A stretch of DNA of 64,000 nt. Source: Candidatus Saccharimonadia bacterium. Its GTDB lineage: Bacteria > Patescibacteriota > Saccharimonadia > UBA4664 > SCTI01. Below are positions 1 to 64,000 of the stretch, in pieces. Made by a program: the position numbers and the translations under genes. The notes under the pieces were generated by a model, which was not told the DNA's origin, ran no database searches, and was given only the letters and a program-made list of their open reading frames with translations. The DNA lies in contig JBKJLI010000003.1 in NCBI GenBank assembly GCA_046597065.1, positions 2,807 through 66,806 on the forward strand, given 5' to 3'. How positions within the stretch are numbered: the first letter of the stretch is position 1; the number at the start of each line of letters is the position of its first letter.

Positions 1-304
1 CAACCGGTGCTTCCCCTACTGGTGCCGGAACCGGTTCTGGTAAAGGCGCCTCAGTTGCAACCGGCTGAGTCTCTAGAGTTTCATTAATCAGCGGCTCAAG
101 CTCGGGAGTGGCAACCGGGGTTACGGGCAATGGGATGGGCGCACCCGATACAATCTGAGCCGCGCCTCCCGGGTCGGTCGATAATAAGTTCATTGAAGGG
201 TTTACCGAAGATTGGTTTTGAACGCCAGAATCCCCACCTAAATCACCAAGATTAGGCGCGGAAACATTTGATCCTACTGCAGCATTGGGGTTGGAAGGAT
301 CCAC
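1..304 (-). CDS. Partial CDS (N-terminal part, runs off the left window edge): Pro/Val/Ala-rich low-complexity hypothetical protein
   Basis: Minus-strand frame starting at GTG (~302-304) behind an AAGGG RBS-like tract stays open for ~100 codons to position 1. It translates to VDPSNPNAAVGSNVSAPNLGDLGG...PLPEPVPAPVGEAPV. There is no in-window stop, so it is absent from the ORF track. Confidence 0.3.
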   Translation of the reverse strand, partial: MDPSNPNAAVGSNVSAPNLGDLGGDSGVQNQSSVNPSMNLLSTDPGGAAQIVSGAPIPLPVTPVATPELEPLINETLETQPVATEAPLPEPVPAPVGEAPV

Positions 305-413
305 AAATACCCTTTTTTATCTGTTGGTTTGCGTCTTTTTATACACTCCGACGTGCTTACAATTTTACCGGTTATGCTTACCTGGCGCAACCCGTTAATT
401 CATTAACTTTTTA

Positions 414-679
414 TTAAACGTTGGCGAAAAGAGTGATTATGTTTTTAGAAACTTTAATAAATCCGGTGTTAATTTCGATATCAACCGTTTCGTAGCCGGT
501 ATTTACCTTTACGATCCCCTTTGGCAGCAGCGAAAAAAAGTTGCTGTGATCAACCAACACATCAAAACTACCGGTTTTGTTAACGCCCGACACGCTAACC
601 GCCGCCCCCTGATAAAAAACTTGGTAGGGCGAAAACACCTTAACGTTTAATTTAGCTTTAACATTGGCGGTGGTTGCCA

Positions 680-680
<1 letters not shown>
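414..680 (-). CDS. atpC: F1Fo ATP synthase epsilon subunit
   Basis: 88-aa beta-sandwich-like protein immediately downstream of atpD and overlapping it at 680. Operon position is typical of atpC. Confidence 0.7.
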
Positions 681-2938
<2,258 letters not shown>

Positions 2939-2942
<4 letters not shown>

Positions 2943-4363
2943 GCCCGCACCTGCACGGCCGAGGCTGCCAGAAGTTGTTGAACCACTGGGTTGGGATCGG
3001 CGTTTTCGGCGAGTTGGGCCGATTTTTCGGCCGCCTGCTTTTTAAGCATAGGGATATTAAGTGATGCCCGCCCCTCGCCGGCCATTACCGTTGCCAGCAT
3101 TAAGTACTGCGTATTTAGGTCGTATAACTCGCTTGGTGGTTGTTTATAAATATCATATATGGCTTTACCCAATGCCAAATCAGCCTGAGTTTGGGGCGCA
3201 AGCTCTGATCCGAACTGCGAAAACTCTGAGGCCTGGCGAAAATCGGCCAACTTTTTAAACAGCAGCCCAGATAGTATCTTCCACTGGTTGTGCTGCACTC
3301 GGCCACCCACACGCGAAACGCTTAGGCCCACGTTTACAGCTGGTCTAATCCCGCGCCTAAAGCTATTTTGGTCGAATATAATCTGCCCGTCGGTGATACT
3401 CATTACGCTAGTGGGCAAGTAAGCGGTAATGTCATCGTTTGGTGTTAGTACCACTGGTAGCGCCGTTAAGGTGCCACCACTGCTGGCCAGTTTGCCGGCT
3501 CGTTCAAGTAGCGAAGAGTGGGCATAAAACATGTCGCCGGGGTAAGAGTCGCGACCGGGGCTAACTTCGGCCAGTAGGCTAAGTTCGCGATGGGCCTTGG
3601 CGTGATTGCTTAAATCGTCATAAATCATAATGACGTTTTTGCCGTCCCGCCAAAAGTGCTCACCAATTGCGCAGGCCACATACGGCGCCAAAAATGACAG
3701 GCTTAGGGCTTCAAAGGTACTGGCTACCACCATAATGGTGTTTTTCATGGCGCCGGTAGCCCTAAAGCTGGCCACCAGCGTATCAATATCCACCTGCCGC
3801 TTAGCAATTAGTACGTAAACCACAATCTGGCCGGCATTGGTTTGGTAGGTGGTTAGCTGGCGTAAAAAAGTACTTTTACCGGTTTTATTGTCTCCCAATA
3901 TGGCCAAGCGCTGCCCCAATACAAACGGAAACAGCGAATCTACAATCGACACACCAGTAACCAGTTGGTCGCTTAACATGTCGCGCTCAATAATTCCTGG
4001 TGCCGGAGCAAACACATCGTTATAGCCACTGATCGCAACCGGACCCTCCCCATCAAGCGGTTCACCCAGCACATTAATAATTCGCCCAACCAAGCCCTCG
4101 CCTACTCCGGTTTGGTAAACCTGCTGGTCTAAAACCGCCAGCATTCCCAATCGCAACCGGTTGGTTGAAAGTGCTAAGACTTCGACCAGCTGGTCACTAA
4201 CCGCCCGCACTAATCCTTGATCGCCATTTTCAAAACGGACTAGCGAGTTAATGCTCACGCCCTCTAGCCCGCGAACCTTAATTAAAAGTGAGTTGGTGCT
4301 TACAACCTCGCCGCTGGGACGGCCGTCGGCGATTAACTTGCTAAAAGCTTGGTTATCAAACAC
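2939..4363 (-). CDS. atpA: F1Fo ATP synthase alpha subunit
   Basis: 474 aa with P-loop GDNKTGKST and alpha-subunit conserved blocks (IYDDLSNHA..., ITDGQI). Confidence 0.95.
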
Positions 4364-4820
4364 GTTCTAGCACCCGCGTAAACCGCACCGGTTCTTTTAG
4401 TAACCTGGTTCGAAACGACCAGTCAAACACCTTGTTGGTGGTACGCATAATCATACCGCCACCAATATCGGGGCTAACTAAAAACTCCACCATCACTTCG
4501 GGGGAGGTGTTCTTTCTGAGCCAGCTAACCAGCTCCCGCTTCATGGTGTGGGGTGCTGTTGCCGCTAAGGTAAGACTAACGCTGGGGGCAGCCGCCAGGT
4601 GATGCTCCATCTCGCTCACCAGCGCATTAACAACATCGGCCCGGCTGCTATCGGCTCCCTTAATTTCTACAAACAGGTCGGTCGACTCAACCGAAAGCTC
4701 TGGTACAACTGCATTTGAACCGCGCTGGCGCTGATCAAGCGCGTCGGCATAGGCCTTTAACTCATCAATGCAAAAGCGCAGGTGATCTGGCGAATAGATG
4801 CTACTTGGAAGCAGTGCCAC
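4356..4820 (-). CDS. atpH: F1Fo ATP synthase delta (OSCP) subunit
   Basis: 154 aa between atpF and atpA. Helical N-terminus, conserved C-terminal region, operon position. Confidence 0.7.
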   Translation of the reverse strand: MALLPSSIYSPDHLRFCIDELKAYADALDQRQRGSNAVVPELSVESTDLFVEIKGADSSRADVVNALVSEMEHHLAAAPSVSLTLAATAPHTMKRELVSWLRKNTSPEVMVEFLVSPDIGGGMIMRTTNKVFDWSFRTRLLKEPVRFTRVLERV

Positions 4821-5427
4821 TTGTAATCTCTCGCTTTAACTCATCACGATGGCGCTCTAAGTTGGCCAGTAAGTAGCTGCGCTGCGCACCTAAATCGGCA
4901 TCTATACCCAAACTCTCTACAATATAGGCGGCCACGGCGGCACCCAACTTTTTATCAAGCTGGTCCATTAAATACTGCCGACGCTTAACCATTTCGGCGT
5001 CCATATCGCCCTCTAGCTCGGTCTGCTTTTGCTCGACGGTGGATTCCATTTTGCGCAACGCCGCTATGGCCTGTTCGCGAGCATTAGCTAAACTAACCCG
5101 GTAATCTTCAAGCTCACGCTCTACCACATCGGTGGTTAAGTTAACTATCAGTTTGTTTAATTGAGTCGAAGTTGTCGCCAAATCTTGGTGAAAACCTTTG
5201 GCGGCTGCAGCAACGGCTTGGCGGTAGGCCTCTTGAGTGCTAGTTTGCAGGCGCGCCAGTTCGGCTTCGGTAATATGAGGTATTTCTGGCAGCGGCGCCT
5301 GCTGCTGAACAGCCTCGGCCTTATCTTGTTCAACAACTTCAGTTGGCCGCCGGCTAAGCATCAGTGCCAGTAGGATTGCTCCAACGAGCACCCCTCCGAC
5401 TACCAAAATAATTTGAATGGTTGTCAT
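4801..5427 (-). CDS. atpF: F1Fo ATP synthase b subunit
   Basis: N-terminal single TM helix (IQIILVVGGVLVGAILLALML) followed by a long charged coiled coil. Operon position. Confidence 0.65.
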   Translation of the reverse strand: MTTIQIILVVGGVLVGAILLALMLSRRPTEVVEQDKAEAVQQQAPLPEIPHITEAELARLQTSTQEAYRQAVAAAAKGFHQDLATTSTQLNKLIVNLTTDVVERELEDYRVSLANAREQAIAALRKMESTVEQKQTELEGDMDAEMVKRRQYLMDQLDKKLGAAVAAYIVESLGIDADLGAQRSYLLANLERHRDELKREITSGTASK

Positions 5428-5433
5428 TTCACC

Positions 5434-6282
5434 CTACCTCGTTAACACCAAAAATGCTGCACTCATGGCCAGCCCTAAAACTAGGATACTTATTGCAATC
5501 ACCTGCCACAGCCCGCGATATATGCTCGACTGCGCCAAGGGATTTCGACCGATTGATACCATCGTACTGCGCACCGCCGAAAACAGCAAAACTCCAACCG
5601 CTATCAAAGAGCCTATCAAAATCACTGCACTCAAAATAATCCGCACCAGCGAAACTTGCTTGCCGGCCAGCTGGTTTGCAAACAGCTGTAAAAACTGCGG
5701 AACATAGGTTTTTTGCACCGGTGCAACGTAGTATGTAACCTGTAAATTGGCGGCCACCGTGCCCAGTTTAGCGGTTTTGGTGCTACCGTCGCTGCTCTTT
5801 ACTTCAACCGTTTTGGAACCATATTTAGCATCAGACTGGGCCGTACCAACCACCTTGCCCGACTCGTTGGCCTTCATCCCAACTCCAGAAATAGGTGAGG
5901 GCGCAATGATATCGCCGGCCTTAACCTCACCATTTAGGTCGCTTACAAAAGCCTCGGCCTGACCGCTGGTTGAAACCTGAAAAAGATCACCAGGGCTGCT
6001 AACTGCTAGGTTTGCTTCGGTAGTACCAACCACTACACCAATTAGTCCGGCCGAGTTACTGGTGTCAGCCAAAATTGCTTTGCCCTTTTCGCCATCTTTT
6101 AAAGCCACCAAGCTACCCGCCGAAAGCGTAGTGTCTGATCGGTAGCCCTGGCTAATAGCCGCCGCTGTTACACTTGGCGACAGTGCAAGCACCAGCACAA
6201 GTAGAGCTAGGCTATTAGCCAGCCTGCGGCCAATACCTTGAGTCATAGTTACCTTCATCTGTTTGTGCGAAATAAGCCTCAC
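5434..6282 (-). CDS. Secreted Gly/Ser/Thr-rich protein with C-terminal two-helix membrane anchor (hypothetical). It occupies the position where atpB/atpE would be expected.
   Basis: Signal-peptide-like N-terminus (RRLANSLALLVLVLALSPSVTAAA), about 180 aa of low-complexity extracellular region, then a C-terminal two-TM hairpin. No a-subunit or c-subunit signature is present. Confidence 0.45.
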   Translation of the reverse strand: MRLISHKQMKVTMTQGIGRRLANSLALLVLVLALSPSVTAAAISQGYRSDTTLSAGSLVALKDGEKGKAILADTSNSAGLIGVVVGTTEANLAVSSPGDLFQVSTSGQAEAFVSDLNGEVKAGDIIAPSPISGVGMKANESGKVVGTAQSDAKYGSKTVEVKSSDGSTKTAKLGTVAANLQVTYYVAPVQKTYVPQFLQLFANQLAGKQVSLVRIILSAVILIGSLIAVGVLLFSAVRSTMVSIGRNPLAQSSIYRGLWQVIAISILVLGLAMSAAFLVLTR

Positions 6283-6343
6283 CTCAAGGTGCGCACTCCT
6301 ATAGTTCTTACGCTAAATTATAACAGCTATATAACGGGAGTGA

Positions 6344-7378
6344 CTAGTCTTTAGTTATAGATTTGGCCGTAGTGGTTGCTAGCGGCCGTTTTTGTCGCCT
6401 GGCCACCTTACGCATATCATCAAAGCGATCAAACTCGTCTGCAATCTCGCGATCAATAATCTCTTCGAGAACGTCCTCAATCGTGACAATCCCCTGAACC
6501 TCGGTAAACTCATCTATCACCACAAATAGGTGATTGCGGGTTTTTAAGAAAGCATTCAAGGTTTCATCCAAATTGTCCTCTAAATTAACAAAGTAAACCT
6601 TAGAACGCGCTAACTGCCCGGCGGTTTTACGCTCAACATTCTGCCCCACCAAATCCTTCATAAACAGCATGCCGGCAATATCGCGCTCGGCGGCATCGCG
6701 ATGAACGGGAATCCTTGAAAACCCAGTCTTTTTTAAGTTGGCCAAAGTAGCCTTATCTAGCCTTTGATCGGCCGAAATTAAGGTGGCCACACTGCGCGGC
6801 GTCATCACCTCTTTAATTTTGCGATCACCAAAGCTAAGCGCTCCACGGGCAATCCGCACCTCGTCTTGATCAATCTCGCTTTCGGCATGAAAACGGTGCT
6901 CCTCGATAATCTTGGTCAGCTCGCGTTTAGAATATACCGTAGGAAGTTCGTCGCCCAGCATGCGATCGAGCATCCACGCAATTGGTGCGCAAACTGGATA
7001 AAAAATCCACATTATTACTTGCACAACATCGGTAAAGCGAGCGCCAATTTGCAGGGCGTAGCGAGCAATAATCGCCTGGGGCAAAATCTCACCAAAAACC
7101 GTAATCAAAGCTGTAGTTAAAATGCCGGCAATAATGCCGTGATAAACCGAGTCCAACACAATTGACAGTGTCGAGATAACTGCCACATTACCGGTTAGTA
7201 AAGTTACCAAAAGTAGGTTGCCGCGAGAACGAATTTGAAACACCTTTTTGGCATTTGCGTCGCCAAGTGCTGCCTTACGCCTAAGTTCAAAGGTGTCTAG
7301 ACTCATTAAGCCCAAATTTAAGCCCGAAAACAACGCCGCCAAAGCGATAAGTGCAATCGAAATAAGCACTAAAAACAT
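6344..7378 (-). CDS. CNNM/CorB-family transporter (DUF21 transmembrane domain + CBS pair), putative Mg2+/Co2+ efflux
   Basis: N-terminal 4-TM DUF21-like region followed by a tandem CBS-like region (EVMTPRS...; IPVHRD...). The acidic C-terminus lacks a CorC_HlyC domain. Confidence 0.7.
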   Translation of the reverse strand: MFLVLISIALIALAALFSGLNLGLMSLDTFELRRKAALGDANAKKVFQIRSRGNLLLVTLLTGNVAVISTLSIVLDSVYHGIIAGILTTALITVFGEILPQAIIARYALQIGARFTDVVQVIMWIFYPVCAPIAWMLDRMLGDELPTVYSKRELTKIIEEHRFHAESEIDQDEVRIARGALSFGDRKIKEVMTPRSVATLISADQRLDKATLANLKKTGFSRIPVHRDAAERDIAGMLFMKDLVGQNVERKTAGQLARSKVYFVNLEDNLDETLNAFLKTRNHLFVVIDEFTEVQGIVTIEDVLEEIIDREIADEFDRFDDMRKVARRQKRPLATTTAKSITKD

Positions 7379-7401
7379 AGCGCTATTGTATCAGGCCGTC
7401 A

Positions 7402-8133
7402 TTAGCCAAGTGCTCGCGAAACCGCGTAAACACTTGCCGCACCTACAACCGTTAAACCAAAAATTGGCCACGACCAACGTTCACGATGAGCCTCTGGCAA
7501 CACGCTGCTGGTACCGATATAAAGCAGAAATCCGCCCAGCAAACCAATCGCAATTGCCAGTTCTGACTGATTAAAGTTAACCAAAGTTCCAACTAGCGCA
7601 CCAACTACCGGAGCGATTGCGCCGGCCAGAAGCATGACAATTGTACGCCGTGTTTGATTGCCATGTGCCAGCATAAGGCTGACCGTATTTAAACCATCCG
7701 AAAAATCGTGCGCCACTACTGCCAGAGCCACCGCCAACCCCACCGCCGCGCTGGCCTGAAAACCAACACCGATGGCCACACCATCTAAAAACGAGTGCGC
7801 AATTAGCCCAGTCGCCGCTGCCACGCCTACTATTGGCACAGGGTGGTGGTGGTCATCTTCGGCCTCATGGGCGTGATGGGCCGAGACCGATTTTTCGAAA
7901 GCATGAAACACTAAAAAGCCGGCCAGTAATGCAACCATTGGAGCGGTTAAGGTTTGGCCACTCTCACCGGTAATGCTCACTAATTCCGGAATAATATCAA
8001 ACGCCACTACCCCAAGTACTACCCCAGCCGTTAGCCCCAAAATCTGTCGCAAATACCTACGGTAACGCAGGGCAAACAGGCCTCCGGCGAGGGTTGAAAT
8101 AAAGGCCAGCAAACCGGCAATAACGGCGTTCAT
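7402..8133 (-). CDS. ZIP-family divalent metal (Zn2+/Fe2+) permease, ZupT-like
   Basis: 243 aa with 8 TM. His-rich loop (HHAHEAEDDHHH) and metal-binding motifs HSFLDG and AHDFSDG are typical of the ZIP family. Confidence 0.8.
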   Translation of the reverse strand: MNAVIAGLLAFISTLAGGLFALRYRRYLRQILGLTAGVVLGVVAFDIIPELVSITGESGQTLTAPMVALLAGFLVFHAFEKSVSAHHAHEAEDDHHHPVPIVGVAAATGLIAHSFLDGVAIGVGFQASAAVGLAVALAVVAHDFSDGLNTVSLMLAHGNQTRRTIVMLLAGAIAPVVGALVGTLVNFNQSELAIAIGLLGGFLLYIGTSSVLPEAHRERWSWPIFGLTVVGAASVYAVSRALG

Positions 8134-8184
8134 AATCTGTTATTTATACGCCCGATTTACTTTTGCTGCAACCGTGGCGTTAAG

Positions 8185-8742
8185 TTAAGGCAGATCAATC
8201 TGCGTATGTTGATCAACCCCTCTTAAGGTATCTAAAAAGACAAAGCTAAACCGTTTTTCGTTTGCAGGCACCAAGTAGCTCAGCTGCCCCGAAACCGTCT
8301 GTCCGCTTTTAATCGGTCCGGCGTTTATTGGGTTAGGAATTTCCGCTGGCGACATTTGAAATATCTTGCCACTAGATCCTTGAACAAAAGTTTGATTAAC
8401 CGGTGCGAAGTCATAGGTATATCTTGAATGGTTAACCAGCTCTAAATCTACCACCAAAAACTTATAACCATCTGGTGGGGCCAACGGCCCATGACCGGTA
8501 GTTAGTTCGGTAGAATTTTTGATGAGCCAATCTATCGGTGCCGGCTGCACCGAAACCGTTGCCGCCGGTGCTTGAACCCTTCCACCTGCCAGTCTTAGTG
8601 CCAACAAGCCAACCATCGCACCCGAAATTAGCCATAAAACTACTAGCGTCCAACTAACCCCTTTATGAATATGGCGATGACTGCGCGGGCTTCGTGCCCC
8701 AACCTTTTTGATTTTGTGCTGTGGCTCTTTAGGGTGTTTCAT
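8185..8742 (-). CDS. Membrane-anchored DUF4352-like beta-sandwich protein (hypothetical)
   Basis: N-terminal basic tail plus a single TM, then about 130 aa extracytoplasmic domain resembling DUF4352 proteins of Gram-positives. Confidence 0.4.
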   Translation of the reverse strand: MKHPKEPQHKIKKVGARSPRSHRHIHKGVSWTLVVLWLISGAMVGLLALRLAGGRVQAPAATVSVQPAPIDWLIKNSTELTTGHGPLAPPDGYKFLVVDLELVNHSRYTYDFAPVNQTFVQGSSGKIFQMSPAEIPNPINAGPIKSGQTVSGQLSYLVPANEKRFSFVFLDTLRGVDQHTQIDLP

Positions 8743-9377
8743 TAGTTTGCCGGCCCTATGTAATAACTGTTCAAAATACTATAGGCGGCTGAGCTATGAG
8801 CGTGCTGCTGGCCGCCAGTAGCCGCCGAGCCGTTAAGGTAGCTTGTAATGTTATGGCCACAAGATGCGCTGTTAAACACGCTTTGACCACCCGGGTGACT
8901 GCCCCCAGTAACATAACTACTAATGTTGTAGTACTTAGATGAATAAATCACCCAGCAGTTTGATTGGGTATTGTGCGTGGCAATTTGGGCGGCCGAACAA
9001 GTGCCGCCGGCCTGGCCGCAGCTTGGCGCCGGCGGTGGAGGGGGTGGCGAAGTTGGGGGTGGTGTTGGCGAAGGTGTTGGAGTCGGCGCTGGTGCCGGTG
9101 AGGGGCTAGTTTTTGTGCCGGAGCTTGGGCTAGTGCCTGGAGGCGTAGTTGGGCTTGGTGTCGGCGCTGGTGCACTAGAGCCTCCGCCGCCGGTTGATCC
9201 CCCAGCTGAACTACCATCGCCAGTTGTAACGCCGTTGACTGGGGTGTTCGCAACCCCCACCGCCCCGAGCAGAGGGCCATTTGCACCTTTGGGCGCTAAC
9301 GCACCAGCGACAATTACCGTTAACATGCTACCGGTAAAACTTATTAAACAAATTGCGACTAGGGTTTTTAACTTCAT
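8742..9377 (-). CDS. Secreted protein with Pro/Thr/Ser-rich linker and C-terminal cytochrome b5-like heme-binding domain
   Basis: Signal peptide followed by a PT-rich linker (SPSPAPAPTPTPSPTPPPTSPPPPPPAP). C-terminus carries HNTQSNCWVIYSSKYYNISSYVTGGSHPGG...CGHN, matching the cyt-b5 pattern H..W.I...VY.I..F...HPGG plus a second His. Confidence 0.6.
   Translation of the reverse strand: MKLKTLVAICLISFTGSMLTVIVAGALAPKGANGPLLGAVGVANTPVNGVTTGDGSSAGGSTGGGGSSAPAPTPSPTTPPGTSPSSGTKTSPSPAPAPTPTPSPTPPPTSPPPPPPAPSCGQAGGTCSAAQIATHNTQSNCWVIYSSKYYNISSYVTGGSHPGGQSVFNSASCGHNITSYLNGSAATGGQQHAHSSAAYSILNSYYIGPAN
8990..9240. repeat. Low-complexity GC-rich tract (GGN/CCN periodic) encoding the Pro/Thr-rich linker of the cyt-b5 protein
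   Basis: Visible runs of ggcg/ggtg/ggag repeats. The overlapping antisense ORFs 8948..9286 and 8971..9495 are artefacts of this tract. Confidence 0.6.
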
Positions 9378-10690
9378 GACATTGCAAACTCTTCTGAATG
9401 AATTTTACTCTTTTTTATTCCCATTTTGGAAATTTGACCCTTCATGGCGGCCATCATTGGTGGCGGTCCGCACAATAATACTTCGGCATTGCTAATGTCA
9501 CCTGAATGCTCGCTAATCTTGGCAGCGTCTAAAAAGCCCACCTCGTCTGCGATGATTGGAATAACTCTCAGCGCACCATTGCTTTTAGTTACCAAACCAG
9601 ATAAGTAGTCCCAATCAATTAATTCAGCCTGGCTCTTTACACTATAGTAAAGGTCGACCTTATAATCACTGCCGACATCGCTAGCCATGCTTAAAAATGG
9701 AGTAATGCCAATGCCTCCGGCAATCCATATTTGGCGCTTTGAATGAAAGTTTTTAAAAGAAAAACGACCGTAAGCGCCCTCTATCATCACCTCTTGCCCA
9801 GCAAGATTGTTGGCAATCGAAACCAGCGTTTTGGTGTAGCTCCCCAGGCTTTTGACGGTTATGGCTAAGCCTTCGGCGTTACTATTTGAAGAGATCGAAA
9901 ACGGATGCCACTCATGCGATAAACCCTCTGAACGGAAGCTTACAAACACAAACTGACCAGCCTTAAAATCAATACGCCGACCTTTAGGTACCATCGTTAA
10001 TGTCACCACTCCCTTGGTTGGTTCGGCCACGTTGGCTACCTCGTAGTTATAGTGGCGTACAAAAAACCGCGGCAATAGTGTGCGGTAAACAAAGGCTGCG
10101 GCTGCAAGAGCCAACATGGCATACAAATATAGTCTTAGCGAAGGATTTGAGTTGGTGTCACTAGAAACCAATGCGATATGAAGCACCATTAACAACAAAA
10201 CCACCCCAAGAAACTTGTGGGTAATTAACCAGATACGATAGGGTAGCGAAATATAGAAAGTCACCACCATTAGGCCAATAAAAATCCAAAGTGCCAGGAT
10301 GCCAAGCGTAGTGGCAAAGTTGGCTACAAAGGGAATCAATAAATCCGAACCAGCACGAAGTGAGGTTGGAGTTAAGCGTAAAGCCAAGGTTATGGGGTGC
10401 ATTAGCAATACACATAAAGCTAACCCACCCAACAAGTGGTGAGCAATATACACCTTATTTAACCCACCAAACAAGTCCTCAAAAACCGGTATACGCGTGG
10501 CCAAAATCATGTTTTGACAAAACAGTACTGCTGCCACAATCCCTGATAATCGCCCAATACTCCCAAGAGCTAAAACAAGATTGCCAAAGCGCTCGCTCAA
10601 CGGGTACATAGTCGCCCACATCACAATTGGAATAAAGGCTGATAAAAATACCAACGGCCAGCCCAACCGCCAACTTCGAACTAAATTCAT
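9374..10690 (-). CDS. NOX/ferric-reductase (FRD) superfamily membrane flavocytochrome (bis-heme TM domain + FAD + NAD(P)H domain)
   Basis: 6 TM region with paired His (HHLLGG...LLMH; THKFLG...VLH), FAD motif HPFSIS, NAD(P)H motifs GGIGITP and CGPPPM. Confidence 0.75.
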   Translation of the reverse strand: MNLVRSWRLGWPLVFLSAFIPIVMWATMYPLSERFGNLVLALGSIGRLSGIVAAVLFCQNMILATRIPVFEDLFGGLNKVYIAHHLLGGLALCVLLMHPITLALRLTPTSLRAGSDLLIPFVANFATTLGILALWIFIGLMVVTFYISLPYRIWLITHKFLGVVLLLMVLHIALVSSDTNSNPSLRLYLYAMLALAAAAFVYRTLLPRFFVRHYNYEVANVAEPTKGVVTLTMVPKGRRIDFKAGQFVFVSFRSEGLSHEWHPFSISSNSNAEGLAITVKSLGSYTKTLVSIANNLAGQEVMIEGAYGRFSFKNFHSKRQIWIAGGIGITPFLSMASDVGSDYKVDLYYSVKSQAELIDWDYLSGLVTKSNGALRVIPIIADEVGFLDAAKISEHSGDISNAEVLLCGPPPMMAAMKGQISKMGIKKSKIHSEEFAMS

Positions 10691-10787
10691 ATACCTATTC
10701 TAGCCACTGCCCCAACCATAAGCAATTCACTGTTTTATCTGATTAATTAGCCTTTGGGCCAGCCAATTCTCAGTTAAAAATGCTATT

Positions 10788-11222
10788 ATGGTGGTTATGC
10801 AACCAGCAGTTCTGCAAGTATACAGCCGCTATATCGCCTTCGCCCAGGCCTCTATTGCCACCGTTGGCAGCCTATTTTTGAGCGAAATCCTTCACCTGCC
10901 GCCCTGCGTTCTGTGTTGGTACCAACGCATCGCTATGTACCCACTAGTCATCATTATGGCTGTTGGTATTTTGCGACGAGACCAAAAAATATACCAATAT
11001 GCTCTGCCGCTTGCTACCATCGGTTGGGTAATCAGCTTTTACCACAGCCTGCTGCAGTGGCACATTATCCCCGACAAGTTGGCGCCCTGCGTTCAGGGAA
11101 TCTCCTGCACCACTGTTCAAGTGCACCTACTCGGGTTCATTACAATTCCGTTTATGGGGCTAACCGCCTTTAGTATTATTATTGCAGCCCTAATAGTTGA
11201 GTGGAGGAGTAGTTCTAAATGA
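10788..11222 (+). CDS. dsbB: Disulfide bond formation protein B (DsbB/BdbC family)
   Basis: 4 TM with CxxC in the first extracytoplasmic loop (PPCVLCWYQRI) and a second Cys pair (APCVQGISCTT). Confidence 0.7.
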   Translation: MVVMQPAVLQVYSRYIAFAQASIATVGSLFLSEILHLPPCVLCWYQRIAMYPLVIIMAVGILRRDQKIYQYALPLATIGWVISFYHSLLQWHIIPDKLAPCVQGISCTTVQVHLLGFITIPFMGLTAFSIIIAALIVEWRSSSK

Positions 11223-11851
11223 GTCGCGAAGCCAAAATTTTAATTGCCATTCTAGTAGTAATTGTAGGAGGCATGATTGCCTTATTCTCGCTTGGCGGCG
11301 GATCTAGCACTCCTACCACCAGCGTTGATCAGTCCAAACTAGTTAAGGCCGATAGCCACAAACAGGGCAGTGGCCCCGTTACATTAGTAGAGTTTGGTGA
11401 CTACCAGTGCCCCAGTTGCGGCGTCGCCTTCCCTACCATTCAGAAGCTGCAAACCGAGTACGATGGCAAAATAACCTTTGTGTTCCGTCACTTCCCCCTT
11501 ACTACAATCCACAAAAATGCCATGATTGGAGCCGAAGCGGCCGAGTCTGCTGGTAGCCAGGGCAAATATTTTGAGATGCATGACAAGTTGTATTCCAACC
11601 AGGCTAAGTGGAGCGAGTTACCCGACCCCACCGATACGCTAGTTAGCTACGCGGCTGAAATAGGCTTAGACATAGACAAGTTCAAAAAAGATCTAAGCGA
11701 GAAAACTCATAAAAGCCGCATTGAAGCCGACCAGGCCGATGGTAATAGCCTGCAAATTCAGGGCACACCCACTATTTACATAAATGGCGAGCAACAAACC
11801 GCCTTCGATTACGCTACGCTTAAAGCCGCTGTCGACAAAGCCCTTAAGTAG
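11219..11851 (+). CDS. DsbA/BdbD-like thiol-disulfide oxidoreductase (thioredoxin fold, membrane-anchored)
   Basis: N-terminal TM anchor, CPSC active site (FGDYQCPSCG) and cis-Pro region (QGTPTIYING). Start codon overlaps the dsbB stop. Confidence 0.75.
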   Translation: MSREAKILIAILVVIVGGMIALFSLGGGSSTPTTSVDQSKLVKADSHKQGSGPVTLVEFGDYQCPSCGVAFPTIQKLQTEYDGKITFVFRHFPLTTIHKNAMIGAEAAESAGSQGKYFEMHDKLYSNQAKWSELPDPTDTLVSYAAEIGLDIDKFKKDLSEKTHKSRIEADQADGNSLQIQGTPTIYINGEQQTAFDYATLKAAVDKALK

Positions 11852-12632
11852 AAATTTCCAATTTAGATAGGGGCAACTTTAATTCAAAAGTTGTTTTGCC
11901 CTTTTGACTATAATCAAGTTTTATTTCTCCAGAGAAATCATTTTCAATATAGTTTTTTGCCATTGTTAATCCTATGCCAATTCCGCAACCCTGTTTTCTA
12001 GCTGAACAAAATGGCTCAAATATGGTTTTGCGCGAACTTATTGGAACTCCTCCAGCGCTATCGGTTATTTTGATAAAAAGATGTTGGTCCTTAGTTTCAG
12101 TTGCGACCATAACAACCCTTGGCTTAGTGCCGCTAGCTGGGTATGCGTCAATTGCATTGGCGATCAAGTTTGCTACTACTTTGTTAAACTTAACCGGATC
12201 TCCGAAAAGTCTTACACCGTCACCATTACTCTGGATTACAACACCACTATGCCGTGCCTTATACCCGAGTACTTCTACGACTCGCTTAATCTCTTGTTCG
12301 ACTTCAAAAAACTGTTGGTCACTTTTACCTTGAAGTTGAATCCTTAAGGCTCCAACGTATCTTTCGATGCACTTTAATGACATTTTGGCTTCTGTTAATT
12401 CGGCGCTCTTCACCTTATCTTCCAAACTCTCGATATTTGCCGATAAGGCCACCAATGGATTAGCAATATCATGGACTAGGCCCGAAGTTAATCGGCCAAA
12501 CTCAGCATAAATGTGAATCTCTTTATCTACGATCAAATAGGCTTTAAGCAAGGGATCTACCTTTATATAGATTAACCAAGCCGTCAGCGTGATAAATATC
12601 AGAGTTACTCCAAATGTGATGACATCGAACAT
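11844..12632 (-). CDS. Sensor histidine kinase (minimal sensor domain)
   Basis: Single N-terminal TM, H-box LVHDIANPL, N box NLIANAIDA, G boxes DSAGG and GCGIGIGL. Confidence 0.75.
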   Translation of the reverse strand: MFDVITFGVTLIFITLTAWLIYIKVDPLLKAYLIVDKEIHIYAEFGRLTSGLVHDIANPLVALSANIESLEDKVKSAELTEAKMSLKCIERYVGALRIQLQGKSDQQFFEVEQEIKRVVEVLGYKARHSGVVIQSNGDGVRLFGDPVKFNKVVANLIANAIDAYPASGTKPRVVMVATETKDQHLFIKITDSAGGVPISSRKTIFEPFCSARKQGCGIGIGLTMAKNYIENDFSGEIKLDYSQKGKTTFELKLPLSKLEIST

Positions 12633-12655
12633 TTTTGATACTCATACAATCCGGC

Positions 12656-13360
12656 TCATGCCACCAGTTGTTTAGTGTTATTGGCTCTAACATTAGGATC
12701 TAACTTATAGCCAATACCATGTATGGTTTGAATTAACTTGATTTCAAAAGGTCGATCAACTTTGTCTCGCAAGTATTTGATGTGTACATCGATTGCATTG
12801 GTCCAAAGATTATCATTCATATCCCATACGTGATCTAATATCATCTGCCGGGTTAAAGACTTGCCGTTATTAAGCATCAGATACTCTAGTAAATCAAACT
12901 CTTTGCGCCTTAAACTTAGCTCGATGCCATCTCTTGAGCAGGTACGGTTAGCCGAATCCAAGATTAAGCCTCCAACTGATATTTCGCTGGAGGTTATGTT
13001 AGCACTTTCGCGTCTTAGAAGGGCTCGAATTCTAGCCTTCAACTCTTCAAGGCTGAATGGTTTTGTTAGGTAATCATCCGCACCCAAATCTAATAGTGAA
13101 ACCTTTTCATCAATCTCGACCATGCCCGTTAATATAAGGATTGGAGTTGAGTTACCATTTGATCGTAAGTCTTTACAAACTGATTTGCCTGGCTTATCTG
13201 GCAGGTCAAGGTCCAGTAAAATTACATCGTACTCACTAGTATCTAGGTAGCTATAACCTTCTTCCGCTGTTGCCGCGGCGTCAATTATATAGCTGTTTCT
13301 AAGCCCTCTTTTTAATGCGGAGCTCACATATTTATCATCTTCAATGAGTAAAATTCTCAT
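12656..13360 (-). CDS. OmpR-family response regulator (REC + winged-helix)
   Basis: MRILLIEDD...DVILLDLDLPD receiver domain. C-terminal trans_reg_C helix (TRQMILDHVWD...IHGIGYKL). Confidence 0.85.
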   Translation of the reverse strand: MRILLIEDDKYVSSALKRGLRNSYIIDAAATAEEGYSYLDTSEYDVILLDLDLPDKPGKSVCKDLRSNGNSTPILILTGMVEIDEKVSLLDLGADDYLTKPFSLEELKARIRALLRRESANITSSEISVGGLILDSANRTCSRDGIELSLRRKEFDLLEYLMLNNGKSLTRQMILDHVWDMNDNLWTNAIDVHIKYLRDKVDRPFEIKLIQTIHGIGYKLDPNVRANNTKQLVA

Positions 13361-13614
13361 GATTGCCTTTCCTTAATGTTATTGTGGCAGCCCATTGTTA
13401 AATATTTATTAAATTCTTTCCTTGTTATTCTATTGCCTCCCACATGAGCTGTTCATATTGCGATAATACAGATTGAAGATTAATTATTCCTTTACTATGC
13501 CACTTTTTATAAACTGTTAAGTAAATAAAAAACGCCTATCGCGCTTTTTTCTTAACATAAACAATACAGATTAGACTAGATAATACTCATAATGATTAGT
13601 GAAGCAGAGTTAGC

Positions 13615-13899
13615 CTACAGGACTGAATGAAGCCATAAAAAGGTCAGGGCCCCAACAGCCATTACGCCGCGAATTGATTCTAATACTAGGGTCTGACCGG
13701 TATGGCGGGCATTGGCCAAAACGATAATGCCAATGGCGCCGACTAAATTCAAAAAGTGATACCAAGCACTATCAACCGAAATCGCATTAAAAGTTGTTAA
13801 ACCGTAAGCGAGCAATATTGCAAACGCTCCAATCCAGCCGATTTCATCTATTATGCGATTCTTGGCACTTTTACTCATAGCGTAATCATACCAAAGCAT
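13615..13899 (-). CDS. Small integral membrane protein (hypothetical, 3 TM)
   Basis: 94 aa with three hydrophobic helices. No recognisable motif. Confidence 0.35.
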   Translation of the reverse strand: MLWYDYAMSKSAKNRIIDEIGWIGAFAILLAYGLTTFNAISVDSAWYHFLNLVGAIGIIVLANARHTGQTLVLESIRGVMAVGALTFLWLHSVL

Positions 13900-13929
13900 A
13901 AGCAGTTACCCAGTAAGTTATAATATTTA

Positions 13930-15165
13930 TTGAATAATTTAATACTCAATCAACCAAGGAGCCGCGTGGCCACCCCTAAATCTGCAGACCATTCCCGACC
14001 ATACTTGGTAATCCCAAAACTAATTGAACAGCCTACTTGGGGTGGCAGCTACATAGCCACAGCCAAGGGCTGGCACAGTCGTCCGCTACTGGCTAATCGT
14101 AAGATTGGACAGTCCTATGAGCTATTTTCTGGCAGCAACCTGTCGCTGGCTAAGGACTCTAGGGACTTAAATTTTATCGGCGAACTAACCGATCGAGACG
14201 CCGTGCAACTCCCGACAAAGGTTTCAAAAACCGTTTCATTAGCCGACCTATTAGCGATATCGCCGACTGAAGTACTTGGCAAAACCATTGCCAAACGCAC
14301 TGGCAACCAGATGCAACTATTAATTAAGTTTACTCAAGCTAGGGGAAATTCATTCCAGCTACACCTAAAAGACGGTGAATCTCACCCCCGATGGACTCCT
14401 AAACCCGAGTCATGGTACTTTTTTGAACCCGGCATTGCCACGCTGGGAGTTAAGCAGAATATCGACTGGCAAGCCTACGAAAGCGCAACCTACCAACTAG
14501 ATCAGGACATTAGATCTATCGGGCACAGGCTGGCATGCAATGAAATAAGCCATGCCAAAGCACTGAAAGAAGTTAATGAACACCTCAACGCAACCAACCC
14601 CCATCAACACGTAAACTTGGTTCATGTACCCAAGAACCAGTTACTAGATTTAACCGCCGGTGGAGTTCATCATTCCTGGGAGGAAGACGACCAAGCGGCG
14701 CCACTGGGAAATGTTTTATATGAGCTACAGTTAGAGGCTATGGATGATGTTTCAACTCTGCGAAGCTTTGATAAGGGGCAAATGGGGCCAGACGGATCCA
14801 CGCGAGATCTGCACATTAAAGATTATTTCGATATTATTGATCGCTCACCTGCTGCTAACGAACCAAAAACCTACCTGCGCCAACCACAGCAAATTATTAC
14901 CGGCAGCGATTATACTCTCGACCAGCTAATGAACAGCTCCTATTATGGCCTCGACCGTCTTAACTTCCACGATTCCAAAGCCATATATACTCGCAATATT
15001 GATCAGTTTAACCACGTATTCGTTAAAAATGGTCGGATTAAACTTTCAGCTGGCGATGTTGAACTAACTATTACCGGCGGGCATTCAGCTTTCATACCGG
15101 CAGTAGTCAAAAATTACGCTATCAGTGCCCAAACTCCCGACACTGAAGTATTAATTAGTTACTGA
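13930..15165 (+). CDS. Cupin-fold sugar isomerase-like protein, possible type I phosphomannose isomerase
   Basis: PTWGGSY near the N-terminus and a QLHLKDGESHP region loosely resemble the PMI WG motif and QVHP(N)..E metal-binding motif. Context with manC/gmd/fcl in this window supports a GDP-mannose route. Assignment is weak. Confidence 0.3.
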   Translation: MNNLILNQPRSRVATPKSADHSRPYLVIPKLIEQPTWGGSYIATAKGWHSRPLLANRKIGQSYELFSGSNLSLAKDSRDLNFIGELTDRDAVQLPTKVSKTVSLADLLAISPTEVLGKTIAKRTGNQMQLLIKFTQARGNSFQLHLKDGESHPRWTPKPESWYFFEPGIATLGVKQNIDWQAYESATYQLDQDIRSIGHRLACNEISHAKALKEVNEHLNATNPHQHVNLVHVPKNQLLDLTAGGVHHSWEEDDQAAPLGNVLYELQLEAMDDVSTLRSFDKGQMGPDGSTRDLHIKDYFDIIDRSPAANEPKTYLRQPQQIITGSDYTLDQLMNSSYYGLDRLNFHDSKAIYTRNIDQFNHVFVKNGRIKLSAGDVELTITGGHSAFIPAVVKNYAISAQTPDTEVLISY

Positions 15166-15189
15166 GTTATAATCATAAATAGGAATTTT

Positions 15190-15756
15190 ATGGATACATC
15201 AAGATTAGAGGCATTCAGCGACGGCGTACTAGCAATAATCATTACCATCATGGTGCTCGAAATTGTACCCCCCGGTGGTCATGATTTAAATGACTGGCAG
15301 GCCGTTGTACCCAAGCTAGTTGCCTACGTGTTTAGCTTTTTGGTCATCGCCATTTATTGGAACAACCATCACCACCTACTTAAAGCCACAAAAAATATCT
15401 CGACCGGTGTAATGTGGGCCAATATGCATCTGCTATTTTGGCTTTCTTTGGTTCCGGTTGCTACCGTTTGGGTCGGCGAGCATGAAAACTATTTGCACCA
15501 GGGCCCAGTAGCATTTTACGCATTCATTGGTTTTATGGCAGGAAGTGCATATTACATTCTGACCCGTACAATCATTAAGGCTAACCCAAGCAGCGACCTA
15601 TTGGTTAGGATCGGTAAAGACAAAAAAGGTTTGATAACTGAAATGATTTACCTCCTTAGCTTGATCATTGTTCTGTTTCAGCCTGTAATTTCGTTGGTGC
15701 TAATTGCCATGTCGGCACTAATCTGGCTGATACCCGACCGACGGCTAACCAGATAA
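15190..15756 (+). CDS. TMEM175/DUF1211-family potassium channel
   Basis: N-terminus RLEAFSDGVLAIIITIMVLEI matches the family-defining RxxxFSDGVFAIAxTLLVLE signature. 6 TM. Confidence 0.7.
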   Translation: MDTSRLEAFSDGVLAIIITIMVLEIVPPGGHDLNDWQAVVPKLVAYVFSFLVIAIYWNNHHHLLKATKNISTGVMWANMHLLFWLSLVPVATVWVGEHENYLHQGPVAFYAFIGFMAGSAYYILTRTIIKANPSSDLLVRIGKDKKGLITEMIYLLSLIIVLFQPVISLVLIAMSALIWLIPDRRLTR

Positions 15757-15766
15757 TTGATAAAAA

Positions 15767-16684
15767 CTATTTCCCGTATGGATCGTCGGGCATACTTAAG
15801 GCTTTACCTTTTTTGAACTGCTTTTGTTCGGCACCAATTACGGCTTTGTAAAAAAAGTCATCATAGCCCTTTTTGGCAACGTTGGGAGTTATTGGATAGT
15901 TCATTCGCAAAATAAAGGTCGTTATTTTAAAACCCAAACGCTGATGCGGACCAAATCTTAAGTGATACATTCGGCGGATCGGCTTTGGTAAAACGCCTAG
16001 TAAAATAATGTTCATGATGCCCCGCAGCGGCAAAGCTATAACCGGTACTGGCACATTAAAGCAAATTTGCTTGCCCACCCTGCGGGCCGATTTGGTAAGT
16101 GCCAGTTCATCGCCATGCAGTCGGCCGTTAAAATACTCCCGAAACTCTGGGTAAGTCTGCGGCGCTACCGAACGCGGCATACCGAACAGTTCGCCCAAAT
16201 AAATATAGTCCTGCCACAGCCGTTCTTTTTCATCATCAGTTAACTCGCGCACCAGCAGCTCAAATAGCACCAACGCCGAATCGGCAATGCAGGCTATCGT
16301 CCATAGCATCATGCTGGGATCAAAAGCCGAGTAATGCGTGCCGGCCTGATAGCCACCAACCTCTTTAATCAACTCACCTTTTACACGCGTATGAAGCTCC
16401 GCCACATGCTTTAGCAATGCATCGGCTGTAGCTTTATCACCAAAAAAGACCGCTTCAAACGATTCGGCGGTGCGGGCCAGCCTTTTAAAAGGTAAGTGTC
16501 GATCGCGCGTATGCTCATTTGACCCAACATAGTTACGCGGGTCGGTACCTCCAATTAATAAAGCGCGTTGGCCATATAGTAGCCCAACGATCCTATTAGA
16601 ATGCACCAGCCGCAACATCGATGTCGCTTCCGGAAAATAACCGGCGGCGGTTGGGGTTTTAGATGCAGTTTGGTGATTTTTCAT
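15767..16684 (-). CDS. DUF2236 (MpaB/LatA-like oxygenase) domain protein
   Basis: LLYGQRALLIGGTDPRNYVGSNEHT...ESFEAVFFG resembles the DUF2236 ER-bound oxygenase fold. Assignment is modest. Confidence 0.35.
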   Translation of the reverse strand: MKNHQTASKTPTAAGYFPEATSMLRLVHSNRIVGLLYGQRALLIGGTDPRNYVGSNEHTRDRHLPFKRLARTAESFEAVFFGDKATADALLKHVAELHTRVKGELIKEVGGYQAGTHYSAFDPSMMLWTIACIADSALVLFELLVRELTDDEKERLWQDYIYLGELFGMPRSVAPQTYPEFREYFNGRLHGDELALTKSARRVGKQICFNVPVPVIALPLRGIMNIILLGVLPKPIRRMYHLRFGPHQRLGFKITTFILRMNYPITPNVAKKGYDDFFYKAVIGAEQKQFKKGKALSMPDDPYGK

Positions 16685-16690
16685 GGCTAT

Positions 16691-17833
16691 CTATTTTTTC
16701 ATCAACGCCCAAACCCGACGGGCTATTTCGCCGGCTTCGTCGGTTGCAACCACAAGTACCGGCTTCGCTGCATTGGCATCTGGCGATAATCCCAGATAGC
16801 TTAAACCGTTCATTATATGGTGGCGTAAGATTGCCGATCGCTCGCCAATAGTTCCAGTAAATACCACAGCATCAACGCCATCTAGCGCAGCCACCATCTG
16901 ACCGATCATTTTTTGGATAGAGTAAACATAAATGCTTAGTTGCAAGCGGGCTTTTGGCTCGCCGGCATGGTTGCGATCAAGCAAATCGCGTAAGTCAGCT
17001 GAAAGCCCAGTTAGCCCCAACAAACCGGAATTGGTACTAAGATACTTTTCTAAACCATCGTCACTTAAATTTAAATGCTGCTTAATCGCCAAGGCCGCCG
17101 ATATATCCAGACTGCCACTGCGCGTGGCCATGATCAACCCCTCTAGTGGTGAGTACCCCATGCTGGTATCAACACTTTTGCCGTCACGAAGTGCCGTCAC
17201 GCTAGAGCCGCTTCCAAGATGGCAAACCACCAACTTTGACGCCAGTTGATGTTCGGCTTGCAGTTTAAGCACCACTGCGGCAACCGAAATGCCATGATAG
17301 CCATAGCGCTTAATACCCGCCTCACTTGCCAGACCCATGGGTACGCCATAATACCAGGCCGGCGAGGCTTTAGTTAAATGAAAGGCGCTATCAGAAATAC
17401 CATAAAAGTTCGCCCCTCTAAACTCACTCTGCAAAGCTTTGAGCTCGCGAAGTGTCGCCTCGATATGTAATGGGGCTTGCTCATGGGCAGCTTTAAGCTG
17501 ATCATGAACGTGCTGGGTAATCAAATGGTCTTGAGTAAAAAAGTCCCCTGGCGCTACCACTCTTAAACCAATGTGATCAACACTTTTATCATCGCCCACT
17601 CCCGCATACTTTTCGAGCAGCGCCGGCAGCACTCGTGCCGCCTGTTTAACGCTTTCAAGCTTGGTTCCAATAGTTTTTTTAAGTCTTGGCGAACGCAGGT
17701 TGCAAACTACCTGCTTACCGACATTTTCAAAATGCAGCTCCAGAAGACTTTGCTCATCGCCTCCGCGGTATAGCGCATACTTGCAGCTGGCGCTACCAGG
17801 ATTAGAAACTAAAATTAACCCCGCCACTGCCAC
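16691..17833 (-). CDS. ackA: Acetate kinase
   Basis: ASKHA-fold signature at N-terminus (ILVSNPGSASCKYALY), VVCHLGSGSSV, and a C-terminal ...VFTGTIGERSA region. Confidence 0.85.
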   Translation of the reverse strand: MAVAGLILVSNPGSASCKYALYRGGDEQSLLELHFENVGKQVVCNLRSPRLKKTIGTKLESVKQAARVLPALLEKYAGVGDDKSVDHIGLRVVAPGDFFTQDHLITQHVHDQLKAAHEQAPLHIEATLRELKALQSEFRGANFYGISDSAFHLTKASPAWYYGVPMGLASEAGIKRYGYHGISVAAVVLKLQAEHQLASKLVVCHLGSGSSVTALRDGKSVDTSMGYSPLEGLIMATRSGSLDISAALAIKQHLNLSDDGLEKYLSTNSGLLGLTGLSADLRDLLDRNHAGEPKARLQLSIYVYSIQKMIGQMVAALDGVDAVVFTGTIGERSAILRHHIMNGLSYLGLSPDANAAKPVLVVATDEAGEIARRVWALMKK

Positions 17834-20145
17834 GCGTCGATCCCGGGCATATCGATGCCATTAATTTTTATATACTCGGTGTTCTCATCGATCATCTGCT
17901 GGTACTTAGACACCAAATGGCGCGACTCTTCAAAGGGCATGCGCTCTTGTTCGGCTAACTTTTCAAAAATGGCGATCGCAATGTGGTAGCGACTAGTGCG
18001 ATTACGCACATGCATGTCAAACGGGGTAGTAGTCGAGCCACTTTCTACATAGCCGCGCACATCAAAGCGATTTGGGTGATGGGTGTAGTTAAACAGAATT
18101 GCTTTAAAGGTTTCGGGATAGCCGTGAAAGTTGCAAATTACCGGCTTGGTGGCGGTAAAGCAGGCCTCAAACTCCTCACGATTTAAGATTGAGCCGCCTT
18201 GGCCCAAGCCGGTACTTGTCAGCGAACTAACGTTGACGCAGCGCAAGCGCGCAGCCGGTACTTCTTGTTTAGCCAGAGCAATTGCTGCCAATATTTCTTT
18301 GGTGGTGTAGTCGCCGATCCCAGCCAGAACCACGTCGGGGTGCTCATCGCTCGCGAAATCCCAAATCATTACCCCTGCCTTTAGTTGTTTACGAGCTAGA
18401 TCAGGAGTTAACCAGCGTGGCTCTTGGGTTTTACCAGCTACCAAAATGTTAATCTGTCGGGTGGTTTGTAGCATGTGCTCTAGCACCACTAAGGTTGAGT
18501 TGCCGCAGGGTGGAAAGTATACGTTTACAAAGTCGCCTTGACGTCGCAAGGCGTCATCAATAAAGCCGGGGTTTTGGTGTGAAAAGCCATTGTGGTCTTG
18601 GCGCCAACCCGAGGATGTCAAAATGTAGTTAAGCGAGGGGATGGCCCCGCGCCACTGCACCTGTATAGACTGGTTTAAAAACTTGGCAAACTGGTCCATC
18701 ATACTTACCACTACCTGCACAAAGGCCTCATAAGAGGCAAAAACGGCATGTCGACCGGTTAGCACGTAACCTTGAGCCAAGCCCTGCAAGTTATGCTCGC
18801 TTAACATCTCCATTACCCGTCCATCTGGCGCCATATCTTTATCCCACGACTCGCTAGGCCACACCCAGGCCCTTTTGGTTTGACCAAAAACCGCATCTAA
18901 CTTGTTTGAATAAGTTTCATCTGGTGACATCATCCGAAAATTTTTGGTGGCATGATTTAAGCGAAAGACTTCTTCTAAATACAGGCCGGCCCGGCGCATA
19001 CTACTAGAGCCAACCGTACCCGGAATGCTTGCATCTTCGGCAAACTTGTCGGCAGCCGGAAGCTTTAACGGGGTATAAATACCCTCTCCGCCATTAGCAT
19101 ATGGCCGGTTTCCAATGCGTAAACTTTCGGCTGGCATGATGGCATCTACAAACTCGCCAAAACCGTGCGACCGCGTAAACAGCTCCTCGATTTTGTACGA
19201 GCGCAGCCATTGATCTAACATTTTTAACTGTTTTGGGTCGCTCTTGGCTTCAGTTAAGACAACTTGGTGCGAGGCGTAGTTGCCCTCAATTTTTAAGCCA
19301 TCCAATTCCTTAACGCCGCTCCAACCCTTAAGCGTTCGCATAATGATCATGGGCATATGCACCGGTTGGCCGGGCTTGGTGCCCTTAATCACTTGAATTG
19401 TGGCATGAGCCCAATCTAAGGTAGCTTCCATTTGAGTATGTAAATCGTTACCGCTAACTATCCGTGGTTGATAGCCGTAACCGCTAAATAATGAAGTTAG
19501 TTCCTCGTCGCTCATACGCCCAAAAATGGTTGGCGCCGAAATTTTATAGCCATTTAAATGCAGAATTGGCAGTACCGCTCCGTTAGTTCGGGGGTCTATT
19601 AGCTTATTTAAATGCCAAGCACCAGCCGCTGGCCCAGTTTCGGCCTCACCGTCACCTACCAGACAGGCAACTAACAGTTCCGGCCGGTCCATGGCGGCTC
19701 CATAGGCATTTGATAACGAATAGCCTAACTCGCCGCCCTCTAAAATCACTCCAGGCGTACCGGGGTTACTATGGCTAGGAAAGCCGTAGGGCCAGCTAAA
19801 CTTACGGCATAAATAACCAATGCCTTCATAGGTGTTAGTGGCCTCCGGATAATAATTTTGCAAAGTGCCTTCCATAAACAAATTGGCTTGCAGCGCCGGA
19901 AAGGCGTGTCCGGGGCCCAATACAAACATTGAATCTTGATTGTGCTTTTTAACCAGCCGGCTTAAATGGCTGTATGCAAAACTAACACCGGGCCCGGAGC
20001 CCCAGTGGCCAAGCAAGCGCGGCTTGATGTGCTCGGCTTTAAGTGGCTGTTCTAGTAAAAAATTATCTTGCAGAAATATTTGAGCCGCCGTTAAGTAGTT
20101 GGCCGCCCGTAAATACTTTTCTAATGATTGCTTTGAATCTGACAT
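17815..20145 (-). CDS. xfp: Xylulose-5-phosphate/fructose-6-phosphate phosphoketolase (TPP-dependent)
   Basis: 776 aa with N-terminal motif HIKPRLLGHWGSGPG. Typical XFP length and conserved blocks. Overlaps ackA by 19 nt, consistent with an operon. Confidence 0.9.
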   Translation of the reverse strand: MSDSKQSLEKYLRAANYLTAAQIFLQDNFLLEQPLKAEHIKPRLLGHWGSGPGVSFAYSHLSRLVKKHNQDSMFVLGPGHAFPALQANLFMEGTLQNYYPEATNTYEGIGYLCRKFSWPYGFPSHSNPGTPGVILEGGELGYSLSNAYGAAMDRPELLVACLVGDGEAETGPAAGAWHLNKLIDPRTNGAVLPILHLNGYKISAPTIFGRMSDEELTSLFSGYGYQPRIVSGNDLHTQMEATLDWAHATIQVIKGTKPGQPVHMPMIIMRTLKGWSGVKELDGLKIEGNYASHQVVLTEAKSDPKQLKMLDQWLRSYKIEELFTRSHGFGEFVDAIMPAESLRIGNRPYANGGEGIYTPLKLPAADKFAEDASIPGTVGSSSMRRAGLYLEEVFRLNHATKNFRMMSPDETYSNKLDAVFGQTKRAWVWPSESWDKDMAPDGRVMEMLSEHNLQGLAQGYVLTGRHAVFASYEAFVQVVVSMMDQFAKFLNQSIQVQWRGAIPSLNYILTSSGWRQDHNGFSHQNPGFIDDALRRQGDFVNVYFPPCGNSTLVVLEHMLQTTRQINILVAGKTQEPRWLTPDLARKQLKAGVMIWDFASDEHPDVVLAGIGDYTTKEILAAIALAKQEVPAARLRCVNVSSLTSTGLGQGGSILNREEFEACFTATKPVICNFHGYPETFKAILFNYTHHPNRFDVRGYVESGSTTTPFDMHVRNRTSRYHIAIAIFEKLAEQERMPFEESRHLVSKYQQMIDENTEYIKINGIDMPGIDAWQWRG

Positions 20146-20151
20146 GCTTAT

Positions 20152-20185
20152 GCTTATTGTAGTTAGCTATTAGGTTGCTAGCAAC
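20152..20185 (-). promoter_or_regulatory. Putative xfp-ackA promoter: -35 TTGCTA, 17 nt spacer, -10 TACAAT, embedded in the perfect 12-bp palindrome GTTGCTAGCAAC (20174..20185)
   Basis: Read on the minus strand: GTTGCTAGCAACCTAATAGCTAACTACAATAAGCATAAGC then ATG. The palindrome is self-complementary and overlaps the -35. Confidence 0.4.
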
Positions 20186-20206
20186 TGACAACATGCACGT
20201 AGGGGC

Positions 20207-20482
20207 CTAAGTAAAATGGCCTACAAGCAACCCAAGCATCACAATTACCCCTAAAAGACGGCGTGCAAGCGTGCTGCCGTCACTAATTTCTAGATATGCC
20301 CAAGTAAACAGAAAAGCTGCGCCCAGCCAACCAATGCCGTTTTTTAAGCTTCCGTCTGCTAAAAAGCGTACCAATATTGCGCACATAGCCCAGCCTATTA
20401 TTGGAGCATTCGGGCTTTGAGTCACCACCACCTTGCCATGCTTGTCTTTAAATAGGCGATCAAACCAGCTTTTGGCTGCCAC
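20207..20482 (-). CDS. Small membrane protein (hypothetical, 2-3 TM)
   Basis: 91 aa, hydrophobic. Start/stop overlaps the downstream gene. Confidence 0.35.
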   Translation of the reverse strand: MAAKSWFDRLFKDKHGKVVVTQSPNAPIIGWAMCAILVRFLADGSLKNGIGWLGAAFLFTWAYLEISDGSTLARRLLGVIVMLGLLVGHFT

Positions 20483-21435
20483 TAGTTACCTTCTACAATC
20501 GGCTTTATCTCCTCGTTAAAGATTTTTGAAACCATTTCGGTGTAAGTGGCAATGTTTTCTTTAAAATACTGGGGCTGACTTTTTTGAATCTGAGAAATGG
20601 TGTAATAACCAACCGCCATCATCGCGCCATAACCGGCATTTTCGGGCAGAGGCACATAAAAGCGATTTTCGGGCTTACCCCAAGTTGTGTTTTCCTCGCC
20701 AAAGCTAATAAACAACTCATCCGATGGCGCTACAGTTGTGGCATGTCGAACATTTTCAGAGGTTTCAATGTCTCTAGCGATATTGCGTCCAAATAGCTCA
20801 ATAAACTTTACGTGCAACATTCGAATAATGCCCGAAAACTGCGGCGGAATAATTAAGTAATATTTGTTGTAGCTACCAAACTCCGGCCAGTTTAGTTTAT
20901 CGGTTGAATCCAGCAGATATTTTTCGATCTCAGCCGGATCTTCGCCAGTTTCAGATAAGATCATGCCCATATAGGTAGATGCGTTATAGGTGTATGGTTC
21001 GCGGTTCTTGGGGTAGATATACTGCGCTAAATCCTCGGGCTTAGCAAAAACCTTGCTAGCCGGTGAATCGGGCGTATTGGTTATGAGCGTTACGTGTTTG
21101 CCGTATTTCTGAGCAGTCCGGGCAATGATTGGGGCATGCTTACCCCCAGATGCCGATAATAGTACTACTTCATCGATGTCTTTAATAAACTTAAGTTTTT
21201 CCTCAACATCACTTTCCGATGCATATAAAGCATTGGTGTCGCGAAAAATGATCTGACCGGCCGCCACAGCGTTACCCGAACCCACCACCAATGGCAGCTT
21301 ATAGGCATCAAGCTCCAACTTTGACAGCGGCTTTTGCTGAAACAGCTCAAGTGCCGCCAGCACAACCACATCTAAATCTGGGATCGAGTTTATGTCAAAG
21401 TTTTTTAAGGTTTCAATATGTGATGATTCTGCCAT
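20482..21435 (-). CDS. SIS (sugar isomerase/phosphosugar-binding) domain protein
   Basis: LPLVVGSGNAVAAGQIIF and VVLLSASGGKHAPIIARTAQKYGKHVTLITN resemble the SIS-domain nucleotide-fold motifs seen in GmhA/KpsF/hexulose-6-P isomerase. Confidence 0.4.
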   Translation of the reverse strand: MAESSHIETLKNFDINSIPDLDVVVLAALELFQQKPLSKLELDAYKLPLVVGSGNAVAAGQIIFRDTNALYASESDVEEKLKFIKDIDEVVLLSASGGKHAPIIARTAQKYGKHVTLITNTPDSPASKVFAKPEDLAQYIYPKNREPYTYNASTYMGMILSETGEDPAEIEKYLLDSTDKLNWPEFGSYNKYYLIIPPQFSGIIRMLHVKFIELFGRNIARDIETSENVRHATTVAPSDELFISFGEENTTWGKPENRFYVPLPENAGYGAMMAVGYYTISQIQKSQPQYFKENIATYTEMVSKIFNEEIKPIVEGN

Positions 21436-21467
21436 TTAGTTATTATACCAATCGCCTGGGCTACTAG

Positions 21468-21656
21468 CTAAGTAATGTTCAAAAAGCCAAGTAGGTGGTA
21501 AACCACAAGCGCCGGCCACACCAAAGCCTCGAAAAAACCTCCCAAAAAAGCCCAGAAATTGTGGGCATGCTGGATAAAGTAAACCAGGGCACCAATAAAA
21601 CCAAGGCCGTAAACTGCGCCTCCTCCAGCTGCTTGTGATTTGTGCATACGTGACAT
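21468..21656 (-). CDS. Small two-TM membrane protein (hypothetical)
   Basis: 62 aa, Gly-rich N-terminus, two helices. RBS AAGAGG lies 9 nt upstream. Confidence 0.35.
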   Translation of the reverse strand: MSRMHKSQAAGGGAVYGLGFIGALVYFIQHAHNFWAFLGGFFEALVWPALVVYHLLGFLNIT

Positions 21657-21683
21657 AACAATTACCTCTTATACATTAAGTTT

Positions 21684-21715
21684 GCTCCAGCTAAAATTGA
21701 AACGCAAGCTGGAGC
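21684..21715 (-). terminator. Perfect 9-bp-stem hairpin (GCTCCAGCT / 14-nt loop / AGCTGGAGC) abutting the stop codon of the YdeI-like gene
   Basis: Arms are exact reverse complements. No downstream U-tract, so it may be a stabiliser or attenuator rather than a classical intrinsic terminator. Confidence 0.3.
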
Positions 21716-21963
21716 TATTGGCGATGCATGCAGCCAGCCCAGCAGCAAGGGCGACGCTTTCCCTCAATTAATTCCATGCGCGTTCGCTCAATATGATTTG
21801 CCCGCGTTTCCGGCCTTTTAACCGATATAGCCCAACAGATCCACTCATTTCGTGCCAGCGGCGTAAGATCTACCCAAGCCGTCCAAACGTCAGGGTCTGA
21901 CTTCAGGGCAACCCGTAAGTCTGTAGGAAGTTCGTGAACTGGCCCTGATTTAACTTTATTCAT
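21715..21963 (-). CDS. YdeI/OmpD-associated family protein (PF13376-like)
   Basis: C-terminal signature WVDLTPLARNEWICWAISVKRPETRANHIERT...GKRRPCCWAGCMHR matches the family pattern (PLAR.EWI.W...ETR..RI......GKRRPCCW.GC.HR). Confidence 0.55.
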   Translation of the reverse strand: MNKVKSGPVHELPTDLRVALKSDPDVWTAWVDLTPLARNEWICWAISVKRPETRANHIERTRMELIEGKRRPCCWAGCMHRQ

Positions 21964-22017
21964 ATAAACCCACCAGCTATAGACTTAGTTATTTCTGTAT
22001 ACGTATCCTAGCGGCAA

Positions 22018-22659
22018 CTATTTTACCAACAGGTACCCAACCATCCAGAATTCACCGATAGATGCTGGGATGACTAATAAATCTGTTGCGGCTTTTTGGT
22101 CTGGCCATAAAACCAAAATGAATGCCGCCAAAATGTACCCTATACCGCCTAAAATTAAAAAACCCGATAGTATCTTAGGCATCTTGGCTTTGTACACAAG
22201 ATAACCCATTGGCACCAGCCACAAGCCAAAGAACAAATTAGACACCAGCCATATGGTTTCGTGAGTATTAAAAAGTCTGTAGGCAGAAGCAGCCAAATCA
22301 CCAGAAGTTGCGGCGTTCAGTGCACTTAGCCAGAAAGCCGATGATATTAATATTGCCGTAGCATTAATTAGCCCAAAAGCAGCCAGTGTTCCTGCAGCAA
22401 ATTCGTTCGTCTTTTTGAAAAGCTTATAAAACCAAATTGCCGTTAGTGCCTGGAATACTACCAGAGCTAATTCAGCTGCAATCCCAATACGTGCCAGATT
22501 CTCTTTATCAATTAAGTTAGCTAAGGTTGCGGCTGCATTGCCATCTACATAAAGCTGATTTCTGGCAAATAGAAACGAAACCACCCCCGATAAGGCTAGC
22601 CCTAGATAAAATAATCCCGTTAAGCGCTTGGTCGTGAAGAATTTTTTTATACCGTTCAT
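22018..22659 (-). CDS. Polytopic membrane protein (DUF4386-like, hypothetical)
   Basis: 213 aa with 5-6 TM. Confidence 0.35.
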   Translation of the reverse strand: MNGIKKFFTTKRLTGLFYLGLALSGVVSFLFARNQLYVDGNAAATLANLIDKENLARIGIAAELALVVFQALTAIWFYKLFKKTNEFAAGTLAAFGLINATAILISSAFWLSALNAATSGDLAASAYRLFNTHETIWLVSNLFFGLWLVPMGYLVYKAKMPKILSGFLILGGIGYILAAFILVLWPDQKAATDLLVIPASIGEFWMVGYLLVK

Positions 22660-22750
22660 TGTTGATATATTAACAAAATTTTCTTAATAATTATTTAATC
22701 TTAGCTCGATGCTCCCAAGCCGTTATTGAAGCTAAAACTGCAATCGCTAA

Positions 22751-23143
22751 CTAATCTCGATTAACGCTGACCAGTTTTATAATTCCCCAGACTATTAATG
22801 CGTACACCAACATCGCTACAATAGTCGCCGTTTCGAATACCGAAACGCTAATATTTCCCTGGGTAGTTGGTGTAGTAAAAATACCCAGGAATGGGGTTAC
22901 AAAAGGTTTGCTAAAAGTATAAATTGAGCTTACAAAACTATTGGCCGAATTGGCTCCTAGCATTTTAAATACAAAACGAAGTCCAAGTATTACCTCTATT
23001 GCTCCCAGCAAAAGCCAAATGGAATTTACAATCGTCCGCTGTGTCCCTGCGCTGCTAGCCGTTGAAGTACTTTTTCGCACTACTTGGGTGTCGCCTTGCT
23101 GAGTCACTTCAGTCTGATTTACGGTTTCTTCTGTATCAGCCAT
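22751..23143 (-). CDS. Membrane protein with S/T-rich N-terminus (YggT-like, hypothetical)
   Basis: 130 aa with two to three TM. Weak resemblance to YggT/Ycf19 topology. Confidence 0.3.
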   Translation of the reverse strand: MADTEETVNQTEVTQQGDTQVVRKSTSTASSAGTQRTIVNSIWLLLGAIEVILGLRFVFKMLGANSANSFVSSIYTFSKPFVTPFLGIFTTPTTQGNISVSVFETATIVAMLVYALIVWGIIKLVSVNRD

Positions 23144-23233
23144 GTCACACTCCTTGGTTATAAAGTTTCTTAAACTCTAATATAATTATACTCCTGTTGG
23201 TAAAGAGTTAAATTAACCGAATTATCATTGCGG

Positions 23234-23479
23234 CTACTTATGGCTTTGTGAATGTTTTTGTTTTGCTAAGGCCAGCCAGCCCAGTGCATTGATTGTAATT
23301 GTTACGGCAGAAAACCACAGCGACAGACTTACGTAAGTGATCGCAAAAGTTATTAAGACGCCGGCTGTGATTAAGCTGGTACTAAATGCTGGTTTGTTTT
23401 CACTGCGTAACGATGGAACCAGTGCCAGCGAAAAAATTAACGAGCCGGCTGCCAAAACAAAATCTTGCCATTTATACAT
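23234..23479 (-). CDS. Small membrane protein (hypothetical, 3 TM)
   Basis: 81 aa hydrophobic ORF lying immediately upstream of, and opposite in orientation to, the ABC-F gene (23545..25200). Confidence 0.3.
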   Translation of the reverse strand: MYKWQDFVLAAGSLIFSLALVPSLRSENKPAFSTSLITAGVLITFAITYVSLSLWFSAVTITINALGWLALAKQKHSQSHK

Positions 23480-23544
23480 GCCCTAATCATATCAAAAGCG
23501 ACTGGCGGGGTTCCTGCCATATAACCTGTGATAAGATTACGGCT

Positions 23545-25200
23545 ATGATTCTGGGTGTCGACATCGCGGAAAAAACGATTGGCGCCAAGGAACTTTTCCG
23601 AGGGCTAGAGTTTAGGTTGGAATTAGGCGAAAAGGTCGCTATCATCGGCCGCAATGGCGTTGGCAAAACAACATTGTTTAACATGCTTGCTGGCAACGAT
23701 AAAATTTTTATCGGCGAGGTCAAGGGTAGGCGCGGGCTTCGAATCGCCGCCACCAAACAAGAATTTCACGGCACTGGCGAGGTGACCTGCTACGACTATA
23801 TCTTGGACAATATTCCGGAATTCAGGGTACTACAAAAGATAATCGATGCATATCCTGAAAGCAAAGATCATAGCCAAAAAAATATCGCTGCTTATACCGA
23901 CGCCTTAGAGCGATTTTCGCAGCTCGATTACTTTTCTATTAAAGACAGAGTTTTTAATGCATTAGCGGTATACCAAATTGGACCCGAAGCGGCATTACAG
24001 CGGTTTAAAAACCTTTCTGGCGGACAAAAGCGGTTCGCCGATTTAGTGCGAGTAGAGCTATCTTACTCCGATCTGGCACTTGTAGATGAACCTACCAACC
24101 ACATGGACTATGTGGGCAAAGCAGCCTTTATTAACTGGCTCAATGATTCCTCACACGCTGTAGCGGTTATCACCCATGATCGCGACGTGCTTGCCAATGT
24201 CGACCGCATAATCGAGATTAAAGACAAGAAAGCCTACAGCTTTAATGGCAACTATCATGAGTATTTACGGCTTAATAACAGTTCAACGGTCGATAAAATT
24301 ACCGACTACGAAACCGGCCAGCGAACCCTAGATAATCTTTATAAGCAGTTAATAGCCGCTAAAACTAAAAAGTTAAACGCCAGCTCTGACTCGGCCAAAA
24401 AGTTTCGGATTATGGAGGATCGACTGCAACGGCAGTATGATGATTTGAAAGCTCAAGTCTCTAGGCCCGATTTCTGGATCGACCAAGAAAATGTCGCCAT
24501 GATGCCTGGCAAGGTTTCCGAAAAATATCATAAATATAAATCCAAAAATATCCGCATACTTGGTCATCAGGGCATCGATTCAATTCACGAATTACTCCGA
24601 ATTAATGGCCTTTCCCTTGGTTACGATCACCCACTCTTTGATTACGTTAGTTGTAATGTTTCCTCTGGAAGCCAAATTCAAATAAAAGGCCGCAATGGCG
24701 CTGGCAAAACAACCTTGGTCCGAGCCATTATTGCTGCATCCACTAGCGAAACTCCCCCATCTACTACCTTTGCGGGAGAGATCTTGCCTCATAAAAAAAT
24801 CAAAGTGGGTTTTTACGAACAGGAAATCAGCGAGCATTACTTACGCCTAACGCTTGCCGACGCAATTAAACAGACCTACCACGATAAGGACGTGCCAATC
24901 AATGACCAAAAGGTTAAGCAGATAATGGCCGACTACTTATTCGATCCTCAAATCGATGGCAGGCTTAGGGTAGAGCAGCTTTCGGGTGGGCAAAAAGCCC
25001 GTTTGCAAATAATTAAGATGCTTTGCAATAAACCGAATCTACTCATTCTGGACGAACCTACTAATCACCTAGACCTGCCTTCGGTAGAAGAGCTAGAAAA
25101 CGCCCTCACCAAGTATGATGGAGCAATAATCTTTGTGTCACACGACACCTTTTTTGCCAAAAACTTTGACGCCGAAGTCATTCAAATTGGGGAACAGTAA
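23545..25200 (+). CDS. ABC-F family ATPase (tandem ABC domains, no TMD). Likely ribosome-associated translation factor or ARE-type protein.
   Basis: Two NBDs (GRNGVGKTT...LSGGQKR...LVDEPTNHMD and GRNGAGKTT...LSGGQKARL...ILDEPTNHLD) with an inter-domain linker. The real start is probably ATG ~23545 (MILGVDIAEK...), not the track start at 23386. Confidence 0.85.
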   Translation: MILGVDIAEKTIGAKELFRGLEFRLELGEKVAIIGRNGVGKTTLFNMLAGNDKIFIGEVKGRRGLRIAATKQEFHGTGEVTCYDYILDNIPEFRVLQKIIDAYPESKDHSQKNIAAYTDALERFSQLDYFSIKDRVFNALAVYQIGPEAALQRFKNLSGGQKRFADLVRVELSYSDLALVDEPTNHMDYVGKAAFINWLNDSSHAVAVITHDRDVLANVDRIIEIKDKKAYSFNGNYHEYLRLNNSSTVDKITDYETGQRTLDNLYKQLIAAKTKKLNASSDSAKKFRIMEDRLQRQYDDLKAQVSRPDFWIDQENVAMMPGKVSEKYHKYKSKNIRILGHQGIDSIHELLRINGLSLGYDHPLFDYVSCNVSSGSQIQIKGRNGAGKTTLVRAIIAASTSETPPSTTFAGEILPHKKIKVGFYEQEISEHYLRLTLADAIKQTYHDKDVPINDQKVKQIMADYLFDPQIDGRLRVEQLSGGQKARLQIIKMLCNKPNLLILDEPTNHLDLPSVEELENALTKYDGAIIFVSHDTFFAKNFDAEVIQIGEQ

Positions 25201-25238
25201 TTAACTTTTTATGTTTATGATAGCTAGAACTGCCATAT

Positions 25239-25627
25239 TTATTTCAGCTTGAAGTCGAAAACCAAAAATGGATCGTCATCCTCGATCTTACGTCCAATAT
25301 AATCATAGTATCCCGATAGAACTTCACGCTGATGCTCTTTATCCTTATATGATTCATGTGTGCCTGTTTTGATGGGTATATTTTTAAAAATGGTCGTGGA
25401 TTTATCTTCAATCTTGGCCTTACCGACAATCTCCTTTGTGTCAGAGTTTTGAATGCTTACATTGTCTCCTACCTCGAGGTAGTCATATTTATTGCCGAAT
25501 CTGTACGTGGTTAGCTTCTTTTGCTCAAGGATAAATCGCACCAGCTCCGGCGCAAATGGAATTACATAAGCATCTGGACTGTACTCAGTAGGATTTATGG
25601 ATGTAGTATCCGGTACTCGGTAATTCA
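25239..25627 (-). CDS. ASCH (PUA-like) domain protein
   Basis: APELVRFILEQKKLTTYRF fits the ASCH signature (..I..G.KT.E.R). The start is probably the internal ATG ~25627 (MNYRVP...), because the conserved leader module occupies 25628-25686. Confidence 0.5.
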
Positions 25628-25686
25628 TGACCCCATGATAACAAAAACGACCTTTCGGTCGTTTAAGCATAAGTGCAATGGCTCAC
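25628..25686 (-). repeat. Leader module copy R5 (GAGCCATTGCACTTATGCTT-AAACGACC-GAAA-GGTCGTTT-TTGTTATCATGGGG)
   Basis: Shares the tRNA-Asn 3' flank sequence and the hairpin with R1-R3. Sequence is written on the minus strand. Confidence 0.7.
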
Positions 25687-25706
25687 CCTAAGGGACGATT
25701 TTCAAA

Positions 25707-26111
25707 CTATAATGACGGTCCAAGCCAATTACTGGGGATAGCATACTTCTCAACTGTACCAGCTGGAACATCACCGTTACCTTCAAAAATAATTGTCCAA
25801 GCGCCGTTCTGTTTTGATAAATAAATGTGACCGCCGCCGCCCTCTCCATTGGTCACTACATGCGCCAAGCTTGACTCCTTGTTCTCAATCTTGCAGTTAG
25901 TATTGCCCGTGCACTTTGCTGCTTTAAGAATTTGGTCGTCTTCACTTAAATTATTCTTAGTTTCGACTGCTTTAACTACAGTTTTTGTTGAATCATTGGC
26001 GACCTGACGTGCGGTATAAACGTATACTCCTCCGCCAACTAGCAAACTAGCTAGGAGGACAAATAATACTACTTCTAATCCGGAGAATCCTTTTTGATTG
26101 AGTTTTTTCAT
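25707..26111 (-). CDS. Type IV prepilin-like N-terminal domain protein (small pseudopilin/pilin)
   Basis: N-terminus MKKLNQKGFSGLEVVLFVLLASLLVGGG carries the class III signal G|FxxxE with Glu at +5, followed by a hydrophobic helix. Confidence 0.5.
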   Translation of the reverse strand: MKKLNQKGFSGLEVVLFVLLASLLVGGGVYVYTARQVANDSTKTVVKAVETKNNLSEDDQILKAAKCTGNTNCKIENKESSLAHVVTNGEGGGGHIYLSKQNGAWTIIFEGNGDVPAGTVEKYAIPSNWLGPSL

Positions 26112-26191
26112 GAGTGCTCGCCTGTTTTGAACTAAGAGTAGCTAAAAATAAGCATAAGTGCAATGGCTCCGAGTGGTAATGGAAGTTAGAA
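26112..26191 (-). repeat. Leader module copy R4 (GGAGCCATTGCACTTATGCTTA..., hairpin replaced by unrelated sequence)
   Basis: Conserved GTTAGAACT boundary motif at the upstream stop and CGGAGCCATTGCACTTATGCTT core. The hairpin portion is absent. Confidence 0.6.
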
Positions 26192-27010
26192 CTAGTATCC
26201 AGGGTGATCAGGAAACAACGGGTCAACGAGGCGAGCGGCCGTTAAAAGCTCTTTATCGCTAAACTTTTTCCGAATTACTTTTTCCCAACCCTCACCACTA
26301 TTACTCGGGTCGGCTGGACTAACCGATCTTTTCCAATCTAAATGCTCGGATAGCTTGTTATCTTCTGGGTTACGACGGGTGTAGTGCAGGACTTGGCAAT
26401 TAAAGATTTTTACTCCCGGCTCCTTTGATTTATCCATTTCTACCCACTGCTCAATTGTCATACGCTCAAGAATAAAGCGAAACGCAGACATAACCTCACC
26501 ATGGCACACAATTATCACTCGCTTGTCTGAGCATTCACGGTGAAGTGTATTGAGGATTGGGCGCAGGCGATTGGTAAGTTGGGCGATTGACTCACCGTTG
26601 GGAGGAATCCAATAAAATGGGTCTGTGTCCCTCTGTTTTAACGACTCTTCAGACAAATGCAGGCGCTCTTCCGGCGGCTTACTGTCAAAATCACCCCATT
26701 CTCTTTCTCTCAATAGTGGCTCAACAAACCAGTTTGGACCATCAATTTCAAGCAATCCCGCCGTCTCCACAGCTCGGGTGTAGGTTGAAACGTATCGGCG
26801 GTCGAAGAAGCCAAGTTCATTATCTTTAAGCCACCCGCCGGCTTTTTTTGCCTGTGTCCTTCCTTTAACTGTAAGTCGGTGCTGCGAGCCGTGACGACTT
26901 CGGAATGCCTTTGTATATAAACTGCTATCACCCTTCTTGGCAAAATGGGATGCCAGGTTTTGTTCAGATTGGCCGTGGCGAACAAGAATTAAGTCAATTG
27001 GCATTGCCAT
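26192..27010 (-). CDS. Histidine phosphatase superfamily (branch 1, phosphoglycerate-mutase-like) protein
   Basis: LILVRHGQSEQN (RHG catalytic motif) and a later IIVCHGEVM (catalytic His). Confidence 0.7.
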   Translation of the reverse strand: MAMPIDLILVRHGQSEQNLASHFAKKGDSSLYTKAFRSRHGSQHRLTVKGRTQAKKAGGWLKDNELGFFDRRYVSTYTRAVETAGLLEIDGPNWFVEPLLREREWGDFDSKPPEERLHLSEESLKQRDTDPFYWIPPNGESIAQLTNRLRPILNTLHRECSDKRVIIVCHGEVMSAFRFILERMTIEQWVEMDKSKEPGVKIFNCQVLHYTRRNPEDNKLSEHLDWKRSVSPADPSNSGEGWEKVIRKKFSDKELLTAARLVDPLFPDHPGY

Positions 27011-27104
27011 GTTTAATACTCCCTACTCCCATCATAACAAAAACGACACTTTCAAGTCGTTTAAGTATAAGTGCAATGGCTCCGGTTCCTACAGGATGTT
27101 AGAA
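27011..27104 (-). repeat. Leader module copy R3 (AGTTCTAAC...CCGGAGCCATTGCACTTATACTT-AAACGACTT-GAAA-GTGTCGTTT-TTGTTATGATGGGAGTAGGGAG...)
   Basis: Near-identical to the tRNA-proximal copy R1. Includes a GGGAG RBS 10 nt before the ATG. Confidence 0.75.
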
Positions 27105-27641
27105 CTATTCACTCAGGTGTTTGAGCAAAAATACCGCCGAGTTACCGTACCCGTATTGATAATCGTTAATCCTACCTGCGTTCTGGTACCCGTTCTTTGC
27201 ATAAAAATGGATAACCTTTTCATCGTCTTCATTAGTATAAACAAACATCTTGGTAGCGCTTCGCCCACGAGCTATCTGTTCAGTTGCTTCCAGTAAAAGA
27301 CTCCCAGCTCCCTGGCCGGCAAATTCTGGTTCAATGGCCATTATTACGATTACCCACTTCTCCTCGCCCTCTAAACCATTTATGGGGCTTTCTTGCTGGG
27401 TGTAAACAAAGCCAATAGTTCTGCCATTATTCAAGATGACTACGCATGCTCCACGGTTTGCGCGGATTTGCGCTGCCATTTCGTCAAAAGAGAACCATTC
27501 CGAAATGTTTGCGTCTGACGTTTTCCCGAAGGCACGCTCTGCTATGCTACGAAGTTCTGACATTTGATTATCCGACTTGAGAAGTTCTGTGTGCATACAT
27601 AAATGATACCAAAAAACGACCCTCTTGAGTCGTTTAAGCAT
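27105..27641 (-). CDS. GNAT-family N-acetyltransferase
   Basis: The acetyl-CoA binding region (EPEFAGQGAGSLLLEATEQIAR) is diagnostic of GNAT and occurs with other conserved blocks. The biological start is probably the internal ATG ~27563 (MSELRSIAER...), since the first 26 codons of the track ORF translate the leader-module hairpin. Confidence 0.65.
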   Translation of the reverse strand: MLKRLKRVVFWYHLCMHTELLKSDNQMSELRSIAERAFGKTSDANISEWFSFDEMAAQIRANRGACVVILNNGRTIGFVYTQQESPINGLEGEEKWVIVIMAIEPEFAGQGAGSLLLEATEQIARGRSATKMFVYTNEDDEKVIHFYAKNGYQNAGRINDYQYGYGNSAVFLLKHLSE

Positions 27642-27671
27642 AAGTGTAATGGTTCCTGGTGGTGATGGAAG
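27564..27671 (-). repeat. Leader module copy R2 (AGTTCTAACTTCCATCACCACCAGGAACCATTACACTTATGCTT-AAACGACTC-AAGA-GGGTCGTTT-TTTGG...)
   Basis: Same module with 2-3 substitutions in the tRNA-derived core (GGAACCATTACAC) and loop AAGA. Confidence 0.7.
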
Positions 27672-28328
27672 TTAGAACTTTAGCAGCTGTCTAACTTTCG
27701 GCATGACTTTACTGTATATAAATTCATGGCCATCATCATTTGGGTGGACGCCATCAATTAATAACGCCTCTTCGCCCTTTGCTTTAAACTCATCGTAAAT
27801 TCTGATGCAGGGAATATGATTTTCTCTACATACCGCATGGAGTATTATATTAAATTTCGTTATGCGATCATTATCATAACATTTACCCGTAGAGGAGCTC
27901 TCAAGCGGAGTAGTTTTCCCCTCGTCCACCGGAGGAATCTCGATAAAAAAGATGTTTCTATCACTATATTCTTTAGCCCTAGCCACCAATTTATTGAGCG
28001 AATTTCGATACTCTTCTTCGCTGGTCTCATACTCAATTTTACTTAGGTGTTGCTTCCGATGAAGGGAATCGTTTGTCCCCGTTGCGAATATAAATGCATA
28101 CTCTTCTCCATCCCATAGCCTAGCCTTGGTTTCGTTATCAAATCTTTCTAGAATAAGCTCGGCTGTATTCCCGTCAACACCAAGACTAAACACCTTGTTA
28201 TAGTCTTTTATACCGTTGTCGACTTCGTAGGCTTGGACTGCAGCCTTTACCCTATCGGCCCAACCACCCTTACTATCCCAAAGGCCCTGAGTAATACTGT
28301 CACCGTAAATAAATATGATCATACCCAC
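27672..28328 (-). CDS. SGNH/GDSL-family hydrolase (lipase/esterase/acyl-esterase-like)
   Basis: IFIYGDSITQG (GDS block I), a Gly-containing block, and a C-terminal DGVHPNDDGHEF (DxxH catalytic pair). The track start is GTG (28328). ATG at ~28322 (MIIFIYGDS...) is equally plausible. Confidence 0.7.
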   Translation of the reverse strand: MGMIIFIYGDSITQGLWDSKGGWADRVKAAVQAYEVDNGIKDYNKVFSLGVDGNTAELILERFDNETKARLWDGEEYAFIFATGTNDSLHRKQHLSKIEYETSEEEYRNSLNKLVARAKEYSDRNIFFIEIPPVDEGKTTPLESSSTGKCYDNDRITKFNIILHAVCRENHIPCIRIYDEFKAKGEEALLIDGVHPNDDGHEFIYSKVMPKVRQLLKF

Positions 28329-28374
28329 ATCATAACAAAAACGACCCTTTCGAGTCGTTTAAGTATAAGTGCAA
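28323..28374 (-). repeat. Leader module copy R1, the native tRNA-Asn 3' flank (TTGCACTTATACTT-AAACGACTC-GAAA-GGGTCGTTT-TTGTTATGATGTGGGT)
   Basis: Directly contiguous with the tRNA 3' end (...CCCCGGAGCCA). Hairpin is a 9-bp stem with GAAA (GNRA) loop followed by UUUUUGUU. Confidence 0.75.
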
Positions 28375-28449
28375 TGGCTCCGGGGGCCGGACTCGAACCG
28401 GCAACCTACTGATTAACAGTCAGTTGCTCTACCATTGAGCTACCCCGGA
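28375..28449 (-). tRNA. tRNA-Asn (anticodon GTT), CCA-encoded
   Basis: Minus-strand sequence TCCGGGG-TA-GCTC-AATGGTA-GAGC-A-ACTGA-CTGTTAA-TCAGT-AGGTT-GCCGG-TTCGAGT-CCGGC-CCCCGGA-G-CCA. It has a 7-bp acceptor, D stem GCTC/GAGC, anticodon loop CU-GUU-AA, T loop TTCGAGT and 75 nt. Confidence 0.9.
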
Positions 28450-28451
28450 AT

Positions 28452-28520
28452 AGTACCTAAGTACTCCGAAAGTATACTTCTCGAGACTCAACCTGGTCAA
28501 ATCTCAATCATAGGGGTATG
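28452..28520 (-). promoter_or_regulatory. Putative tRNA-Asn promoter (-35 TTGACC, 18-nt spacer, -10 TATACT) with an AGTAC-N4-GTACT inverted repeat between the -10 and the tRNA 5' end
   Basis: Minus-strand sequence is TTGACCAGGTTGAGTCTCGAGAAGTATACTTTCGGAGTACTTAGGTACTATT followed by the tRNA. The same 80-nt gap must also hold the plus-strand cfa promoter. Confidence 0.35.
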
Positions 28521-28531
28521 CTAAATGCATT

Positions 28532-29710
28532 ATGATCGAAAAACAGCTATTTGGAGCCATTCTCTCCCGCATAAAGGTTGGCGCACTTAAAGTTACCTAC
28601 TGGGACGGCAGCACCATTACCTACGGCAATGCCAAACCGGATGTTCATATTACCTTTAAGAACGTTCAAGCTGCTCGAGCGATTTTAAAAAACATGAGCC
28701 TTGGCTTTGGCGAAGGTTACATGAACGGCGATATTGAAATTAAGGGCCCCCTGGATCACGTTGGTAAGATTATCAGCGAAAACCAAAAGGCCTTTAGCCG
28801 ACTGATGATTTCGCGACTTACTAGCATTAAGGTGCCCAACACTCGCAGTCGCCAAAAGGCGCAAATTCAGCACCACTACGACTTAGGAAACCAGTTTTAT
28901 AAGCTATGGCTAGACCGATCAATGACGTATAGTTGTGCATATTTTAAAAAAGATACCGACAGCTTAGAAGTAGCTCAAGACCAAAAACGCCAGCACTTAC
29001 TACGCAAGCTGCAGCTTAAGCCGGGCATGACCTTGCTAGATATTGGAAGCGGCTGGGGCGAGCTACTATTTACTGCTGCTAAAGATTATGGCATCACCGG
29101 CATGGGTGTAACTTTAAGCGCCGAACAGTACAAGCACTGTATCGACAAAGCCAATAAACTTGGGCTCGACGATAAGATTAAGTTTGAACTGATTAATTAC
29201 CAAGATCTGGCCGAGCGAAAAAATGTTCAGTTCGATCGAGTGATCAGCGTGGGCATGTTCGAACACGTTGGAAAGCGCAACCAAAGCCAGTACTTTGGCG
29301 CCGTAGATAAGCTGTTAAAGCTTGGCGGCATATCGGTCTTGCACACCATCTTCGTTGCCCGTGATCCCGGCAACGACCCTTGGATTGATAAGTATGTTTT
29401 CCCCGGTGGCTACCTGCCTGAACTCGCCGAAATATCGCGTTCGATGGCCGAACGTGACATGCACATGGTTGATTTAGAAAGTCTGCGCCTGCACTATGCC
29501 ATGACACTGGATGAGTGGTGGAAGCGCTATGAAACCCATAAGGCTGATGTTATTAAAATGTATGATAAGCGCTTTTACCGTATGTGGCGGTTTTGGTTGC
29601 AAATGTCGTCTGCTGGGTTCCGTTACGGCAACCTAGACCTGGGGCAGATTGTATTTACCAAGGGAATAAACAATGCTCTCCCACTAACGAGAGAGCATTG
29701 GTACAAGTAA
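28532..29710 (+). CDS. cfa: Cyclopropane-fatty-acyl-phospholipid synthase (SAM-dependent)
   Basis: CMAS-family blocks: LLDIGSGWGEL (SAM motif I), DRVISVGMFEHVG, YLPEL, and a conserved C-terminal region. Confidence 0.85.
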   Translation: MIEKQLFGAILSRIKVGALKVTYWDGSTITYGNAKPDVHITFKNVQAARAILKNMSLGFGEGYMNGDIEIKGPLDHVGKIISENQKAFSRLMISRLTSIKVPNTRSRQKAQIQHHYDLGNQFYKLWLDRSMTYSCAYFKKDTDSLEVAQDQKRQHLLRKLQLKPGMTLLDIGSGWGELLFTAAKDYGITGMGVTLSAEQYKHCIDKANKLGLDDKIKFELINYQDLAERKNVQFDRVISVGMFEHVGKRNQSQYFGAVDKLLKLGGISVLHTIFVARDPGNDPWIDKYVFPGGYLPELAEISRSMAERDMHMVDLESLRLHYAMTLDEWWKRYETHKADVIKMYDKRFYRMWRFWLQMSSAGFRYGNLDLGQIVFTKGINNALPLTREHWYK

Positions 29711-29898
29711 CTCTTACCACAACGAACCGGTTAGCCTTACTTAACGTTTAATATTTTTGTGAAATTAGCACCGGTGCCATAGCACGCGGTTCAAACACTT
29801 CAAATGTGTACGAAAACAGATACTTGCGGTAACTTTTTCGCAGTTTTCGTTTGCTCATTTCCTTCCCCCTTTGTTTTTAGTTTCCGGACCGTAATAGT

Positions 29899-30519
29899 TT
29901 AGTATTTGCGAATCACTCCAATGCAAACTCCCTGTATCTTAATGGGCGTATCAGGCTTAACGATAATCGGAGCATAGGCATCGTTAGCCGGCTGCAGTCG
30001 GATGTGATTCTTTTCTTTAAAGTAGCGCTTTAGGGTAGCCTCTTCGCCATTAATCAGTGCTACCACCATTTCGCCGTTCGAAGGCACCGTCTTTTCTTGA
30101 ATCACCACATAGTCGCCCTCAAAAATACCGTCATTAATCATGGAATCGCCCTTAACTTGCAGCACGTAGGAGTGGCGAGTACCGACCATAAATGGTGGCA
30201 CTTCTAGAGTTTCGGTATGACCCGACATGGTTTGAATTGGTTGGCCGGCCGCAATAAGACCCAGAATTGGTAGGCCCACCGAACGGTCTTCATCAAAATC
30301 GTCTGGGGTGACTATTTGTAGCGAACGAGCCGAATTATCGCTTTTCTTTAATAAGCCCTTAGAAACCAGCGTTTCAACATGATCGGCCACGGTTGCTACC
30401 GATCCTAAGCTAAAAGCTTCGGCAATTTCTCGGTAACTGGGCGCGTAGCCATTAAGCTCGATCGATTGACTAATGTAATCGAGAACCTCTTTTTGTCTTT
30501 TGGTTAATGGCTCGGCCAT
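29899..30519 (-). CDS. lexA: LexA repressor (SOS regulator, S24 peptidase)
   Basis: N-terminal winged HTH (LTKRQKEVLDYI...), cleavage-site region and C-terminal S24 domain (GDSMINDGIFEGDYVVIQ...; VALINGEEATLKRYF with Ser/Lys dyad). Confidence 0.9.
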   Translation of the reverse strand: MAEPLTKRQKEVLDYISQSIELNGYAPSYREIAEAFSLGSVATVADHVETLVSKGLLKKSDNSARSLQIVTPDDFDEDRSVGLPILGLIAAGQPIQTMSGHTETLEVPPFMVGTRHSYVLQVKGDSMINDGIFEGDYVVIQEKTVPSNGEMVVALINGEEATLKRYFKEKNHIRLQPANDAYAPIIVKPDTPIKIQGVCIGVIRKY

Positions 30520-30520
30520 G

Positions 30521-30580
30521 CTCGCCTCCTATGGCTTATGTTCGTTTTTAGTATGGCGAACATTAACCGAACTGTCAAGC
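30521..30580 (-). promoter_or_regulatory. lexA promoter and candidate LexA operator: -35 TTGACA (30574..30579), 18-nt spacer, -10 CATACT (30550..30555), RBS AGGAGG. Inverted repeat ATGTTCG-N12-CGAACAT (30538..30563) straddles the -10, with an additional GTTC-N7-GTTC direct repeat.
   Basis: Minus-strand sequence is GCTTGACAGTTCGGTTAATGTTCGCCATACTAAAAACGAACATAAGCCATAGGAGGCGAGC then ATG. Arms ATGTTCG/CGAACAT are exact reverse complements. Confidence 0.45.
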
Positions 30581-30592
30581 ACCTTAACCGTT

Positions 30593-32341
30593 TTAATTAA
30601 ACTGGGGCGTGGTCACAATCGTAAAGTCAGTACTGGCCTTATAAAAAGTACTGGTTGTATCGGTGCGGATAACCTTACCGCTTAAATCCACCACGTCACG
30701 ATAAAACACCGTTTGCGAAGGCTTGGTGGCATCGGCGTCGCCAGTTACAAAATAAGGCCCCCGTATCACTCCGGTTTTGGTTTTGGTGCCAAATAAACTA
30801 AAAGTTAATGTGGTGCCAGCCATGCGTGTTTGAATCAAAATGTAGCCGGGTGTGTCATTTTTAAACTTTAGATCCACCTGGGGGTAATAAACAGTGGCAT
30901 CAACACCCGGTACGCCATAAGGCGCGGTGTAAAACTCGTTGATGGCAAAGGCATGGTTGGTGCGCTGCACAATTGGCAGTCCGGCGGTTAGGGCCGCCCG
31001 GTACAGCGTGCTCGACACCTGGCACAAACCGCCGCCGTACTGCTTTTCTTCTTTAGTACCAATAATCACTAGTGAGGGTAGGTAGCCCTGGGCCGGTCCA
31101 ACATCGCCCAGTGCCGCCCCAAAACTAAACACCTCACCCGGTTTAATTAAAATGCCATCATAAATTGCCTGCCCCACTCGCACGTTGGTTAATCGCGCCG
31201 CCGAGCTTCCCGGAAAAGTGCTGTACCCCAGCCCGATCTGCTCTTTAAGCCCCAGCGTGTCCAGGTTGCCTTCATTAACCGCCGCCTTGGTGTTAGCTGT
31301 AACCAGGGCGATCGTGCGGTTGCCGTCTGGTTTTCCCAATGTCGCAATAATGCTATCGGTCGCCTTGGCCTCGTCAACTTTCAACCCGTCTTTGCTGGGT
31401 GATTCAACCACCAACTTGCCGCCGGACATCGAAAGCCCGGCGTTTTGAGGCTCGCGATTAACTTTTGCGGCCAGTTGCTGCACAAACACCTCTACCTTTG
31501 GCCGGCTGATAACCAGCTTTACATTGCCCTCATTGGGGTCCTCGTAAAACGATTTCAGGCCGGTTAGCATGTCGGTGCGATAACCGGCAGCGCTAACGTC
31601 TATCCAGCTTATTATCGAGGCTTGATCGATGGTTTGGCTAACCGCCTGCGCCGTGGCCGTTAGCGGCGCCGATACAAAGGTGGCGGCTTGATCTTTGGCC
31701 AGCGCCAAAGTGTCCTCATTAATACTGGGAGTAATTAAATAAACCGGCGCCTTAATTTCGGAATCATCCATTTGGCCAAGGCGCGAATTAATTAACTGCA
31801 CCAACTGCCCGCGGTTAACTCGCTTGCCGGGTTGCGACGGCTTTACCGATACCTGCCCGCCCTCAAAGCTCAACCTGGCATTGGCCACCGGGCTGGTAAC
31901 GTCAGTATCCACTTGGTCCAAAAATGGCGTTAAACTAGTGTCGTTATAGTTAAACCGCTCAATGGAAGAGTTGCGCGCCAAAATTGAGCGAGAATAAATC
32001 TTCAAACGGTTAATTAAACTACCGCTGCGACCGTAATCTAGCGCGGCCTGCGCCGCCGCCTCATCATACTTAATACCCAGGCCCGAAACTGGAATCCGCA
32101 AAGTGGTTTGGTTGTACTGAACCGCAACTTGCTGGCCTTGATAGTCTGCCGCCGCAGTTTTTATGGCCTCTACCGTTGCCGATTTGCTTAAGCCGCCCGC
32201 ATAAACCCCGTTTACGCTGACTCCAGGAAGCACCTTGCCGGCATAAACGCCTGCAAAACCAATTAACCCCAAAACCACAATCACCACGAGGGCAACCCCA
32301 ACGCCTAATAGATAATGAGTTTTAGATGAAAACGGTTGCAT
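30593..32341 (-). CDS. VanW-family protein (membrane-anchored, YoaR-like)
   Basis: N-terminal TM. C-terminal VanW-domain block QYGGGLCQVSSTLYRAALTAGLPIVQRTNHAFAINEFYTAPYGVPGVDATVYYPQVDLKFKND. Confidence 0.7.
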   Translation of the reverse strand: MQPFSSKTHYLLGVGVALVVIVVLGLIGFAGVYAGKVLPGVSVNGVYAGGLSKSATVEAIKTAAADYQGQQVAVQYNQTTLRIPVSGLGIKYDEAAAQAALDYGRSGSLINRLKIYSRSILARNSSIERFNYNDTSLTPFLDQVDTDVTSPVANARLSFEGGQVSVKPSQPGKRVNRGQLVQLINSRLGQMDDSEIKAPVYLITPSINEDTLALAKDQAATFVSAPLTATAQAVSQTIDQASIISWIDVSAAGYRTDMLTGLKSFYEDPNEGNVKLVISRPKVEVFVQQLAAKVNREPQNAGLSMSGGKLVVESPSKDGLKVDEAKATDSIIATLGKPDGNRTIALVTANTKAAVNEGNLDTLGLKEQIGLGYSTFPGSSAARLTNVRVGQAIYDGILIKPGEVFSFGAALGDVGPAQGYLPSLVIIGTKEEKQYGGGLCQVSSTLYRAALTAGLPIVQRTNHAFAINEFYTAPYGVPGVDATVYYPQVDLKFKNDTPGYILIQTRMAGTTLTFSLFGTKTKTGVIRGPYFVTGDADATKPSQTVFYRDVVDLSGKVIRTDTTSTFYKASTDFTIVTTPQFN

Positions 32342-32388
32342 AATGGCTATAAGTATAGACTAATTTATGCCTCTAGCGAGCGGTTACT

Positions 32389-33330
32389 CTACTTGAGTCG
32401 GCTCTCTATATTTCTCAGAACAGCGTGCTGCTCCTCGGTTTCAGCGTGTTGCCGCAATATCATCAAATTAGAATTGAGCCTAGCCTCAAGTATAGACAAG
32501 TCGTTCTCGTCACCCGTCGTGCGAACGTCTTCATAACCTGACTCCCTGGCTCGAAGAACCGCCTCTGCTTCCCGCTGAGCTGTATCAAACTGGGTTGGCG
32601 CCCTTCGAATCTGTTCGGGCTGCACTACAACATCGGGTAAAACACCACTCTCGGCGTCATATTTCCTACCAGCTTTCCATGCCGCCTCATCTCCTCTTAA
32701 AGTATCTAGCCGGCTTTCATATCTTTCCATCTGGGCGGCGTTTCTTAAAATACTAGCCTCATCCTCATCGCCAATCGCCTCGGCTACTCTAGCCTCTTCA
32801 TTAAGAGATTTTTCGGTTGCATGCAAGAGGGAGGCCCGAGAAAGCGCACTAGCCGCCGCTTCGGCCATCGCCCTAGCTTTTTCGGGGTCATCAACTCTAT
32901 GCTTTGACCCCGCTTCTGCTTGTCTTGGCTCTCCTGCGAGCTCTTGCTCCTCATCATAGATGGCAGCTGCAGCGTCCGCAGCCCTTGGCGCCTGCTCTCT
33001 TTTGGCAGCTGCTCGGTTCCGCTGTTTCTGAAGCTCCGACCCAAGCTTGGCTATTTCTTGCTTACGCTGACGACCGGCTTTTGTTAGCCCCAATCTGTCA
33101 AGAAGTGTGCTTTCTTCTCGAGCTTTTTCGAGTGACGCTTCGAACTTACCCGCCAACCTTTCGCTTGCCTGAGCGTCAGTGATATAACGATCCATATGAT
33201 TAGCCGTCATTTGATCGCGACCTTCGTCCGTTTCACCGGTTTGTGCACCAACCTCGTGCCCTAAGTTTGCGGCTTCATTTTCTCCGGCTCGAAACTCTGA
33301 CTCTCCGCTAGATTCACCCTTTTCGGGCAT
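32389..33330 (-). CDS. Highly charged Ala/Glu/Arg-rich predicted coiled-coil protein (hypothetical)
   Basis: 313 aa of low-complexity charged helix-forming sequence. No catalytic motif. Preceded by a degenerate copy of the cassette leader module. Confidence 0.45.
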   Translation of the reverse strand: MPEKGESSGESEFRAGENEAANLGHEVGAQTGETDEGRDQMTANHMDRYITDAQASERLAGKFEASLEKAREESTLLDRLGLTKAGRQRKQEIAKLGSELQKQRNRAAAKREQAPRAADAAAAIYDEEQELAGEPRQAEAGSKHRVDDPEKARAMAEAAASALSRASLLHATEKSLNEEARVAEAIGDEDEASILRNAAQMERYESRLDTLRGDEAAWKAGRKYDAESGVLPDVVVQPEQIRRAPTQFDTAQREAEAVLRARESGYEDVRTTGDENDLSILEARLNSNLMILRQHAETEEQHAVLRNIESRLK

Positions 33331-33344
33331 GACATTTCCTCTTT

Positions 33345-33385
33345 TGGCTTGCTTATGGTGTGATCATAACATAGAAGCATAAGTG
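33345..33385 (-). repeat. Degenerate, hairpin-less copy of the cassette leader module (CACTTATGCTTCTA-TGTTATGATCAC)
   Basis: Forward strand tgatcataaca-tagaagcataagtg is co-linear with the R1-R5 forward sequence atcataacaaaaacgac[hairpin]gtttaagcataagtgcaatgg. A separate 7-bp-stem hairpin (CCCCGAG..CTTGGGG, 33391..33410) lies just upstream. Confidence 0.4.
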
Positions 33386-33538
33386 AAACTCCCCGAGCTG
33401 ACGCTTGGGGCAGCGCGTGGGAATGAGTGCAGCCCTTGCCACCCAACAGCTGTGCATATGCCATTTTGACTGAAAAATATTTCAATATGCTCGACCAAGA
33501 ACTACAGACTACCGAGAATTGCTCCGCATAGAGCTTGG

Positions 33539-34051
33539 CTAGCTAAGATCAAGTTTTCTTAGGTCATCGAAGCGATTCAATTGCACCGGAATCATATTGT
33601 CCGGCAGTTCATCTGACTTAAACCATCCGTACTCTGCCGTTTCATCATCTAATACGTCATTATGTTCAACTGGTCGTGCCAGAAAGCTTACAACCCAGCG
33701 ATGCTCACTATGCTTATCACCCGGAAAGCTATCTAAGTAAACGCCCAGTACCCGGCCCAACTCCACCGTCCAGCCGGTTTCCTCTTTGGTTTCCCTAATC
33801 GCGGTTGCGGCGGGCTTTTCGCCGTAGTCAGAGAATCCACCCGGTAGTGCCCAAGTTCCCTTCATCGGATCAATTGCCCTTTTTACTAACAACACCTCCC
33901 CTTTTTCATTTAATGTCAGGGTTTCGGCGCTGGCCGCATTCCTAACTAGCGGCCAAAGTATGCCATGAGTTTTACAGGTGGGCAATTGGTTATTGTAATC
34001 AAATTGGTCACCACATATATAGCACCTTTGAGGTATAGTTTTTTTGCTCAT
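33539..34051 (-). CDS. NUDIX hydrolase with N-terminal Cys4 zinc-ribbon, possibly a GDP-sugar hydrolase
   Basis: Nudix box GGFSDYGEKPAATAIRETKEETGW (G.5E.7REUxEExGU). N-terminal CxxC...CxxH ribbon. Start overlaps the manC stop, which is consistent with the gmm/wcaH role in GDP-fucose loci. Confidence 0.7.
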   Translation of the reverse strand: MSKKTIPQRCYICGDQFDYNNQLPTCKTHGILWPLVRNAASAETLTLNEKGEVLLVKRAIDPMKGTWALPGGFSDYGEKPAATAIRETKEETGWTVELGRVLGVYLDSFPGDKHSEHRWVVSFLARPVEHNDVLDDETAEYGWFKSDELPDNMIPVQLNRFDDLRKLDLS

Positions 34052-35175
34052 AATGAGAGTCCGTTTTTTTGCACTCGCCCAGACAGCTTCTTAGCCGCCT
34101 CGCCCACTAGCTGAGACTGCTCCTTGGCGCAAACCAACAATCCATCTGGTGTATCAACTACAATTACGCCCGATAGACCAATCACTACTACCGGCTTACC
34201 CTGGCTCATCACCATCACGTCATCGCTATCAATTAACTGCACGTCACCCTTAATGGTGTTGTTTTTGGAGTCACTCATCACATTATGCAAATCAAAAAAT
34301 GATCCAATATCAGCCCAGTCAAAACTACCGCTGACAACCATTAAATCCGGCACTTTTTCCATTAAGGCTGTATCAATTTGCTGACTGGGCAATGCTAAAT
34401 ATGACTGCTCCAGCTTTTTACCTTTAATAATGGCATCTTCGAGCGACTCATATCCCAGCATTAAGTCTTTTGCATGCTCCTTCATTTTAGCGAGAAACAC
34501 CGATCGAGGGGCGGCGAACAAACCCAAATTCCACAGGTAATTTCCGTCTTTCAAGTAGCCCTCGGCAACCGTTTGTGAGGGCTTTTCAACAAACTTCACT
34601 ACGTTGGAAACCGACATGCCTCCGCTTTGCTCCAACTCATCGGCCAGCTCCATATACCCAAACCCAGTGGCCGGATAAGTTGGTTTAATGCCAATTAGCG
34701 TTATGCGTTTGTGCTTAGTCGAGGTATTTCCAGCTACTTTTACCGTTTTAGCAAAGGCCGTTTCATCAGAAATGTGATGATCGGCGTGTAAAAACACCAC
34801 CGGTTCATCGTCGGGTTCAATAGTTTGCATATGTGCCATAGCGAGCAAAATGCAAGATGCCGTTCCGCGACGACCAGGTTCAACAATAATGTGTTTGGCA
34901 TCTAGATATGGAAGCTGTTCTGCTACTTCATTAGAATGCGACCGCTCGGTTATCACGTATATCTTACTTGTAACCAAACAAGCTCGCTTGTAGGTGTTCT
35001 GAAGCAGCGAACTTTGGCCGGTTAGTTTAAGTAAGTGTTTGGGATGGTTGCCTTGTGAAAGCGGCCACAGTCGCGTACCTGATCCTCCAGCGATAATTAC
35101 GATAATCATTTCTTGATTATACACGCCTATTTTTGTATAATCGTAAGCAGTTAGGGGCAAACAAATTGGCCGCAA
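34048..35175 (-). CDS. manC: Mannose-1-phosphate guanylyltransferase (GDP-mannose pyrophosphorylase)
   Basis: The track ORF start is 35175. The probable biological start is the internal ATG at ~35109 (MIIVIIAGGSGTRLWPLS...). Nucleotidyltransferase motif IIAGGSGTRLWPLS...PKHLL. A TATAAT box lies 8 nt upstream of that ATG. Confidence 0.8.
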   Translation of the reverse strand: MRPICLPLTAYDYTKIGVYNQEMIIVIIAGGSGTRLWPLSQGNHPKHLLKLTGQSSLLQNTYKRACLVTSKIYVITERSHSNEVAEQLPYLDAKHIIVEPGRRGTASCILLAMAHMQTIEPDDEPVVFLHADHHISDETAFAKTVKVAGNTSTKHKRITLIGIKPTYPATGFGYMELADELEQSGGMSVSNVVKFVEKPSQTVAEGYLKDGNYLWNLGLFAAPRSVFLAKMKEHAKDLMLGYESLEDAIIKGKKLEQSYLALPSQQIDTALMEKVPDLMVVSGSFDWADIGSFFDLHNVMSDSKNNTIKGDVQLIDSDDVMVMSQGKPVVVIGLSGVIVVDTPDGLLVCAKEQSQLVGEAAKKLSGRVQKNGLSL

Positions 35176-35717
35176 AAATATACAAAAACAAAACAGTTTT
35201 AATCACCCTCGTCGTCATCGCAGTCATAGCGATGGGGGCGGCCGTTTACGTTTATATTAAAATGCACCAAGAATCCGATTCTACTCCGGTAAATAAAAAC
35301 CTTGGTCAAGAAACCACTCAAACCAAGCAAAATGCCGGGCCGGCAACCGACAAAACCATTAACAATGGCTCGTCTACTGCGCCCGTGCCAAACCCTAGCC
35401 ATCCGGTAAGCAGCTTAGCCAAGCCAATAGGCCCCAACAATAATACCGGTACAGTAAGCCTATCCGGTGCCACCGGCATGGAGTCGGTTTGTCGTTCGGT
35501 ATCTGGGGCCAGCTGCTATATTCAAGCCAGTAAAGATGGAAAAACGATTAAGGTCTCAGTGGCCAAAACGGTTGGCAGCGATACAGCTAGTGACGGAGTC
35601 ATACTAGATTGGGATGCCAACCAGTTAACTGTCGGAACATGGATCATCCAGGCTGTAGCTAGTAAGGATGGCCAAACCGCCAGCTCTGATCCTCAAACAC
35701 TTAGGGTTAATTCATGA
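35133..35717 (+). CDS. Membrane-anchored S/T/N/P-rich protein with C-terminal Ig-like domain (hypothetical)
   Basis: The start is uncertain: TTG at ~35166 behind an AGGGG RBS, or an upstream codon. It has an N-terminal TM (VLITLVVIAVIAMGAAVYVY), then a low-complexity linker and an ~80-aa beta-rich C-terminal domain with a Cys pair. The stop overlaps the next gene's start. Confidence 0.45.
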   Translation: MYNRKQLGANKLAAKIYKNKTVLITLVVIAVIAMGAAVYVYIKMHQESDSTPVNKNLGQETTQTKQNAGPATDKTINNGSSTAPVPNPSHPVSSLAKPIGPNNNTGTVSLSGATGMESVCRSVSGASCYIQASKDGKTIKVSVAKTVGSDTASDGVILDWDANQLTVGTWIIQAVASKDGQTASSDPQTLRVNS

Positions 35718-38008
35718 AGCATTTATTAAAACTCCCCCTCTTACTTCTTGCCATCGCTTTCACCAGCATCATAAGTGCTGGCTCTGCACATGCTTATAGT
35801 AACTCTCGACTAATGGACGATGTTATTTTTGATAACTCTAATAGTATGAGTGAGAGTCAGATCCAAACCTTCCTAGCTGGAAAGGGGCCATGCTTAGCTA
35901 ATTACAGCGATGTTGACCCAAATTGGAATGGCACCACCTGGAGCTATACGGGTAGCGTGTCGGCCGCACATATTATCTACAAAGCTAGCCAACAATGGGG
36001 CCTTAATCCTCAAGTGATTATTTCGACCCTGCAAAAAGAAGAGAGTCTGATTACCGGCACCAGCTGCGACGCCTGGCGCTACAACTCAGCCATGGGATAC
36101 GGCTGTCCCGATTCCGGCGGCTGCAACGCCAAATACGCCGGCTTTACCCGCCAGGTACTGTGGGGCGCTTGGCAGTTAAAGTTTAATAAAGAACGCGCCT
36201 ACGGTAATACCGCCTGGGACGGCGACGGCGATATTGTCTATGTTGGCCTAATGACCGCCGGCGATCGGCGCCGCTGCACGACCTGCTCGCTGGTTAGCTA
36301 CGATGGCAACGCAACCATAGACGGCCAAGTTATCCATATGGACAATGGCACCACCGCCTCGCTATACACCTACACTCCCCACCTCGGCCAGTCATTCCCG
36401 GGGATATTTGAAGGCTGGTTTGGGAGTGTGCTTGTGCCAACGTATTCATGGCAGCTTGTTGATCAAAGAGTTAAAATTTATGGCACCAATACCGATTTTG
36501 ACCCCACTCCAGGTATTACTGCTGGCGACAGGTTCGTTATTTACTTCAAAGCTCTTAATACTGGTACGGCCACTTGGAGTAATAGCGGTCCCAGCCCTAC
36601 CAGGGCTGGGACTTCACAGCCCTATGATAGAACCAGCGTATTCTGTGAAGTATCTTGGATAAGTTGCAGTCGACCGGTGCAAATGCAAGAAGCCACCGTT
36701 TCCCCCGGCCAAACCGGTACCTTTATGTTCGCGGCCCAGGCTCCAGCCACGCCGGGTACATATAACGAGCGCTTTAATCTTTTGGCGGAGGGAGTCTCCT
36801 GGATGAGCGACATTGGGTTGTATTATCATCTCAAGGTCAACCCGGCTGATTTTAAATACTCACTTGTCAGCGATACGCTTCCTACGCAATTAGCTTCTGG
36901 GTCTAGTGGATCTGGAGCCGTTACTTTGCGCAATGACAGTAACTTCACTTGGTACAATGCACCTAAATTCCCAATCCGAATAGGGGCAACTTCGCCAAAT
37001 GATCGGGTTTCGGCTTTCCGAGACTCGTCATGGATAGGCTCGACGCGCCTGGCAAATCAAGCTGAGTTCTCGGTAGCGCCTGGCCAACAAGCGACATTCA
37101 CCGCCACCCTACATGCTCCTCAGGCTGCCGGTACCTACAATGAATCTCTTGGCCTGGTTGCCGATGGCATTGCCTGGGCCGGCCAATCCTTCAATCACCC
37201 CGTCACAGTAAAGCAAAACTATGATGCCAGCCTAGACTCAACATCAACGTCGATAATCTCCATGGGTGGAGCCGAACGTAAGCTGGTCACCCTTAAATAC
37301 TTAAACACTGGGCTGCTGACTTGGTCCAATGCAGGCGCAAACCCTGTTCGCATTAGTACCAGCTCACCAAGTGATAGAAGTAGTGGATTTTGCTATCAAA
37401 GTTGGATCGCCTGCCATCGACCCACCCAATTACTCGAAAGCTCGGTTGCACCGGGCCAAACCGGTACTTTTCAGTTTTATGTTGAGGGTCGTCCATGGTT
37501 TAATTCAAATCCATACTTTGAGAGCTTTGGCCCCATAGCAGAGGGTTTGGTAAGATTTGGAGCTGTGGCCCAAGTTCGAGTAAACTACACTCACCAGTCA
37601 TACTCGTGGAGTTTGACCGATCAATACGCACATACAGTTGGGCCCGGCCCAACACCTGTAGACATGGCTACCATGAGCCCTGGCCAGACCATCATTATCG
37701 GTTTTAAGGCTAGAAATACGGGTAGTGCTACCTGGCTCAATGACGGTGGTTTCCCGCTCAGAGTTGCAACATCGCGACCGACTGACAGATCAAGCGCCTT
37801 CTGTTCAAATACGTGGATCGCCTGCCATCGTCCGGCACAAATGCTCGAGGCCTCTGTGGCACCAAATCAGATTGGTACTTTTGAGTTTGAGTTTAAGGCT
37901 CCGACCGGCAGTCCGGGGCTACATAGTGAATATTTTGTACCAATCATCGAAAGCTACTCTTACCTAAGCGATATAGGCCTATATTATCGGACGAATGTCT
38001 CTCCATAG
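35714..38008 (+). CDS. Large secreted protein: signal peptide, N-terminal lysozyme/lytic-transglycosylase-like domain, and four tandem ~120-aa beta-sandwich-like repeats
   Basis: Signal peptide MKHLLKLPLLLLAIAFTSIISAGSAHA. N-domain has ASQQWGLNPQVIISTLQKEES, resembling the SLT consensus (A...G..P..L.AIA.qES). The same block recurs in the CHAP protein at 62413..63606. Each of four repeats carries NTG.ATWSN...DR.S.F...WI.C.RP.Q..E..V.PGQ.GTF.F...P...GTYNE.F.L.AEG. Confidence 0.65.
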   Translation: MKHLLKLPLLLLAIAFTSIISAGSAHAYSNSRLMDDVIFDNSNSMSESQIQTFLAGKGPCLANYSDVDPNWNGTTWSYTGSVSAAHIIYKASQQWGLNPQVIISTLQKEESLITGTSCDAWRYNSAMGYGCPDSGGCNAKYAGFTRQVLWGAWQLKFNKERAYGNTAWDGDGDIVYVGLMTAGDRRRCTTCSLVSYDGNATIDGQVIHMDNGTTASLYTYTPHLGQSFPGIFEGWFGSVLVPTYSWQLVDQRVKIYGTNTDFDPTPGITAGDRFVIYFKALNTGTATWSNSGPSPTRAGTSQPYDRTSVFCEVSWISCSRPVQMQEATVSPGQTGTFMFAAQAPATPGTYNERFNLLAEGVSWMSDIGLYYHLKVNPADFKYSLVSDTLPTQLASGSSGSGAVTLRNDSNFTWYNAPKFPIRIGATSPNDRVSAFRDSSWIGSTRLANQAEFSVAPGQQATFTATLHAPQAAGTYNESLGLVADGIAWAGQSFNHPVTVKQNYDASLDSTSTSIISMGGAERKLVTLKYLNTGLLTWSNAGANPVRISTSSPSDRSSGFCYQSWIACHRPTQLLESSVAPGQTGTFQFYVEGRPWFNSNPYFESFGPIAEGLVRFGAVAQVRVNYTHQSYSWSLTDQYAHTVGPGPTPVDMATMSPGQTIIIGFKARNTGSATWLNDGGFPLRVATSRPTDRSSAFCSNTWIACHRPAQMLEASVAPNQIGTFEFEFKAPTGSPGLHSEYFVPIIESYSYLSDIGLYYRTNVSP
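36440..38005 (+). repeat. Four tandem in-frame ~360-390 nt coding repeats (protein-level domain repeats) within the 764-aa secreted protein
   Basis: Repeats begin near residues 243, 372, 498 and 618. Conserved anchor residues are listed in the CDS entry. Nucleotide identity is low and the repeats are diverged. Confidence 0.6.
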
Positions 38009-38056
38009 CACTTAGGACATTTTACTGCTGAGCTGGTTTTTGGTAGAATCCCTGAT

Positions 38057-39010
38057 ATGTCGATCCCATCCCCAGTGTTTTGGAATAAGAAAAAAGTGCT
38101 TGTTACCGGCGGTAGCGGGTTTCTTGGCTCACGCTTGGTCGCTGAGTTGAATAAGCTTGGAGCCAATGTCTTCGCCCCGAGCCACAGCGAGTTCGATCTA
38201 GTGCATGAAGATCAAATTAAAAAAATGTACGCCAAATACCCCGAAATTGATACCGTTATTCATTTGGCGGCTGTTGTCGGTGGTATTGGCGCTAATCGGG
38301 AGCACCCCGGGTCGTTTATGTACGACAATCTCATGATGGGCACCCAGCTATTACATCAAGCTTATGTCAATAATATCCCCAAGTTTGTTGCTCTAGGAAC
38401 CGTTTGTGCTTACCCAAAACACACACCGGTACCCTTTAAAGAAGATGACCTCTGGAACGGCTACCCAGAAGAGACTAATGCTCCATACGGCCTGGCGAAA
38501 AAAATGATGCTTGTCCAAAGCCAGGGTTACCGAGAAGAGTATGGATATAACTCCATATTTCTGTTGCCGGTAAATCTTTATGGTCCTGGAGACAATTTTA
38601 ACCCGTCTAGCTCGCATGTTATACCTGCCTTAATCAAGAAGTGTGTTGATGCCGTTGAAAATAATCAAGACGAGATTGAGGTTTGGGGTGACGGATCAGC
38701 CAGTCGTGAATTTCTATACGTTGATGATGCCGTACGCGGCATAATTCTTTCAGCTGAGAAATATAATAAAAGTGAGCCAGTAAACCTTGGATCTGCCTTT
38801 GAACTAACTATTAAGCAGTTAGTGGATATTATCACTAGGGAAACTGGGTTTAAGGGAAAGGTTGTTTGGGATACTTCAAAGCCAAATGGACAACCTAGAC
38901 GTAAACTCGATGTATCTCGCGCCAAGAATGAGTTCGGTTTTCTCTCAAAGATCAGCTTCGACGAGGGCTTGAGCAAGACGATTGATTGGTACAAAAGGCA
39001 CCAGAGTTGA
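38057..39010 (+). CDS. fcl: GDP-L-fucose synthase (GDP-4-keto-6-deoxy-D-mannose 3,5-epimerase/4-reductase)
   Basis: Rossmann motif [10 protein letters not shown], catalytic Y..K (APYGLAKK), and blocks [53 protein letters not shown] closely matching Fcl. An extended -10 (TGGTAGAAT) lies upstream. Confidence 0.85.
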
Positions 39011-39828
39011 GCACAACTATCATAAGGCCAAGCCGTAAGCTAACAATTGACCTAGCTGAGCTTTGGCGATACCGAGAATTGTTCTACTATTTTGCCTGGC
39101 GTGACATTAAGGTGCGCTACAAGCAAACGGCTATTGGTGCAGGCTGGGCCATCTTTCAACCTTTCATCACAATGGTTGTCTTTACGCTATTTTTTAATAA
39201 AGTTGCAGGCATTCAGGCAAACGGCGCCATACCATACGCTATTTTTTCGTACTCTGGATTATTGTTTTGGCAGTACTTTTCTAACGCTTTAACCCGTTCG
39301 AGCAATAGCCTGGTTGATAATCAGTCGGTAATAACAAAAATCTACTTCCCGCGGATTATCCCCCCCATTTCTAGCACCATTGTGGCTCTAATTGATTTTT
39401 TCTTTGCATTTTTAATTTACCTTGGCCTGCTTGTCTACTTCCAAATATCCCCTGGAGTAGTCGGCATTCTGTTGTTTATACCCGCAATTATTATTACCTT
39501 TATTGCGGCGGCCGGTTTGGGATTATATCTCGCGGCTCTCAACGTTAAGTATCGCGACGTCAAGCAGGCGCTGCCATTTTTTATTCAAACCGGGCTTTTT
39601 TTAACTCCCGTTATCTACCCTGTGTCTCTTGTGCCGGAAAAATACCAGTGGTTGCTGTACTTAAACCCGATGACTGGAGTTATTACTACAATTCGCCATA
39701 CTTCACTCCACGTTGGTGATCTCAATTGGGGTCTAGTTAGTATTTCAGTGATATCCGCTCTCCTGATGTTTGCATTTGGGCTGTACTACTTCAAGACTAA
39801 AGAACGTGAATTTGCGGACATAATATGA
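38986..39828 (+). CDS. ABC-2 type polysaccharide exporter permease (Wzm/TagG-like)
   Basis: 280 aa with 6 TM. N-terminal [24 protein letters not shown] block typical of Wzm/KpsM-type permeases. Confidence 0.8.
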
Positions 39829-41081
39829 CAGATCCAGTCGTTCAAATTAGCGGTCTGTCCAAGGTGTACCAAATTGGCCATGAGGACCAGGTTGATCGAG
39901 GATCCTTGCGAGAAGCGATTACTCGAACCCTTAAAAAGCCGAGCGAGCTTTTCACCGGCCACCGAGTAGCCCAAGAGAAATTCTGGGCTCTTAAAGATAT
40001 AGCCGTGGAGATCAACCGAGGTGATGTGGTTGGCCTGATTGGCAGAAATGGATCCGGCAAGTCAACCCTACTAAAAATACTGTCGCAGATTGTCGAGCCG
40101 TCTGAAGGAGAGGTAATACTCAACGGCAACAGCGCCAGCTTGCTTGAAGTTGGCACCGGTTTTCACCCTGAGCTCACCGGGCGCGAAAACATCTATTTTA
40201 ATGGTTCGATTTTAGGTATGAGTCGTAAAGAAATTGAAGCTAAATTTGCCGAAATTGTCGAGTTCTCGGAAATTGAAAGATTTCTCGACACACCGGTGAA
40301 GTTCTACTCTTCTGGTATGTACGTACGTCTAGCATTTGCGGTCGCGGCTCACCTTGAGCCCGATATCCTCATTGTCGACGAGGTGCTGGCGGTCGGTGAT
40401 GCTGCATTCCAACGTAAAAGCTTAGGCAAGATGCGTGACGCCACTCAAAATGCGCAACGTACGGTTATTTTTGTAAGCCACAGCATGGAATCCATTCAGA
40501 GTATTTGCAATAAGTGCATTTGGCTAGACTCTGGTAAGGTGATCGCCATGGGAGAAACCTCCAAAATAGTTGAGCGGTATATGTCGTCGTCAGGAGCACT
40601 CGAGCGCCCGGCGCTTAAAGATCGTACCGACCGCAGGGGTAATGGCGATGTTCGCCTAACAAGCCTAAAGGTACAAGACTCAATTCAAGAAGACAAGCGA
40701 GTTTCCCTGAACCTGCAGTTAAATAATCTAACATCAAGTGTGTTCAAGGATGCAAAGCTATCGATCGACATTTACGATGGTACGGGCGTCCACGTGAGCA
40801 ACCTCTTAAACTACACCGTCAAGCAGCAAGTGAACATTAAACCTGGCTCAAATAAGATTCAAATTGAAATAAGCAATTTCTGCCTAGCCCCCGGGCGCTA
40901 CAGTCTGAACGTTTTTATTGCGTCAGACCAATTAAATAAGAAGCTATTCGATTGGGTCGAAGATGCCTCCCAACTCTTGGTCCAGCCATATGATTTCTAC
41001 GGCACAGGTAGCGTCCCGAGCTTTAGTGGTAAGTTTGTATACTTAGACTATGATTACAAAGCTGAAAAACCGAGTCGGTAG
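39825..41081 (+). CDS. ABC polysaccharide exporter ATP-binding protein (Wzt/TagH-like) with ~170-aa C-terminal extension (candidate carbohydrate-binding domain)
   Basis: NBD with GRNGSGKST, LSGGM-like YSSGMYVRLAFAVAA, DEVLAVGD, H-loop SHSM. A predicted beta-rich C-terminal domain follows (RLTSLKVQDS...FVYLDYDY). Confidence 0.8.
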   Translation: MTDPVVQISGLSKVYQIGHEDQVDRGSLREAITRTLKKPSELFTGHRVAQEKFWALKDIAVEINRGDVVGLIGRNGSGKSTLLKILSQIVEPSEGEVILNGNSASLLEVGTGFHPELTGRENIYFNGSILGMSRKEIEAKFAEIVEFSEIERFLDTPVKFYSSGMYVRLAFAVAAHLEPDILIVDEVLAVGDAAFQRKSLGKMRDATQNAQRTVIFVSHSMESIQSICNKCIWLDSGKVIAMGETSKIVERYMSSSGALERPALKDRTDRRGNGDVRLTSLKVQDSIQEDKRVSLNLQLNNLTSSVFKDAKLSIDIYDGTGVHVSNLLNYTVKQQVNIKPGSNKIQIEISNFCLAPGRYSLNVFIASDQLNKKLFDWVEDASQLLVQPYDFYGTGSVPSFSGKFVYLDYDYKAEKPSR

Positions 41082-41742
41082 GCTTCTGTCTCGCCAAAAT
41101 ATCGGCAATGGTATTGTTTCCTATTCACAAGAAGGTGAAGATATGGTTCTCAGACGCTTTGTGGGCGACTCAGCAAAGGGCTTCTATATTGATATAGGAG
41201 CACACCATCCCTCGCTTTACTCAAATACAAACTACTTCTACCAAAGGGGTTGGAGCGGTATAAATATTGACGCAGACCCAACCCTAATGGAGGCATTTTC
41301 TAAATATAGAACCCGAGACATAAACCTAGCGGCTGGAGTGGCAACAGACTCTGGTGATCTTACTTTTTATATTTTTAATGATCGGGCCCTCAACACCTTT
41401 AACCCAGAATTGGCAAAAGAGCGCAGCGAGCTGGAGCATTATCACATAATTGAAGAAGTTAAGATAAAAGTACAACCCCTCGGGGCACTACTCGAAGCTC
41501 ACCTTCCCAAAGAACAATCAATTGACTTTATGTCTGTCGATACCGAAAGCTTAGATTTTGATGTCTTACGTTCAAATAACTGGGGAAAGTTCCGGCCAAG
41601 ATATATCTTGGTTGAGTGCTTGGAAATAAATGATTTGAGTAAAATTGCTCGTGATCCGATAGCGATATTTTTGACTGAAAAGAATTACAAGCCCGTTGCA
41701 AAAACTCTTTATACGGTTCTCTTTGAGGACTGCAAAAAGTGA
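41050..41742 (+). CDS. FkbM-family SAM-dependent methyltransferase
   Basis: GFYIDIGAHHPSLYSNT...GINIDADP...LTFYIFN matches the FkbM domain core. The start is probably an internal ATG. Confidence 0.6.
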   Translation: MITKLKNRVGRLLSRQNIGNGIVSYSQEGEDMVLRRFVGDSAKGFYIDIGAHHPSLYSNTNYFYQRGWSGINIDADPTLMEAFSKYRTRDINLAAGVATDSGDLTFYIFNDRALNTFNPELAKERSELEHYHIIEEVKIKVQPLGALLEAHLPKEQSIDFMSVDTESLDFDVLRSNNWGKFRPRYILVECLEINDLSKIARDPIAIFLTEKNYKPVAKTLYTVLFEDCKK

Positions 41743-43304
41743 CGCAGCCACCAGTCGCATTATTTGTGTTCAACCGCTATGAAAAGCTACCCGAAACTTT
41801 GGCCTGCCTTAAGCACAATAAAATCACTAAATTATATATATTTTGCGATGGCGCCAGAGATGCCAAAGATGAGTCTGCGATCACCAAAGTGCGTGCTCAC
41901 ATAAAAAATATTACGTGGATTAAACCAACTATTGTTGAGCATCAAAAAAATCTTGGGCTGAGCGAGTCTATTGAGTTTGGCCTTGCCCGAATTTTCAGAC
42001 AACATGACCGGGTGGTGGTGGTTGAGGACGACGTATGTGTTGCGCCAGGGTTTTATCAATATATATCTGAGGCTCTTGAATTATATAAAGATAAAAGTGA
42101 TGTTGCCGGGGTAACGGGCCTCCGCTATCCGTTCGACCAAGAAGGTCTCAACGGATACCCATTCACCGCCTTTTTTGCCCCCCGATTTTCTTCTTGGGGT
42201 TGGGGCACGTGGAGAAGGTTCTGGCATAGTCGAACTCTTAGCAGCCAAGTATTGGCCAAGCAAATATCAAACCAAAATCTGAAACTTGATACTGGTGGTA
42301 GCGACATGATTGCAACTTTCAACGGCTACCTTAGTGGCTCCCTTAAGGGGTCATGGGATGTCTGCTGTGCCGCAAATATGCTCGTAAACCAACAATACTT
42401 TGTTTGGCCGAGCTGGAATATGGTGAGAAATACTGGGCTGTTGGGTGGTACTCACTCAAGCGAACATTTGCCCGGTTGGGAACTCCGCTGGGAAGGCGCA
42501 CCAAAAAGCTTGAAACTCCCCCGCCAGATCAGCGTTAATGATAAAATTATGACAGAGTTTTTAGACTTCTTCGCCGAGATTAAACCAAAAGGAGACCACA
42601 TGACATCACGGGTACGAACATTGGGTGGCAAAGTTAAGAGAAGGTTGATAGGAATGCGGCCCGAAAAGGCCAACAAGCCCCACCCGTCAGAATATACTAC
42701 GACCGACGGCCCCATGGAAGTGCCGGTGCAAATCGAAGCTTATTTTATCGCTCTCAATAACTATATAACCGAGGGTGATAGCGTATTGGATGTTGGCAGC
42801 GGCTTGGGTTATGGACTCAACCTGCTTTCAATCAAGTCGGGTTCGGTGGCGGGCGTAGACATTGATGAAAAAGCTATTGCTTACACAAAGTCTCACTATT
42901 GGGGCAGGAATCCAAAACTAAAGGAATTAAAAGTGTACGACGGATATCATCTACCCTATAAAGATAAGTCATTTGACGTAATCACCACTATTGACGTCTT
43001 AGAGCATGTTGAGGACTATGACGCATACATTGATGAGTTACTAAGAGTTGCCAGAAAGGCAGTGATAGTTAGCACTCCTAACCGCCGAGAGGAGCATACA
43101 AACCCCGACGGTACACCAAAAAATCATTGGCATCTGCGTGAATGGTCGCGAGCGGAGCTGGATGAAATTTTGCGGCGGCATGACGTGGGCATTGAATGGC
43201 ACCACGTAAATGGCCCGTGGGAAGGCCCATTTACGGTGACTAAAGAATTAGCTGCAGACACGATGACATTAACCCCCGTGCTTTTACCCAAGAGCAAGTC
43301 GTAG
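41739..43304 (+). CDS. Bifunctional protein: N-terminal glycosyltransferase-like domain fused to C-terminal class I SAM-dependent methyltransferase
   Basis: N-domain has a DxD-like acidic motif (VVVVEDDVCV) in a GT-A-like context. C-domain has SAM motif I VLDVGSGLGYG and motif II/III (VITTIDVLEHV). Confidence 0.5.
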   Translation: MTQPPVALFVFNRYEKLPETLACLKHNKITKLYIFCDGARDAKDESAITKVRAHIKNITWIKPTIVEHQKNLGLSESIEFGLARIFRQHDRVVVVEDDVCVAPGFYQYISEALELYKDKSDVAGVTGLRYPFDQEGLNGYPFTAFFAPRFSSWGWGTWRRFWHSRTLSSQVLAKQISNQNLKLDTGGSDMIATFNGYLSGSLKGSWDVCCAANMLVNQQYFVWPSWNMVRNTGLLGGTHSSEHLPGWELRWEGAPKSLKLPRQISVNDKIMTEFLDFFAEIKPKGDHMTSRVRTLGGKVKRRLIGMRPEKANKPHPSEYTTTDGPMEVPVQIEAYFIALNNYITEGDSVLDVGSGLGYGLNLLSIKSGSVAGVDIDEKAIAYTKSHYWGRNPKLKELKVYDGYHLPYKDKSFDVITTIDVLEHVEDYDAYIDELLRVARKAVIVSTPNRREEHTNPDGTPKNHWHLREWSRAELDEILRRHDVGIEWHHVNGPWEGPFTVTKELAADTMTLTPVLLPKSKS

Positions 43305-43306
43305 AT

Positions 43307-43987
43307 ATGGCGTACAAGCAAAACTTGGGCGACATGATGGTAAAACCAGACGGTTATTATGCCAATATCCGCAATGAGATGCTGCCCTACATCCCCAAAA
43401 ACCCTAAGCGCGTTTTAGAAATTGGCTGTGGGGAGGGATTATTCGGAGAAAAGCTTAAGGAACTATATGGTTGCGAGGTTTGGGGGATTGAATTATTCCC
43501 CGAGTCAGCCGCAGTTGCCAAAAAGAATCTTAATAAAGTATTGGTCGGCGATGTAGCGGTAGCTATTGATAAGCTGCCTAATAACTATTTTGACTGCGTG
43601 GTGTGCAACGACGTTTTAGAACATCTTGAGGATCCCTATAGCGTGATCGAGCGGCTCAGAGCCAACCTTGTTAAGGGCGGCGTTATTGTTAGTTCAATAC
43701 CCAATGTTAGATACTTCCATAACCTTTATTCATTAATAATGGCGAAGGAGTGGGAGTACCAGGATGCTGGCATCCTAGACAAGACTCATTTGCGATTTTT
43801 TACTATTAACAGTATTCGAAACATGTTCACTCGACACGGTTATGACGTAATAAGTCTCGAGGGGATTAACCCGATGACCCAATTCCCCTGGGAGTATCGA
43901 GTAGCAAACATCCTCTTTAGGGGTAAGTTAGCCGACACTAAGTTTATGCAGTTTGCTTGCGTCGCCCAAAAAAGTGATGCTAGTTAA
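43307..43987 (+). CDS. Class I SAM-dependent methyltransferase
   Basis: VLEIGCGEGLFG (motif I), CVVCNDVLEHLEDP (motif II/III region). Confidence 0.7.
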   Translation: MAYKQNLGDMMVKPDGYYANIRNEMLPYIPKNPKRVLEIGCGEGLFGEKLKELYGCEVWGIELFPESAAVAKKNLNKVLVGDVAVAIDKLPNNYFDCVVCNDVLEHLEDPYSVIERLRANLVKGGVIVSSIPNVRYFHNLYSLIMAKEWEYQDAGILDKTHLRFFTINSIRNMFTRHGYDVISLEGINPMTQFPWEYRVANILFRGKLADTKFMQFACVAQKSDAS

Positions 43988-44783
43988 AAGCCGGTTGCGC
44001 CGCTGGTTCCCCCGGAGATCTATCGGCAATAAGCTGGTAAGGTTTGCTCGCGGCAAATCCGCTACGGCTGTTCGCCCAGTTGATTTTCAAAAAAATATTG
44101 AGGTAATAATTCCCTGCTACAACCATGCCTCAAACTTGGGTGAAGCCTACCGCAGCATTCTAGGCCAAACCTGGAGGGACCCAATCTCAATAACACTAAT
44201 AGACGATAACTCAACCGATAACACTTGGGATGAAATAAAGCGCCTAACATCAACTACTAAAAATCCCCGCATTCACATTAAGATCATTAAAAACACTTCT
44301 AATTTAAGACAATGGGGTTCGCTAAATAAAGCAATTGCCGATTCTTCTAATCAATTAATTATCGTTTTAAATGATGATGATATGTTGGTACAAGATGCCA
44401 TTGAAAAAATTGTGACTGCATTTGATTCCAGGCACGATGTTTACATGGTTGGGGGCTCAAGCATATGGTTTGATGGCCAAACTAATACTGCCCACGAGCC
44501 ACTTCCATTTGAAAAACTTAATCTAGTGATAGCGGAACCCCACCTTGTTGAAGGCTACATCGAACTTAATGATTTAAATATGACCCACAGCTCCTGTGCT
44601 TTTATGCGCGTTGCCTGGGAAGCTGTTGGCGGGTACTACCCAAAGCATAAGCGTATTAGCCCTCAAGCCAATGAGGATCGCGACTTTCAGATGAGAGTAA
44701 ATTCACTGTTTTGCGTGGGGGTGTTTAAGGATTACCCGCTGGCTTTTTGGCGAACAGACAGCTCGCACGGCAAGGATTTTTGA
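43953..44783 (+). CDS. GT2-family glycosyltransferase
   Basis: IEVIIPCYNHASNLGEAYRSILGQTW...ITLIDDNSTDNT and a later NDDDM (DxD) motif. The biological start is probably an internal codon, because the track ORF overlaps the upstream gene. Confidence 0.7.
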   Translation: MLASPKKVMLVKSRLRRWFPRRSIGNKLVRFARGKSATAVRPVDFQKNIEVIIPCYNHASNLGEAYRSILGQTWRDPISITLIDDNSTDNTWDEIKRLTSTTKNPRIHIKIIKNTSNLRQWGSLNKAIADSSNQLIIVLNDDDMLVQDAIEKIVTAFDSRHDVYMVGGSSIWFDGQTNTAHEPLPFEKLNLVIAEPHLVEGYIELNDLNMTHSSCAFMRVAWEAVGGYYPKHKRISPQANEDRDFQMRVNSLFCVGVFKDYPLAFWRTDSSHGKDF

Positions 44784-45970
44784 TGCTACTGATACGAATC
44801 ATACAAAAAACGCGGTTGTGGGCATTCGCCTGGCGATATGGTGTACAAATTGAAGAAAATGATCCGCCACGAGTCATTCATTACTCTACGCGCAAAGTAG
44901 ACCCTGCGGCTAAGTATGCGCTGCTAGCTTACCTTTCAGTGCCAATAATAGAAAATATGGCTGGCATTAAGGCGCGCGCCTTCAGCAACTATGGCCTGGC
45001 TGTGAGCTGGGCTAATGCCCTGACCCGGCTTGGCTATGTTGTTGATATTATTAATTGGGACGATACTGCTTTTGTCCCAAGGCAGAAATATGATTTGTTT
45101 GTTGCCCACGGTGCCAAGAATTTTTCATCAATTTACCAGAAGATGCCCAAGAAAATGAAGACTATATACTTTTCAACTGGCAGTTATTGGCGTTTCCATA
45201 ATGTCGAAGAAAAAAAACGCTTTAAGTACTTCAAAGATCGTCATGGCCGCACCCTCCCCCTCGACCGCTACATTTATGAAAGCGAGGAAGCGGCTAATAA
45301 AATGGCTGACGGTATTATTTGTCTTGGAAACCAAGCTCTAGCGGAAACCTATAAATCCTTTCATGGTGTTTACGCCCTGCCAATAGGCAGTTTTGCTGAA
45401 AACAAGAGTCTGCCCCAAAAAGATTTTGTTAAAGCCAGAGAAAACTTCCTGTTTTTTAGTGGTGGTGGCAACGTACATAAGGGACTTGATTTACTAATTG
45501 ATGCCTTCACGGATAGCGACCTGCACCTCTACATCGCTACCCGTCTTGACCCTGAGTTTGAGCGGTTTTACCAGAAACAACTTTACTCAACAAACAATAT
45601 TCATTACGAAGGATTTGTAAGCATTGGTTCAGACCGTTTTTACAAGCTGATTAATAAGTGTGGTTTCGTAATACTGCCCTCATCAAGCGAGGGATCCCCA
45701 GGGTCGGTCGTTGACTGTATGCAGCGTGGTTTGATCCCGATAGTTACTACCAATGCACATCTTGATGTTGAGCCCTTCGGTTACACCATCAAAACTACTA
45801 GCGTTGATGGTATCCGTGATTTGGTAAGAAAGGTTAGTCAGCTTCGGCCAGATAAGCTGTTGCTCCAGTCTACTGCATCAAAACAAACTGCTATTACCCG
45901 ACACTCTATAACTAAATTCGAAGACACGTTGAGAAACTATATTTCAGCGGTCGCCGGGGGTAGAAAATGA
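44747..45970 (+). CDS. GT-B fold glycosyltransferase (GT4-like)
   Basis: C-terminal half contains the nucleotide-sugar binding pattern (FFSGGGNVHKGLDLLIDAF...GFVILPSSSEGSPGSVVDCMQRGLIPIV). The N-terminal start is uncertain. Confidence 0.5.
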   Translation: MANRQLARQGFLMLLIRIIQKTRLWAFAWRYGVQIEENDPPRVIHYSTRKVDPAAKYALLAYLSVPIIENMAGIKARAFSNYGLAVSWANALTRLGYVVDIINWDDTAFVPRQKYDLFVAHGAKNFSSIYQKMPKKMKTIYFSTGSYWRFHNVEEKKRFKYFKDRHGRTLPLDRYIYESEEAANKMADGIICLGNQALAETYKSFHGVYALPIGSFAENKSLPQKDFVKARENFLFFSGGGNVHKGLDLLIDAFTDSDLHLYIATRLDPEFERFYQKQLYSTNNIHYEGFVSIGSDRFYKLINKCGFVILPSSSEGSPGSVVDCMQRGLIPIVTTNAHLDVEPFGYTIKTTSVDGIRDLVRKVSQLRPDKLLLQSTASKQTAITRHSITKFEDTLRNYISAVAGGRK

Positions 45971-47103
45971 CAATTGGTTTAGTGGCCCTGACCTACGAGC
46001 CCGGTACTGCCGGCGGTATTGAAACCTATTTCCTAGATCTTGTACGCACACTTCAAGAAATTGATAAAACAAATAAATATATCATTTTCACTCGCCCGCA
46101 TGTCAAAAATAAAATAAAAATTACCAATCGCAAATGGCAGGTAGTTGGGATAGCTGACAGCTGGTATATGAAAGTCGCCCGAAAATTACGCATATCGCGT
46201 CTGTGGCCAGGGCTAAGCGAGGCTGGATTGGTTAACCAGCATAATTGCGCAATAATCCACTTTCCTTTCCAGGTTATCTACCCCCATAACCTACGGGGGC
46301 CAAAGGTTTTATCGTTTATGGATATGCAGCAAGAATTCTATCCAGAATTTTTTACAAAGGAAGATTTAACGGCCAGGCGCCAGGCATACCGATCGTCCTG
46401 TGAGGAAGCCGACCATATCATTGCGATCTCTGATCACACTAAATCGACTTTGGTAGACTGCTATAATCAAAGCCCGGCTAAAGTTTCCGTTGTACACCTG
46501 GCGTATAACGCGCATCTTTATGGCAAAAAGTCGATTGCGGCCGGGCCCAAGCTTAAGTTGCCTTACTTTTACTACCCAGCTGCCAGTTGGCCCCACAAGA
46601 ACCATGGGCGGTTACTCGAAGCTTTCGCTCTAGTGTTAAAAAAACGCCCCGAATTCTCGCTGGTACTGTCAGGTATTAAGAAACGAGATGACGGGATTAT
46701 TTCAAGAGAAGCCCAGAAGCTAGGCATCGAGCATAAGGTAACCCAGCTAGGATATCTACCATACGAACAACTCCCCGACGTCTACCGGCACGCAACGGCT
46801 CTTGTCTTTCCCTCGCTTTTTGAGGGTTTTGGAATCCCATTACTTGAGGCCATGGCTTCATCGTGTCCGGTGGCGGCCTCAAATTCCACCTCAATACCAG
46901 AGATTGCGGGCGACGCCGCCGCCTACTTTGATCCTATGGATGTATCAGACATTGCTGATAAAATGGTTAGGCTAGCGACCAATCCCGGTCTTAGAAATAG
47001 GCTAATTCGTGCTGGATTAAAACATATGGAGCTTTTTTCAGATGAGAAAATGGCGACTCAGACACTTAATATTTATGTGCAAGTAGGAGCTCAAGATGCA
47101 TAA
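45967..47103 (+). CDS. GT4-family glycosyltransferase
   Basis: EX7E motif region FPSLFEGFGIPLLEAMASSCPVAASNSTSIPEIAGDAA. Confidence 0.8.
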   Translation: MTIGLVALTYEPGTAGGIETYFLDLVRTLQEIDKTNKYIIFTRPHVKNKIKITNRKWQVVGIADSWYMKVARKLRISRLWPGLSEAGLVNQHNCAIIHFPFQVIYPHNLRGPKVLSFMDMQQEFYPEFFTKEDLTARRQAYRSSCEEADHIIAISDHTKSTLVDCYNQSPAKVSVVHLAYNAHLYGKKSIAAGPKLKLPYFYYPAASWPHKNHGRLLEAFALVLKKRPEFSLVLSGIKKRDDGIISREAQKLGIEHKVTQLGYLPYEQLPDVYRHATALVFPSLFEGFGIPLLEAMASSCPVAASNSTSIPEIAGDAAAYFDPMDVSDIADKMVRLATNPGLRNRLIRAGLKHMELFSDEKMATQTLNIYVQVGAQDA

Positions 47104-48019
47104 AAAAACGCCCAGCTTGGCGCTTGTAACGCCAGTGTTCAATCGTAAGAATTACACTAAAAGATTTTTGACCTCATTGAACTCTCAAACCTATCGAGAT
47201 TTTGTCGTCATCATTACTGACGACGGCTCTAGCGATGGCACCTCAGGCATGATTAAAGAACTTTTTCCAGATGTAATCCTATTAACTGGTGATGGTAATT
47301 TATGGTGGTCGGGTGGCACAAACTTGGCAGCCAAGCACGCTATTGCGCTTGGGATCCCCCTCATACTCACTATTAATGATGATATTGAGCTGCCTGATGA
47401 TTACCTCGAAAATATTATGGCTTGTGGTAAAAAAAATCCCCATGCGTTAATTGGATCAAAAGTATGTTACAGAGATGACCCCAAGCGTGTATGGTACTTT
47501 GGCGCAAAATTTAGCACTAAAACTGGTGATATGGCCCACATTACGGGTCAAGATAGCGACTTTACCAAAACGGCCGCCTCGGAGTGGTTGACGGGGATGG
47601 GGGTGCTAATCCCGGCTGATGTTTTTAATAAAGTAGGATATTTTAATCGCTCTGAATTTCCCCAGTACTTTGGCGACGCTGAATTTTCGGTTAGGGCAAA
47701 AAATGCCGGATACGGTCTACTGGTCTGTCCGGATGCTCGAATTTATGCTGATGTCAGTGCCCAATGGGTGCTCAATCAGATATCTAAGCCGACTCTGCGT
47801 TTCCCGATAGAGCTGCTTACCTCTATCAGATCTCCCTACCAGCTAAAAACTAGGCTCCTATTCTACCGGCGACACTGGCCAAGACACTGGCAACTATCGG
47901 CATTAAAACTTTACGGCTGGACTTTAAAAGGTCTCTATATTAGTTATTTTGCAGCCTACATTAAAAAATTCCTGGGGATTAAGTCCTTTAAAGGGCTTTT
48001 CAATCGGGAGCAAAGATGA
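47096..48019 (+). CDS. GT2-family glycosyltransferase
   Basis: LALVTPVFNRKNYTKRFLTSLNSQTYRDFVVIITDDGSSDGT. DxD-like INDDIEL. Confidence 0.8.
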   Translation: MHKKTPSLALVTPVFNRKNYTKRFLTSLNSQTYRDFVVIITDDGSSDGTSGMIKELFPDVILLTGDGNLWWSGGTNLAAKHAIALGIPLILTINDDIELPDDYLENIMACGKKNPHALIGSKVCYRDDPKRVWYFGAKFSTKTGDMAHITGQDSDFTKTAASEWLTGMGVLIPADVFNKVGYFNRSEFPQYFGDAEFSVRAKNAGYGLLVCPDARIYADVSAQWVLNQISKPTLRFPIELLTSIRSPYQLKTRLLFYRRHWPRHWQLSALKLYGWTLKGLYISYFAAYIKKFLGIKSFKGLFNREQR

Positions 48020-49155
48020 GAGTCGCGATTGAAGCGAGTATACTGACGCGCGACCTTAAAACCGGCACGTACCATTATTTGCGCAATCTACTGGAACCAC
48101 TAAGCACCCATGGTGGTGGCAATACTTACTCCCTGTTCTACTTTAGGACTAGACACGCCCTTGAGCTTGGAGCGGCTACTGGAAAGTTTAAGTCACATCT
48201 CATATGGTGGTTCCCAAGAAGATTATATAACTTGCTTTTGCGTACGCCCTTTGCCCCGCCAATCGACCTATTGGCTGGGATAAAAGCTGATGTTTATATA
48301 TTTCCAGCATTTGTTAGATGGCCGCTGCTTTGGAACCAGAAGTCCATTGTTATCATCTACGACCTTAGTTTTATTACTTCTCAAAAAACTCAGCTGTCCT
48401 GGTTTAACTGGTATCTTAACCGGGCGGTTCCAAAATCCGTCAAGAAAGCCACCAGGGTTATAACTATATCTAAAAATAGTGAGCGAGAAATAATTGAGAA
48501 TCTGGGTGTAGACCCAACAAAAATTAGTGTGATAACTCCGGCAGTCGATCATGGAGTATATCGACCAGCAACCAGTCCAGAGGTCGCCGCGGTTAAGCAA
48601 AAATATGGTATTAAGAGTAAATACATTCTGTTTCTAGGGACCCTCGAACCGAGAAAAAATGTGACCGGTATCATTGAAGCGTATCGCTTGCTACGCCCTG
48701 AAATAAAGAAGCAGTACCAGCTGGTGTTGGCGGGTGGAAAGGGTTGGCTCGATGGAACGATACTTGATTTAATCAATCAGCTGCCTCGTGAGCAGGTTGT
48801 GAAAACCGATTACGTTGAAGAGGCAGACGTACCGGCACTATACTCGGGGAGCTCTGTGTTTGTTTATCCCTCACTTTACGAAGGCTGGGGGATGCAAGTA
48901 CTTGAGGCCATGGCGTGCGGGGTGCCAGTGGTTACGGCAAATAACTCCTCGCTACCTGAGGTTGCCAGTGACGCCGCTATCTTAGTTGAAGCAACAGACA
49001 CCTTGGCAATTTCCAAAGCAATCAATAAAGTCATAACTGACCCCGCCCTAGCAGCAGCTATGCGAGCAAAGGGTATTGCCCACGCCAAAAAGTTTACCTG
49101 GGAGGATAGCGCAGAAAAACTAAAAGCGGTTATAGAGCAAGTCGACAAGCAGTAA
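48016..49155 (+). CDS. GT4-family glycosyltransferase
   Basis: YPSLYEGWGMQVLEAMACGVPVVTANNSSLPEVASDAA (EX7E). Confidence 0.8.
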   Translation: MRVAIEASILTRDLKTGTYHYLRNLLEPLSTHGGGNTYSLFYFRTRHALELGAATGKFKSHLIWWFPRRLYNLLLRTPFAPPIDLLAGIKADVYIFPAFVRWPLLWNQKSIVIIYDLSFITSQKTQLSWFNWYLNRAVPKSVKKATRVITISKNSEREIIENLGVDPTKISVITPAVDHGVYRPATSPEVAAVKQKYGIKSKYILFLGTLEPRKNVTGIIEAYRLLRPEIKKQYQLVLAGGKGWLDGTILDLINQLPREQVVKTDYVEEADVPALYSGSSVFVYPSLYEGWGMQVLEAMACGVPVVTANNSSLPEVASDAAILVEATDTLAISKAINKVITDPALAAAMRAKGIAHAKKFTWEDSAEKLKAVIEQVDKQ

Positions 49156-50148
49156 CTATCGGCGCTGCTTGGCGCCCTCAATCTCTAGATCATTTTTAAC
49201 CATCCTTGAGATTAACTGCTGAAAATTAACTTCCGGCTTCCAACCTAACTGTTTGTTAGCCTTGGCTGGATCGGCCAAGAGCATGTCGACTTCGGCCGGG
49301 CGCATAAAACGTTTGTCTTGTACCACATAAGGTTTCCAGTCCTTGATGCCCGCCTCCGCGAAGGCTACATCGAGTAGCTCTTTGATTGAGTGAGTTTCGC
49401 CCGTGCCGAGCACATAATCATCTGGTTTGTCTTGCTGCATCATCATCCACATACCGCGCACATAGTCCCCTGCAAAGCCCCAGTCCCGCTTAGCATCTAG
49501 GTTGCCCATAACAAGCTTGTCTTGCAAACCCAGCTTGATTCTGGCCACGCTGCTAGTCACTTTCCGGGTCACGAACTCATAACCTCGCCGCGGAGACTCG
49601 TGGTTGAATAGGATGCCGCAAGAGGCATGTATACCGTAACTCTCTCGGTAGTTTATGGTCATAAAATGACCATAAAGCTTGGCCGCACCATACGGGCTTC
49701 TGGGATAAAAAGGAGTTTTCTCGCTTTGAGCGTGGTTTTGGACTCCTCCGAACATCTCGCTGGTAGATGCTTGGTAGAAACGAATGTTACCCTTTCCGCC
49801 ATCAAATATCCGTACGGCCTCTAAGATCCTCGTTACCCCCAAGCCACTAATGTTGCCGGTAATCTCGGGCTGATCAAATGACAGCTTAACGAAACTAATT
49901 GCCCCTAAGTTATAGACTTCATCGGGCTGAGATTCTTCAAAAGCTCTCAATATTGAGCCCATATCAGTCAGATCGCCCTCAATTAGCCTAACGCCGGGGA
50001 TCTCGCGCTCAACTTCTGAACGCTTGGGGTTATGCTGGCCACGTATTAGGCCATAAACTTCGTAGTTCTTACTTAGTAGTAGCTCGGCTAAGTACATGCC
50101 GTCTTGACCAGTGATTCCGGTTACTAGTGCGCGCTTTGGGTTACTCAT
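49156..50148 (-). CDS. gmd: GDP-mannose 4,6-dehydratase
   Basis: ALVTGITGQDGMYLAELLL (Rossmann + GxTGQDG), YGAAKLYGHFMTINYRESYG (Y..K catalytic), 330 aa. This is the only minus-strand gene inside the glycan locus. Confidence 0.9.
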   Translation of the reverse strand: MSNPKRALVTGITGQDGMYLAELLLSKNYEVYGLIRGQHNPKRSEVEREIPGVRLIEGDLTDMGSILRAFEESQPDEVYNLGAISFVKLSFDQPEITGNISGLGVTRILEAVRIFDGGKGNIRFYQASTSEMFGGVQNHAQSEKTPFYPRSPYGAAKLYGHFMTINYRESYGIHASCGILFNHESPRRGYEFVTRKVTSSVARIKLGLQDKLVMGNLDAKRDWGFAGDYVRGMWMMMQQDKPDDYVLGTGETHSIKELLDVAFAEAGIKDWKPYVVQDKRFMRPAEVDMLLADPAKANKQLGWKPEVNFQQLISRMVKNDLEIEGAKQRR

Positions 50149-50200
50149 AAATATCCTTTTCTACTGATTGCCGTAATGGTATTTATGATACCATTACCCT

Positions 50201-51511
50201 GTGAGATTTATTAAACAAATCTGGCCTTTTTTATTGCTCGCCAGCCTTCCGTTTGAGCGTATTCCATCGTATGACCTAGCTATTTTGGGGCATAGCGTTA
50301 CAGTTAGGTCGGGCTTGATCATTGGCGTTGTTGGCATTGCTCTTTTCGGCTGGATAACCGCTAAGAATCTAAAACTGAATTTCAAGGAACCCGAAACCTG
50401 GCTGGTAAGCTATCTGGTCGTGGCGCTACTGTCTATTTTATTCACCCTCAATCTTCCACGTTCGCTAATTGCGGCCACCGCCACACTGATTGTCTTAGGC
50501 ACGTCCCTTGTTGTGGCGCAGGTTTTCGAAAAAGTGGCATTGGAAAAAGTTTATATAACCCTGTTCATAGCGAGTGTCGTAGTCTCGATCATTGGTCTCT
50601 ACCAATTCTTTGGCGATGCTTTTGGATTGCCCAGAAGCCTTACCGGTCTACGCGAAATATACACTAAGCAGGTATTCGGGTTCCCTCGAGTTCAGTCGGT
50701 TAGCCTGGAGCCACTATTTTTTGCTAACTTCTTGATTATTCCTATACTACTAACTGTAGGCCTGCTCTACACAAAAAAAATTAGCGGCCCTAAGTACTGG
50801 CTCGGCCTGTTTCTGTTCACTTTAACCCTTGGCCTGACGCTATCACGCGGAGGCTACTGGGCAACTGCAGGCGGACTTATAATCGTCGTTGTGGCACTCC
50901 GGAAACTCGGATCGTTAAAACGCGTTGCGGCACTATCGGCCACCATGCTGCTTGGTGTCGCCTCGGCGGTCTTAATGATTTACGTCACCGCTCAAATTAC
51001 AGGTGGTGGTAACAAGGGCGATGCTGCAGTTAGTAACTATGTGCATCAATCGAAGAAAGTCAGCTCGGCTCAAAGTGCCGATTCCGATCGAGTGGTTAAT
51101 CGCAAACTGGCTCTGGAGGCTTTTGCCGAACGCCCAGTAATCGGTAATGGGCTGGGAGCATTTGGCACCTACGCCCAGCGCAATGACCCGGTGTTTTACG
51201 CGTCTACTGATGCCGCGACTGTAAACAACGAATATCTCGAGATTTTGGCCGAAACTGGGTTACTCGGCTTTATTTCTCTGGCAGGCTTCGTAATCACATT
51301 GATGATTTCGGGCATCAATGCATTAAATAAAACTACGGACACTAACGTAAAAGCATGGATAGGATCGTTACTGGCTATCTGCGTCGCTTTTGGCATTCAA
51401 TACAACTCATTTTCCACGCTCTACATTATGCAAATATGGGTGATGATTGGAATCTTAATGGCCTTAGTTGCAAATGCAAATTCGTCGAACAGCTCAAAAT
51501 CTAAAGCCTAA
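50201..51511 (+). CDS. Wzy_C-family protein (O-antigen ligase / polymerase / O-oligosaccharyltransferase-like), about 11 TM
   Basis: Polytopic. TLGLTLSRGGYWA sits in a large external loop and resembles the Wzy_C signature shared by WaaL and PglL/PilO. Start is uncertain. Confidence 0.5.
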   Translation: MRFIKQIWPFLLLASLPFERIPSYDLAILGHSVTVRSGLIIGVVGIALFGWITAKNLKLNFKEPETWLVSYLVVALLSILFTLNLPRSLIAATATLIVLGTSLVVAQVFEKVALEKVYITLFIASVVVSIIGLYQFFGDAFGLPRSLTGLREIYTKQVFGFPRVQSVSLEPLFFANFLIIPILLTVGLLYTKKISGPKYWLGLFLFTLTLGLTLSRGGYWATAGGLIIVVVALRKLGSLKRVAALSATMLLGVASAVLMIYVTAQITGGGNKGDAAVSNYVHQSKKVSSAQSADSDRVVNRKLALEAFAERPVIGNGLGAFGTYAQRNDPVFYASTDAATVNNEYLEILAETGLLGFISLAGFVITLMISGINALNKTTDTNVKAWIGSLLAICVAFGIQYNSFSTLYIMQIWVMIGILMALVANANSSNSSKSKA

Positions 51512-53009
51512 AAGCTTATTGCTCCTACTTAAGCGTGTGCGCACTGAATGGCAACAACGCGTATATTTTGATTACTTATTTTTAGCAATAATCTGTCTAT
51601 CTGCGGTCGCTCTCAATATAGTTTGGAGAAATATTGAAACCAGGCCGCCGCACTGGGATATGGCAAGACACCTCTGGACCAGCTTGCAATACTTTAATAA
51701 CTGGTCAAACCATAGTATTAATGCGCTACTCAACCAGTATTTTTATTACCCTCCCCTAATCTATTGGGTCAGCATCCCAGTCTACTTAATCTTTGGTGCA
51801 TCGGTTAGCTCTGCCGTTTTAGTAAGTAACCTGTTCTTACCAATACTAGTATTTTCAACTTACGGGATAGGCCGCAGACTTTGGGGTCGGCTTGTCGGGC
51901 TATCTTCGGCTATTGTTGTAATGTCTTATCCAATTGTCACCAGCCAGTTCAAGGAATACCAGTTAGATGCGCCGCTAATGGCTATGGTTGCGCTGGCCGT
52001 TCTAGCTTTAATTCTAGCTCGTGAGTTTTCAATTAAGTGGATGAGTATGGCATTTGGGGTCGTATTTGGGTTGGGGATGCTAACGAAGTGGACCTTCATT
52101 GTAGCCATAGCCGCTCCACTGGCAATGGCATTAATAATAATGTCTTTGCGGGTCTATAAAACTCGAAACTATAGACCCCTCCAATATGTTTTTGTGGCGG
52201 GATTAATCGCCTATACTATAGCCAGTATCTGGTACCTGCCCAACCAAGTGCAGTTGAGGATCGATATGAGCAGCAACGGGGTGGCTCAAGCTCTCGCAGA
52301 GGGCGACCCAATACCTGGATCTTTTAATGCATATAGCTGGTACGCGGCTACACTGCTTAACGTACAAGTCTATCTGCTGCCAATACTACTGTTCTTTGTC
52401 GGCATTACCCAGAGCATCGCCCACAGAAAATCCTTCACTATCAATAAGTACCTATGGGCGACATTGATTGGATGCTATATTGGTTTTTCCTACCTTCCCA
52501 ATAAGGATGCTCGTTATACTATGGTGCTTTTGCCCGCCCTGGCAGTGCTTTCGGTTTATTGGATTCATTATTTGAAAAACCGGATAAAGTTGACGGCTGC
52601 CATGGCCATCATGCTAGTAAGTTTACTTATGTACTTCACTTTCAGCTTCGGCCTGCCCTTGGCACCGAAGCAAATTAGTTTAAATCGCCCAAATGTAACG
52701 CTGTTTGCCCAGCACGGATATATTATCGGCGCACCAACTAACGAGCTATGGCATCAAGAGGAAATATTTAAGTCTGTTGCCGGTAAAAGTTTGTCTATAA
52801 ATTACTCGGGACCGGAATCAATCTGGTTTAACAATTGGGGCATAGCATACTACTCAAACCTTTACCATGTGGCGCTGGTGTCTGACTCCCGAAAGGCTGA
52901 TCGCGTTGCTATCAGATCTAGCTCAACGGTTGTTGCGCCCGACGGTTTTCTAGAAAAACATATCTATTGCCTGCCAGATGGCACCAATCTATATATTTAT
53001 CAGAAATAG
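51468..53009 (+). CDS. GT-C fold membrane glycosyltransferase (ArnT/PMT-like, GT39/GT83-type)
   Basis: 12-13 TM. The first external loop has RPPHWDMARHLW and YYPPLIYW, typical of ArnT/PMT-like GT-C enzymes. Start is uncertain. Confidence 0.45.
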   Translation: MQMQIRRTAQNLKPKSLLLLLKRVRTEWQQRVYFDYLFLAIICLSAVALNIVWRNIETRPPHWDMARHLWTSLQYFNNWSNHSINALLNQYFYYPPLIYWVSIPVYLIFGASVSSAVLVSNLFLPILVFSTYGIGRRLWGRLVGLSSAIVVMSYPIVTSQFKEYQLDAPLMAMVALAVLALILAREFSIKWMSMAFGVVFGLGMLTKWTFIVAIAAPLAMALIIMSLRVYKTRNYRPLQYVFVAGLIAYTIASIWYLPNQVQLRIDMSSNGVAQALAEGDPIPGSFNAYSWYAATLLNVQVYLLPILLFFVGITQSIAHRKSFTINKYLWATLIGCYIGFSYLPNKDARYTMVLLPALAVLSVYWIHYLKNRIKLTAAMAIMLVSLLMYFTFSFGLPLAPKQISLNRPNVTLFAQHGYIIGAPTNELWHQEEIFKSVAGKSLSINYSGPESIWFNNWGIAYYSNLYHVALVSDSRKADRVAIRSSSTVVAPDGFLEKHIYCLPDGTNLYIYQK

Positions 53010-53033
53010 CTGTTCAGCCCTATAATAGTCTCT

Positions 53034-54143
53034 ATGAAAATCATTATTGATGGCCGGATGATTGGCTGGACCGGAATTGGCCGCTACTCCATCGAACTGT
53101 TAAACCACCTCCAAGAGATAGACCAAGATAACGAGTACGTTGTGCTGGTTCGTAGCGTTGACTGGGATAAGTGGCAGCCAATCAGCTCTAATTTTAATCG
53201 CGTACGCTGCGACATTGAGCCTTACAGTTTAGCCGAGCAGCTTAAGCTGCCCTGGCAAATCCGCAAGCTACGGCCAGACATTGTGCATTTTTTAAGCATT
53301 AACTCCCCTATTATCGGGCACTTCCGACGGGTTACTACGGTGCATGACCTAACACTTATCGATTATGACGTTGCCCGTGGGTCGTGGATTAAGCAACAAG
53401 TTTACGGCTTAAAGCGATTGGTGCTGCGGATTCACGTTAATCTAGTTCTTAGGCGTTCTCGGCGAGTGATAGCTGATACCGAGTTTGGGCGGCAGAATTT
53501 AGTTAAGAGAAATTTGATTCGACCCAACAACGGCCACGCCATTCATTTGGGCGCCGGTATCGCGACGAATAACCTTATCAAACCTTCCCCCTATCCCCCA
53601 CTAATAAACCAAAGGTTTATCCTGGCTGTCGGCAATGCATTCCCCTACAAAAACCTCCAACGACTCATTGATGCTTATGCCCTGGCTCGGCCTAGGGAAA
53701 CCAAACTAGTGCTAGTTGGTAAGCCTGACTATTTTTATGAGCAGCTACAAACTTACGTAAAAAACAATAAAATTGTTGGGGTTCACTTTGCCGGCTTTGT
53801 GCCCGATACTCAGCTAGCCTGGCTATATCAACAAACTAGCTTATATGTTTTTCCTAGCCTCAGTGAAGGCTTTGGGCTACCGGGCTTAGAGGCCATGGCC
53901 TACGGCGCGCCGGTCGCTAGCAGCAACGCCACTTGTTTGCCTGAAGTCTACGGTGAGGCCGCTGCCTACTTTGATCCGAACGACACCGTCGACATCGCCC
54001 GGGTCATCACCGAGTTGCTGAATGACGCCAAGCTCAGCTCCAAGTTAATAAAAGCTGGGCACGAGCAGGTCGCCAAGTACTCCTGGGAGCGCATGGCCCA
54101 CCAAACCCTTGAGGTTTATAATCGAGCGCCGGGGGCAGAATAA
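53034..54143 (+). CDS. GT4-family glycosyltransferase
   Basis: FPSLSEGFGLPGLEAMAYGAPVASSNATCLPEVYGEAA (EX7E). Confidence 0.8.
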   Translation: MKIIIDGRMIGWTGIGRYSIELLNHLQEIDQDNEYVVLVRSVDWDKWQPISSNFNRVRCDIEPYSLAEQLKLPWQIRKLRPDIVHFLSINSPIIGHFRRVTTVHDLTLIDYDVARGSWIKQQVYGLKRLVLRIHVNLVLRRSRRVIADTEFGRQNLVKRNLIRPNNGHAIHLGAGIATNNLIKPSPYPPLINQRFILAVGNAFPYKNLQRLIDAYALARPRETKLVLVGKPDYFYEQLQTYVKNNKIVGVHFAGFVPDTQLAWLYQQTSLYVFPSLSEGFGLPGLEAMAYGAPVASSNATCLPEVYGEAAAYFDPNDTVDIARVITELLNDAKLSSKLIKAGHEQVAKYSWERMAHQTLEVYNRAPGAE

Positions 54144-54151
54144 GTAATTCA

Positions 54152-55561
54152 ATGTATATGAATTTGCTTAGATTCAGAAAGCTACTTGCCCAGAAAAAAT
54201 ACTGGGTTATTGTGCTTATTGCAGTCCTAACTATCTCAATGGGGGCACGGTTTAATATAAAAATGGGACTTTCGGGTGACGAGCCGCACTACCTAGTTAT
54301 GGCAAATAGCCTCAAAGTCGATCATGATCTGAATGTAAAAAATGATTACGGGCAAAAAAGATACTTGCCGTACTACCCCGACACATTAGAGCCGCACATA
54401 AATTGGGCTCTGGTACAACAGTCCGGCGAACGTTGGCATTCAATACACGGGCCAGGTTTACCTCTACTAATTCTGCCCGGGGTCGTTTTTAGCAAGCGGC
54501 TTGGGGCACTCTTGATAATGATTGGCTTCGGATTGCTTGCAGTTGTTGCCGGTATATCTATTTCAAAACTAGTAGCAAGCAAAGGGGCTTCTTTTTTAGC
54601 CGGGCTGATGTTGGCATTAAGTGTTCCATTCCTCGCTCTAGCTGGCTATATCTTCCCAGATATAGTGATCGGATCGTTAACTGCATTAACATTTTTGCTA
54701 ATTAACATGAAATCCAAAACTCTTTGGCGAGATGTGGCGATTGGGGTATTATCGGCAACACTCATTTGGGTGCACGTCAAAACCAGTCTAGTTGCGGGAT
54801 CTCTCATTTTAATTGCAGTTTGGTACATTATTGAAAGTTCTAAGGATCTTACCAATCGCAATCGCAGGCTGGCAGCATTACTTGTGCCTTTCATTCTTTT
54901 GACCGGCCTACTTCAATTCAAGTTTTACCAATGGTTCGGTGTGTTCACTCCAAATGGTATCTATAAGGGTAACAATCAGCTATTTCAGCTGAATCCGTTC
55001 AAGTCACTCTTAGCAATACTATTCGATCCATTTAAGGGTCTGCTAATAATGAGTCCTATATGGTTTTGTGCCGTCGTGGGTTTGCCAGAATGGTATAAGC
55101 GAAATAAGAAGCAATTGTTATTTGTATTAGCAATAGTATTGCCGAGTTTTTTCATTCAATCTACTTTTGACGATTGGGCCGGAGGATGGAGCCCGCCAGC
55201 ACGATATACCGTTCAATATTTACCAATCCTGCTGCCAGCACTCGCGCTTGGCCTGGAGCTAATGCTGAGTAACGCAAAGATGCGGATCTACGCATTTACC
55301 CTCATTGTGGCACAAGTTACTATCGCCGCGACCTATATATTATTCAGGACTCCATGGGACTTCGCTGGTCACGAAGCTCCGTTTATTGTTGATTTGAAAG
55401 ACTCATTACATTTGAATTGGCTACCTACAATATTTTTCGACAACCATGCAAACCCTACAAAAGCTGGGATTGTAGTTATTTTAAGTAGCTTTTTCGTGAT
55501 GACTGCTTTATTAATTTTTAAAAAGTTTAGTCAATCAAGAAACAGCCGTAAAATAAGCTAA
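54152..55561 (+). CDS. Polytopic membrane protein, GT-C-like (candidate second lipid-linked-sugar transferase)
   Basis: About 12 TM. The first external loop has GLSGDEPHYLVMANSL (DE..Y motif as in ArnT/PMT/AftA-type GT-C). Confidence 0.4.
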   Translation: MYMNLLRFRKLLAQKKYWVIVLIAVLTISMGARFNIKMGLSGDEPHYLVMANSLKVDHDLNVKNDYGQKRYLPYYPDTLEPHINWALVQQSGERWHSIHGPGLPLLILPGVVFSKRLGALLIMIGFGLLAVVAGISISKLVASKGASFLAGLMLALSVPFLALAGYIFPDIVIGSLTALTFLLINMKSKTLWRDVAIGVLSATLIWVHVKTSLVAGSLILIAVWYIIESSKDLTNRNRRLAALLVPFILLTGLLQFKFYQWFGVFTPNGIYKGNNQLFQLNPFKSLLAILFDPFKGLLIMSPIWFCAVVGLPEWYKRNKKQLLFVLAIVLPSFFIQSTFDDWAGGWSPPARYTVQYLPILLPALALGLELMLSNAKMRIYAFTLIVAQVTIAATYILFRTPWDFAGHEAPFIVDLKDSLHLNWLPTIFFDNHANPTKAGIVVILSSFFVMTALLIFKKFSQSRNSRKIS

Positions 55562-56031
55562 CCCCGCTTCTTTACCACCAGCCGGCGTCTTTTATCCTCG
55601 CCCCGGCTCTCGGTGGTAACGTGCTCGTGATCGGTAAACAGTGAGTGAATCTGGCGGCGTTCGGCGGCGTTCATTTGCGGCAGCGGCACCTCATCTTCCT
55701 CACCATCGGCCACCTTACGAGCAGCTTCGTGGGCGCGTTCGGCAAGCCGTTCTAAGCGGCCCTGGCGGTAGCTTCCAACATCTATGCGTACATACACTCG
55801 TTCGGCGGTTAGGCGCCTGATCATCATGTTTAAAACGTGCTGAAGCGCCTCTAGAGTTTCACCCCTATGCCCAATTACGTGGGCTCCGTCTTCGCTTGCT
55901 ACTGCGAGCAAAATTGTGTCTTCGTCGCGGATTACAGTAGCCTCCGCATTAACCCCAAAAAAGGCCAGCAAGTCCTCAAACTGTTGCTTGGCCGCCGCCT
56001 CAACCGCACTTCCGGTTAACTGCTCCCTCAT
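55558..56031 (-). CDS. jag: KhpB/Jag-like RNA-binding protein (KH + R3H domains), minimal form
   Basis: KH-like GHRGETLEAL and R3H (LPQMNAAERRQIHSLFTDHEHVTTESRGE..RRLVV). Conserved position downstream of yidC. Confidence 0.65.
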   Translation of the reverse strand: MREQLTGSAVEAAAKQQFEDLLAFFGVNAEATVIRDEDTILLAVASEDGAHVIGHRGETLEALQHVLNMMIRRLTAERVYVRIDVGSYRQGRLERLAERAHEAARKVADGEEDEVPLPQMNAAERRQIHSLFTDHEHVTTESRGEDKRRRLVVKKRG

Positions 56032-56873
56032 TTGCGAGCTCGCTTGCCGCCCTTTTTGCGCGCCTTGGCCTTTTTAGCTGAAGCAACCGGTTCGCTAGAA
56101 GCCAGTGTGCGAGTGGTGATCTTGCTTACTCCGGTTTCACCAACCACCTCCATTTCGTGGGCATCGCGCAGTAGCACGTGGTACTGCTGATAAACCGCAA
56201 TCGCGCTGGTAACCGTCCAGTATAGGGCCAAAGCCGAGGGCAGCGTTAAGCCGATGCCAAAGGTTAATATTGGGAAAAGGTAAATGATGTTCTGCATCAT
56301 CCGGACCTGGGGGTCGGTAGAGGCGGCGGCACCCTTGGGCTGTAGCATCTTGCTTTGGTAAAACTGGGCGGCGGCGGCGGTTAGCGCCAAAAACCAGCTA
56401 GGCTGGGCCAGGTTAATCACCCCAAACAGCGTTGGTGAAAAGCTTCCCGGGTTGGCGATAACGTTGGCCACTTCGGGGATGCGCTCAACAAAGCCGTAGG
56501 TTAGCTTGGCAATCTGGTCACCATGCACGGCGTCGCTAAATACAATGTAGATGGCAAAAAAGATTGGCAGCTGAAATAACAGCGGTAAAATTGGGGCCAG
56601 CGGGCTGGTACCCTTTTCTTTATACAAATCCATCATCATCTGGGTTTCAAGCTGGCGATCACCACCGGCCTTGGCCTTCACCTTGGCAATTTCGGGGGCC
56701 AGCGCTTGCACCTTCTTTTGCGAGTGCAGTTGCCTAGTTACTAGCGGCCAAATGGCTAGCCGGACTAAAACGGTTAGCAAAATAACCGCCAGGCCAAGAT
56801 CATGACCAGGCAGCCATCCATAAATGGCAAACAGAATGTTAAATAATGGTTGAACAAAAATTACGGTAAACAT
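56028..56873 (-). CDS. yidC: Membrane protein insertase YidC (short, Gram-positive-type)
   Basis: 5 TM with a YidC/Oxa1 core. C-terminal Lys/Arg-rich tail (KKAKARKKGGKRARK). Sits in the rnpA-yidC-jag cluster. Confidence 0.85.
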   Translation of the reverse strand: MFTVIFVQPLFNILFAIYGWLPGHDLGLAVILLTVLVRLAIWPLVTRQLHSQKKVQALAPEIAKVKAKAGGDRQLETQMMMDLYKEKGTSPLAPILPLLFQLPIFFAIYIVFSDAVHGDQIAKLTYGFVERIPEVANVIANPGSFSPTLFGVINLAQPSWFLALTAAAAQFYQSKMLQPKGAAASTDPQVRMMQNIIYLFPILTFGIGLTLPSALALYWTVTSAIAVYQQYHVLLRDAHEMEVVGETGVSKITTRTLASSEPVASAKKAKARKKGGKRARK

Positions 56874-56887
56874 ATCTAAACCTGTCT

Positions 56888-57244
56888 CTACTTGGCTTTT
56901 GAGCCGTTAATTAAATCGGCCTTGGTTAACACCTCTACCACCAGCTTTTCCAGCTGGGCGGCGGTTTTGGCGCTAAGATCGGCGCGTACCGTCACTACTA
57001 TATCGTATCCGGGGGCGACTGTCTGCCACCCGCGTTGAGCCACTCCCACGATCTGTCGACGCAAACGGTTGCGAACGGTTGCGCGTTTAGACACCTTTTT
57101 ACTGACAATCACCACCAAACGGCTTTCGGCGTTGCCATTACGGGCCGATCGCACCAGCAGCTCTGGGTTTGATACTCCCCGACCCTGCTTAAAAACCCGC
57201 GAGATTTCGCGGGGTTTTTTTAAACGGTTGGGAGCTGGCAGCAC
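56888..57244 (-). CDS. rnpA: Ribonuclease P protein component
   Basis: 118 aa, basic. RNR-like motif region (VRNRLRRQI). Immediately downstream of rpmH. Confidence 0.8.
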   Translation of the reverse strand: MLPAPNRLKKPREISRVFKQGRGVSNPELLVRSARNGNAESRLVVIVSKKVSKRATVRNRLRRQIVGVAQRGWQTVAPGYDIVVTVRADLSAKTAAQLEKLVVEVLTKADLINGSKAK

Positions 57245-57253
57245 CAGAGCGCC

Positions 57254-57391
57254 TTAAATTGCGACGCGCGTTCGGCCCTTGGCCCGACGTCGTTGCAACA
57301 CGGCTCGGCCGGCGCGACTAGACATGCGCTTTAAAAAGCCATGGACGCGTTGGCGGCGGGTTTTCTTTGGCTGATACGTTCGCTTACTCAT
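57254..57391 (-). CDS. rpmH: 50S ribosomal protein L34
   Basis: 45 aa, [45 protein letters not shown]. Below the 60-aa ORF-track threshold but unmistakable. Confidence 0.9.
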
Positions 57392-57626
57392 ACTCGAGAC
57401 ATCATAGCGGTTTTGAGCCTACAGGTCAATCCGTTGTAGGAGGTTAAAAGCGAACACTAAATTTGTTTTTCCCCGAAATTAGCCGATTTATCCCCCTTTT
57501 TACATCTGTTGCTGTATACCCTGTGGACAGAATGTATTAAAATTTCATGGTTGTGAGTTAGCCGCAATTACGGTTATGATTGAGCTATCAAACGACACTA
57601 AATTGCGTTTAAAACGGTGGAGGTTT
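57392..57626. promoter_or_regulatory. oriC part A (rpmH-dnaA intergenic): dnaA promoter region with DnaA-box-like motifs TTTTCCCCG, TTATCCCCC and TGTGGACAG
   Basis: The motifs match the TTATCCACA consensus at 7 of 9 positions. The region is AT-rich. Confidence 0.4.
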
Positions 57627-58991
57627 ATGAGTTCACAAAAGCTGTGGCAGGCTGTTCTCGGCGAGCTAGAAGTTAGCTTTACCCGGGCTCAGTTTGAAAC
57701 TTGGTTCAAGGGCACCTCGGTGATTGCCAGCGAGGACGGCTACATTGTTGTGGGCGTTCCAAACATTTTCACTAAAGAGTGGCTCGAAAAAAAGTACTGC
57801 CAGCAGATTAGTGATAGCCTAAGCCGCATTGCCCCCGACATCGAGGGCATAAAGTACACCGTTACAACGGTGGGCGGCAAGGTTAGTGGCGCTCGTGATC
57901 AAATTATTGCCCCCATCGAAGCTCCGGTAACGGTTGTGGCCGCTACTCCAACTCCCACCCAGGGTGCCAATAAAAAACTCAATCACCGCTACACTCTAGA
58001 TGGTTTTGTGGTTGGTTCTAGTAATGATTTGGCCTTTGCGGCAAGTCAGGCCGTGGTGGCTGCGCCTGGTGCCAAGTACAACCCGCTATTTATTTACGGT
58101 GGCGTTGGGCTTGGCAAAACCCACTTAATTCAAGCCATTGGAAACGAAATCAACCGTAATGATCCCTCCAAAAAAGTCCTGTATGTCACCAGCGAACAGT
58201 TCACTAATGAGTTCTTAAACAGTATTTCCGGCAAAAGCACCAAAAAATTCACCGAAAAGTACCGCAGCCTAGACGTTTTAATCGTCGACGACATTCAGTT
58301 TTTGGGCAACAAAGAACGGACCCAAGAAGAGTTCTTTCACACCTTTAACACCCTGTATGAGGCTAATAAACAGGTTATTCTTTCGAGCGATAAACCACCA
58401 CGCGACATCCCCCACCTAGAAGACCGTCTGCGCTCTCGCTTTGGCTGGGGCATGGTGGCCGACATTCAAAAACCAGACTTTGAAACCCGCGCCGCCATTA
58501 TTCAGCGCAAGGCTGCTAGTCGTGGAATAAATCTAGAACTGCCGGTTATCGAACACATCGCTCGTCATCACCAGCACAATATCCGCGACCTCGAAGGCAC
58601 CTTAACCAACATTCTGGCTCAGTGTGAGCTAAAAGACCGCGAACCTTCACTCGAGTTTGTAAACTCTATTTTAGGTGCCGCAGCACCGGCCACTAAGCGC
58701 CGCTTGGCCACCCCTAAAATGATCATCGAAAAGACGGCCGGATTCTTTGATATTAGTCCGTCTGACATTACCGGCCAGTGTCGCGATAAAGATATTGTAG
58801 TACCACGCCAAATCGCCATGTATATCATGCGCCAAGAGTTGGGTTTGAGCTTTCCAAAGATTGCCCAAAACGTTGGCGGTCGCGACCACACAACGGCCAT
58901 GCATTCGGTATCAAAGATAGAGAAGTTATTAGAGGTTAATGAGGAGCTTCGCTCCGAGGTGAGTCAGGTTCGGGAACGCGTCACCCTGTGA
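57576..58991 (+). CDS. dnaA: Chromosomal replication initiator DnaA
   Basis: Domain III Walker A GGVGLGKTHL, sensor motifs, and domain IV DnaA-box binding helix (VVPRQIAMYIMRQELGLSFPKIAQNVGGRDHTTAMHS). The probable biological start is the internal ATG at ~57627 (MSSQKLWQAVLGELE...) behind a GGAGG RBS, not the track start at 57576. Confidence 0.95.
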   Translation: MIELSNDTKLRLKRWRFMSSQKLWQAVLGELEVSFTRAQFETWFKGTSVIASEDGYIVVGVPNIFTKEWLEKKYCQQISDSLSRIAPDIEGIKYTVTTVGGKVSGARDQIIAPIEAPVTVVAATPTPTQGANKKLNHRYTLDGFVVGSSNDLAFAASQAVVAAPGAKYNPLFIYGGVGLGKTHLIQAIGNEINRNDPSKKVLYVTSEQFTNEFLNSISGKSTKKFTEKYRSLDVLIVDDIQFLGNKERTQEEFFHTFNTLYEANKQVILSSDKPPRDIPHLEDRLRSRFGWGMVADIQKPDFETRAAIIQRKAASRGINLELPVIEHIARHHQHNIRDLEGTLTNILAQCELKDREPSLEFVNSILGAAAPATKRRLATPKMIIEKTAGFFDISPSDITGQCRDKDIVVPRQIAMYIMRQELGLSFPKIAQNVGGRDHTTAMHSVSKIEKLLEVNEELRSEVSQVRERVTL

Positions 58992-59276
58992 TCAAAGTGA
59001 CAAAAAGCTGGGGGAAAACTGAGGGTATCTTGTGGGCAAGGTCCCTCTTTTTGTTGGGCCGGTTAGCATCCTGGGGAAAAACCATAACAACTTTACCCAG
59101 TTTGGCCCCAACTCGTCCCCTAAACCGTAAGCAGTTTTCCCATTGGCTGGGGACGCAAAAAGGTTTAACTCAAGCTAAAAACCAGGGCTTTCCCCACTAT
59201 CCCCACCCCCTACTACTACCCCAACTTATTTTAAAAATTACTAAAGTATAATATTAGTCACGAAAGGTGTGGATTA
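58992..59276. promoter_or_regulatory. oriC part B (dnaA-dnaN intergenic): cluster of TT(T/A)TCCCC(A/C)-type boxes, a TGTGGATTA box abutting dnaN, and an AT-rich DUE candidate (TTATTTTAAAAATTACTAAAGTATAATATTAGTC, ~59222..59256)
   Basis: TGGGGGAAAA (59011) and TGGGGAAAAA (59074) are the reverse complement of TTTTCCCCA. TTTCCCCAC and TATCCCCAC lie at ~59187..59210. TGTGGATTA at ~59265 matches the reverse complement of TTATCCACA at 8 of 9 positions. The 87-aa ORF 58988..59251 is regarded as non-coding. Confidence 0.5.
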
Positions 59277-60383
59277 ATGAAACTCAGCGTCACCCAAGAA
59301 AATCTGAATAAGGCTCTAGCTTCAGTGGGGCGAGTTGTTAGTAACCGCGCCAGTCTGCCGGTATTAAGTAATGTCTTATTAAGTGCCGATTCTAGCCAAC
59401 TTAGAATTGCCGCAACCAATTTAGAGATTGGAATAAACTACTGGATTGGCGGCAAGGTCGAAGAAAAGGGCGCCTTAACTGTACCGGCAAGGTTGTTGGG
59501 CGAGTTCGTGGGTAATCTTCCAGCCGGTAATTTAGAGCTCAGCGCCGAGGATTCCAACTTAAGTGTTAAAGCCAAACACCACAATTCGCACATTAACGGC
59601 ATATCGGCCGAGGACTTCCCTTTAATTCCAGAGGTTAAGGGTGAGCCGGTTTTAACCCTAGAGTGTCAGCCGTTTAAAGAGGCTATTGCCGAAGTGGTTC
59701 TGGCGGCTGCGCTAGATGAAAGCCGACCGGTTTTGGCTGGAGTTTTAATGCGGATTGAAGATGGAGAGTTAATCATGGCCGCCACCGACAGCTTTCGCCT
59801 GGCCGAACGTCGCATAAAGCTGCCTAAGGGTCATAAAGGTGAGTTAGACGTAATTGTTCCGGCTCGTACCATGCAAGTGCTGGTGCGGATTCTGGGTGAC
59901 AGTGAGGGCGAGGCCAGTATGCACGTAGCCGACAGCCAGGTGTTATTTAGACTCGAAAATGTTGAGTTGGTTTCGCGCACCATCGATGGCACCTACCCCA
60001 ACTACCCCCAAATAATCCCAGCTACCGAGGAAACCAACGCCACCGTTAATGTGGCTGAATTAACTCGCATCACTAAGATGGCTAATCTGTTTGCCCGCGA
60101 AAATGGCGGCGGCGTTAAGGTTGAGGTTCAAGCCGAAGGCGAGATTAGGATTATGGCGGCGGCCAGTCAAGTTGGCGAAAACACCTCTAGCGCCGACTGC
60201 GAGGTGGCTGGTGATGACGCCGAAATTTCGATTAATGCTCGCTTTTTAACCGACGCCTTAGGGGTTATAAAAACCGAAAAGGTCAGCTTTAGCACCAGCG
60301 GCAAGCTTAACCCCTGCGTGCTGCGGCCGGTTGGCAACAACACCCACGACTATCTTCACATTATTATGCCGCTGCGCTCTTAG
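59277..60383 (+). CDS. dnaN: DNA polymerase III beta subunit (sliding clamp)
   Basis: 368 aa, three-domain clamp. N-terminal MKLSVTQENLNKAL... Position after dnaA. Confidence 0.9.
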   Translation: MKLSVTQENLNKALASVGRVVSNRASLPVLSNVLLSADSSQLRIAATNLEIGINYWIGGKVEEKGALTVPARLLGEFVGNLPAGNLELSAEDSNLSVKAKHHNSHINGISAEDFPLIPEVKGEPVLTLECQPFKEAIAEVVLAAALDESRPVLAGVLMRIEDGELIMAATDSFRLAERRIKLPKGHKGELDVIVPARTMQVLVRILGDSEGEASMHVADSQVLFRLENVELVSRTIDGTYPNYPQIIPATEETNATVNVAELTRITKMANLFARENGGGVKVEVQAEGEIRIMAAASQVGENTSSADCEVAGDDAEISINARFLTDALGVIKTEKVSFSTSGKLNPCVLRPVGNNTHDYLHIIMPLRS

Positions 60384-60410
60384 CGGCTGCCGTTTAAATA
60401 AGATCAGACC

Positions 60411-61457
60411 GTGATTAAACGGCTTTCATTAACCAACTTTCGCTCCTACGCCAACACCAGCTTTGATTTTGGCCCACTGGTTACGGTTGTTGTGGGTCCT
60501 AACGCTACTGGTAAGACCAACTTGCTAGAGGCTGTGTTTGTACTAGCAACCACCCGCAGCTTTAGAGCCAAAGATCCAGAGTTAATTAACCATCAAGCCG
60601 ACTTTTACCGGATTGTGGCCGCCACCCCAAATGGTGAAATTGCCTTAGGCTATCAAAACAGCGATACCACTACCAAAAAGGCCCAGCACGACGGCGCCAA
60701 CCAAACCCTTATGCAGCATTTAGGCCACCTGCGTACCGTGCTGTTTGAGCCCAACGACTTACAGTTAATTTCTGGTGCGCCAGATCGCCGCCGCCGCTAC
60801 CTGGATTTTATCCTCACCCAAACCCAACCCAACTACTTAAAAACCCTGCATCAGTACCGAAGGGTGTTGCAACAACGCAACCGTCTGCTTTCCGACTGGC
60901 ATGGCAATGATGGCGAGCTGTTTGCCTGGAACCTTAAACTGACCGAACTGGCTACCGACATCGACACCGCACGCCGCACGCTCGTAGAGCATCTAAACCA
61001 GCGCATACCCACACTGTATGCAGAAATTGCCGGTAAGCCAGCCCAACTCGAACTAATCTACCTGGGCAGCGCCGATGCGATTAACTACTCCGATACCTTT
61101 TTGGCTCGGCTTGAATCCAACCTGTCGCGCGACATTGGTGCCGGCTTTACCACCATTGGCCCCCACCGCGACGATCTAGAGATCCGCTTTAAACAGGCCA
61201 GTACCACAGCCGTGGCCAGCCGCGGCGAAATGCGCACGGTAGTGCTGGCGCTAAAGTTTGCCGAGCTGGAATACATTCACAAACACTCTGGCATCTCCCC
61301 CATTCTTTTACTCGACGATGTTTTTAGTGAGCTCGACGGACGCCGCCGCGAGTACTTAATTAACCGGCTAGATAGCCACCAAGCTATAATTACCACAACC
61401 GACGCCGATACCAGCAAGCGCTTAGACGGAGCCACCGTAATCGAGACTAAACTATGA
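60411..61457 (+). CDS. recF: DNA replication and repair protein RecF
   Basis: N-terminus MIKRLSLTNFRSYANTSFDFGPLVTVVVGPNATGKTNLLEA (Walker A). SMC-like signature and Walker B (LLLDDVFSELD). Confidence 0.9.
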   Translation: MIKRLSLTNFRSYANTSFDFGPLVTVVVGPNATGKTNLLEAVFVLATTRSFRAKDPELINHQADFYRIVAATPNGEIALGYQNSDTTTKKAQHDGANQTLMQHLGHLRTVLFEPNDLQLISGAPDRRRRYLDFILTQTQPNYLKTLHQYRRVLQQRNRLLSDWHGNDGELFAWNLKLTELATDIDTARRTLVEHLNQRIPTLYAEIAGKPAQLELIYLGSADAINYSDTFLARLESNLSRDIGAGFTTIGPHRDDLEIRFKQASTTAVASRGEMRTVVLALKFAELEYIHKHSGISPILLLDDVFSELDGRRREYLINRLDSHQAIITTTDADTSKRLDGATVIETKL

Positions 61458-61708
61458 GTGATGATTTAAAAGACTATTTGGCCAAAAAAGCCACTCAACT
61501 GGGCCTTGAACGCGAAGATCAACTTGGCGAGATCCAAGCCTTCTTAAACCAGCTCCACCCCAACACCTACCGTGCCACCACCATTAATAATGGGGTATTA
61601 AAAATCGTAACTGCGAGCGCCCCCGCCGCCAGCGACCTCCGCCACAATCAGGTAGAACTACTCAGCCGTTTTGATTACGTAAAGCGTTTGGCAATTGTTA
61701 TCGGGTAG
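61454..61708 (+). CDS. DUF721 domain protein (DciA-like, candidate helicase operator)
   Basis: 84 aa overlapping the recF stop. NNGVLKIVTASAPAASDLRHNQVELLSRF resembles the DUF721 core (GxLxVxVxSsaWAxEL...LL..LN). Conserved dnaN/recF neighbourhood. Confidence 0.45.
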   Translation: MSDDLKDYLAKKATQLGLEREDQLGEIQAFLNQLHPNTYRATTINNGVLKIVTASAPAASDLRHNQVELLSRFDYVKRLAIVIG

Positions 61709-62431
61709 CTAATCGCCTCCGGTAGGCTCGCCACCACTTGGCGGATCGGTGCTAAGAGTCGGTTTATAAGTTACCTTGTAGTCAGATAATTTAAACCCGT
61801 GGTCAGTAATAAATTTATTCGCCTCATTTCGATACTGGGAGGTTGTTTGTGCGAATGCTGCCTGTTGTTCAGGTCGGTTCAAGATGGCGTAGGTCGTTAC
61901 ATTGATATTGAGTGAACTGTCAGGGTTAACTGTATAATCGATTTTAAAATGAGACTCTTCGTGTGGAAGGTACTGCACTAATGGTTGTTTCTTTTCCAAA
62001 GAATCGGTTTGTTTATTTACTCTGTCTTTTTCTTCTTTAGATAGGTCTGTATAGCCCTTGTACTTGATCTTGAATTTTAAAACAAAGCTACCTAATTCGT
62101 CTCCCTTAGTGCTTCTCGGTTTGACTATTGTTAGGCTATACTTTTCACCAATTTTCAAACTGGTTGAGGGTCTAAAAATCACATCCTTTCCGGAAAGGGA
62201 GAATTTCCCTTCGACATAAGGCGAAATCTTAATGCCCTTTAAGGTACTGGAATCCAGATCGCGGTTAAAACGGACCGATATATCTTGGGCATAATTGGCA
62301 TCACCATTTTGAGAAGGGTTACTCGACACGGCTCTAAAAACCAAAGCATCGAAAACCAGGTAACCAGCAATAATAAGAGCCAGTGCGGCAACCCCACCAA
62401 TTAAATACTTTCTCACTTCTGGTGCCCCCAT
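61709..62431 (-). CDS. Membrane-anchored extracytoplasmic protein (hypothetical) with Pro/Gly-rich C-terminus
   Basis: N-terminal TM (LIGGVAALALIIAGYLVF), about 190 aa beta-rich region, ending DPPSGGEPTGGD. Confidence 0.4.
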   Translation of the reverse strand: MGAPEVRKYLIGGVAALALIIAGYLVFDALVFRAVSSNPSQNGDANYAQDISVRFNRDLDSSTLKGIKISPYVEGKFSLSGKDVIFRPSTSLKIGEKYSLTIVKPRSTKGDELGSFVLKFKIKYKGYTDLSKEEKDRVNKQTDSLEKKQPLVQYLPHEESHFKIDYTVNPDSSLNINVTTYAILNRPEQQAAFAQTTSQYRNEANKFITDHGFKLSDYKVTYKPTLSTDPPSGGEPTGGD

Positions 62432-63606
62432 CCCTTTATGGTATTGTCCGATCGGTAGTTGCTGTATTTTCTTCTGGCCACCCTGTTACTCGTGTTCCCC
62501 TCGATTGTTGTTACCTCGCCGCCAGACACACTCTCGACAATACCAATATGAGTGTCATTGCCGGACTCGTCACCACTATGGTTGAAGTCAATAATATCTC
62601 CCGGCCTTGGAGTTGGAGCGCCTGGTTTGTTTTGATAATACACTCCATTAGCCTGCATCCAGGCAACAACTCCTGCTACCGCCGGCAGCCTCCAGCCCCC
62701 ACTTTCGCCCCCAGTAAACGGCTTGCCGGCCTGCTTGTATACCCAGCTTAAGAAATCGGCACACCAAAATTCAGGATGGTTATCGGTGTATGTGTTAATG
62801 GGACCGCCACAGTTACATCCGTCCGGACTTTCTTGAACATTTTTGGCCAACTCTTGCCTGGCCACATCAACAATACTGCCACCCCCCGATCCGCTACAGA
62901 CCCCGCCATCAATTCCCACTAATGCCGCAAAAACCGTAACTGCCCCTAAGTTGCTATCCTTGCCATTAACTGGTTCGTAGGGGGGATTGTAGGGCCATGA
63001 CATGTCATTGTGGCTACTATCATATTGATTCATAGCATATGGTGATTTATCGGGATCTATGCCTCCTTGTTTGTAGAGGCCGCCTCTATTGTAGGCGACA
63101 AATATCTTCTTCAGCTCATCAACTGAGTTGCTTTTACCGACTTTTACACCATAGACGTTTTGGGCATTATCCTTCATTAACTTTGCTGCGTAAGTCGCCC
63201 CTTCTTTGACGGTATGTATTACTAATCCAGGGTGGTCTGGATTTGGACTGCCAAGAGGCTCTCCGGCCAATGGCGAGGTATTTGGGTCGTTATGGTTTTC
63301 GCGGTAATGAACCGCTGCAATAAACTGCCATGGTACTCCCTCGGCTTCGGCGGCCTGGTAATCACTTTGCAATTTATTTATGGCATCAACCGTGGATTTG
63401 GGAAGATTGACACTAGTAGGAACCGATCCACTGCAGGTGCCTCCTTCGGTTGAGTAAAATTCGGATCCGTGGCTTACTGATCTAACATCTTCTTTTGAAA
63501 CCGTGGTTGCAAAGGTGATGTTCGGGAATCCAATAGCCATAAATAGCATGAAAAATAGAATGGTTTTTTTCATCACTGGGCGTACCCCGTTGATCCAGGG
63601 CCGCAC
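62413..63606 (-). CDS. Secreted peptidoglycan hydrolase: N-terminal lysozyme/lytic-transglycosylase-like domain + C-terminal CHAP (Cys/His amidohydrolase/peptidase) domain
   Basis: Signal peptide. AEAEGVPWQFIAAVHYRENHNDP block is similar to the N-domain of the 764-aa protein. The C-terminus has a CHAP pattern: Cys in FWCADFLSWVYKQAG and His in GNDTHIGIVESV. Confidence 0.55.
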   Translation of the reverse strand: MRPWINGVRPVMKKTILFFMLFMAIGFPNITFATTVSKEDVRSVSHGSEFYSTEGGTCSGSVPTSVNLPKSTVDAINKLQSDYQAAEAEGVPWQFIAAVHYRENHNDPNTSPLAGEPLGSPNPDHPGLVIHTVKEGATYAAKLMKDNAQNVYGVKVGKSNSVDELKKIFVAYNRGGLYKQGGIDPDKSPYAMNQYDSSHNDMSWPYNPPYEPVNGKDSNLGAVTVFAALVGIDGGVCSGSGGGSIVDVARQELAKNVQESPDGCNCGGPINTYTDNHPEFWCADFLSWVYKQAGKPFTGGESGGWRLPAVAGVVAWMQANGVYYQNKPGAPTPRPGDIIDFNHSGDESGNDTHIGIVESVSGGEVTTIEGNTSNRVARRKYSNYRSDNTIKGWGHQK

Positions 63607-63977
63607 TTACCAGCGCTTGTATCTAGTGAGCGACCATCGCTTGGTAGGTAATCCAGGGGGTTCAGTGTTCCGGGGTTAGCCGCATTCCCAAGAGCACCGG
63701 CTTGGTCTTGGATATTGAAGTGTAGGTGAGGGCCCTTTGAGCCACCAGTGTTTCCGGTTTTGCCAATCACATCGCCTTGCTTTACCTTTTGACCTACCGA
63801 AACACCAATTTCATTTAAATGGCCATACAGGGTCCATCTGCCATTACCATGATTTATAACTACCATATTTCCATAACCAGACGGATCTTGGGTGCCGTTA
63901 GCAATTTCAACTGTCCCATCGGCTGATGCATGAGCGGGTGTGCCAATAGGTGCGGTAATATCTATACCTGCGTGCAA
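63573..63977 (-). CDS. M23-family (LytM-type) peptidase, partial: N-terminus lies beyond the right window edge
   Basis: HAGIDITAPIGTP (HxxxD) and GNTGGSKGPHLHFNI (HxH) are the two M23 zinc motifs. The frame is open to the window end. Confidence 0.7.
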   Translation of the reverse strand: MHAGIDITAPIGTPAHASADGTVEIANGTQDPSGYGNMVVINHGNGRWTLYGHLNEIGVSVGQKVKQGDVIGKTGNTGGSKGPHLHFNIQDQAGALGNAANPGTLNPLDYLPSDGRSLDTSAGKCGPGSTGYAQ

Positions 63978-64000
63978 GTGATTGCCTCGGTCATTTTTCC

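What the first reader, a model, noticed from the sequence alone, without database searches (positions are those of the whole stretch)
30521..30600. Non-canonical candidate LexA operator overlapping the lexA -10 element
The lexA promoter (perfect -35 TTGACA, 18-nt spacer, -10 CATACT, AGGAGG RBS) contains an exact inverted repeat ATGTTCG-N12-CGAACAT whose spacer holds the -10 hexamer. The position is classic for autorepression. Immediately adjacent is a GTTC-N7-GTTC direct repeat, which is the alphaproteobacterial-type SOS-box geometry. The Gram-positive Cheo box (GAAC-N4-GTTC) is absent. If LexA here binds a GTTC/GAAC half-site arrangement with unusual spacing, it would define a phylum-specific SOS box. 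The sequence is not found at the recF, dnaN or ABC-F promoters in this window by eye, so the regulon cannot be inferred from this window alone.
Basis: partly seen in the sequence, partly recalled or inferred. Interest (0 to 1): 0.55.

Follow-up and report, generated by a model that had tools for sequence, protein, structure and literature searches.

The report
Direct-repeat LexA operator in lexA promoter

Summary
One detail is wrong: the promoter spacer is 17 nt, not 18. Neither repeat is beyond chance on its own. A perfect 7-nt inverted repeat occurs in about 9% of 80-bp tiles of this window. GTTC-N7-GTTC is expected 1.5 times per window.

Comparison of 19 distinct lexA promoters from relatives (72-92% LexA identity) settles the question.
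- The direct repeat TTCG-N7-TTCG occupies the spacer between TTGACA and the -10 in 18 of 19.
- The distal unit, GTTCG, abuts the -10 in 19 of 19.
- The exact 7+7 inverted repeat exists only in the window.
- Its 5-nt core (GTTCG-N12-CGAAC) is kept in 8 of 19, weakened to CAAAC in 5, and absent in all six of the 72-78% relatives.

Other Patescibacteria and Acidobacteria carry clade-specific repeats with the same 11-bp period at the same place. In Uhrbacteria-like genomes the repeat also precedes a Y-family polymerase gene.

This is therefore a direct-repeat LexA box with the geometry known from Alphaproteobacteria and Acidobacteria, and apparently already described for Patescibacteria. It is not a new long-spacer palindrome. 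I could not establish the regulon within Saccharimonadia. The downstream inverted half-site may be an auxiliary contact limited to this clade. Interest is low.

The parts
29899..30519 (-). lexA coding sequence (206 aa). It has an N-terminal winged-HTH domain and a C-terminal S24 autopeptidase domain. The motifs AAG (Ala91-Gly92), GDSM (Ser126) and TLKR (Lys164) are visible by inspection.
   Evidence: PF01726 3e-19, PF00717 1e-30; 72-92% identical orthologues in Saccharimonadia MAGs.
30525..30530 (-). Ribosome-binding site AGGAGG, 5 nt upstream of the ATG.
   Evidence: Read from the sequence. GGAGG is kept in all close orthologous leaders.
30538..30544 (-). Downstream arm of the inverted repeat (CGAACAT). 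It is an inverted GTTCG half-site starting 5 nt after the -10, around the expected transcription start. It is a possible auxiliary LexA contact or a remnant of a second, reverse-oriented operator.
   Evidence: The core CGAAC at N12 is kept in 8 of 19 promoters, is CAAAC in 5 of 19, and is absent in 6 of 19. Its function is not shown.
30550..30555 (-). -10 hexamer CATACT.
   Evidence: 10 of 12 match with TTGACA, 17-nt spacer. Relatives have the same position and sequence, or TAnnnT.
30556..30572 (-). Proposed LexA operator, GTTCGGTTAATGTTCGC. It is a direct repeat of GTTCG (unit 1 at 30572..30568, unit 2 at 30561..30557) with an 11-bp period. It occupies exactly the 17-nt spacer between -35 and -10.
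   Evidence: TTCG-N7-TTCG is present in 18 of 19 distinct orthologous promoters and unit 2 in 19 of 19. The PSSM score is 23 bits against a next-best 10.7 in the window.
30573..30578 (-). -35 hexamer TTGACA.
   Evidence: It is kept in 18 of the 19 distinct Saccharimonadia lexA promoters compared; the nineteenth (L098) has TTGACC.
30538..30563 (.). The inverted repeat as reported, ATGTTCG-N12-CGAACAT. With mismatches it extends to 12-nt arms (30533..30544 and 30557..30568, 10 of 12 complementary).
   Evidence: The full arms are specific to the window (1 of 19).

Best explanation
The 17-bp spacer of the lexA promoter (GTTCGGTTAATGTTCGC, 30556..30572, - strand) is the LexA operator. It is a head-to-tail repeat of (G)TTCG with an 11-bp period, so both units lie on one face of the helix. 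A LexA dimer bound there lies between and against the -35 and -10 hexamers. It blocks RNA polymerase, so lexA represses itself. After DNA damage, RecA-stimulated self-cleavage at Ala91-Gly92 would release the repression. What is shown: the anatomy, the conservation of the repeat, and its co-variation with the LexA clade. What is inferred: binding, occlusion and cleavage, from what is established for LexA and for direct-repeat LexA boxes in Alphaproteobacteria and Acidobacteria. The inverted repeat arises because an extra inverted GTTCG half-site sits just downstream of the -10. At most this is an accessory element of the immediate clade.
For: (1) The gene is a bona fide LexA.

(2) TTCG-N7-TTCG is present in 18 of 19 distinct Saccharimonadia lexA promoters (72-92% LexA identity), always in the spacer and always in the same orientation. 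The nineteenth (L087) keeps unit 2 plus GG-N5. Only 2 of 2000 shuffled upstream regions contain the pattern. Sequence upstream of -35 is unalignable among these promoters. So is the leader downstream of the conserved block (beyond the -10, or beyond CRAACA in the closest relatives), apart from the ribosome-binding site. The conservation is therefore selective.

(3) Other clades have a different repeated unit at the same place and with the same period:
- GTTCTA-N5-GTTCTA in Uhrbacteria-like Patescibacteria.
- TTCGG/TTTGG in Curtiss-, Davies- and Shapirobacteria.
- TTCG-N7-TTCG in Bryobacterales and Acidipila.
- TTACG or TACGG repeats in Bacteriovoracia.
- Bacilli and Limnocylindria relatives instead show the Cheo palindrome.
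The recognition helix varies in parallel: ATVADH, ATVHEH, STVHVH, ATVHKH versus ATIQSH.

(4) Recurrence outside lexA:
- A perfect GTTCTATTTTTGTTCTA lies immediately (within about 10 nt) upstream of Y-family polymerase genes in L025 and L054.
- dinB lies 1-2 kb downstream of lexA in 13 Patescibacteria loci.
- In the close relative L002, a second site, GTTCGGTTAATATTCGG (17.5 bits), sits 38 nt upstream of an ImmA/IrrE peptidase gene, with no inverted arm.

(5) The motif is not a general promoter feature. No other site in the 64-kb window scores above the shuffle range.

(6) Literature: GTTC-N7-GTTC is the alphaproteobacterial LexA box (PMC8565304, PMC4951493). PMC7739468 lists the Patescibacteria and Acidobacterium studies among cases where LexA recognises direct repeats.
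Against: - There is no binding or expression data.
- No recA, uvr or polymerase promoter from Saccharimonadia could be examined, so recurrence within this clade rests on one non-conserved site (L002).
- Six homologues of that ImmA/IrrE gene in other Saccharimonadales lack the site.
- The PSSM was trained on lexA promoters including this one, so its score here is partly circular.
- In the closest clade (83% LexA identity or more) the block from unit 2 through CRAACA is more conserved than unit 1. The direct-repeat model alone does not explain this.
Confidence: 0.8

Rival explanations
1. One reading: the LexA operator is the palindrome ATGTTCG-N12-CGAACAT. A LexA dimer would contact the two inverted GTTC/GAAC half-sites across the -10, giving a new long-spacer SOS box.
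For: The inverted repeat is exact (7+7) and brackets the -10. The core GTTCG-N12-CGAAC is kept at fixed spacing in 8 of 19 promoters and as CAAAC in 5 more, all within the clade at 83% LexA identity or more.
Against: - The downstream arm is absent in all six promoters of the 72-78% clade, although their LexA recognition helix is nearly the same (ATVAEH versus ATVADH) and they keep the direct repeat.
- There is no compensatory change outside the 5-nt core: L085, L002 and L100 have CGTTCG paired with CGAACA.
- The half-site centres are 17 bp apart, about 1.6 helical turns, which puts them on roughly opposite faces. Known LexA dyads are 8-12 bp apart.
- A 7-nt inverted repeat of this kind occurs by chance in about 9% of 80-bp tiles.
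- The second site in L002 and the dinB sites have no inverted partner.
Confidence: 0.04
2. Composite operator. The direct repeat is the primary site. The inverted half-site at about +1 (with its weak partner) binds a second LexA dimer or an extra monomer. This extends the repressed zone over the transcription start in the window's immediate clade.
For: - In the 83%-or-more clade, GTTCGCCATACTAAA(A/T)(A/C)C(G/A)AACA is conserved as a block while the flanks are randomised.
- 'GG-N5-GTTCG' occurs 7 times in the window. The only two intergenic copies are the two inverted ones in this 73-bp region.
- More distant relatives have a full second direct repeat in reverse orientation downstream of the -10 (L011, L012, L013, L017). 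L006 and L087 have one upstream of the -35.
- Tandem LexA sites are known in Verrucomicrobia (PMC4951493).
Against: - The reverse site scores only about 9 bits, within the chance range for the window.
- Its partner half is not conserved in L081, L085 or L094 (sequences).
- Conservation around +1 could instead reflect transcription-start requirements.
- The position and orientation of the extra copies differ between lineages.
Confidence: 0.13
3. The conserved spacer is not a LexA site. It would be a promoter-intrinsic element or the site of another regulator.
For: No binding data exist, and the spacer lies within the RNA polymerase footprint.
Against: - There is no TGn extended -10.
- The element is absent from every other intergenic region of the window.
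- Its sequence tracks the LexA clade, not the promoter.
- It recurs upstream of dinB in other Patescibacteria.
Confidence: 0.03

Closest known systems
Alphaproteobacterial LexA box GTTC-N7-GTTC (direct repeat), as cited in PMC8565304 and PMC4951493
   Same: The window site GTTCGGTTAATGTTC matches the consensus exactly. It is a head-to-tail repeat with an 11-bp period, it overlaps the lexA promoter, and it autoregulates.
   Different: The clade-wide register here is TTCG(G)-N6/7-TTCG (18 of 19) rather than GTTC (8 of 19). From my own memory, not checked here, the recognition helix (SVATVADH) is unlike the alphaproteobacterial one (SKSGIHRL). That suggests independent or laterally related origins rather than orthologous specificity.
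Acidobacterial LexA box (Mazon et al. 2006, Acidobacterium capsulatum; known here only from the reference list of PMC7739468)
   Same: The promoter-operator architecture is nearly identical. Bryobacterales has TTGACA-CTTCGTTTTTTATTCGCC-TAATAT; Saccharimonadia L008 has TTGACA-CTTCGGCTTTTGTTCGG-TACACT. The LexA proteins are 42-48% identical to the window's LexA. The recognition helix is similar (ATVHKH versus ATVADH).
   Different: It is a different phylum. The second unit is ATTCG rather than GTTCG, and the spacer is 18 nt in some.
Patescibacteria SOS network (Sanchez-Osuna, Barbe and Erill, Environ Microbiol 2017; paper not held)
   Same: It concerns the same superphylum. PMC7739468 cites it among cases where LexA evolved recognition of a direct repeat. 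My survey of Patescibacteria lexA promoters shows such repeats throughout.
   Different: I could not read the consensus or the regulon that paper reports. Whether the Saccharimonadia TTCGG variant and the extra inverted half-site were described there is therefore unknown to me.
Cheo box GAAC-N4-GTTC (Firmicutes, Actinobacteria) and Verrucomicrobia TGTTC-N4-GAACA
   Same: They share the GTTC/GAAC tetranucleotide. The window's inverted repeat reads TGTTC-N14-GAACA, the Verrucomicrobia half-sites moved 10 bp apart.
   Different: Those motifs are palindromes with a 4-nt spacer. No such site occurs in the window or in the 19 promoters. The conserved arrangement here is a direct repeat.

Membership tests
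Direct-repeat LexA box (GTTC-N7-GTTC class) | Two same-orientation GTTC/TTCG units with a 7-nt gap (11-bp period) | tested here: met
   GTTCGGTTAATGTTC at 30558..30572 on the - strand. TTCG-N7-TTCG is in 18 of 19 orthologous promoters.
Direct-repeat LexA box (GTTC-N7-GTTC class) | Located in the promoter of lexA, overlapping RNA polymerase contacts (autoregulation) | tested here: met
   The site fills the 17-nt spacer between TTGACA and CATACT. The placement is the same in all relatives.
Direct-repeat LexA box (GTTC-N7-GTTC class) | Conserved across orthologous promoters while the flanks diverge, and co-varying with the LexA clade | tested here: met
Direct-repeat LexA box (GTTC-N7-GTTC class) | Recurs upstream of other SOS genes (recA, uvr, error-prone polymerases) in the same genome or clade | tested here: inconclusive
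   - No other site in the 64-kb window, which contains no other canonical SOS gene.
- No Saccharimonadia recA or dinB locus could be obtained.
- One extra site lies upstream of an ImmA/IrrE gene in L002, but it is not conserved in six homologous loci.
- In other Patescibacteria the clade's own repeat precedes Y-family polymerase genes (L025, L054).
Direct-repeat LexA box (GTTC-N7-GTTC class) | Specific binding by the cognate LexA protein; derepression on DNA damage | not testable with these tools
   Needs EMSA or footprinting and expression assays.
Cheo box (GAAC-N4-GTTC) | Palindrome GAAC-N4-GTTC in the lexA promoter | tested here: not met
   0 matches in the window and 0 of 19 promoters.
Hypothetical long-spacer palindromic LexA box (ATGTTCG-N12-CGAACAT) | Both arms conserved, with compensatory changes, across orthologous lexA promoters | tested here: not met
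   The exact inverted repeat is in 1 of 19. The 5-nt core is in 8 of 19, weakened in 5 and absent in 6. There is no compensatory change beyond the core.
LexA repressor (protein) | LexA_DNA_bind wHTH plus S24 peptidase domain, with an Ala-Gly cleavage site and a Ser/Lys dyad | tested here: met
   Both Pfam domains score above threshold. The AAG, GDSM and TLKR motifs were read from the translation. Cleavage itself was not tested.

The most novel reading that the evidence does not exclude
In the window's immediate Saccharimonadia clade the lexA operator would be a three-half-site element: two direct GTTCG units in the spacer plus an inverted CGAAC at about +1, at a fixed 12-nt distance. This would be the remnant or a minimal form of the paired, oppositely oriented direct-repeat operators seen flanking the -10 in other Saccharibacteria (L011, L012, L013, L017). 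LexA would then clamp both sides of the -10, either as two dimers or through an asymmetric third contact.
Probability: 0.13. Interest if true: 0.4.

Novelty: new member of a known kind. Interest (0 to 1): 0.2.

Why it matters
The finding gives a concrete, testable operator for LexA in Saccharimonadia, an uncultivated episymbiotic lineage with very small genomes. It provides a 17-bp PSSM (nTTCGGnTTTTGTTCGs) that can be used to read out the SOS regulon from complete genomes. It also shows that the eye-catching palindrome is a by-product of a half-site duplication and not a new recognition mode. The near-identical promoter-operator cassette in Acidobacteria and Saccharimonadia is a small clue about how direct-repeat LexA specificity spread. 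None of this changes current understanding of the SOS response.

Tried and rejected
- **Metagenome scan lost.** A LexA-based scan of metagenome contigs with 10-kb flanks was meant to collect megabases of Saccharimonadia DNA for regulon inference.
- **DNA-pattern scans for the bare operator rejected.** With 14-15 specified bases I estimated hundreds to thousands of chance hits in a terabase-scale collection. This is my own estimate, not a tool result.
- **recA and dinB.** dinB was found only in non-Saccharimonadia Patescibacteria.
- **ImmA/IrrE lead.** I followed the gene that carries a second operator in L002. It has about 70 homologues at 43-63% identity, with Saccharimonadales names wherever a source gives one. 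Six loci examined have no site upstream, so it is not a conserved regulon member.
- **Viral contigs.** The scan with LexA returned one irrelevant 33% match.
- **The 2017 Patescibacteria SOS paper.** It is not in the library by PubMed id or DOI. Searches found only citations of it.
- **RNA hairpin reading of the inverted repeat rejected.** The upstream arm lies upstream of the -10, so it is not in the lexA-promoter transcript. The 96-nt fold does have z = -3.4, but that comes from pairing of the operator with the RBS/start region. That pairing is specific to the window and not conserved in relatives.
- **Extended -10 or general promoter element rejected**.
Full report
**What is there**

lexA lies on the - strand at 29899..30519. 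It encodes 206 aa with the LexA_DNA_bind and Peptidase_S24 domains. The 73-nt intergenic region 30520..30592 follows the stop codon of a VanW/PG_binding_4 gene (30593..32341, -), with no terminator in between.

Read on the lexA strand the region is: TTGACA (30578..30573) – GTTCGGTTAATGTTCGC (17 nt) – CATACT (30555..30550) – AAAAACGAACATAAGCCAT – AGGAGG – CGAGC – ATG.

- the exact inverted repeat ATGTTCG-N12-CGAACAT (30538..30563);
- the direct repeat GTTC-N7-GTTC (30558..30572);
- absence of the Cheo box.

Two details need correction. The spacer is 17 nt, not 18. The direct repeat overlaps the inverted repeat rather than lying next to it, because its second unit is the upstream arm.

**Is it more than chance?**

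Not on the window alone.
- Perfect 7-nt inverted repeats with 3-20 nt spacers occur 115 times in the window, in 71 of 800 80-bp tiles.
- A 5-mer repeated at an 11-bp period occurs 67 times.
- GTTC-N7-GTTC is expected 1.47 times per window.

The decision therefore has to come from comparison with related sequences.

**Organism and comparison set**

The closest LexA genes are in Saccharimonadia/Saccharimonadales MAGs (Patescibacteria, candidate phyla radiation) at 72-92% identity. More distant ones (42-50%) are in other Patescibacteria, Acidobacteria, Bacteriovoracia, Spirochaetes and Bacilli.

I assembled 25 lexA promoters from the close relatives, 19 of them distinct.
- 18 of the 19 have TTGACA; L098 has TTGACC.
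- 18 of 19 have TTCG-N7-TTCG in the spacer on the coding strand. Only 2 of 2000 shuffled upstream regions contain the pattern.
- All 19 have GTTCG[G/C] directly abutting the -10.
- The one exception (L087) keeps TAGCGGTTTTTGTTCGG.
- Sequence upstream of the -35 is not alignable between relatives. Neither is the leader downstream of the conserved block (beyond the -10, or beyond CRAACA in the closest relatives), apart from the ribosome-binding site.

The inverted repeat behaves differently.
- The 7+7 form exists only in the window.
- The core GTTCG-N12-CGAAC is in 8 of 19.
- It is weakened to CAAAC in 5 of 19.
- It is absent in all six promoters of the 72-78% clade.
- Where the base flanking the upstream arm changes (T to C in L085, L002 and L100), the downstream arm does not compensate.

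**Co-variation with the LexA clade**

The same position in lexA promoters of other clades carries a different unit repeated at the same 11-bp period:
- GTTCTATTTTTGTTCTA in Uhrbacteria-like Patescibacteria (about 25 loci, some with two or three tandem units);
- TTCGGGTTTTaTTTGG in Curtiss-, Davies- and Shapirobacteria and in the more distant Saccharibacteria L012 and L017;
- CTTCGTTTTTTATTCGCC in Bryobacterales and Acidipila;
- TTACG or TACGG repeats in Bacteriovoracia.

Bacilli and Limnocylindria relatives instead carry GAAC-N4-GTTC. The presumed recognition helix changes in step: SVATVADH, SLATVHEH, SPSTVHVH, SLATVHKH versus SPATIQSH. This pattern is expected of the repressor's own operator. 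It is not expected of a generic promoter element.

**Recurrence outside lexA**
- In the window, a PSSM built from 12 Saccharimonadia sites scores the lexA operator at 23 bits. The next best hit is 10.7 bits, inside the range of shuffles.
- Apart from lexA the window holds no canonical SOS gene. It contains dnaA-dnaN-recF, the ATP synthase genes, phosphoketolase and cell-envelope genes.
- In the 86%-identical relative L002, a second site GTTCGGTTAATATTCGG (17.5 bits) lies 38 nt upstream of an ImmA/IrrE (Peptidase_M78) gene, 1 kb upstream of lexA. It has no inverted partner.
- Six homologous ImmA/IrrE loci in other Saccharimonadales lack the site, so this is not a conserved regulon member.
- In Uhrbacteria-like Patescibacteria, perfect copies of their own repeat sit immediately (within about 10 nt) upstream of Y-family polymerase genes (L025, L054). 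dinB lies just downstream of lexA in 13 loci.
- I could not obtain recA, uvr or dinB loci from Saccharimonadia. The metagenome scan that would have supplied them was lost to a tool error.

**Mechanism**

The best-supported reading is that a LexA dimer binds the head-to-tail GTTCG repeat that forms the promoter spacer. This occludes RNA polymerase and gives classical autorepression. RecA-stimulated self-cleavage would relieve it; the Ala91-Gly92, Ser126 and Lys164 motifs are present.

Anatomy, conservation and co-variation are shown. Binding, occlusion and cleavage are inferred from established LexA biology and from the direct-repeat boxes of Alphaproteobacteria and Acidobacteria (PMC8565304, PMC4951493, PMC7739468).

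**The inverted half-site**

One thing remains unexplained. In the clade at 83% identity or more, the block GTTCGCCATACTAAA(A/T)(A/C)C(G/A)AACA is more conserved than unit 1 of the direct repeat.

Points that make a function plausible:
- In the window, 'GG-N5-GTTCG' occurs twice in inverted orientation within this 73-bp region, out of only 7 copies in 64 kb.
- More distant lineages have a complete second direct repeat in reverse orientation downstream of the -10 (L011, L012, L013, L017). L006 and L087 have one upstream of the -35.
- The downstream CGAACA may therefore be a vestigial or auxiliary LexA contact over the transcription start.

Points against:
- Its half-site centre is 17 bp from unit 2, which is unsuitable for a single dimer.
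- Its putative partner is not conserved.
- Conservation near +1 has other possible causes.

I give this composite reading about 0.13.

**Comparison with known systems and novelty**

The site matches the alphaproteobacterial consensus GTTC-N7-GTTC letter for letter. Its architecture is almost identical to that of acidobacterial lexA promoters.

PMC7739468 cites the 2017 Patescibacteria SOS study among cases in which LexA evolved recognition of direct repeats. I could not read that paper. I therefore cannot say whether the TTCGG register of Saccharimonadia or the extra half-site was described there.

On the evidence here, this is a new instance of a known kind of operator. It is not a phylum-specific long-spacer palindrome.

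**Verdict**

Interest is low (0.2). The practical yield is a usable motif for regulon prediction in Saccharimonadia.

Noticed in passing
L014, L020 (Bryobacterales) versus L008-L010 (Saccharimonadia), about 60 nt upstream of lexA: The lexA promoter-operator cassettes of Acidobacteria and Saccharimonadia are nearly superimposable: TTGACA-CTTCGTTTTTTATTCGCC-TAATAT versus TTGACA-CTTCGGCTTTTGTTCGG-TAATAT. The proteins are 42-48% identical to the window's LexA. This hints at a common origin or lateral transfer of lexA together with its operator.
   Followed up: partly
L002:1410-1976: An ImmA/IrrE (Peptidase_M78) gene plus a 145-aa partner lie just upstream of lexA. They are preceded by a LexA-type direct repeat, GTTCGGTTAATATTCGG. 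The two-gene pair is widespread in Saccharimonadales, but six other loci lack the site.
   Followed up: yes
L025:4920-6291, L054:4243-5587; also L023, L024, L029, L033, L035, L037-L039, L042, L055, L068: In Uhrbacteria-like Patescibacteria a Y-family polymerase (IMS/dinB-like) gene lies 1-2 kb downstream of lexA. In two loci it has its own perfect GTTCTATTTTTGTTCTA box; in the others it is probably co-transcribed with lexA.
   Followed up: partly
L023:2480, L031:2544, L033:2516: In several Patescibacteria a 23S_rRNA_IVP four-helix-bundle gene sits between the LexA box and lexA, so the box controls a two-gene unit.
   Followed up: partly
L032, L071, L073, L077 and L059, L067, L072, L076, L079 (Bacteriovoracia), lexA upstream: These lexA promoters carry direct repeats (CTTACGCAAAACTTACGC, or two tandem copies of TACGGAAAAA(G/A)TACG). 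This differs from the short palindrome TTAC-N3-GTAA quoted for Bdellovibrio in PMC8565304.
   Followed up: no
window 27024-27085, 27597-27658, 28322-28383: There are three copies of a 62-nt repeat (94% and 65% identity to the reference copy). The repeat contains a terminator-like hairpin (AAACGAC...GTCGTTT). The last copy overlaps the 3' end of tRNA-Asn (28375..28449, -). The copies bracket a GNAT-like ORF and a GDSL-like ORF (my reading of the translations; no family search was run on them). The arrangement looks like small cassettes inserted next to the tRNA.
   Followed up: partly
window 30622-30659: A second perfect 7-nt inverted repeat with a 12-nt spacer (CAGTACT-N12-AGTACTG) lies inside the 3' end of the VanW gene, about 70 nt from the lexA operator. 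It overlaps a direct repeat, AGTACTGG, with an 18-nt period. It is probably chance or coding-related.
   Followed up: no
window 30505-30600 (- strand): As RNA, this stretch folds with z = -3.4. The operator GUUCGGUUAAUGUUCGCC pairs with the RBS/start region GGCGAGCAUGGCCGAGC. This would matter only for read-through transcripts from the VanW gene. The complementarity is not conserved in relatives.
   Followed up: partly
Genome-contig loci L011, L025, L027, L029-L031, L034, L039, L042, L046, L047, L053, L055, L064: Many MAGs titled 'uncultured Gammaproteobacteria' carry LexA proteins and direct-repeat operators indistinguishable from those of Uhrbacteria or other Patescibacteria. The record titles are probably taxonomic mislabels.
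   Followed up: no

Follow-up and report, generated by a model that had tools for sequence, protein, structure and literature searches.

The gene cluster described here is a surface-glycan assembly locus for a fucose-containing polymer with ABC export, and we propose, with a little better than even confidence in the reading as a whole, that this polymer is methyl-capped, that its export is licensed by the carbohydrate-binding domain (CBD) of Wzt, and that its acceptor is not LPS. The locus encodes ManC, Gmd, Fcl, six glycosyltransferases of families GT2 and GT4, Wzm, a 418-aa Wzt, and three methyltransferases, and profile searches recovered every gene named in an earlier note on this DNA. That note's claim of ABC-transporter-dependent export holds, as both Wzm and Wzt are encoded and a family profile search matched no Wzx-type flippase in the locus. 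By its protein relatives, the source genome is that of a Saccharimonadia bacterium (Saccharibacteria, CPR): the relatives of DnaA and Wzt are all Saccharibacteria, the named DnaA relatives are all Saccharimonadales, Saccharimonadia, or Patescibacteria, and the nearest Wzt loci lie in Saccharibacteria MAGs. Machinery for capped export is of a known type, but here it would operate in a tiny parasitic Saccharibacterium, from a group thought to lack an outer membrane, and not in the usual LPS O-antigen host.

As had been claimed, the locus encodes the means to make GDP-L-fucose, in the form of ManC, Gmd, and Fcl. ManC (mannose-1-phosphate guanylyltransferase; 34048..35175, minus strand; Pfam NTP_transferase and ManC_GMP_beta-helix) is a guanylyltransferase only, without a PMI domain, and its TIGR01479 alignment covers model positions 2-346 of 467; its true start probably lies ~28 codons further in, and the homologue in the close relative L081 has 347 aa. 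Gmd (GDP-mannose 4,6-dehydratase; 49156..50148, minus strand; Pfam GDP_Man_Dehyd, 421.7 bits) passes the TIGR01472 cut-off (423.2 vs 415 bits). In the PDB, Fcl (GDP-L-fucose synthase, i.e., GDP-4-keto-6-deoxymannose 3,5-epimerase/4-reductase; 38057..39010, plus strand) is matched best, and over its full length, by 1bsv, the GDP-fucose synthetase of E. coli (E 1.8e-63); Fcl scores 288.6 bits against the NCBIfam equivalog NF047922, under the cut-off of 500, and is 76% identical to its counterpart in the related locus L001. The NUDIX hydrolase listed with these enzymes in the earlier note is present (33539..34051, minus strand; Pfam NUDIX, 86 bits), but it extends beyond the locus start of 34048 given there. 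It overlaps manC by 4 nt, weakly resembles GDP-mannose mannosyl hydrolase (NF011963, 38 bits, far under cut-off), and was not found in the L081 locus.

Wzm (ABC-2 permease; 38986..39828, plus strand; Pfam ABC2_membrane, 64 bits) matches the NCBIfam galactan Wzm/RfbD and KpsM models, all under their cut-offs. Wzt (39825..41081, plus strand; Pfam ABC_tran and Wzt_C) consists of a nucleotide-binding domain (aa 1-255) and a CBD (aa 256-418), so that the C-terminal extension reported before is real, at 163 rather than ~170 aa. This C-terminus is a bona fide Wzt carbohydrate-binding domain: it scores 37.5 bits against Pfam Wzt_C (cut-off 30.4), and an AF2 model of Wzt built from a 100-sequence alignment (pLDDT 82.6 overall, 88-97 within the CBD) folds it as a beta-sandwich plus a C-terminal strand. 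With this model, Foldseek found 8dku at E 2.4e-37 across 410 columns, and a CBD-only profile matched the CBDs of Aquifex aeolicus (6o14/8dky, E 2.4e-13) and R. terrigena (5hno, E 0.02). The O9a Wzt module 2R5O, to which the C-terminus had been likened, was not recovered by the profile at E<=1, leaving a genuine Wzt_C domain with other relatives. 3-O-methyl-mannose or -rhamnose is the ligand of the A. aeolicus CBD, whose Trp362 stacks on the methyl group (PMC9445017). Trp377 of our Wzt aligns with this residue and is conserved in 41 of the 48 closest homologues; the methyl-pocket residues Leu300, Thr346, and Ala348 are instead Asp315, Asn362, and Phe364, which suggests that the ligand differs from that of A. 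aeolicus.

Three methyltransferase genes, one of them fused to a glycosyltransferase, lie directly 3' of wzt as originally described, and are translationally coupled to it. The FkbM-type gene (41050..41742, plus strand; Pfam Methyltransf_21, 66.9 bits) overlaps the end of wzt by 32 nt and holds the same position in L081, L082, and L022. The second gene (41739..43304, plus strand) encodes an N-terminal GnT-I-like GT-A domain with an EDD motif (weak Pfam GNT-I match) joined to a C-terminal class I SAM methyltransferase (Pfam Methyltransf_11/23/25/31); among its ~100 full-length homologues none is characterised. The third is a stand-alone class I SAM methyltransferase (43307..43987, plus strand; Pfam Methyltransf_23, 95.5 bits) that matches the putative methyltransferase 3cc8 in the PDB (E 2.5e-41). 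The fusion is our candidate for the capping enzyme, judged from its domains. No WbdD-like protein occurs in the locus, with neither a kinase domain nor WbdD among the PDB matches, and no coiled-coil ruler was seen in the locus proteins, a feature that all characterised Klebsiella terminators possess (PMC11231755). From gene content we infer chain-length control via terminal O-methylation, as first suggested, though any position along the polymer could carry the methyl groups.

The tie between methyltransferases and glycan export drawn in the earlier note is borne out across 72 related Wzt loci, where they accompany long but not short Wzt. A methyltransferase gene lies <=5 kb from wzt in 34 of 50 loci with long Wzt vs 1 of 22 with short Wzt, a set drawn mostly from Clostridia (p=3e-7, by a test that ignores phylogeny), and immediately downstream in 18/50 vs 0/22. 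In the other 16 of the 50, long Wzt stands without a neighbouring methyltransferase gene, and a CBD alone therefore does not imply a methyl cap. The order wzt-FkbM-fusion is conserved in relatives at 59-95% Wzt identity, and homologues of the fusion's GT-A domain occur <=2.4 kb downstream of long Wzt in seven loci from several phyla (Saccharibacteria, Omnitrophota, Spirulina, Methanosarcina, and Bacteroidia). A possible but rather unlikely alternative is that methylation decorates the repeat units within the chain, with the CBD reading some other terminal signal, such as a sugar that the GT-A domain attaches, or simply tethering the polymer. Three methyltransferases exceed the need of a single cap, the complement varies (two in L082; no FkbM in L001), the pocket is unlike that of A. 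aeolicus, and there are known CBDs that recognise caps other than methyl, Kdo among them (PMC9445017; PMC11231755). Against this stand the conserved methyl-stacking Trp, the tight and recurrent adjacency of methyltransferase genes to long Wzt genes, and the characterised cases of a methyltransferase beside a Wzt CBD, in which the methyl group is the cap (PMC9445017; PMC2943079).

The six GT2/GT4 enzymes of the earlier description comprise two GT2 and four GT4 members (Pfam), all of them soluble. Five are consecutive on the plus strand (GT2, 43953-44783; GT4, weak, 44747-45970; GT4, 45967-47103; GT2, 47096-48019; GT4, 48016-49155), are predicted to be cytoplasmic without TM segments, and share 85-93% identity with L081; the sixth is a GT4 (53034..54143, plus strand; Pfam Glycos_transf_1, 104 bits) in the right-hand block, beyond gmd. 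This block begins with a polytopic protein of the Wzy_C "O-antigen ligase" family (50201..51511, plus strand; Pfam Wzy_C, 59.2 bits, cut-off 31.7) with ~9-10 TM segments and a large external loop at aa 260-354 by hydropathy, which we regard as a candidate for the ligase or O-oligosaccharyltransferase that acts on the glycan once exported. It also contains a GT-C-type membrane glycosyltransferase (PMT_2/ArnT-like; 51468..53009, plus strand; Pfam PMT_2, 47.8 bits) with ~7 or more TM segments (hydropathy), and a putative glycosyltransferase with 10 TM segments by hydropathy (54152..55561, plus strand) whose likeness to LA_3751/LA_3752 is weak (NF047440, 29.2 bits, far under the cut-off of 200).

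Two further genes encode surface proteins. The small one (35133..35717, plus strand), identified by hydropathy and sequence, is anchored by an N-terminal TM segment (aa 22-40), from which an S/T/P-rich linker leads to a beta-rich C-terminal part; an iterated HMM matched it in 10 loci, it is conserved upstream in Saccharibacteria-type loci, and the best sigma70-like site lies at 35113-35141. The larger, a secreted protein of 764 aa (35714..38008, plus strand), has a signal peptide, a ~240-aa N-terminal domain of unknown type, and repeated NBR1-type Ig-like domains (Pfam N_BRCA1_IG, 62 bits, three stretches); a PDB search gave no match. Its gene is conserved in Saccharibacteria, lying beside fcl-wzm-wzt in L001, L002, L007, L009, L011, L012, L013, L026, L081, and L082, and the product may be a wall-associated protein or a glycan acceptor. 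The earlier note was silent on the genes for the Wzy_C, PMT_2, 10-TM, Ig-repeat, and small membrane-anchored proteins.

We consider it doubtful, somewhat more so than internal decoration, that the genes at 50201-55561 form a separate pathway (a Wzy-type polymerase or polyprenyl-phosphate-sugar protein O-glycosylation), with an LCP enzyme from another part of the genome attaching the ABC-exported polymer to peptidoglycan; no LCP ligase was found in the window, the whole 64-kb stretch analysed. These genes sit beyond the convergent gmd, their Wzy_C protein is 54% identical to that of L081 vs 85-97% for the left block, L082 has no Wzy_C within 10 kb, and the Pfam family includes polymerases too. 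Yet L002 likewise carries Wzy_C directly 3' of gmd, the locus lacks a Wzx flippase, and in Geobacillus a Wzy_C protein belongs to a Wzm/Wzt pathway (PMC2943079).

By eye, the locus had seemed AT-richer than the ATP-synthase/dnaA backbone, consistent with horizontal acquisition. The difference holds only relative to the ATP-synthase and dnaA genes: the GC content of the locus is 0.460 vs 0.470 for the window, comparisons of per-gene GC and GC3 gave p=0.06 and p=0.23, and other parts of the window are lower (0.39-0.44). With this ordinary composition, synteny in relatives, and divergence no greater than that of the housekeeping flanks, horizontal transfer finds no support here.

The comparison with E. 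coli O8/O9a in the earlier note implies LPS, but it is very improbable that this is a classical O-antigen locus of that kind, in which WaaL would join the polymer to lipid A-core. The standard parts of such a locus are present (Wzm, a Wzt with CBD, methyltransferases, and a protein of the Wzy_C "O-antigen ligase" family), but it is proposed that CPR bacteria have no outer membrane (bioRxiv 10.1101/2025.01.22.634366), so that in a Saccharimonadia genome the product would not be an LPS O-antigen nor the acceptor lipid A-core; no lipid A or core gene was found in the 64-kb window, and WbdD is likewise missing from the locus. The monoderm state of the host is proposed from the CPR literature and not from the source genome itself. 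NoeI is a member of the FkbM family. Equally far-fetched is that the methyltransferases, as mere neighbours of glycan genes, have lipids or small molecules as substrates, for although their best NCBIfam/PDB matches are generic and under cut-offs (UbiG, BioC, phosphoethanolamine N-methyltransferase) and homologues are publicly annotated as UbiE/UbiG methylases, the fusion to a glycosyltransferase domain argues against small-molecule substrates, as do the coding overlap with wzt, the link with long Wzt across phyla, the fusion's best NCBIfam match (oligosaccharide methyltransferase MftM, under cut-off), and the precedent of NoeI, a methyltransferase that acts on the fucose of Nod factor (PMC4881576).

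Under the favoured reading of methyl-capped export, the chain would be assembled in the cytoplasm on a polyprenyl-phosphate carrier, primed by an enzyme encoded beyond the window, in which no priming phosphoglycosyltransferase was found. Growth would be halted by a cap at the non-reducing end, probably placed by the fusion of GnT-I-like GT-A domain and methyltransferase, which would attach a sugar and O-methylate it, while the FkbM and class I enzymes may add more methyl groups. The Wzt CBD would bind the methylated end and license export through the Wzm channel, a step with precedent in the Geobacillus S-layer glycan pathway as well as in A. aeolicus and E. coli O8/O9a. Once across the membrane, the glycan would be passed by the Wzy_C-family protein to a non-LPS acceptor, which could be a protein of the cell surface or an anchor in the wall or of lipid, and the two GT-C-like proteins may decorate the glycan.

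Several known systems share this design. The common polysaccharide antigen of Pseudomonas syringae/aeruginosa is described as encoded in an operon of wzm, wzt, and a bifunctional glycosyltransferase-O-methyltransferase and is likewise a polymer of a GDP-mannose-derived 6-deoxyhexose, but it is an LPS-linked D-rhamnan of a diderm (PMC7820976). E. coli O8/O9a and K. pneumoniae O3/O5/O7 (WbdD, ORF6-O7; Wzt CBM 2R5O) follow the logic proposed here, in which polymerisation precedes a methyl or methyl-phosphate cap and CBM-gated ABC export admits capped chains only; our locus differs from these terminators in having no kinase domain, WbdD match, or visible coiled-coil ruler, and its polymer would not be a mannan or rhamnan made by WbdA-type enzymes. 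The closest solved relative across both Wzt domains is A. aeolicus WzmWzt (PDB 8dku, 7k2t, 6o14, 8dky; PMC9445017), which shares the CBD fold and the stacking Trp and whose cap is an O-methylated, GDP-mannose-derived 6-deoxyhexose or hexose; overall Wzt identity is 32%, with the pocket substitutions given above, and Aquifex is a diderm that ligates its polymer to LPS. The closest worked-out analogue, by gene content and description, is the S-layer glycan (slg) pathway of Geobacillus stearothermophilus NRS 2004/3a, which comprises Wzm/Wzt, the glycosyltransferase-methyltransferase fusion WsaE (2-O-methyl cap), and the Wzy_C transferase WsaB (PMC2943079). Its sugar comes from dTDP-L-rhamnose rather than as L-fucose from GDP-mannose, WsaE is described as having its methyltransferase first and two GT domains where ours has one GT-A domain and then the methyltransferase, and our locus has two additional methyltransferases and neither a WbaP-type primer nor a recognisable S-layer protein gene. 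Both systems nevertheless appear, by description, to combine a monoderm host and a cytoplasmic 6-deoxyhexose polymer with overlapping wzm, wzt, and next gene and a multidomain glycosyltransferase/O-methyltransferase that in Geobacillus makes the methyl cap, and there the methylated end is the predicted ligand of Wzt and a Wzy_C-domain protein moves the glycan to a non-LPS acceptor (PMC2943079), as we propose for the Saccharimonadia locus.

The GDP-fucose and ABC-transporter glycan locus (34048-55561) encodes the GDP-L-fucose biosynthesis enzymes ManC, Gmd and Fcl, and listing the ORFs and scanning them against Pfam and NCBIfam recovered every gene named in the earlier note. The minus strand carries a NUDIX gene (33539-34051) and manC (34048-35175), the latter encoding a guanylyltransferase without a PMI domain (Pfam NTP_transferase and beta-helix). 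The plus-strand genes from about 35.1 to 49.2 kb are tightly packed and mostly overlapping: the series opens with ORFs for a small 194-aa protein (about 35.1 kb) and, between it and fcl, a 764-aa protein, runs through fcl (38057-39010, PDB and NCBIfam matches), the ABC-2 permease gene wzm (38986-39828, Pfam ABC2_membrane) and wzt (39825-41081, ABC_tran and Wzt_C), and ends with five GT2/GT4 genes assigned by Pfam. Directly 3' of wzt are three methyltransferase genes, one of them fused to a GT-A domain: an FkbM-type gene (41050-41742) that shares 32 nt with wzt, a 521-aa GT-A/class I methyltransferase fusion (41739-43304) with a GnT-I-like EDD motif and Methyltransf_11/23 matches, and a 226-aa class I methyltransferase (43307-43987). 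Convergent to this series is gmd (49156-50148), followed by a second plus-strand block of a Wzy_C-family gene (50201-51511), a PMT_2 GT-C gene (51468-53009), a sixth GT4 (53034-54143), all by Pfam, and a 10-TM protein with weak likeness to the LA_3751 family (54152-55561). Gmd scored above the NCBIfam equivalog cut-off of TIGR01472; Fcl scored below its own equivalog cut-off and has GDP-fucose synthetases as its best PDB matches, the E. coli enzyme aligning over its full length (E 1.8e-63). Promoter-like and terminator-like sites were not above chance. At 55558-61457, rnpA-yidC-jag (minus) and dnaA-dnaN-recF (plus) stand in a replication-origin-like order, and transcription of the glycan operon on the plus strand would run towards dnaA; E. 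coli-type DnaA boxes near dnaA were not enriched (7 found vs 14 expected), and GC skew showed no sign change across the interval.

To place the methyltransferases in their genomic context, we called ORFs in 82 fetched loci and screened these with profiles built locally, counting the 72 with enough downstream sequence and classing Wzt as long (380 aa or more, bearing the carbohydrate-binding domain, CBD) or short (280 aa or fewer). A methyltransferase gene lay within 5 kb of 34 of 50 long Wzt genes vs 1 of 22 short ones (Fisher p 3e-7, a value that ignores phylogeny, with most short Wzt coming from Clostridia), and immediately downstream in 18/50 vs 0/22. An iterated GT-A HMM drifted to generic GT2 enzymes (48 matches), and plain phmmer matches were used instead; in the fetched loci these fell only downstream of long Wzt, within 2.4 kb. 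A GT-A domain and a methyltransferase accompany a CBD-bearing wzt in L003, L004, L022, L031, L051, L081 and L082, as they do at 41739-43304 here, and the hosts of the GT-A homologues span Saccharibacteria, an Omnitrophota genome (there fused), the cyanobacterium Spirulina (there split, adjacent), Methanosarcina and Bacteroidia. The order wzt-FkbM-fusion is maintained at 59-95% Wzt identity. We propose that the fusion, helped by the other two methyltransferases encoded after wzt, is a candidate chain terminator, and that the GT-A/methyltransferase family, travelling with CBD-bearing Wzt in bacteria and archaea, may be a widespread one.

The transporter that would export such a chain has WzmWzt and TarGH/TagGH systems as its best PDB relatives, and no Wzx-type flippase family matched in the locus by Pfam scan. 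Wall teichoic acid export of the TagGH/TarGH kind was considered and rejected: no TagD, TagF or TarL family was matched by any ORF of the window, and the C-terminal domain is Wzt_C. The suspected carbohydrate-binding fold of this extension (Wzt aa 256-418) was borne out by PF14524 at 37.5 bits (cut-off 30.4). A phmmer search with the CBD alone gave 6o14 at E 0.14 only, and a profile was therefore used, which retrieved 6o14/8dky (E 2.4e-13) and 5hno (E 0.02). Single-sequence AlphaFold modelling of Wzt reached a pLDDT of 31.8 and was replaced by a model from a 100-sequence alignment (99 homologues added) with a pLDDT of 82.6 overall and 88-97 in the CBD, in which the domain is predicted to form a beta-sandwich of eight strands, with one further, separate strand at the C-terminal end; Foldseek with this model matched 8dku over 410 columns (E 2.4e-37). 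Sequence search did not retrieve the E. coli O9a module (2R5O), and the structural lists were filled by nucleotide-binding-domain matches. In Aquifex aeolicus, the CBD takes 3-O-methyl-mannose or -rhamnose as its ligand, and Trp362 stacks against the methyl group (PMC9445017). In sequence alignments Wzt Trp377 aligns with this residue and is retained by 41 of the 48 closest homologues, and the methyl-pocket residues Leu300, Thr346 and Ala348 are replaced by Asp315, Asn362 and Phe364, likewise conserved within this clade, a pattern that fits, and does not prove, a methyl-reading pocket with another sugar specificity. The same substitutions give some room to the main rival explanation, in which methylation is internal to the chain and the CBD reads something else; given the conserved tryptophan and the methyltransferase neighbours of long Wzt, we consider this doubtful. 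The pocket Trp was not a significant predictor of a methyltransferase neighbour (5/5 vs 29/45, p=0.16), in a comparison where distant CBDs align poorly.

To the earlier note the locus had also appeared AT-richer by eye than the ATP-synthase/dnaA backbone, consistent with horizontal acquisition; compositional evidence for such a transfer was sought and not found: its GC is 0.460 vs a window value of 0.470, differences in GC and GC3 per gene are not significant, and several other window stretches are lower in GC. In L081, a close relative with a 95% identical Wzt, identity is 81-92% for the flanking genes (CMAS, LexA and VanW) and 76-97% for those of the locus between and including manC and gmd, whose order is unchanged; the neighbourhood is also kept in the more distant L082 and in L001, a named Saccharibacteria MAG. 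There is thus no evidence that the locus is a foreign island. In composition, the paired histidine kinase and response regulator genes at 11844-13360 (GC 0.39, markedly below their surroundings) stand out more than the glycan locus does. Elsewhere in the window, a phosphoketolase and acetate kinase pair (16691-20145) and a cyclopropane-fatty-acyl-phospholipid synthase gene (28532-29710) were found, the latter adjoining LexA, an arrangement conserved in L081 and L082. Two features do differ between relatives. A 313-aa Glu/Ala/Arg-rich ORF without a family match and the NUDIX gene (32389-34051, minus) are both absent from L081, where VanW directly abuts ManC, and together they form a small two-gene insertion at the edge of the locus. 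At the other end, the Wzy_C gene is 54% identical to its L081 counterpart (20377-21257), whereas neighbouring locus genes are at 85-97%, which suggests that the right-hand block of ligase and GT-C genes has been exchanged or is fast-evolving. Such divergence speaks for a rival reading in which the Wzy_C/GT-C block is a separate pathway; we regard this as unlikely, somewhat more so than internal methylation.

Within a single pathway, the Wzy_C protein (Pfam 59.2 bits, cut-off 31.7; 9-10 TM segments) is a candidate oligosaccharyl:protein transferase. Neither it nor the PMT_2 protein matched an NCBIfam family even at E<=1, and PDB searches with the Wzy_C, FkbM and 764-aa proteins returned nothing useful. 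The gene pair at 35133-38008, immediately upstream of fcl-wzm-wzt, is conserved only in Saccharibacteria-type loci: the 764-aa protein has a signal peptide, three NBR1-type Ig-like repeats and an N-terminal domain without a family, and the 194-aa protein a single N-terminal TM anchor and an S/T/P-rich linker. Both are candidates for targets of glycosylation or for partners associated with the wall. For pilins of Saccharibacteria, glycosylation has been predicted, not studied (PMC11623550).

The host lineage is consistent across markers. DnaA has a 100% NCBI match, and every named close relative belongs to Saccharimonadales, Saccharimonadia or Patescibacteria; in GTDB genomes, the Wzt loci closest to this one are from Candidatus Saccharibacteria MAGs, and named Wzt homologues are from Saccharibacteria or Saccharimonadales. 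One relative's locus sits on a 1.19-Mb contig. CPR bacteria have been proposed to be without an outer membrane (bioRxiv 10.1101/2025.01.22.634366), and family scans of the 64-kb window found no lipid A, core, WecA/WbaP-type primer or LCP gene. We consider the LPS O-antigen frame of the earlier note highly improbable because of this proposed envelope and the window's lack of lipid A and core genes, and the acceptor in a saccharibacterial host is therefore not expected to be LPS. Side by side at 8742-11851 are genes for a membrane flavoprotein of ferric-reductase type, a cytochrome b5-like protein and a DsbB/DsbA-like pair, which hint that this reduced CPR genome supports disulfide formation outside the cytoplasm. 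As improbable as the LPS reading is a small-molecule role for the methyltransferases: their sequence labels are uninformative, because the best database matches are generic class I enzymes, all below family cut-offs, but genomic context does support membership of the glycan pathway, and the fusion architecture, present in about 100 full-length homologues, all of them uncharacterised and many labelled UbiE/UbiG, is currently mis-annotated as ubiquinone methylases.

The observation that opened this analysis was real and the core of its interpretation reasonable. We propose that GDP-L-fucose and other nucleotide sugars would supply six soluble glycosyltransferases lengthening a polyprenyl-linked chain in the cytoplasm; the fusion, aided by the FkbM and class I enzymes, would make an O-methylated non-reducing end; the Wzt CBD would bind this end and the chain would be exported by Wzm/Wzt; and outside the membrane the Wzy_C protein would move it onto a non-LPS acceptor, with decorations possibly added by the GT-C-like proteins. 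Of this, the gene content, the fold of the CBD and the genomic association are established here, whereas the lipid carrier, cap chemistry, gating and acceptor are inferred. In its fullest and most tentative form, which we regard as unlikely, this proposal has Saccharibacteria, for which the lack of an outer membrane is proposed, keeping an O-antigen-style cap, check, export and ligate pathway, with an unrecognised GT-A and methyltransferase terminator common to archaea and several bacterial phyla, and a methyl-fucose-capped glycan put by the Wzy_C protein on surface proteins, with the neighbouring Ig-repeat and S/T/P-rich proteins or type IV pilins as candidates. If true, the capped glycan would shape host recognition, or phage or immune evasion, in an episymbiotic lifestyle. 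Almost nothing is known about the surface chemistry of Saccharibacteria themselves, which live on other bacteria; a TM7x study terms their glycosylation 'unexplored' (PMC11623550), and our literature search found no paper mentioning Patescibacteria together with Wzt. As a candidate for the main Saccharibacteria surface glycan, the locus is concrete, conserved and open to experiment: its nucleotide-sugar supply is defined, the binding domain of its transporter lends itself to assays with methyl-fucosides, and it includes a candidate ligase.

Because the general mechanism is already well established, the value of the locus is not in a new principle; what is new is the host lineage, with an acceptor other than LPS, the cross-phylum candidate terminator family and the conserved surface-protein neighbours. 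A terminator of the WbdD type was not found: Pfam detected no kinase domain, and no WbdD chain was among the PDB matches of the three methyltransferases. The O-antigen of Rhizobium etli, with its tri-O-methyl-fucose cap, offers a parallel. A coiled-coil ruler is common to all characterised terminators of Klebsiella and E. coli (PMC11231755), whereas no obvious coiled coil was seen here by eye. The best worked-out analogue is the S-layer glycan (slg) pathway of Geobacillus stearothermophilus, where wzm, wzt and wsaE overlap, the 2-O-methyl cap comes from a glycosyltransferase-methyltransferase fusion and WsaB, a Wzy_C protein, acts as the protein transferase (PMC2943079). The fusion here differs from WsaE in domain order, and the window has neither an S-layer protein gene (no S-layer/SLH family in scans) nor a WbaP-type primer (no Bac_transf or Glycos_transf_4 matches), but the cluster shares with the Geobacillus pathway both a multidomain glycosyltransferase and methyltransferase protein, of 521 aa, and a protein with a Wzy_C domain.

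Follow-up and report, generated by a model that had tools for sequence, protein, structure and literature searches.

A putative envelope glycosidase with a lysozyme-like head and NBR1/FW-like repeats, paired with a small membrane-anchored Ig-like protein in a surface-glycan gene cluster of a Saccharimonadia bacterium

In the SagB-SpdC peptidoglycan release complex of S. aureus, a membrane partner sets the action of a lysozyme-fold glycosidase, and in Bacillus subtilis autolysin genes adjoin those for teichoic acid. The GH73 N-acetylglucosaminidases, here compared through S. pneumoniae LytB, S. aureus Atl, AtlE and SagB, C. perfringens Acp and Listeria Auto, are secreted modular enzymes that join a catalytic domain to a repeat array and carry a Glu ending a helix, and several function in daughter-cell separation (e.g. 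PMC4633669). A helix-Glu arrangement is also present in the GH23/SLT lytic transglycosylases (MltF, MltC, MltE, EtgA) and goose-type lysozyme; enzymes of the EtgA type are encoded in the clusters of envelope-spanning machines and open the wall locally. The FW domain of NBR1, finally, is protein-binding in eukaryotes (PMC9233695) and exists in bacteria as well (PMC3357945, PMC9233695), where those described are single C-terminal domains on cytoplasmic XRE regulators (PMC3357945).

Here we analyzed two genes in a 64,000-nucleotide stretch (the window) of a Candidatus Saccharimonadia bacterium (CPR), read in an earlier note as a secreted two-gene module. Both open reading frames were recovered as described there: ORF1, with 194 residues in its longest frame from 35133, and ORF2 (35714..38008, forward strand, 764 residues), composed of a signal peptide, a lysozyme-like head and four NBR1/FW-like repeats. 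Only the ORF1 start probably shifts, to the TTG codon at 35166 (35166..35717, forward strand, 183 residues), since the resulting M-AAKIYKNK agrees with the homolog N-termini MAKKIYKNK and AGGGG is located 8 nt upstream. The TTG at 35133 falls within a promoter-like site, TTGATT-17-TATAAT (35113..35141, forward strand), in the divergent region of about 56 bp between a ManC-like gene and ORF1. Matching 10/12, this is the top consensus match within 34800-38300, where such sites are no more numerous than in shuffles, and its position alone is suggestive. The two genes overlap by ATGA (35714..35717, forward strand; ORF1 stop and ORF2 start), and an NTGA overlap is shared by 31 of 41 related pairs of ORF1-like and head genes, consistent with translational coupling.

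In ORF1, a disordered linker joins a transmembrane helix to an Ig/FnIII-like sandwich. The anchor VLITLVVIAVIAMGAAVYVYIKM (35196..35264, forward strand; AF2 helix at residues 20-45) is preceded by a basic stub, KIYKNK, and the positive-inside rule predicts an N-in, C-out topology. The S/T/P/N/Q-rich linker of about 50 residues (35265..35417, forward strand) displays a pLDDT of about 50 and no secondary structure, and both its length and its sequence differ between homologs. It leads to the predicted extracytoplasmic beta-sandwich (35418..35714, forward strand) with an invariant cysteine pair, C120 and C128, numbered on the 194-residue form. None of 17 ORF1 homologs, of about 160-190 residues, contains a Pfam domain.

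The pairing of the two genes is conserved. A head gene is found downstream in 8/8 contexts reached via ORF1 homologs, and in all five contexts of distant head homologs a small upstream gene encodes a protein that lacks annotation and has a hydrophobic segment at its N-terminus (three are ORF1 homologs, two match in architecture only). Across metagenomic loci, a small anchored gene adjoins the head gene in 43/63 cases as opposed to 13/155 for control genes (odds ratio 23, p=7e-19), lending strong statistical support to the two-gene module. A head gene adjoins 41 of 41 ORF1-like ORFs; about a third of head genes are without an ORF1-like partner.

At its N-terminus ORF2 has a Sec-type signal peptide, MKHLLKLPLLLLAIAFTSIISAGSAHA (residues 1-27; 35714..35794, forward strand), with cleavage after AHA and followed by YSN; the mature N-terminus, YSNSRLMDD, is conserved in homologs right behind the A-x-A site, bearing out the earlier assignment. 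The following head (residues 28-243, about 216 residues; 35795..36442, forward strand) had been proposed to be lysozyme-like, and the predicted structure supports a lysozyme-superfamily fold: the model is confident (pLDDT 90.2) and the nearest structures in the Foldseek list are peptidoglycan enzymes, with the SagB-SpdC structure 6u0o among the matches. On the other hand, Pfam and other profile searches with peptidoglycan hydrolase models returned no family match for the head, including those for SLT and Glucosaminidase (the latter even at E<=10), and hhalign yielded no match to E. coli FlgJ. The head is a new and large sequence family inside the lysozyme superfamily, lacking profile-library coverage, with the signature LQKE-x-S-L, A-x-G-Y-G-C-P-D-x3-C and T-A-x-L-Y-x-Y-T-P.

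The candidate catalytic acid is Glu109 (codon 36038..36040, forward strand), in the motif [LM]-[QE]-K-E-x-[SG]-L. This Glu is invariant in all 147 distinct head-family sequences and lies, in the head model, where helix 72-83 has its C-terminal end; no residue-level superposition of E109 on a known catalytic Glu was obtained. Asp133 (codon 36110..36112, forward strand; motif A-x-G-Y-G-C-P-D-x-x-x-C), inside the C131-C137 loop, is a candidate second carboxylate with a putative catalytic role: of 147 sequences, 139 have Asp and 5 have Glu at this position (acidic in 144/147, 98%). The loop cysteines are retained in 145/147 (C131) and 147/148 (C137), and Q147, Y218, Y220, T221 and P222 show little or no variation. 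The block that had been likened to soluble lytic transglycosylases, STLQKEESLIT, is indeed present and its first Glu is the invariant E109, but the Glu-Ser reading fails, as Gln or Glu follows the invariant residue, and Ser does so in only 9/147. The well-conserved D133 rather suggests that the head may act by hydrolysis than by a single-acid transglycosylase mechanism.

The C-terminal part of ORF2 holds four tandem repeats of about 125 residues, all encoded on the forward strand: residues 255-378 (36476..36847, N_BRCA1_IG/FW-like), 379-502 (36848..37219), 503-628 (37220..37597) and 637-764 (37622..38005). They share 37-47% pairwise identity, with BLASTP E-values of 2e-11 to 4e-42, far beyond chance, and the motifs listed previously are seen in their alignment. 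Of the two styles suggested for them, NBR1-like and CARDB, the former holds, with 62 bits against Pfam PF16158 (N_BRCA1_IG; cut-off 28) and scores of up to 2e-26 in relatives, while CARDB was not supported, the Pfam search giving no such match. Arrays in the family consist of 2-5 units per protein. At one locus, L016, repeats of the ORF2 type (E about 1e-118 to 1e-122 with a window-derived HMM) are fused to Amidase_2 (1.5e-12) in one gene and to Peptidase_S8 (1.2e-47) in another, and both of these genes follow the head gene directly. The tails of other head-family members are of the ChW, LGFP, DUF5648, ricin or B-lectin type; a survey of endolysins treats DUF5648 as putatively cell-wall-binding (10.64898/2026.04.26.720912). 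That the FW domain is known from eukaryotes for binding proteins, not walls, counts against wall-binding repeats.

Beta-sandwich arrays of this kind, combined with an anchored Ig-like protein, look like the architecture of an adhesin, and the head matches no catalytic family model. It is however highly improbable that ORF2 serves as a surface adhesin or lectin without catalytic activity, with a head that only binds glycan and the pair forming a membrane-tethered surface fibre: an unvarying Glu at a lysozyme-type helix end, an almost always acidic position 133 and the invariant Tyr, Thr, Pro and Gln residues form the pattern of an active enzyme, and the repeats co-occur with genuine hydrolase domains.

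The ORF1-ORF2 pair recurs within cell-surface sugar-polymer gene clusters. Divergent from ORF1 lies the gene of a ManC-like mannose-1-phosphate guanylyltransferase (34048..35109, reverse strand; Pfam NTP_transferase 4e-37 and ManC_GMP_beta-helix), which probably starts at 35109, its longest frame reaching 35175, and which recurs beside the pair in relatives. Directly downstream of ORF2, across a 48-nt gap where neither a terminator scan nor inspection revealed a terminator-like site, follow a GDP-sugar epimerase/reductase, an ABC-2 permease and an ABC ATPase with Wzt_C (38057..41081, forward strand). The Pfam-annotated neighbours in the window are ManC, NUDIX, epimerase, ABC-2 and Wzt. By Pfam, the head gene is situated in a glycan biosynthesis/export cluster in the window and in 10/11 distinct relatives' contexts. 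Around the 43 paired loci, the 59 flanking genes are mainly GT2, GT1, NTP_transferase, GDP-sugar dehydratase/epimerase, WsaF, Polysacc_synt_2 and PMT_2, with the same surface-glycan trend at unpaired loci. The clusters differ, with Wzm/Wzt in the window versus Wzx in relatives, as well as WsaF, mannosyltransferases and UDP-glucose dehydrogenase.

This setting, across the paired loci and the unpaired ones, would also suit a head acting on the cluster's surface polysaccharide instead of peptidoglycan, by trimming it, releasing it or determining its chain length, with repeats binding the same polymer and ORF1 keeping the enzyme at the export site. Exopolysaccharide operons often encode their own dedicated hydrolase, a glycosidase or lyase, and lectin-type tails (ricin B, B_lectin) occur within the head family. 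We regard this as possible, though not likely. Export route and sugar chemistry change from cluster to cluster while the putative active-site residues do not, which argues for one common substrate; moreover, the closest structures are those of peptidoglycan enzymes, and the repeats are also joined to a peptidoglycan amidase domain. Constant catalytic residues alongside varying clusters and tails would fit a substrate, peptidoglycan, that stays the same and a bound ligand that varies.

The module's nearest relatives are from Saccharimonadia and Patescibacteria MAGs, and the window encodes further muralytic enzymes, a CHAP protein (62413..63606; Pfam 2.2e-11) and an M23 protein (63573.. onwards; 2.2e-32), both as previously noted. 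The head had been thought common to the CHAP protein, but this was not supported: BLASTP against the CHAP N-domain and the head HMM against the CHAP protein (all filters off, E<=1000) found nothing, and the top local hhalign match, the very 24-residue block of the earlier note, reached a probability of 0.4% (E 0.14). In work on Saccharibacteria, host glycans have been put forward, as speculation, as targets of envelope proteins whose domains bind or degrade glycans (PMC10633639). Along the lines of the earlier note, the pair could be a weapon or entry tool of an epibiont for breaching its actinobacterial host's wall, with ORF1 as an immunity protein or inhibitor protecting the producer's own. 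We consider this unlikely and less favoured than a role in the own envelope. The head family extends beyond epibionts to high-GC, actinobacterial-type contigs (one of 2.8 Mb) and a Thermoleophilia MAG, and the module resides in the bacterium's own glycan clusters, so the evidence leans away from host attack. Furthermore, the housekeeping envelope-glycan cluster does not adjoin secretion or contact apparatus, ORF2 has an ordinary Sec signal peptide, and for ORF1, upstream and translationally coupled, a part in assembly is at least as fitting as one in immunity.

We therefore favour, at a probability of about 0.5, that ORF2 is a peptidoglycan-cleaving glycosidase with repeats targeting a wall polymer, tethered or controlled by ORF1 and directed at the bacterium's own envelope. 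ORF2 would be exported by Sec, and its head would most likely cut peptidoglycan in its beta-1,4 glycan backbone, Glu109 serving as acid catalyst and Asp133 possibly as second carboxylate. The repeats would represent a targeting array that recognises a polymer of the cell wall; the wall polysaccharide that the neighbouring genes produce and export would be a plausible ligand. The ATGA overlap would have ORF1 made in step with ORF2, and the flexible linker of this single-pass protein would hold the Ig-like domain outside the membrane. There it may bind ORF2, judging from gene linkage only, so that the enzyme is kept near the membrane, restrained, or both. The wall would then be cut locally, in coordination with growth or division and with the export or attachment of wall glycan, the pair acting like an autolysin with a membrane partner.

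How does the pair compare with the known systems? ORF2 shares the modular design and helix-terminal Glu of GH73 enzymes, yet only about 127/223 residues superpose at 12% identity, the head has its own signature in place of a Glucosaminidase or FlgJ match, and it is N-terminal, whereas the catalytic domain of LytB is C-terminal. From GH23/SLT enzymes, which it resembles in the helix-Glu arrangement, it differs in lacking an SLT match and the Glu-Ser pair; placement in a glycan-export cluster may be analogous to that of EtgA-type enzymes. The repeats score as FW domains, but are extracytoplasmic, tandem and fused to three kinds of hydrolase head. The pairing of a hydrolase with a membrane partner appears analogous to SagB-SpdC and to the FtsEX-PcsB/CwlO type, without sequence relationship and with the ORF1-ORF2 interaction being putative; SagB has its own membrane anchor while ORF2 is soluble once its signal peptide is cleaved, and SpdC is polytopic and CAAX-type, as opposed to the single-pass ORF1 with its Ig-like ectodomain. 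ORF1 is also reminiscent of PliG, MliC/PliC, Ivy and the T6SS immunity protein Tsi3, small extracytoplasmic, sometimes membrane-attached, beta-rich partners of lysozyme-fold enzymes. Choline-binding autolysins of the LytA/LytB type likewise join a catalytic domain to tandem repeats for a secondary wall polymer, as the ORF2 repeats, of a different family, would do, and repeat-targeted autolysins share with ORF2 the gene linkage to a polymer-making locus.

The two open reading frames described in the earlier note were recovered as described in our ORF list: a small gene (ORF1, plus strand, 35133 or 35166..35717) is followed by a gene of 764 amino acids (ORF2, plus strand, 35714..38008), and the TGA of the former overlaps the ATG of the latter as ATGA. 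In its longest form ORF1 begins at TTG 35133, yet homolog alignment and DNA sequence agree and together point to TTG 35166 as the probable start instead, the reading from there being M-AAKIYKNK (MAKKIYKNK in the homologs), with AGGGG located 8 nt upstream. TTG 35133, in turn, falls inside TTGATT-17-TATAAT (35113-35141), which is the region's best promoter-like match. A terminator scan detected no terminator-like site 3' of ORF2, and the gap to the next gene is 48 nt. The divergent ManC-like ORF (minus strand, 34048..35175) is probably over-extended; a start at the ATG at 35109 yields 353 amino acids, compared with 349-359 in homologs, and leaves a divergent intergenic region of about 56 bp before TTG 35166.

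The two genes travel together in relatives, albeit with exceptions. All eight distinct contexts reached from ORF1 homologs harbor, directly 3' and usually overlapping, a gene composed of the ORF2 head domain (residues 28-243) and repeats, with head HMM E-values of 1e-79 to 1e-103. Conversely, each of five contexts reached from distant head homologs contains a small upstream gene with an unannotated product and an N-terminal hydrophobic segment; three of these are ORF1 homologs (E 7e-13, 1.5e-22 and, for a partial match, 1.4e-09), and two are alike in architecture only. Scanning metagenomes with the head profile yielded 571 relatives, from which 80 loci were kept. Sufficient upstream sequence was present for 63 head genes, and 43 of these start where an anchored ORF of 164-213 amino acids ends, 38 of these ORFs matching the ORF1 HMM, whereas such an upstream ORF precedes only 13 of 155 other long genes in the same loci, used as controls (odds ratio 23, p=7e-19). 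Viewed from the other side, each of the 41 ORF1-like ORFs in the metagenomic loci directly adjoins a head gene, with an NTGA overlap in 31 cases. One pair, of the P0022 type, comes from an animal-associated Saccharibacteria MAG. Adjacency, which the earlier note had proposed to check, is observed in every context reached from ORF1 and in most metagenomic loci, while the rest of the 63 head genes are unpaired. The latter are mostly found in high-GC contigs, and a few have a different, larger anchored protein upstream. In four loci (L071, L074, L075 and L076) the head gene is preceded by a protein of 300-370 amino acids that is not ORF1-like and has a conserved GY[FT]GTT.LR motif, with an N-terminal hydrophobic segment before it in three of the four; these proteins may represent an alternative partner family. 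One high-GC contig carries two head genes in tandem (L060:3-1280 and 1446-2925).

The head itself matched nothing in Pfam, NCBIfam, PHROGs or the PDB sequences, neither as a single sequence nor as a profile. Its structure as predicted by AlphaFold2 from a 23-sequence alignment is confident (pLDDT 90.2, pTM 0.88). The model displays a lysozyme-like alpha+beta catalytic fold that superposes on solved GH73 domains and is of the type found in GH23/SLT lytic transglycosylases, consistent with the lysozyme-like head previously suspected from the sequence. Foldseek returned the same lysozyme-fold families at TM-scores of at most 0.45, with no match at E<=0.001. Assignment of the modelled head to the lysozyme superfamily fold thus holds, but all solved structures are distant from the family, which is not assignable to GH73 or GH23. 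The GH73 model PF01832 (Glucosaminidase) matched neither ORF2 (E<=1) nor the isolated head (E<=10) nor any of 62 diverse family members (E<=0.001), hhalign of the head profile with E. coli FlgJ returned a probability of 0.1% and no residue-level link to GH73, and profile and sequence searches of the PDB for such a link found nothing.

Conservation within the family is concentrated on a small set of residues. Glu109 is invariant across 147 distinct head sequences, and in the model it occupies the C-terminal end of a helix, which is also where lysozyme-type enzymes have their glutamate. The position of Asp133 is acidic in 98% of 147-148 distinct sequences, and conservation is complete or almost complete in the same set for Cys131, Cys137, Gln147, Tyr218, Tyr220, Thr221 and Pro222. 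It is possible to view ORF2 as a non-catalytic adhesin, for which the repeats could speak; given this residue pattern and the predicted fold we regard such a role as very improbable. The Glu-Ser of soluble lytic transglycosylases, which had been read into the head, did not survive comparison: of the 147 sequences, 90 have Gln directly after Glu109, 41 have Glu and only nine have Ser (Ser occupies the +2 position in 100), and the SLT model PF01464 did not match ORF2, the head alone or the 62 family members. The canonical transglycosylase Glu-Ser is therefore not a feature of the head family.

The family is large. A first search identified 31 relatives, mainly from MAGs of Patescibacteria and Saccharibacteria, plus one Thermoleophilia MAG, and the head profile then retrieved, from 1.84 billion representatives, 5,343 clusters (50% identity) with E<=0.001, of which 3,348 reached E<=1e-30. 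The names seen in the source records were all 'hypothetical protein', except for one Thermoleophilia entry that is named only for its Ig-like tail, and no annotated relative was found in phage or plasmid records. As Pfam, NCBIfam and PHROGs have no model for the head, solved structures provide no sequence match and the names are uninformative, the head would be overlooked when CPR bacteria and some Actinobacteria are surveyed for cell-wall hydrolases. Other members carry DUF5648, ricin B, B-lectin, CARDB, ChW, LGFP or Big_5 tails, and in some proteins (representatives P0049, P0050 and P0051) the head occurs three or four times in tandem.

A shared head had also been proposed for the CHAP protein (minus strand, 62413..63606), in which the CHAP domain is present and which has an M23 peptidase gene as its upstream neighbor. 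We could not substantiate this relationship: BLASTP detected none, the head HMM with filters off detected none, and the best hhalign alignment, coinciding with the 24-residue block on which the proposal was based, had a probability of 0.4%. Judged from sequence, what the two proteins have in common does not go beyond a short helix-Glu motif. For the N-domain of the CHAP protein (residues about 35-235), no relatives were recovered in the protein database, by tblastn against plasmids and phages or in the metagenome scan, and neither Pfam (E<=10) nor a sequence search of the PDB gave a match, the only hint being a weak NCBIfam MltF match (E 0.066). The M23 (63573..), CHAP and Big_5 (61709..62431) genes overlap in a minus-strand run at 61709..64000, and the Big_5 product of 240 amino acids combines a hydrophobic N-terminal segment with a Big_5 Ig-like domain. 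This represents a second arrangement of a hydrolase with a small anchored Ig-like protein in the window, with no detectable relation between the Big_5 protein and ORF1. Elsewhere in the window, adjoining ORFs (plus strand, 59277..61457) by eye resemble dnaN and recF, and since they are side by side the window may be near the replication origin.

Downstream of the head, ORF2 consists of four copies of one domain (residues 255-378, 379-502, 503-628 and 637-764), with pairwise identities of 37-47% (BLASTP E 2e-11 to 4e-42). The repeats match Pfam PF16158 (N_BRCA1_IG, the NBR1 FW domain) with 62 bits against a cut-off of 28 (E 9e-17), and ORF2 has no match to the CARDB model PF07705 at E<=1; of the two families suggested in the earlier note, NBR1-like was therefore the right guess and CARDB was not, although CARDB does occur in three of 62 other head-family proteins. 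All four repeats have conserved Trp residues at ...TW.N and ..SWI.., repeats 1 and 2 have one more, and orthologs contain two to five repeats. In one relative locus, L016, the head-plus-repeats gene is directly followed by Peptidase_S8 (7726-10260) and Amidase_2 (10260-12719) genes, whose products each carry three copies of the ORF2-type repeat (PF16158 69.6 and 52.7 bits, respectively). Amidase_2 is an N-acetylmuramoyl-L-alanine amidase, specific for peptidoglycan. The repeat array is thus a module common to three hydrolase types, one of which is peptidoglycan-specific, and a role in extracellular targeting is likely for these bacterial NBR1/FW-like repeats.

Turning to the partner, 17 ORF1 homologs of about 160-190 amino acids were collected, none with a Pfam domain, and a single-protein genome scan with ORF1 returned one locus only. 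The predicted structure comprises a transmembrane helix (residues 20-45, long-form numbering), a disordered linker, roughly 50 residues long, in which S, T, P, N and Q are abundant, and a C-terminal beta-sandwich (residues 96-194, pLDDT above 90) that in the model matches solved Ig/FnIII domains. The basic stub preceding the helix suggests an N-in, C-out topology, and a Cys pair, invariant in the homolog alignment, fits an extracytoplasmic sandwich. We also considered ORF1 as a detached copy of an ORF2 repeat and rejected this origin; BLASTP detected no similarity, and the repeat HMM matches only ORF2 in the window.

The surroundings of the pair are dominated by surface-glycan genes. In the window, a divergent ManC-like gene and a NUDIX gene border the pair on one side; on the other, a run of same-strand genes encodes a GDP-sugar epimerase, an ABC-2 permease and a Wzt-type ATPase. 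Relatives of the pair have the same or equivalent genes, often a VanW/PG_binding_4 gene and, at one locus, an LCP-family gene. Among 59 genes flanking metagenomic pairs the commonest Pfam families were GT2 (9), GT1 (8), NTP_transferase (7), GDP-sugar dehydratase/epimerase (6), Polysacc_synt_2 (4), WsaF (4), DUF2142 (3) and PMT_2 (3), and the genes beside unpaired head genes show a like tendency (GT1, NTP_transferase, Wzy_C, ABC-2 and Polysacc_synt). Beyond ManC, as seen from the pair, the VanW/PG_binding_4 gene is syntenic between the window (minus strand, 30593..32341, identified from the relatives' synteny) and loci L001, L002, L004, L007, L009 and L016, often with a LexA-like gene beyond. 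Between it and the NUDIX gene, the window has a very charged, acidic ORF of 313 amino acids (minus strand, 32389..33330) without a Pfam match, which the syntenic L001 does not possess. The GC content of the window dips to 0.40 at 12001..14000 and to about 0.42 at 22001..26000, being about 0.47-0.50 elsewhere.

Aggregated, we assign a probability of roughly one half to ORF2 being a peptidoglycan glycan-strand hydrolase, the repeats of which would bind the wall polymer made by the neighboring genes, and which the anchored ORF1 would tether or gate; in this reading we infer the substrate of ORF2, the ligand of the repeats and the contact between the two proteins. The glycan clusters could also be taken to indicate an enzyme that processes the polysaccharide itself. 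We find this doubtful and favor a peptidoglycan hydrolase, because putative catalytic residues that stay constant while tails and clusters vary agree with one common substrate and a binding ligand that changes. An enzyme directed at a host, with ORF1 as its immunity partner, would accord with the earlier view of an epibiont that breaches its host's wall; placed against the glycan-cluster setting and the occurrence of the head family in high-GC contigs and a Thermoleophilia MAG, it appears unlikely, though should the enzyme act on a host, it would become a candidate for a role in epibiotic life. Returning to the peptidoglycan hydrolase, we tentatively extend it to a hitherto unrecognised two-component envelope system, widespread in CPR bacteria, in which the enzyme would open peptidoglycan locally for export or attachment of wall polysaccharide, the partner would position and gate it, and the variable C-terminal modules would read the cluster's own glycan. 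If true, peptidoglycan cleavage would be mechanistically tied to the assembly of secondary wall polymers in monoderm bacteria. The tight partner and glycan-cluster linkage provide a concrete, testable hypothesis on the control of wall cleavage in minimal cells.

Lysozyme-like hydrolases that are secreted and modular have been known before, and we found no prior description of the head family or the gene pair in the literature. The predicted fold aligns the head with GH73, from which it differs in lacking a PF01832 match, and ORF1 matches the lysozyme inhibitors PliG, MliC/PliC and Ivy neither in sequence nor in fold. Discussion of the NBR1/FW domain has so far centred on autophagy receptors and XRE regulators: in eukaryotes it is a protein-binding domain (PMC9233695), and the published bacterial FW domains are single domains on XRE regulators (PMC3357945), in contrast to the extracellular tandem arrays described here. 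New, in comparison with these systems, are the large unmodelled head family with its conserved anchored partner, the systematic placement of the pair in glycan clusters, and the extracellular tandem FW-like repeats.
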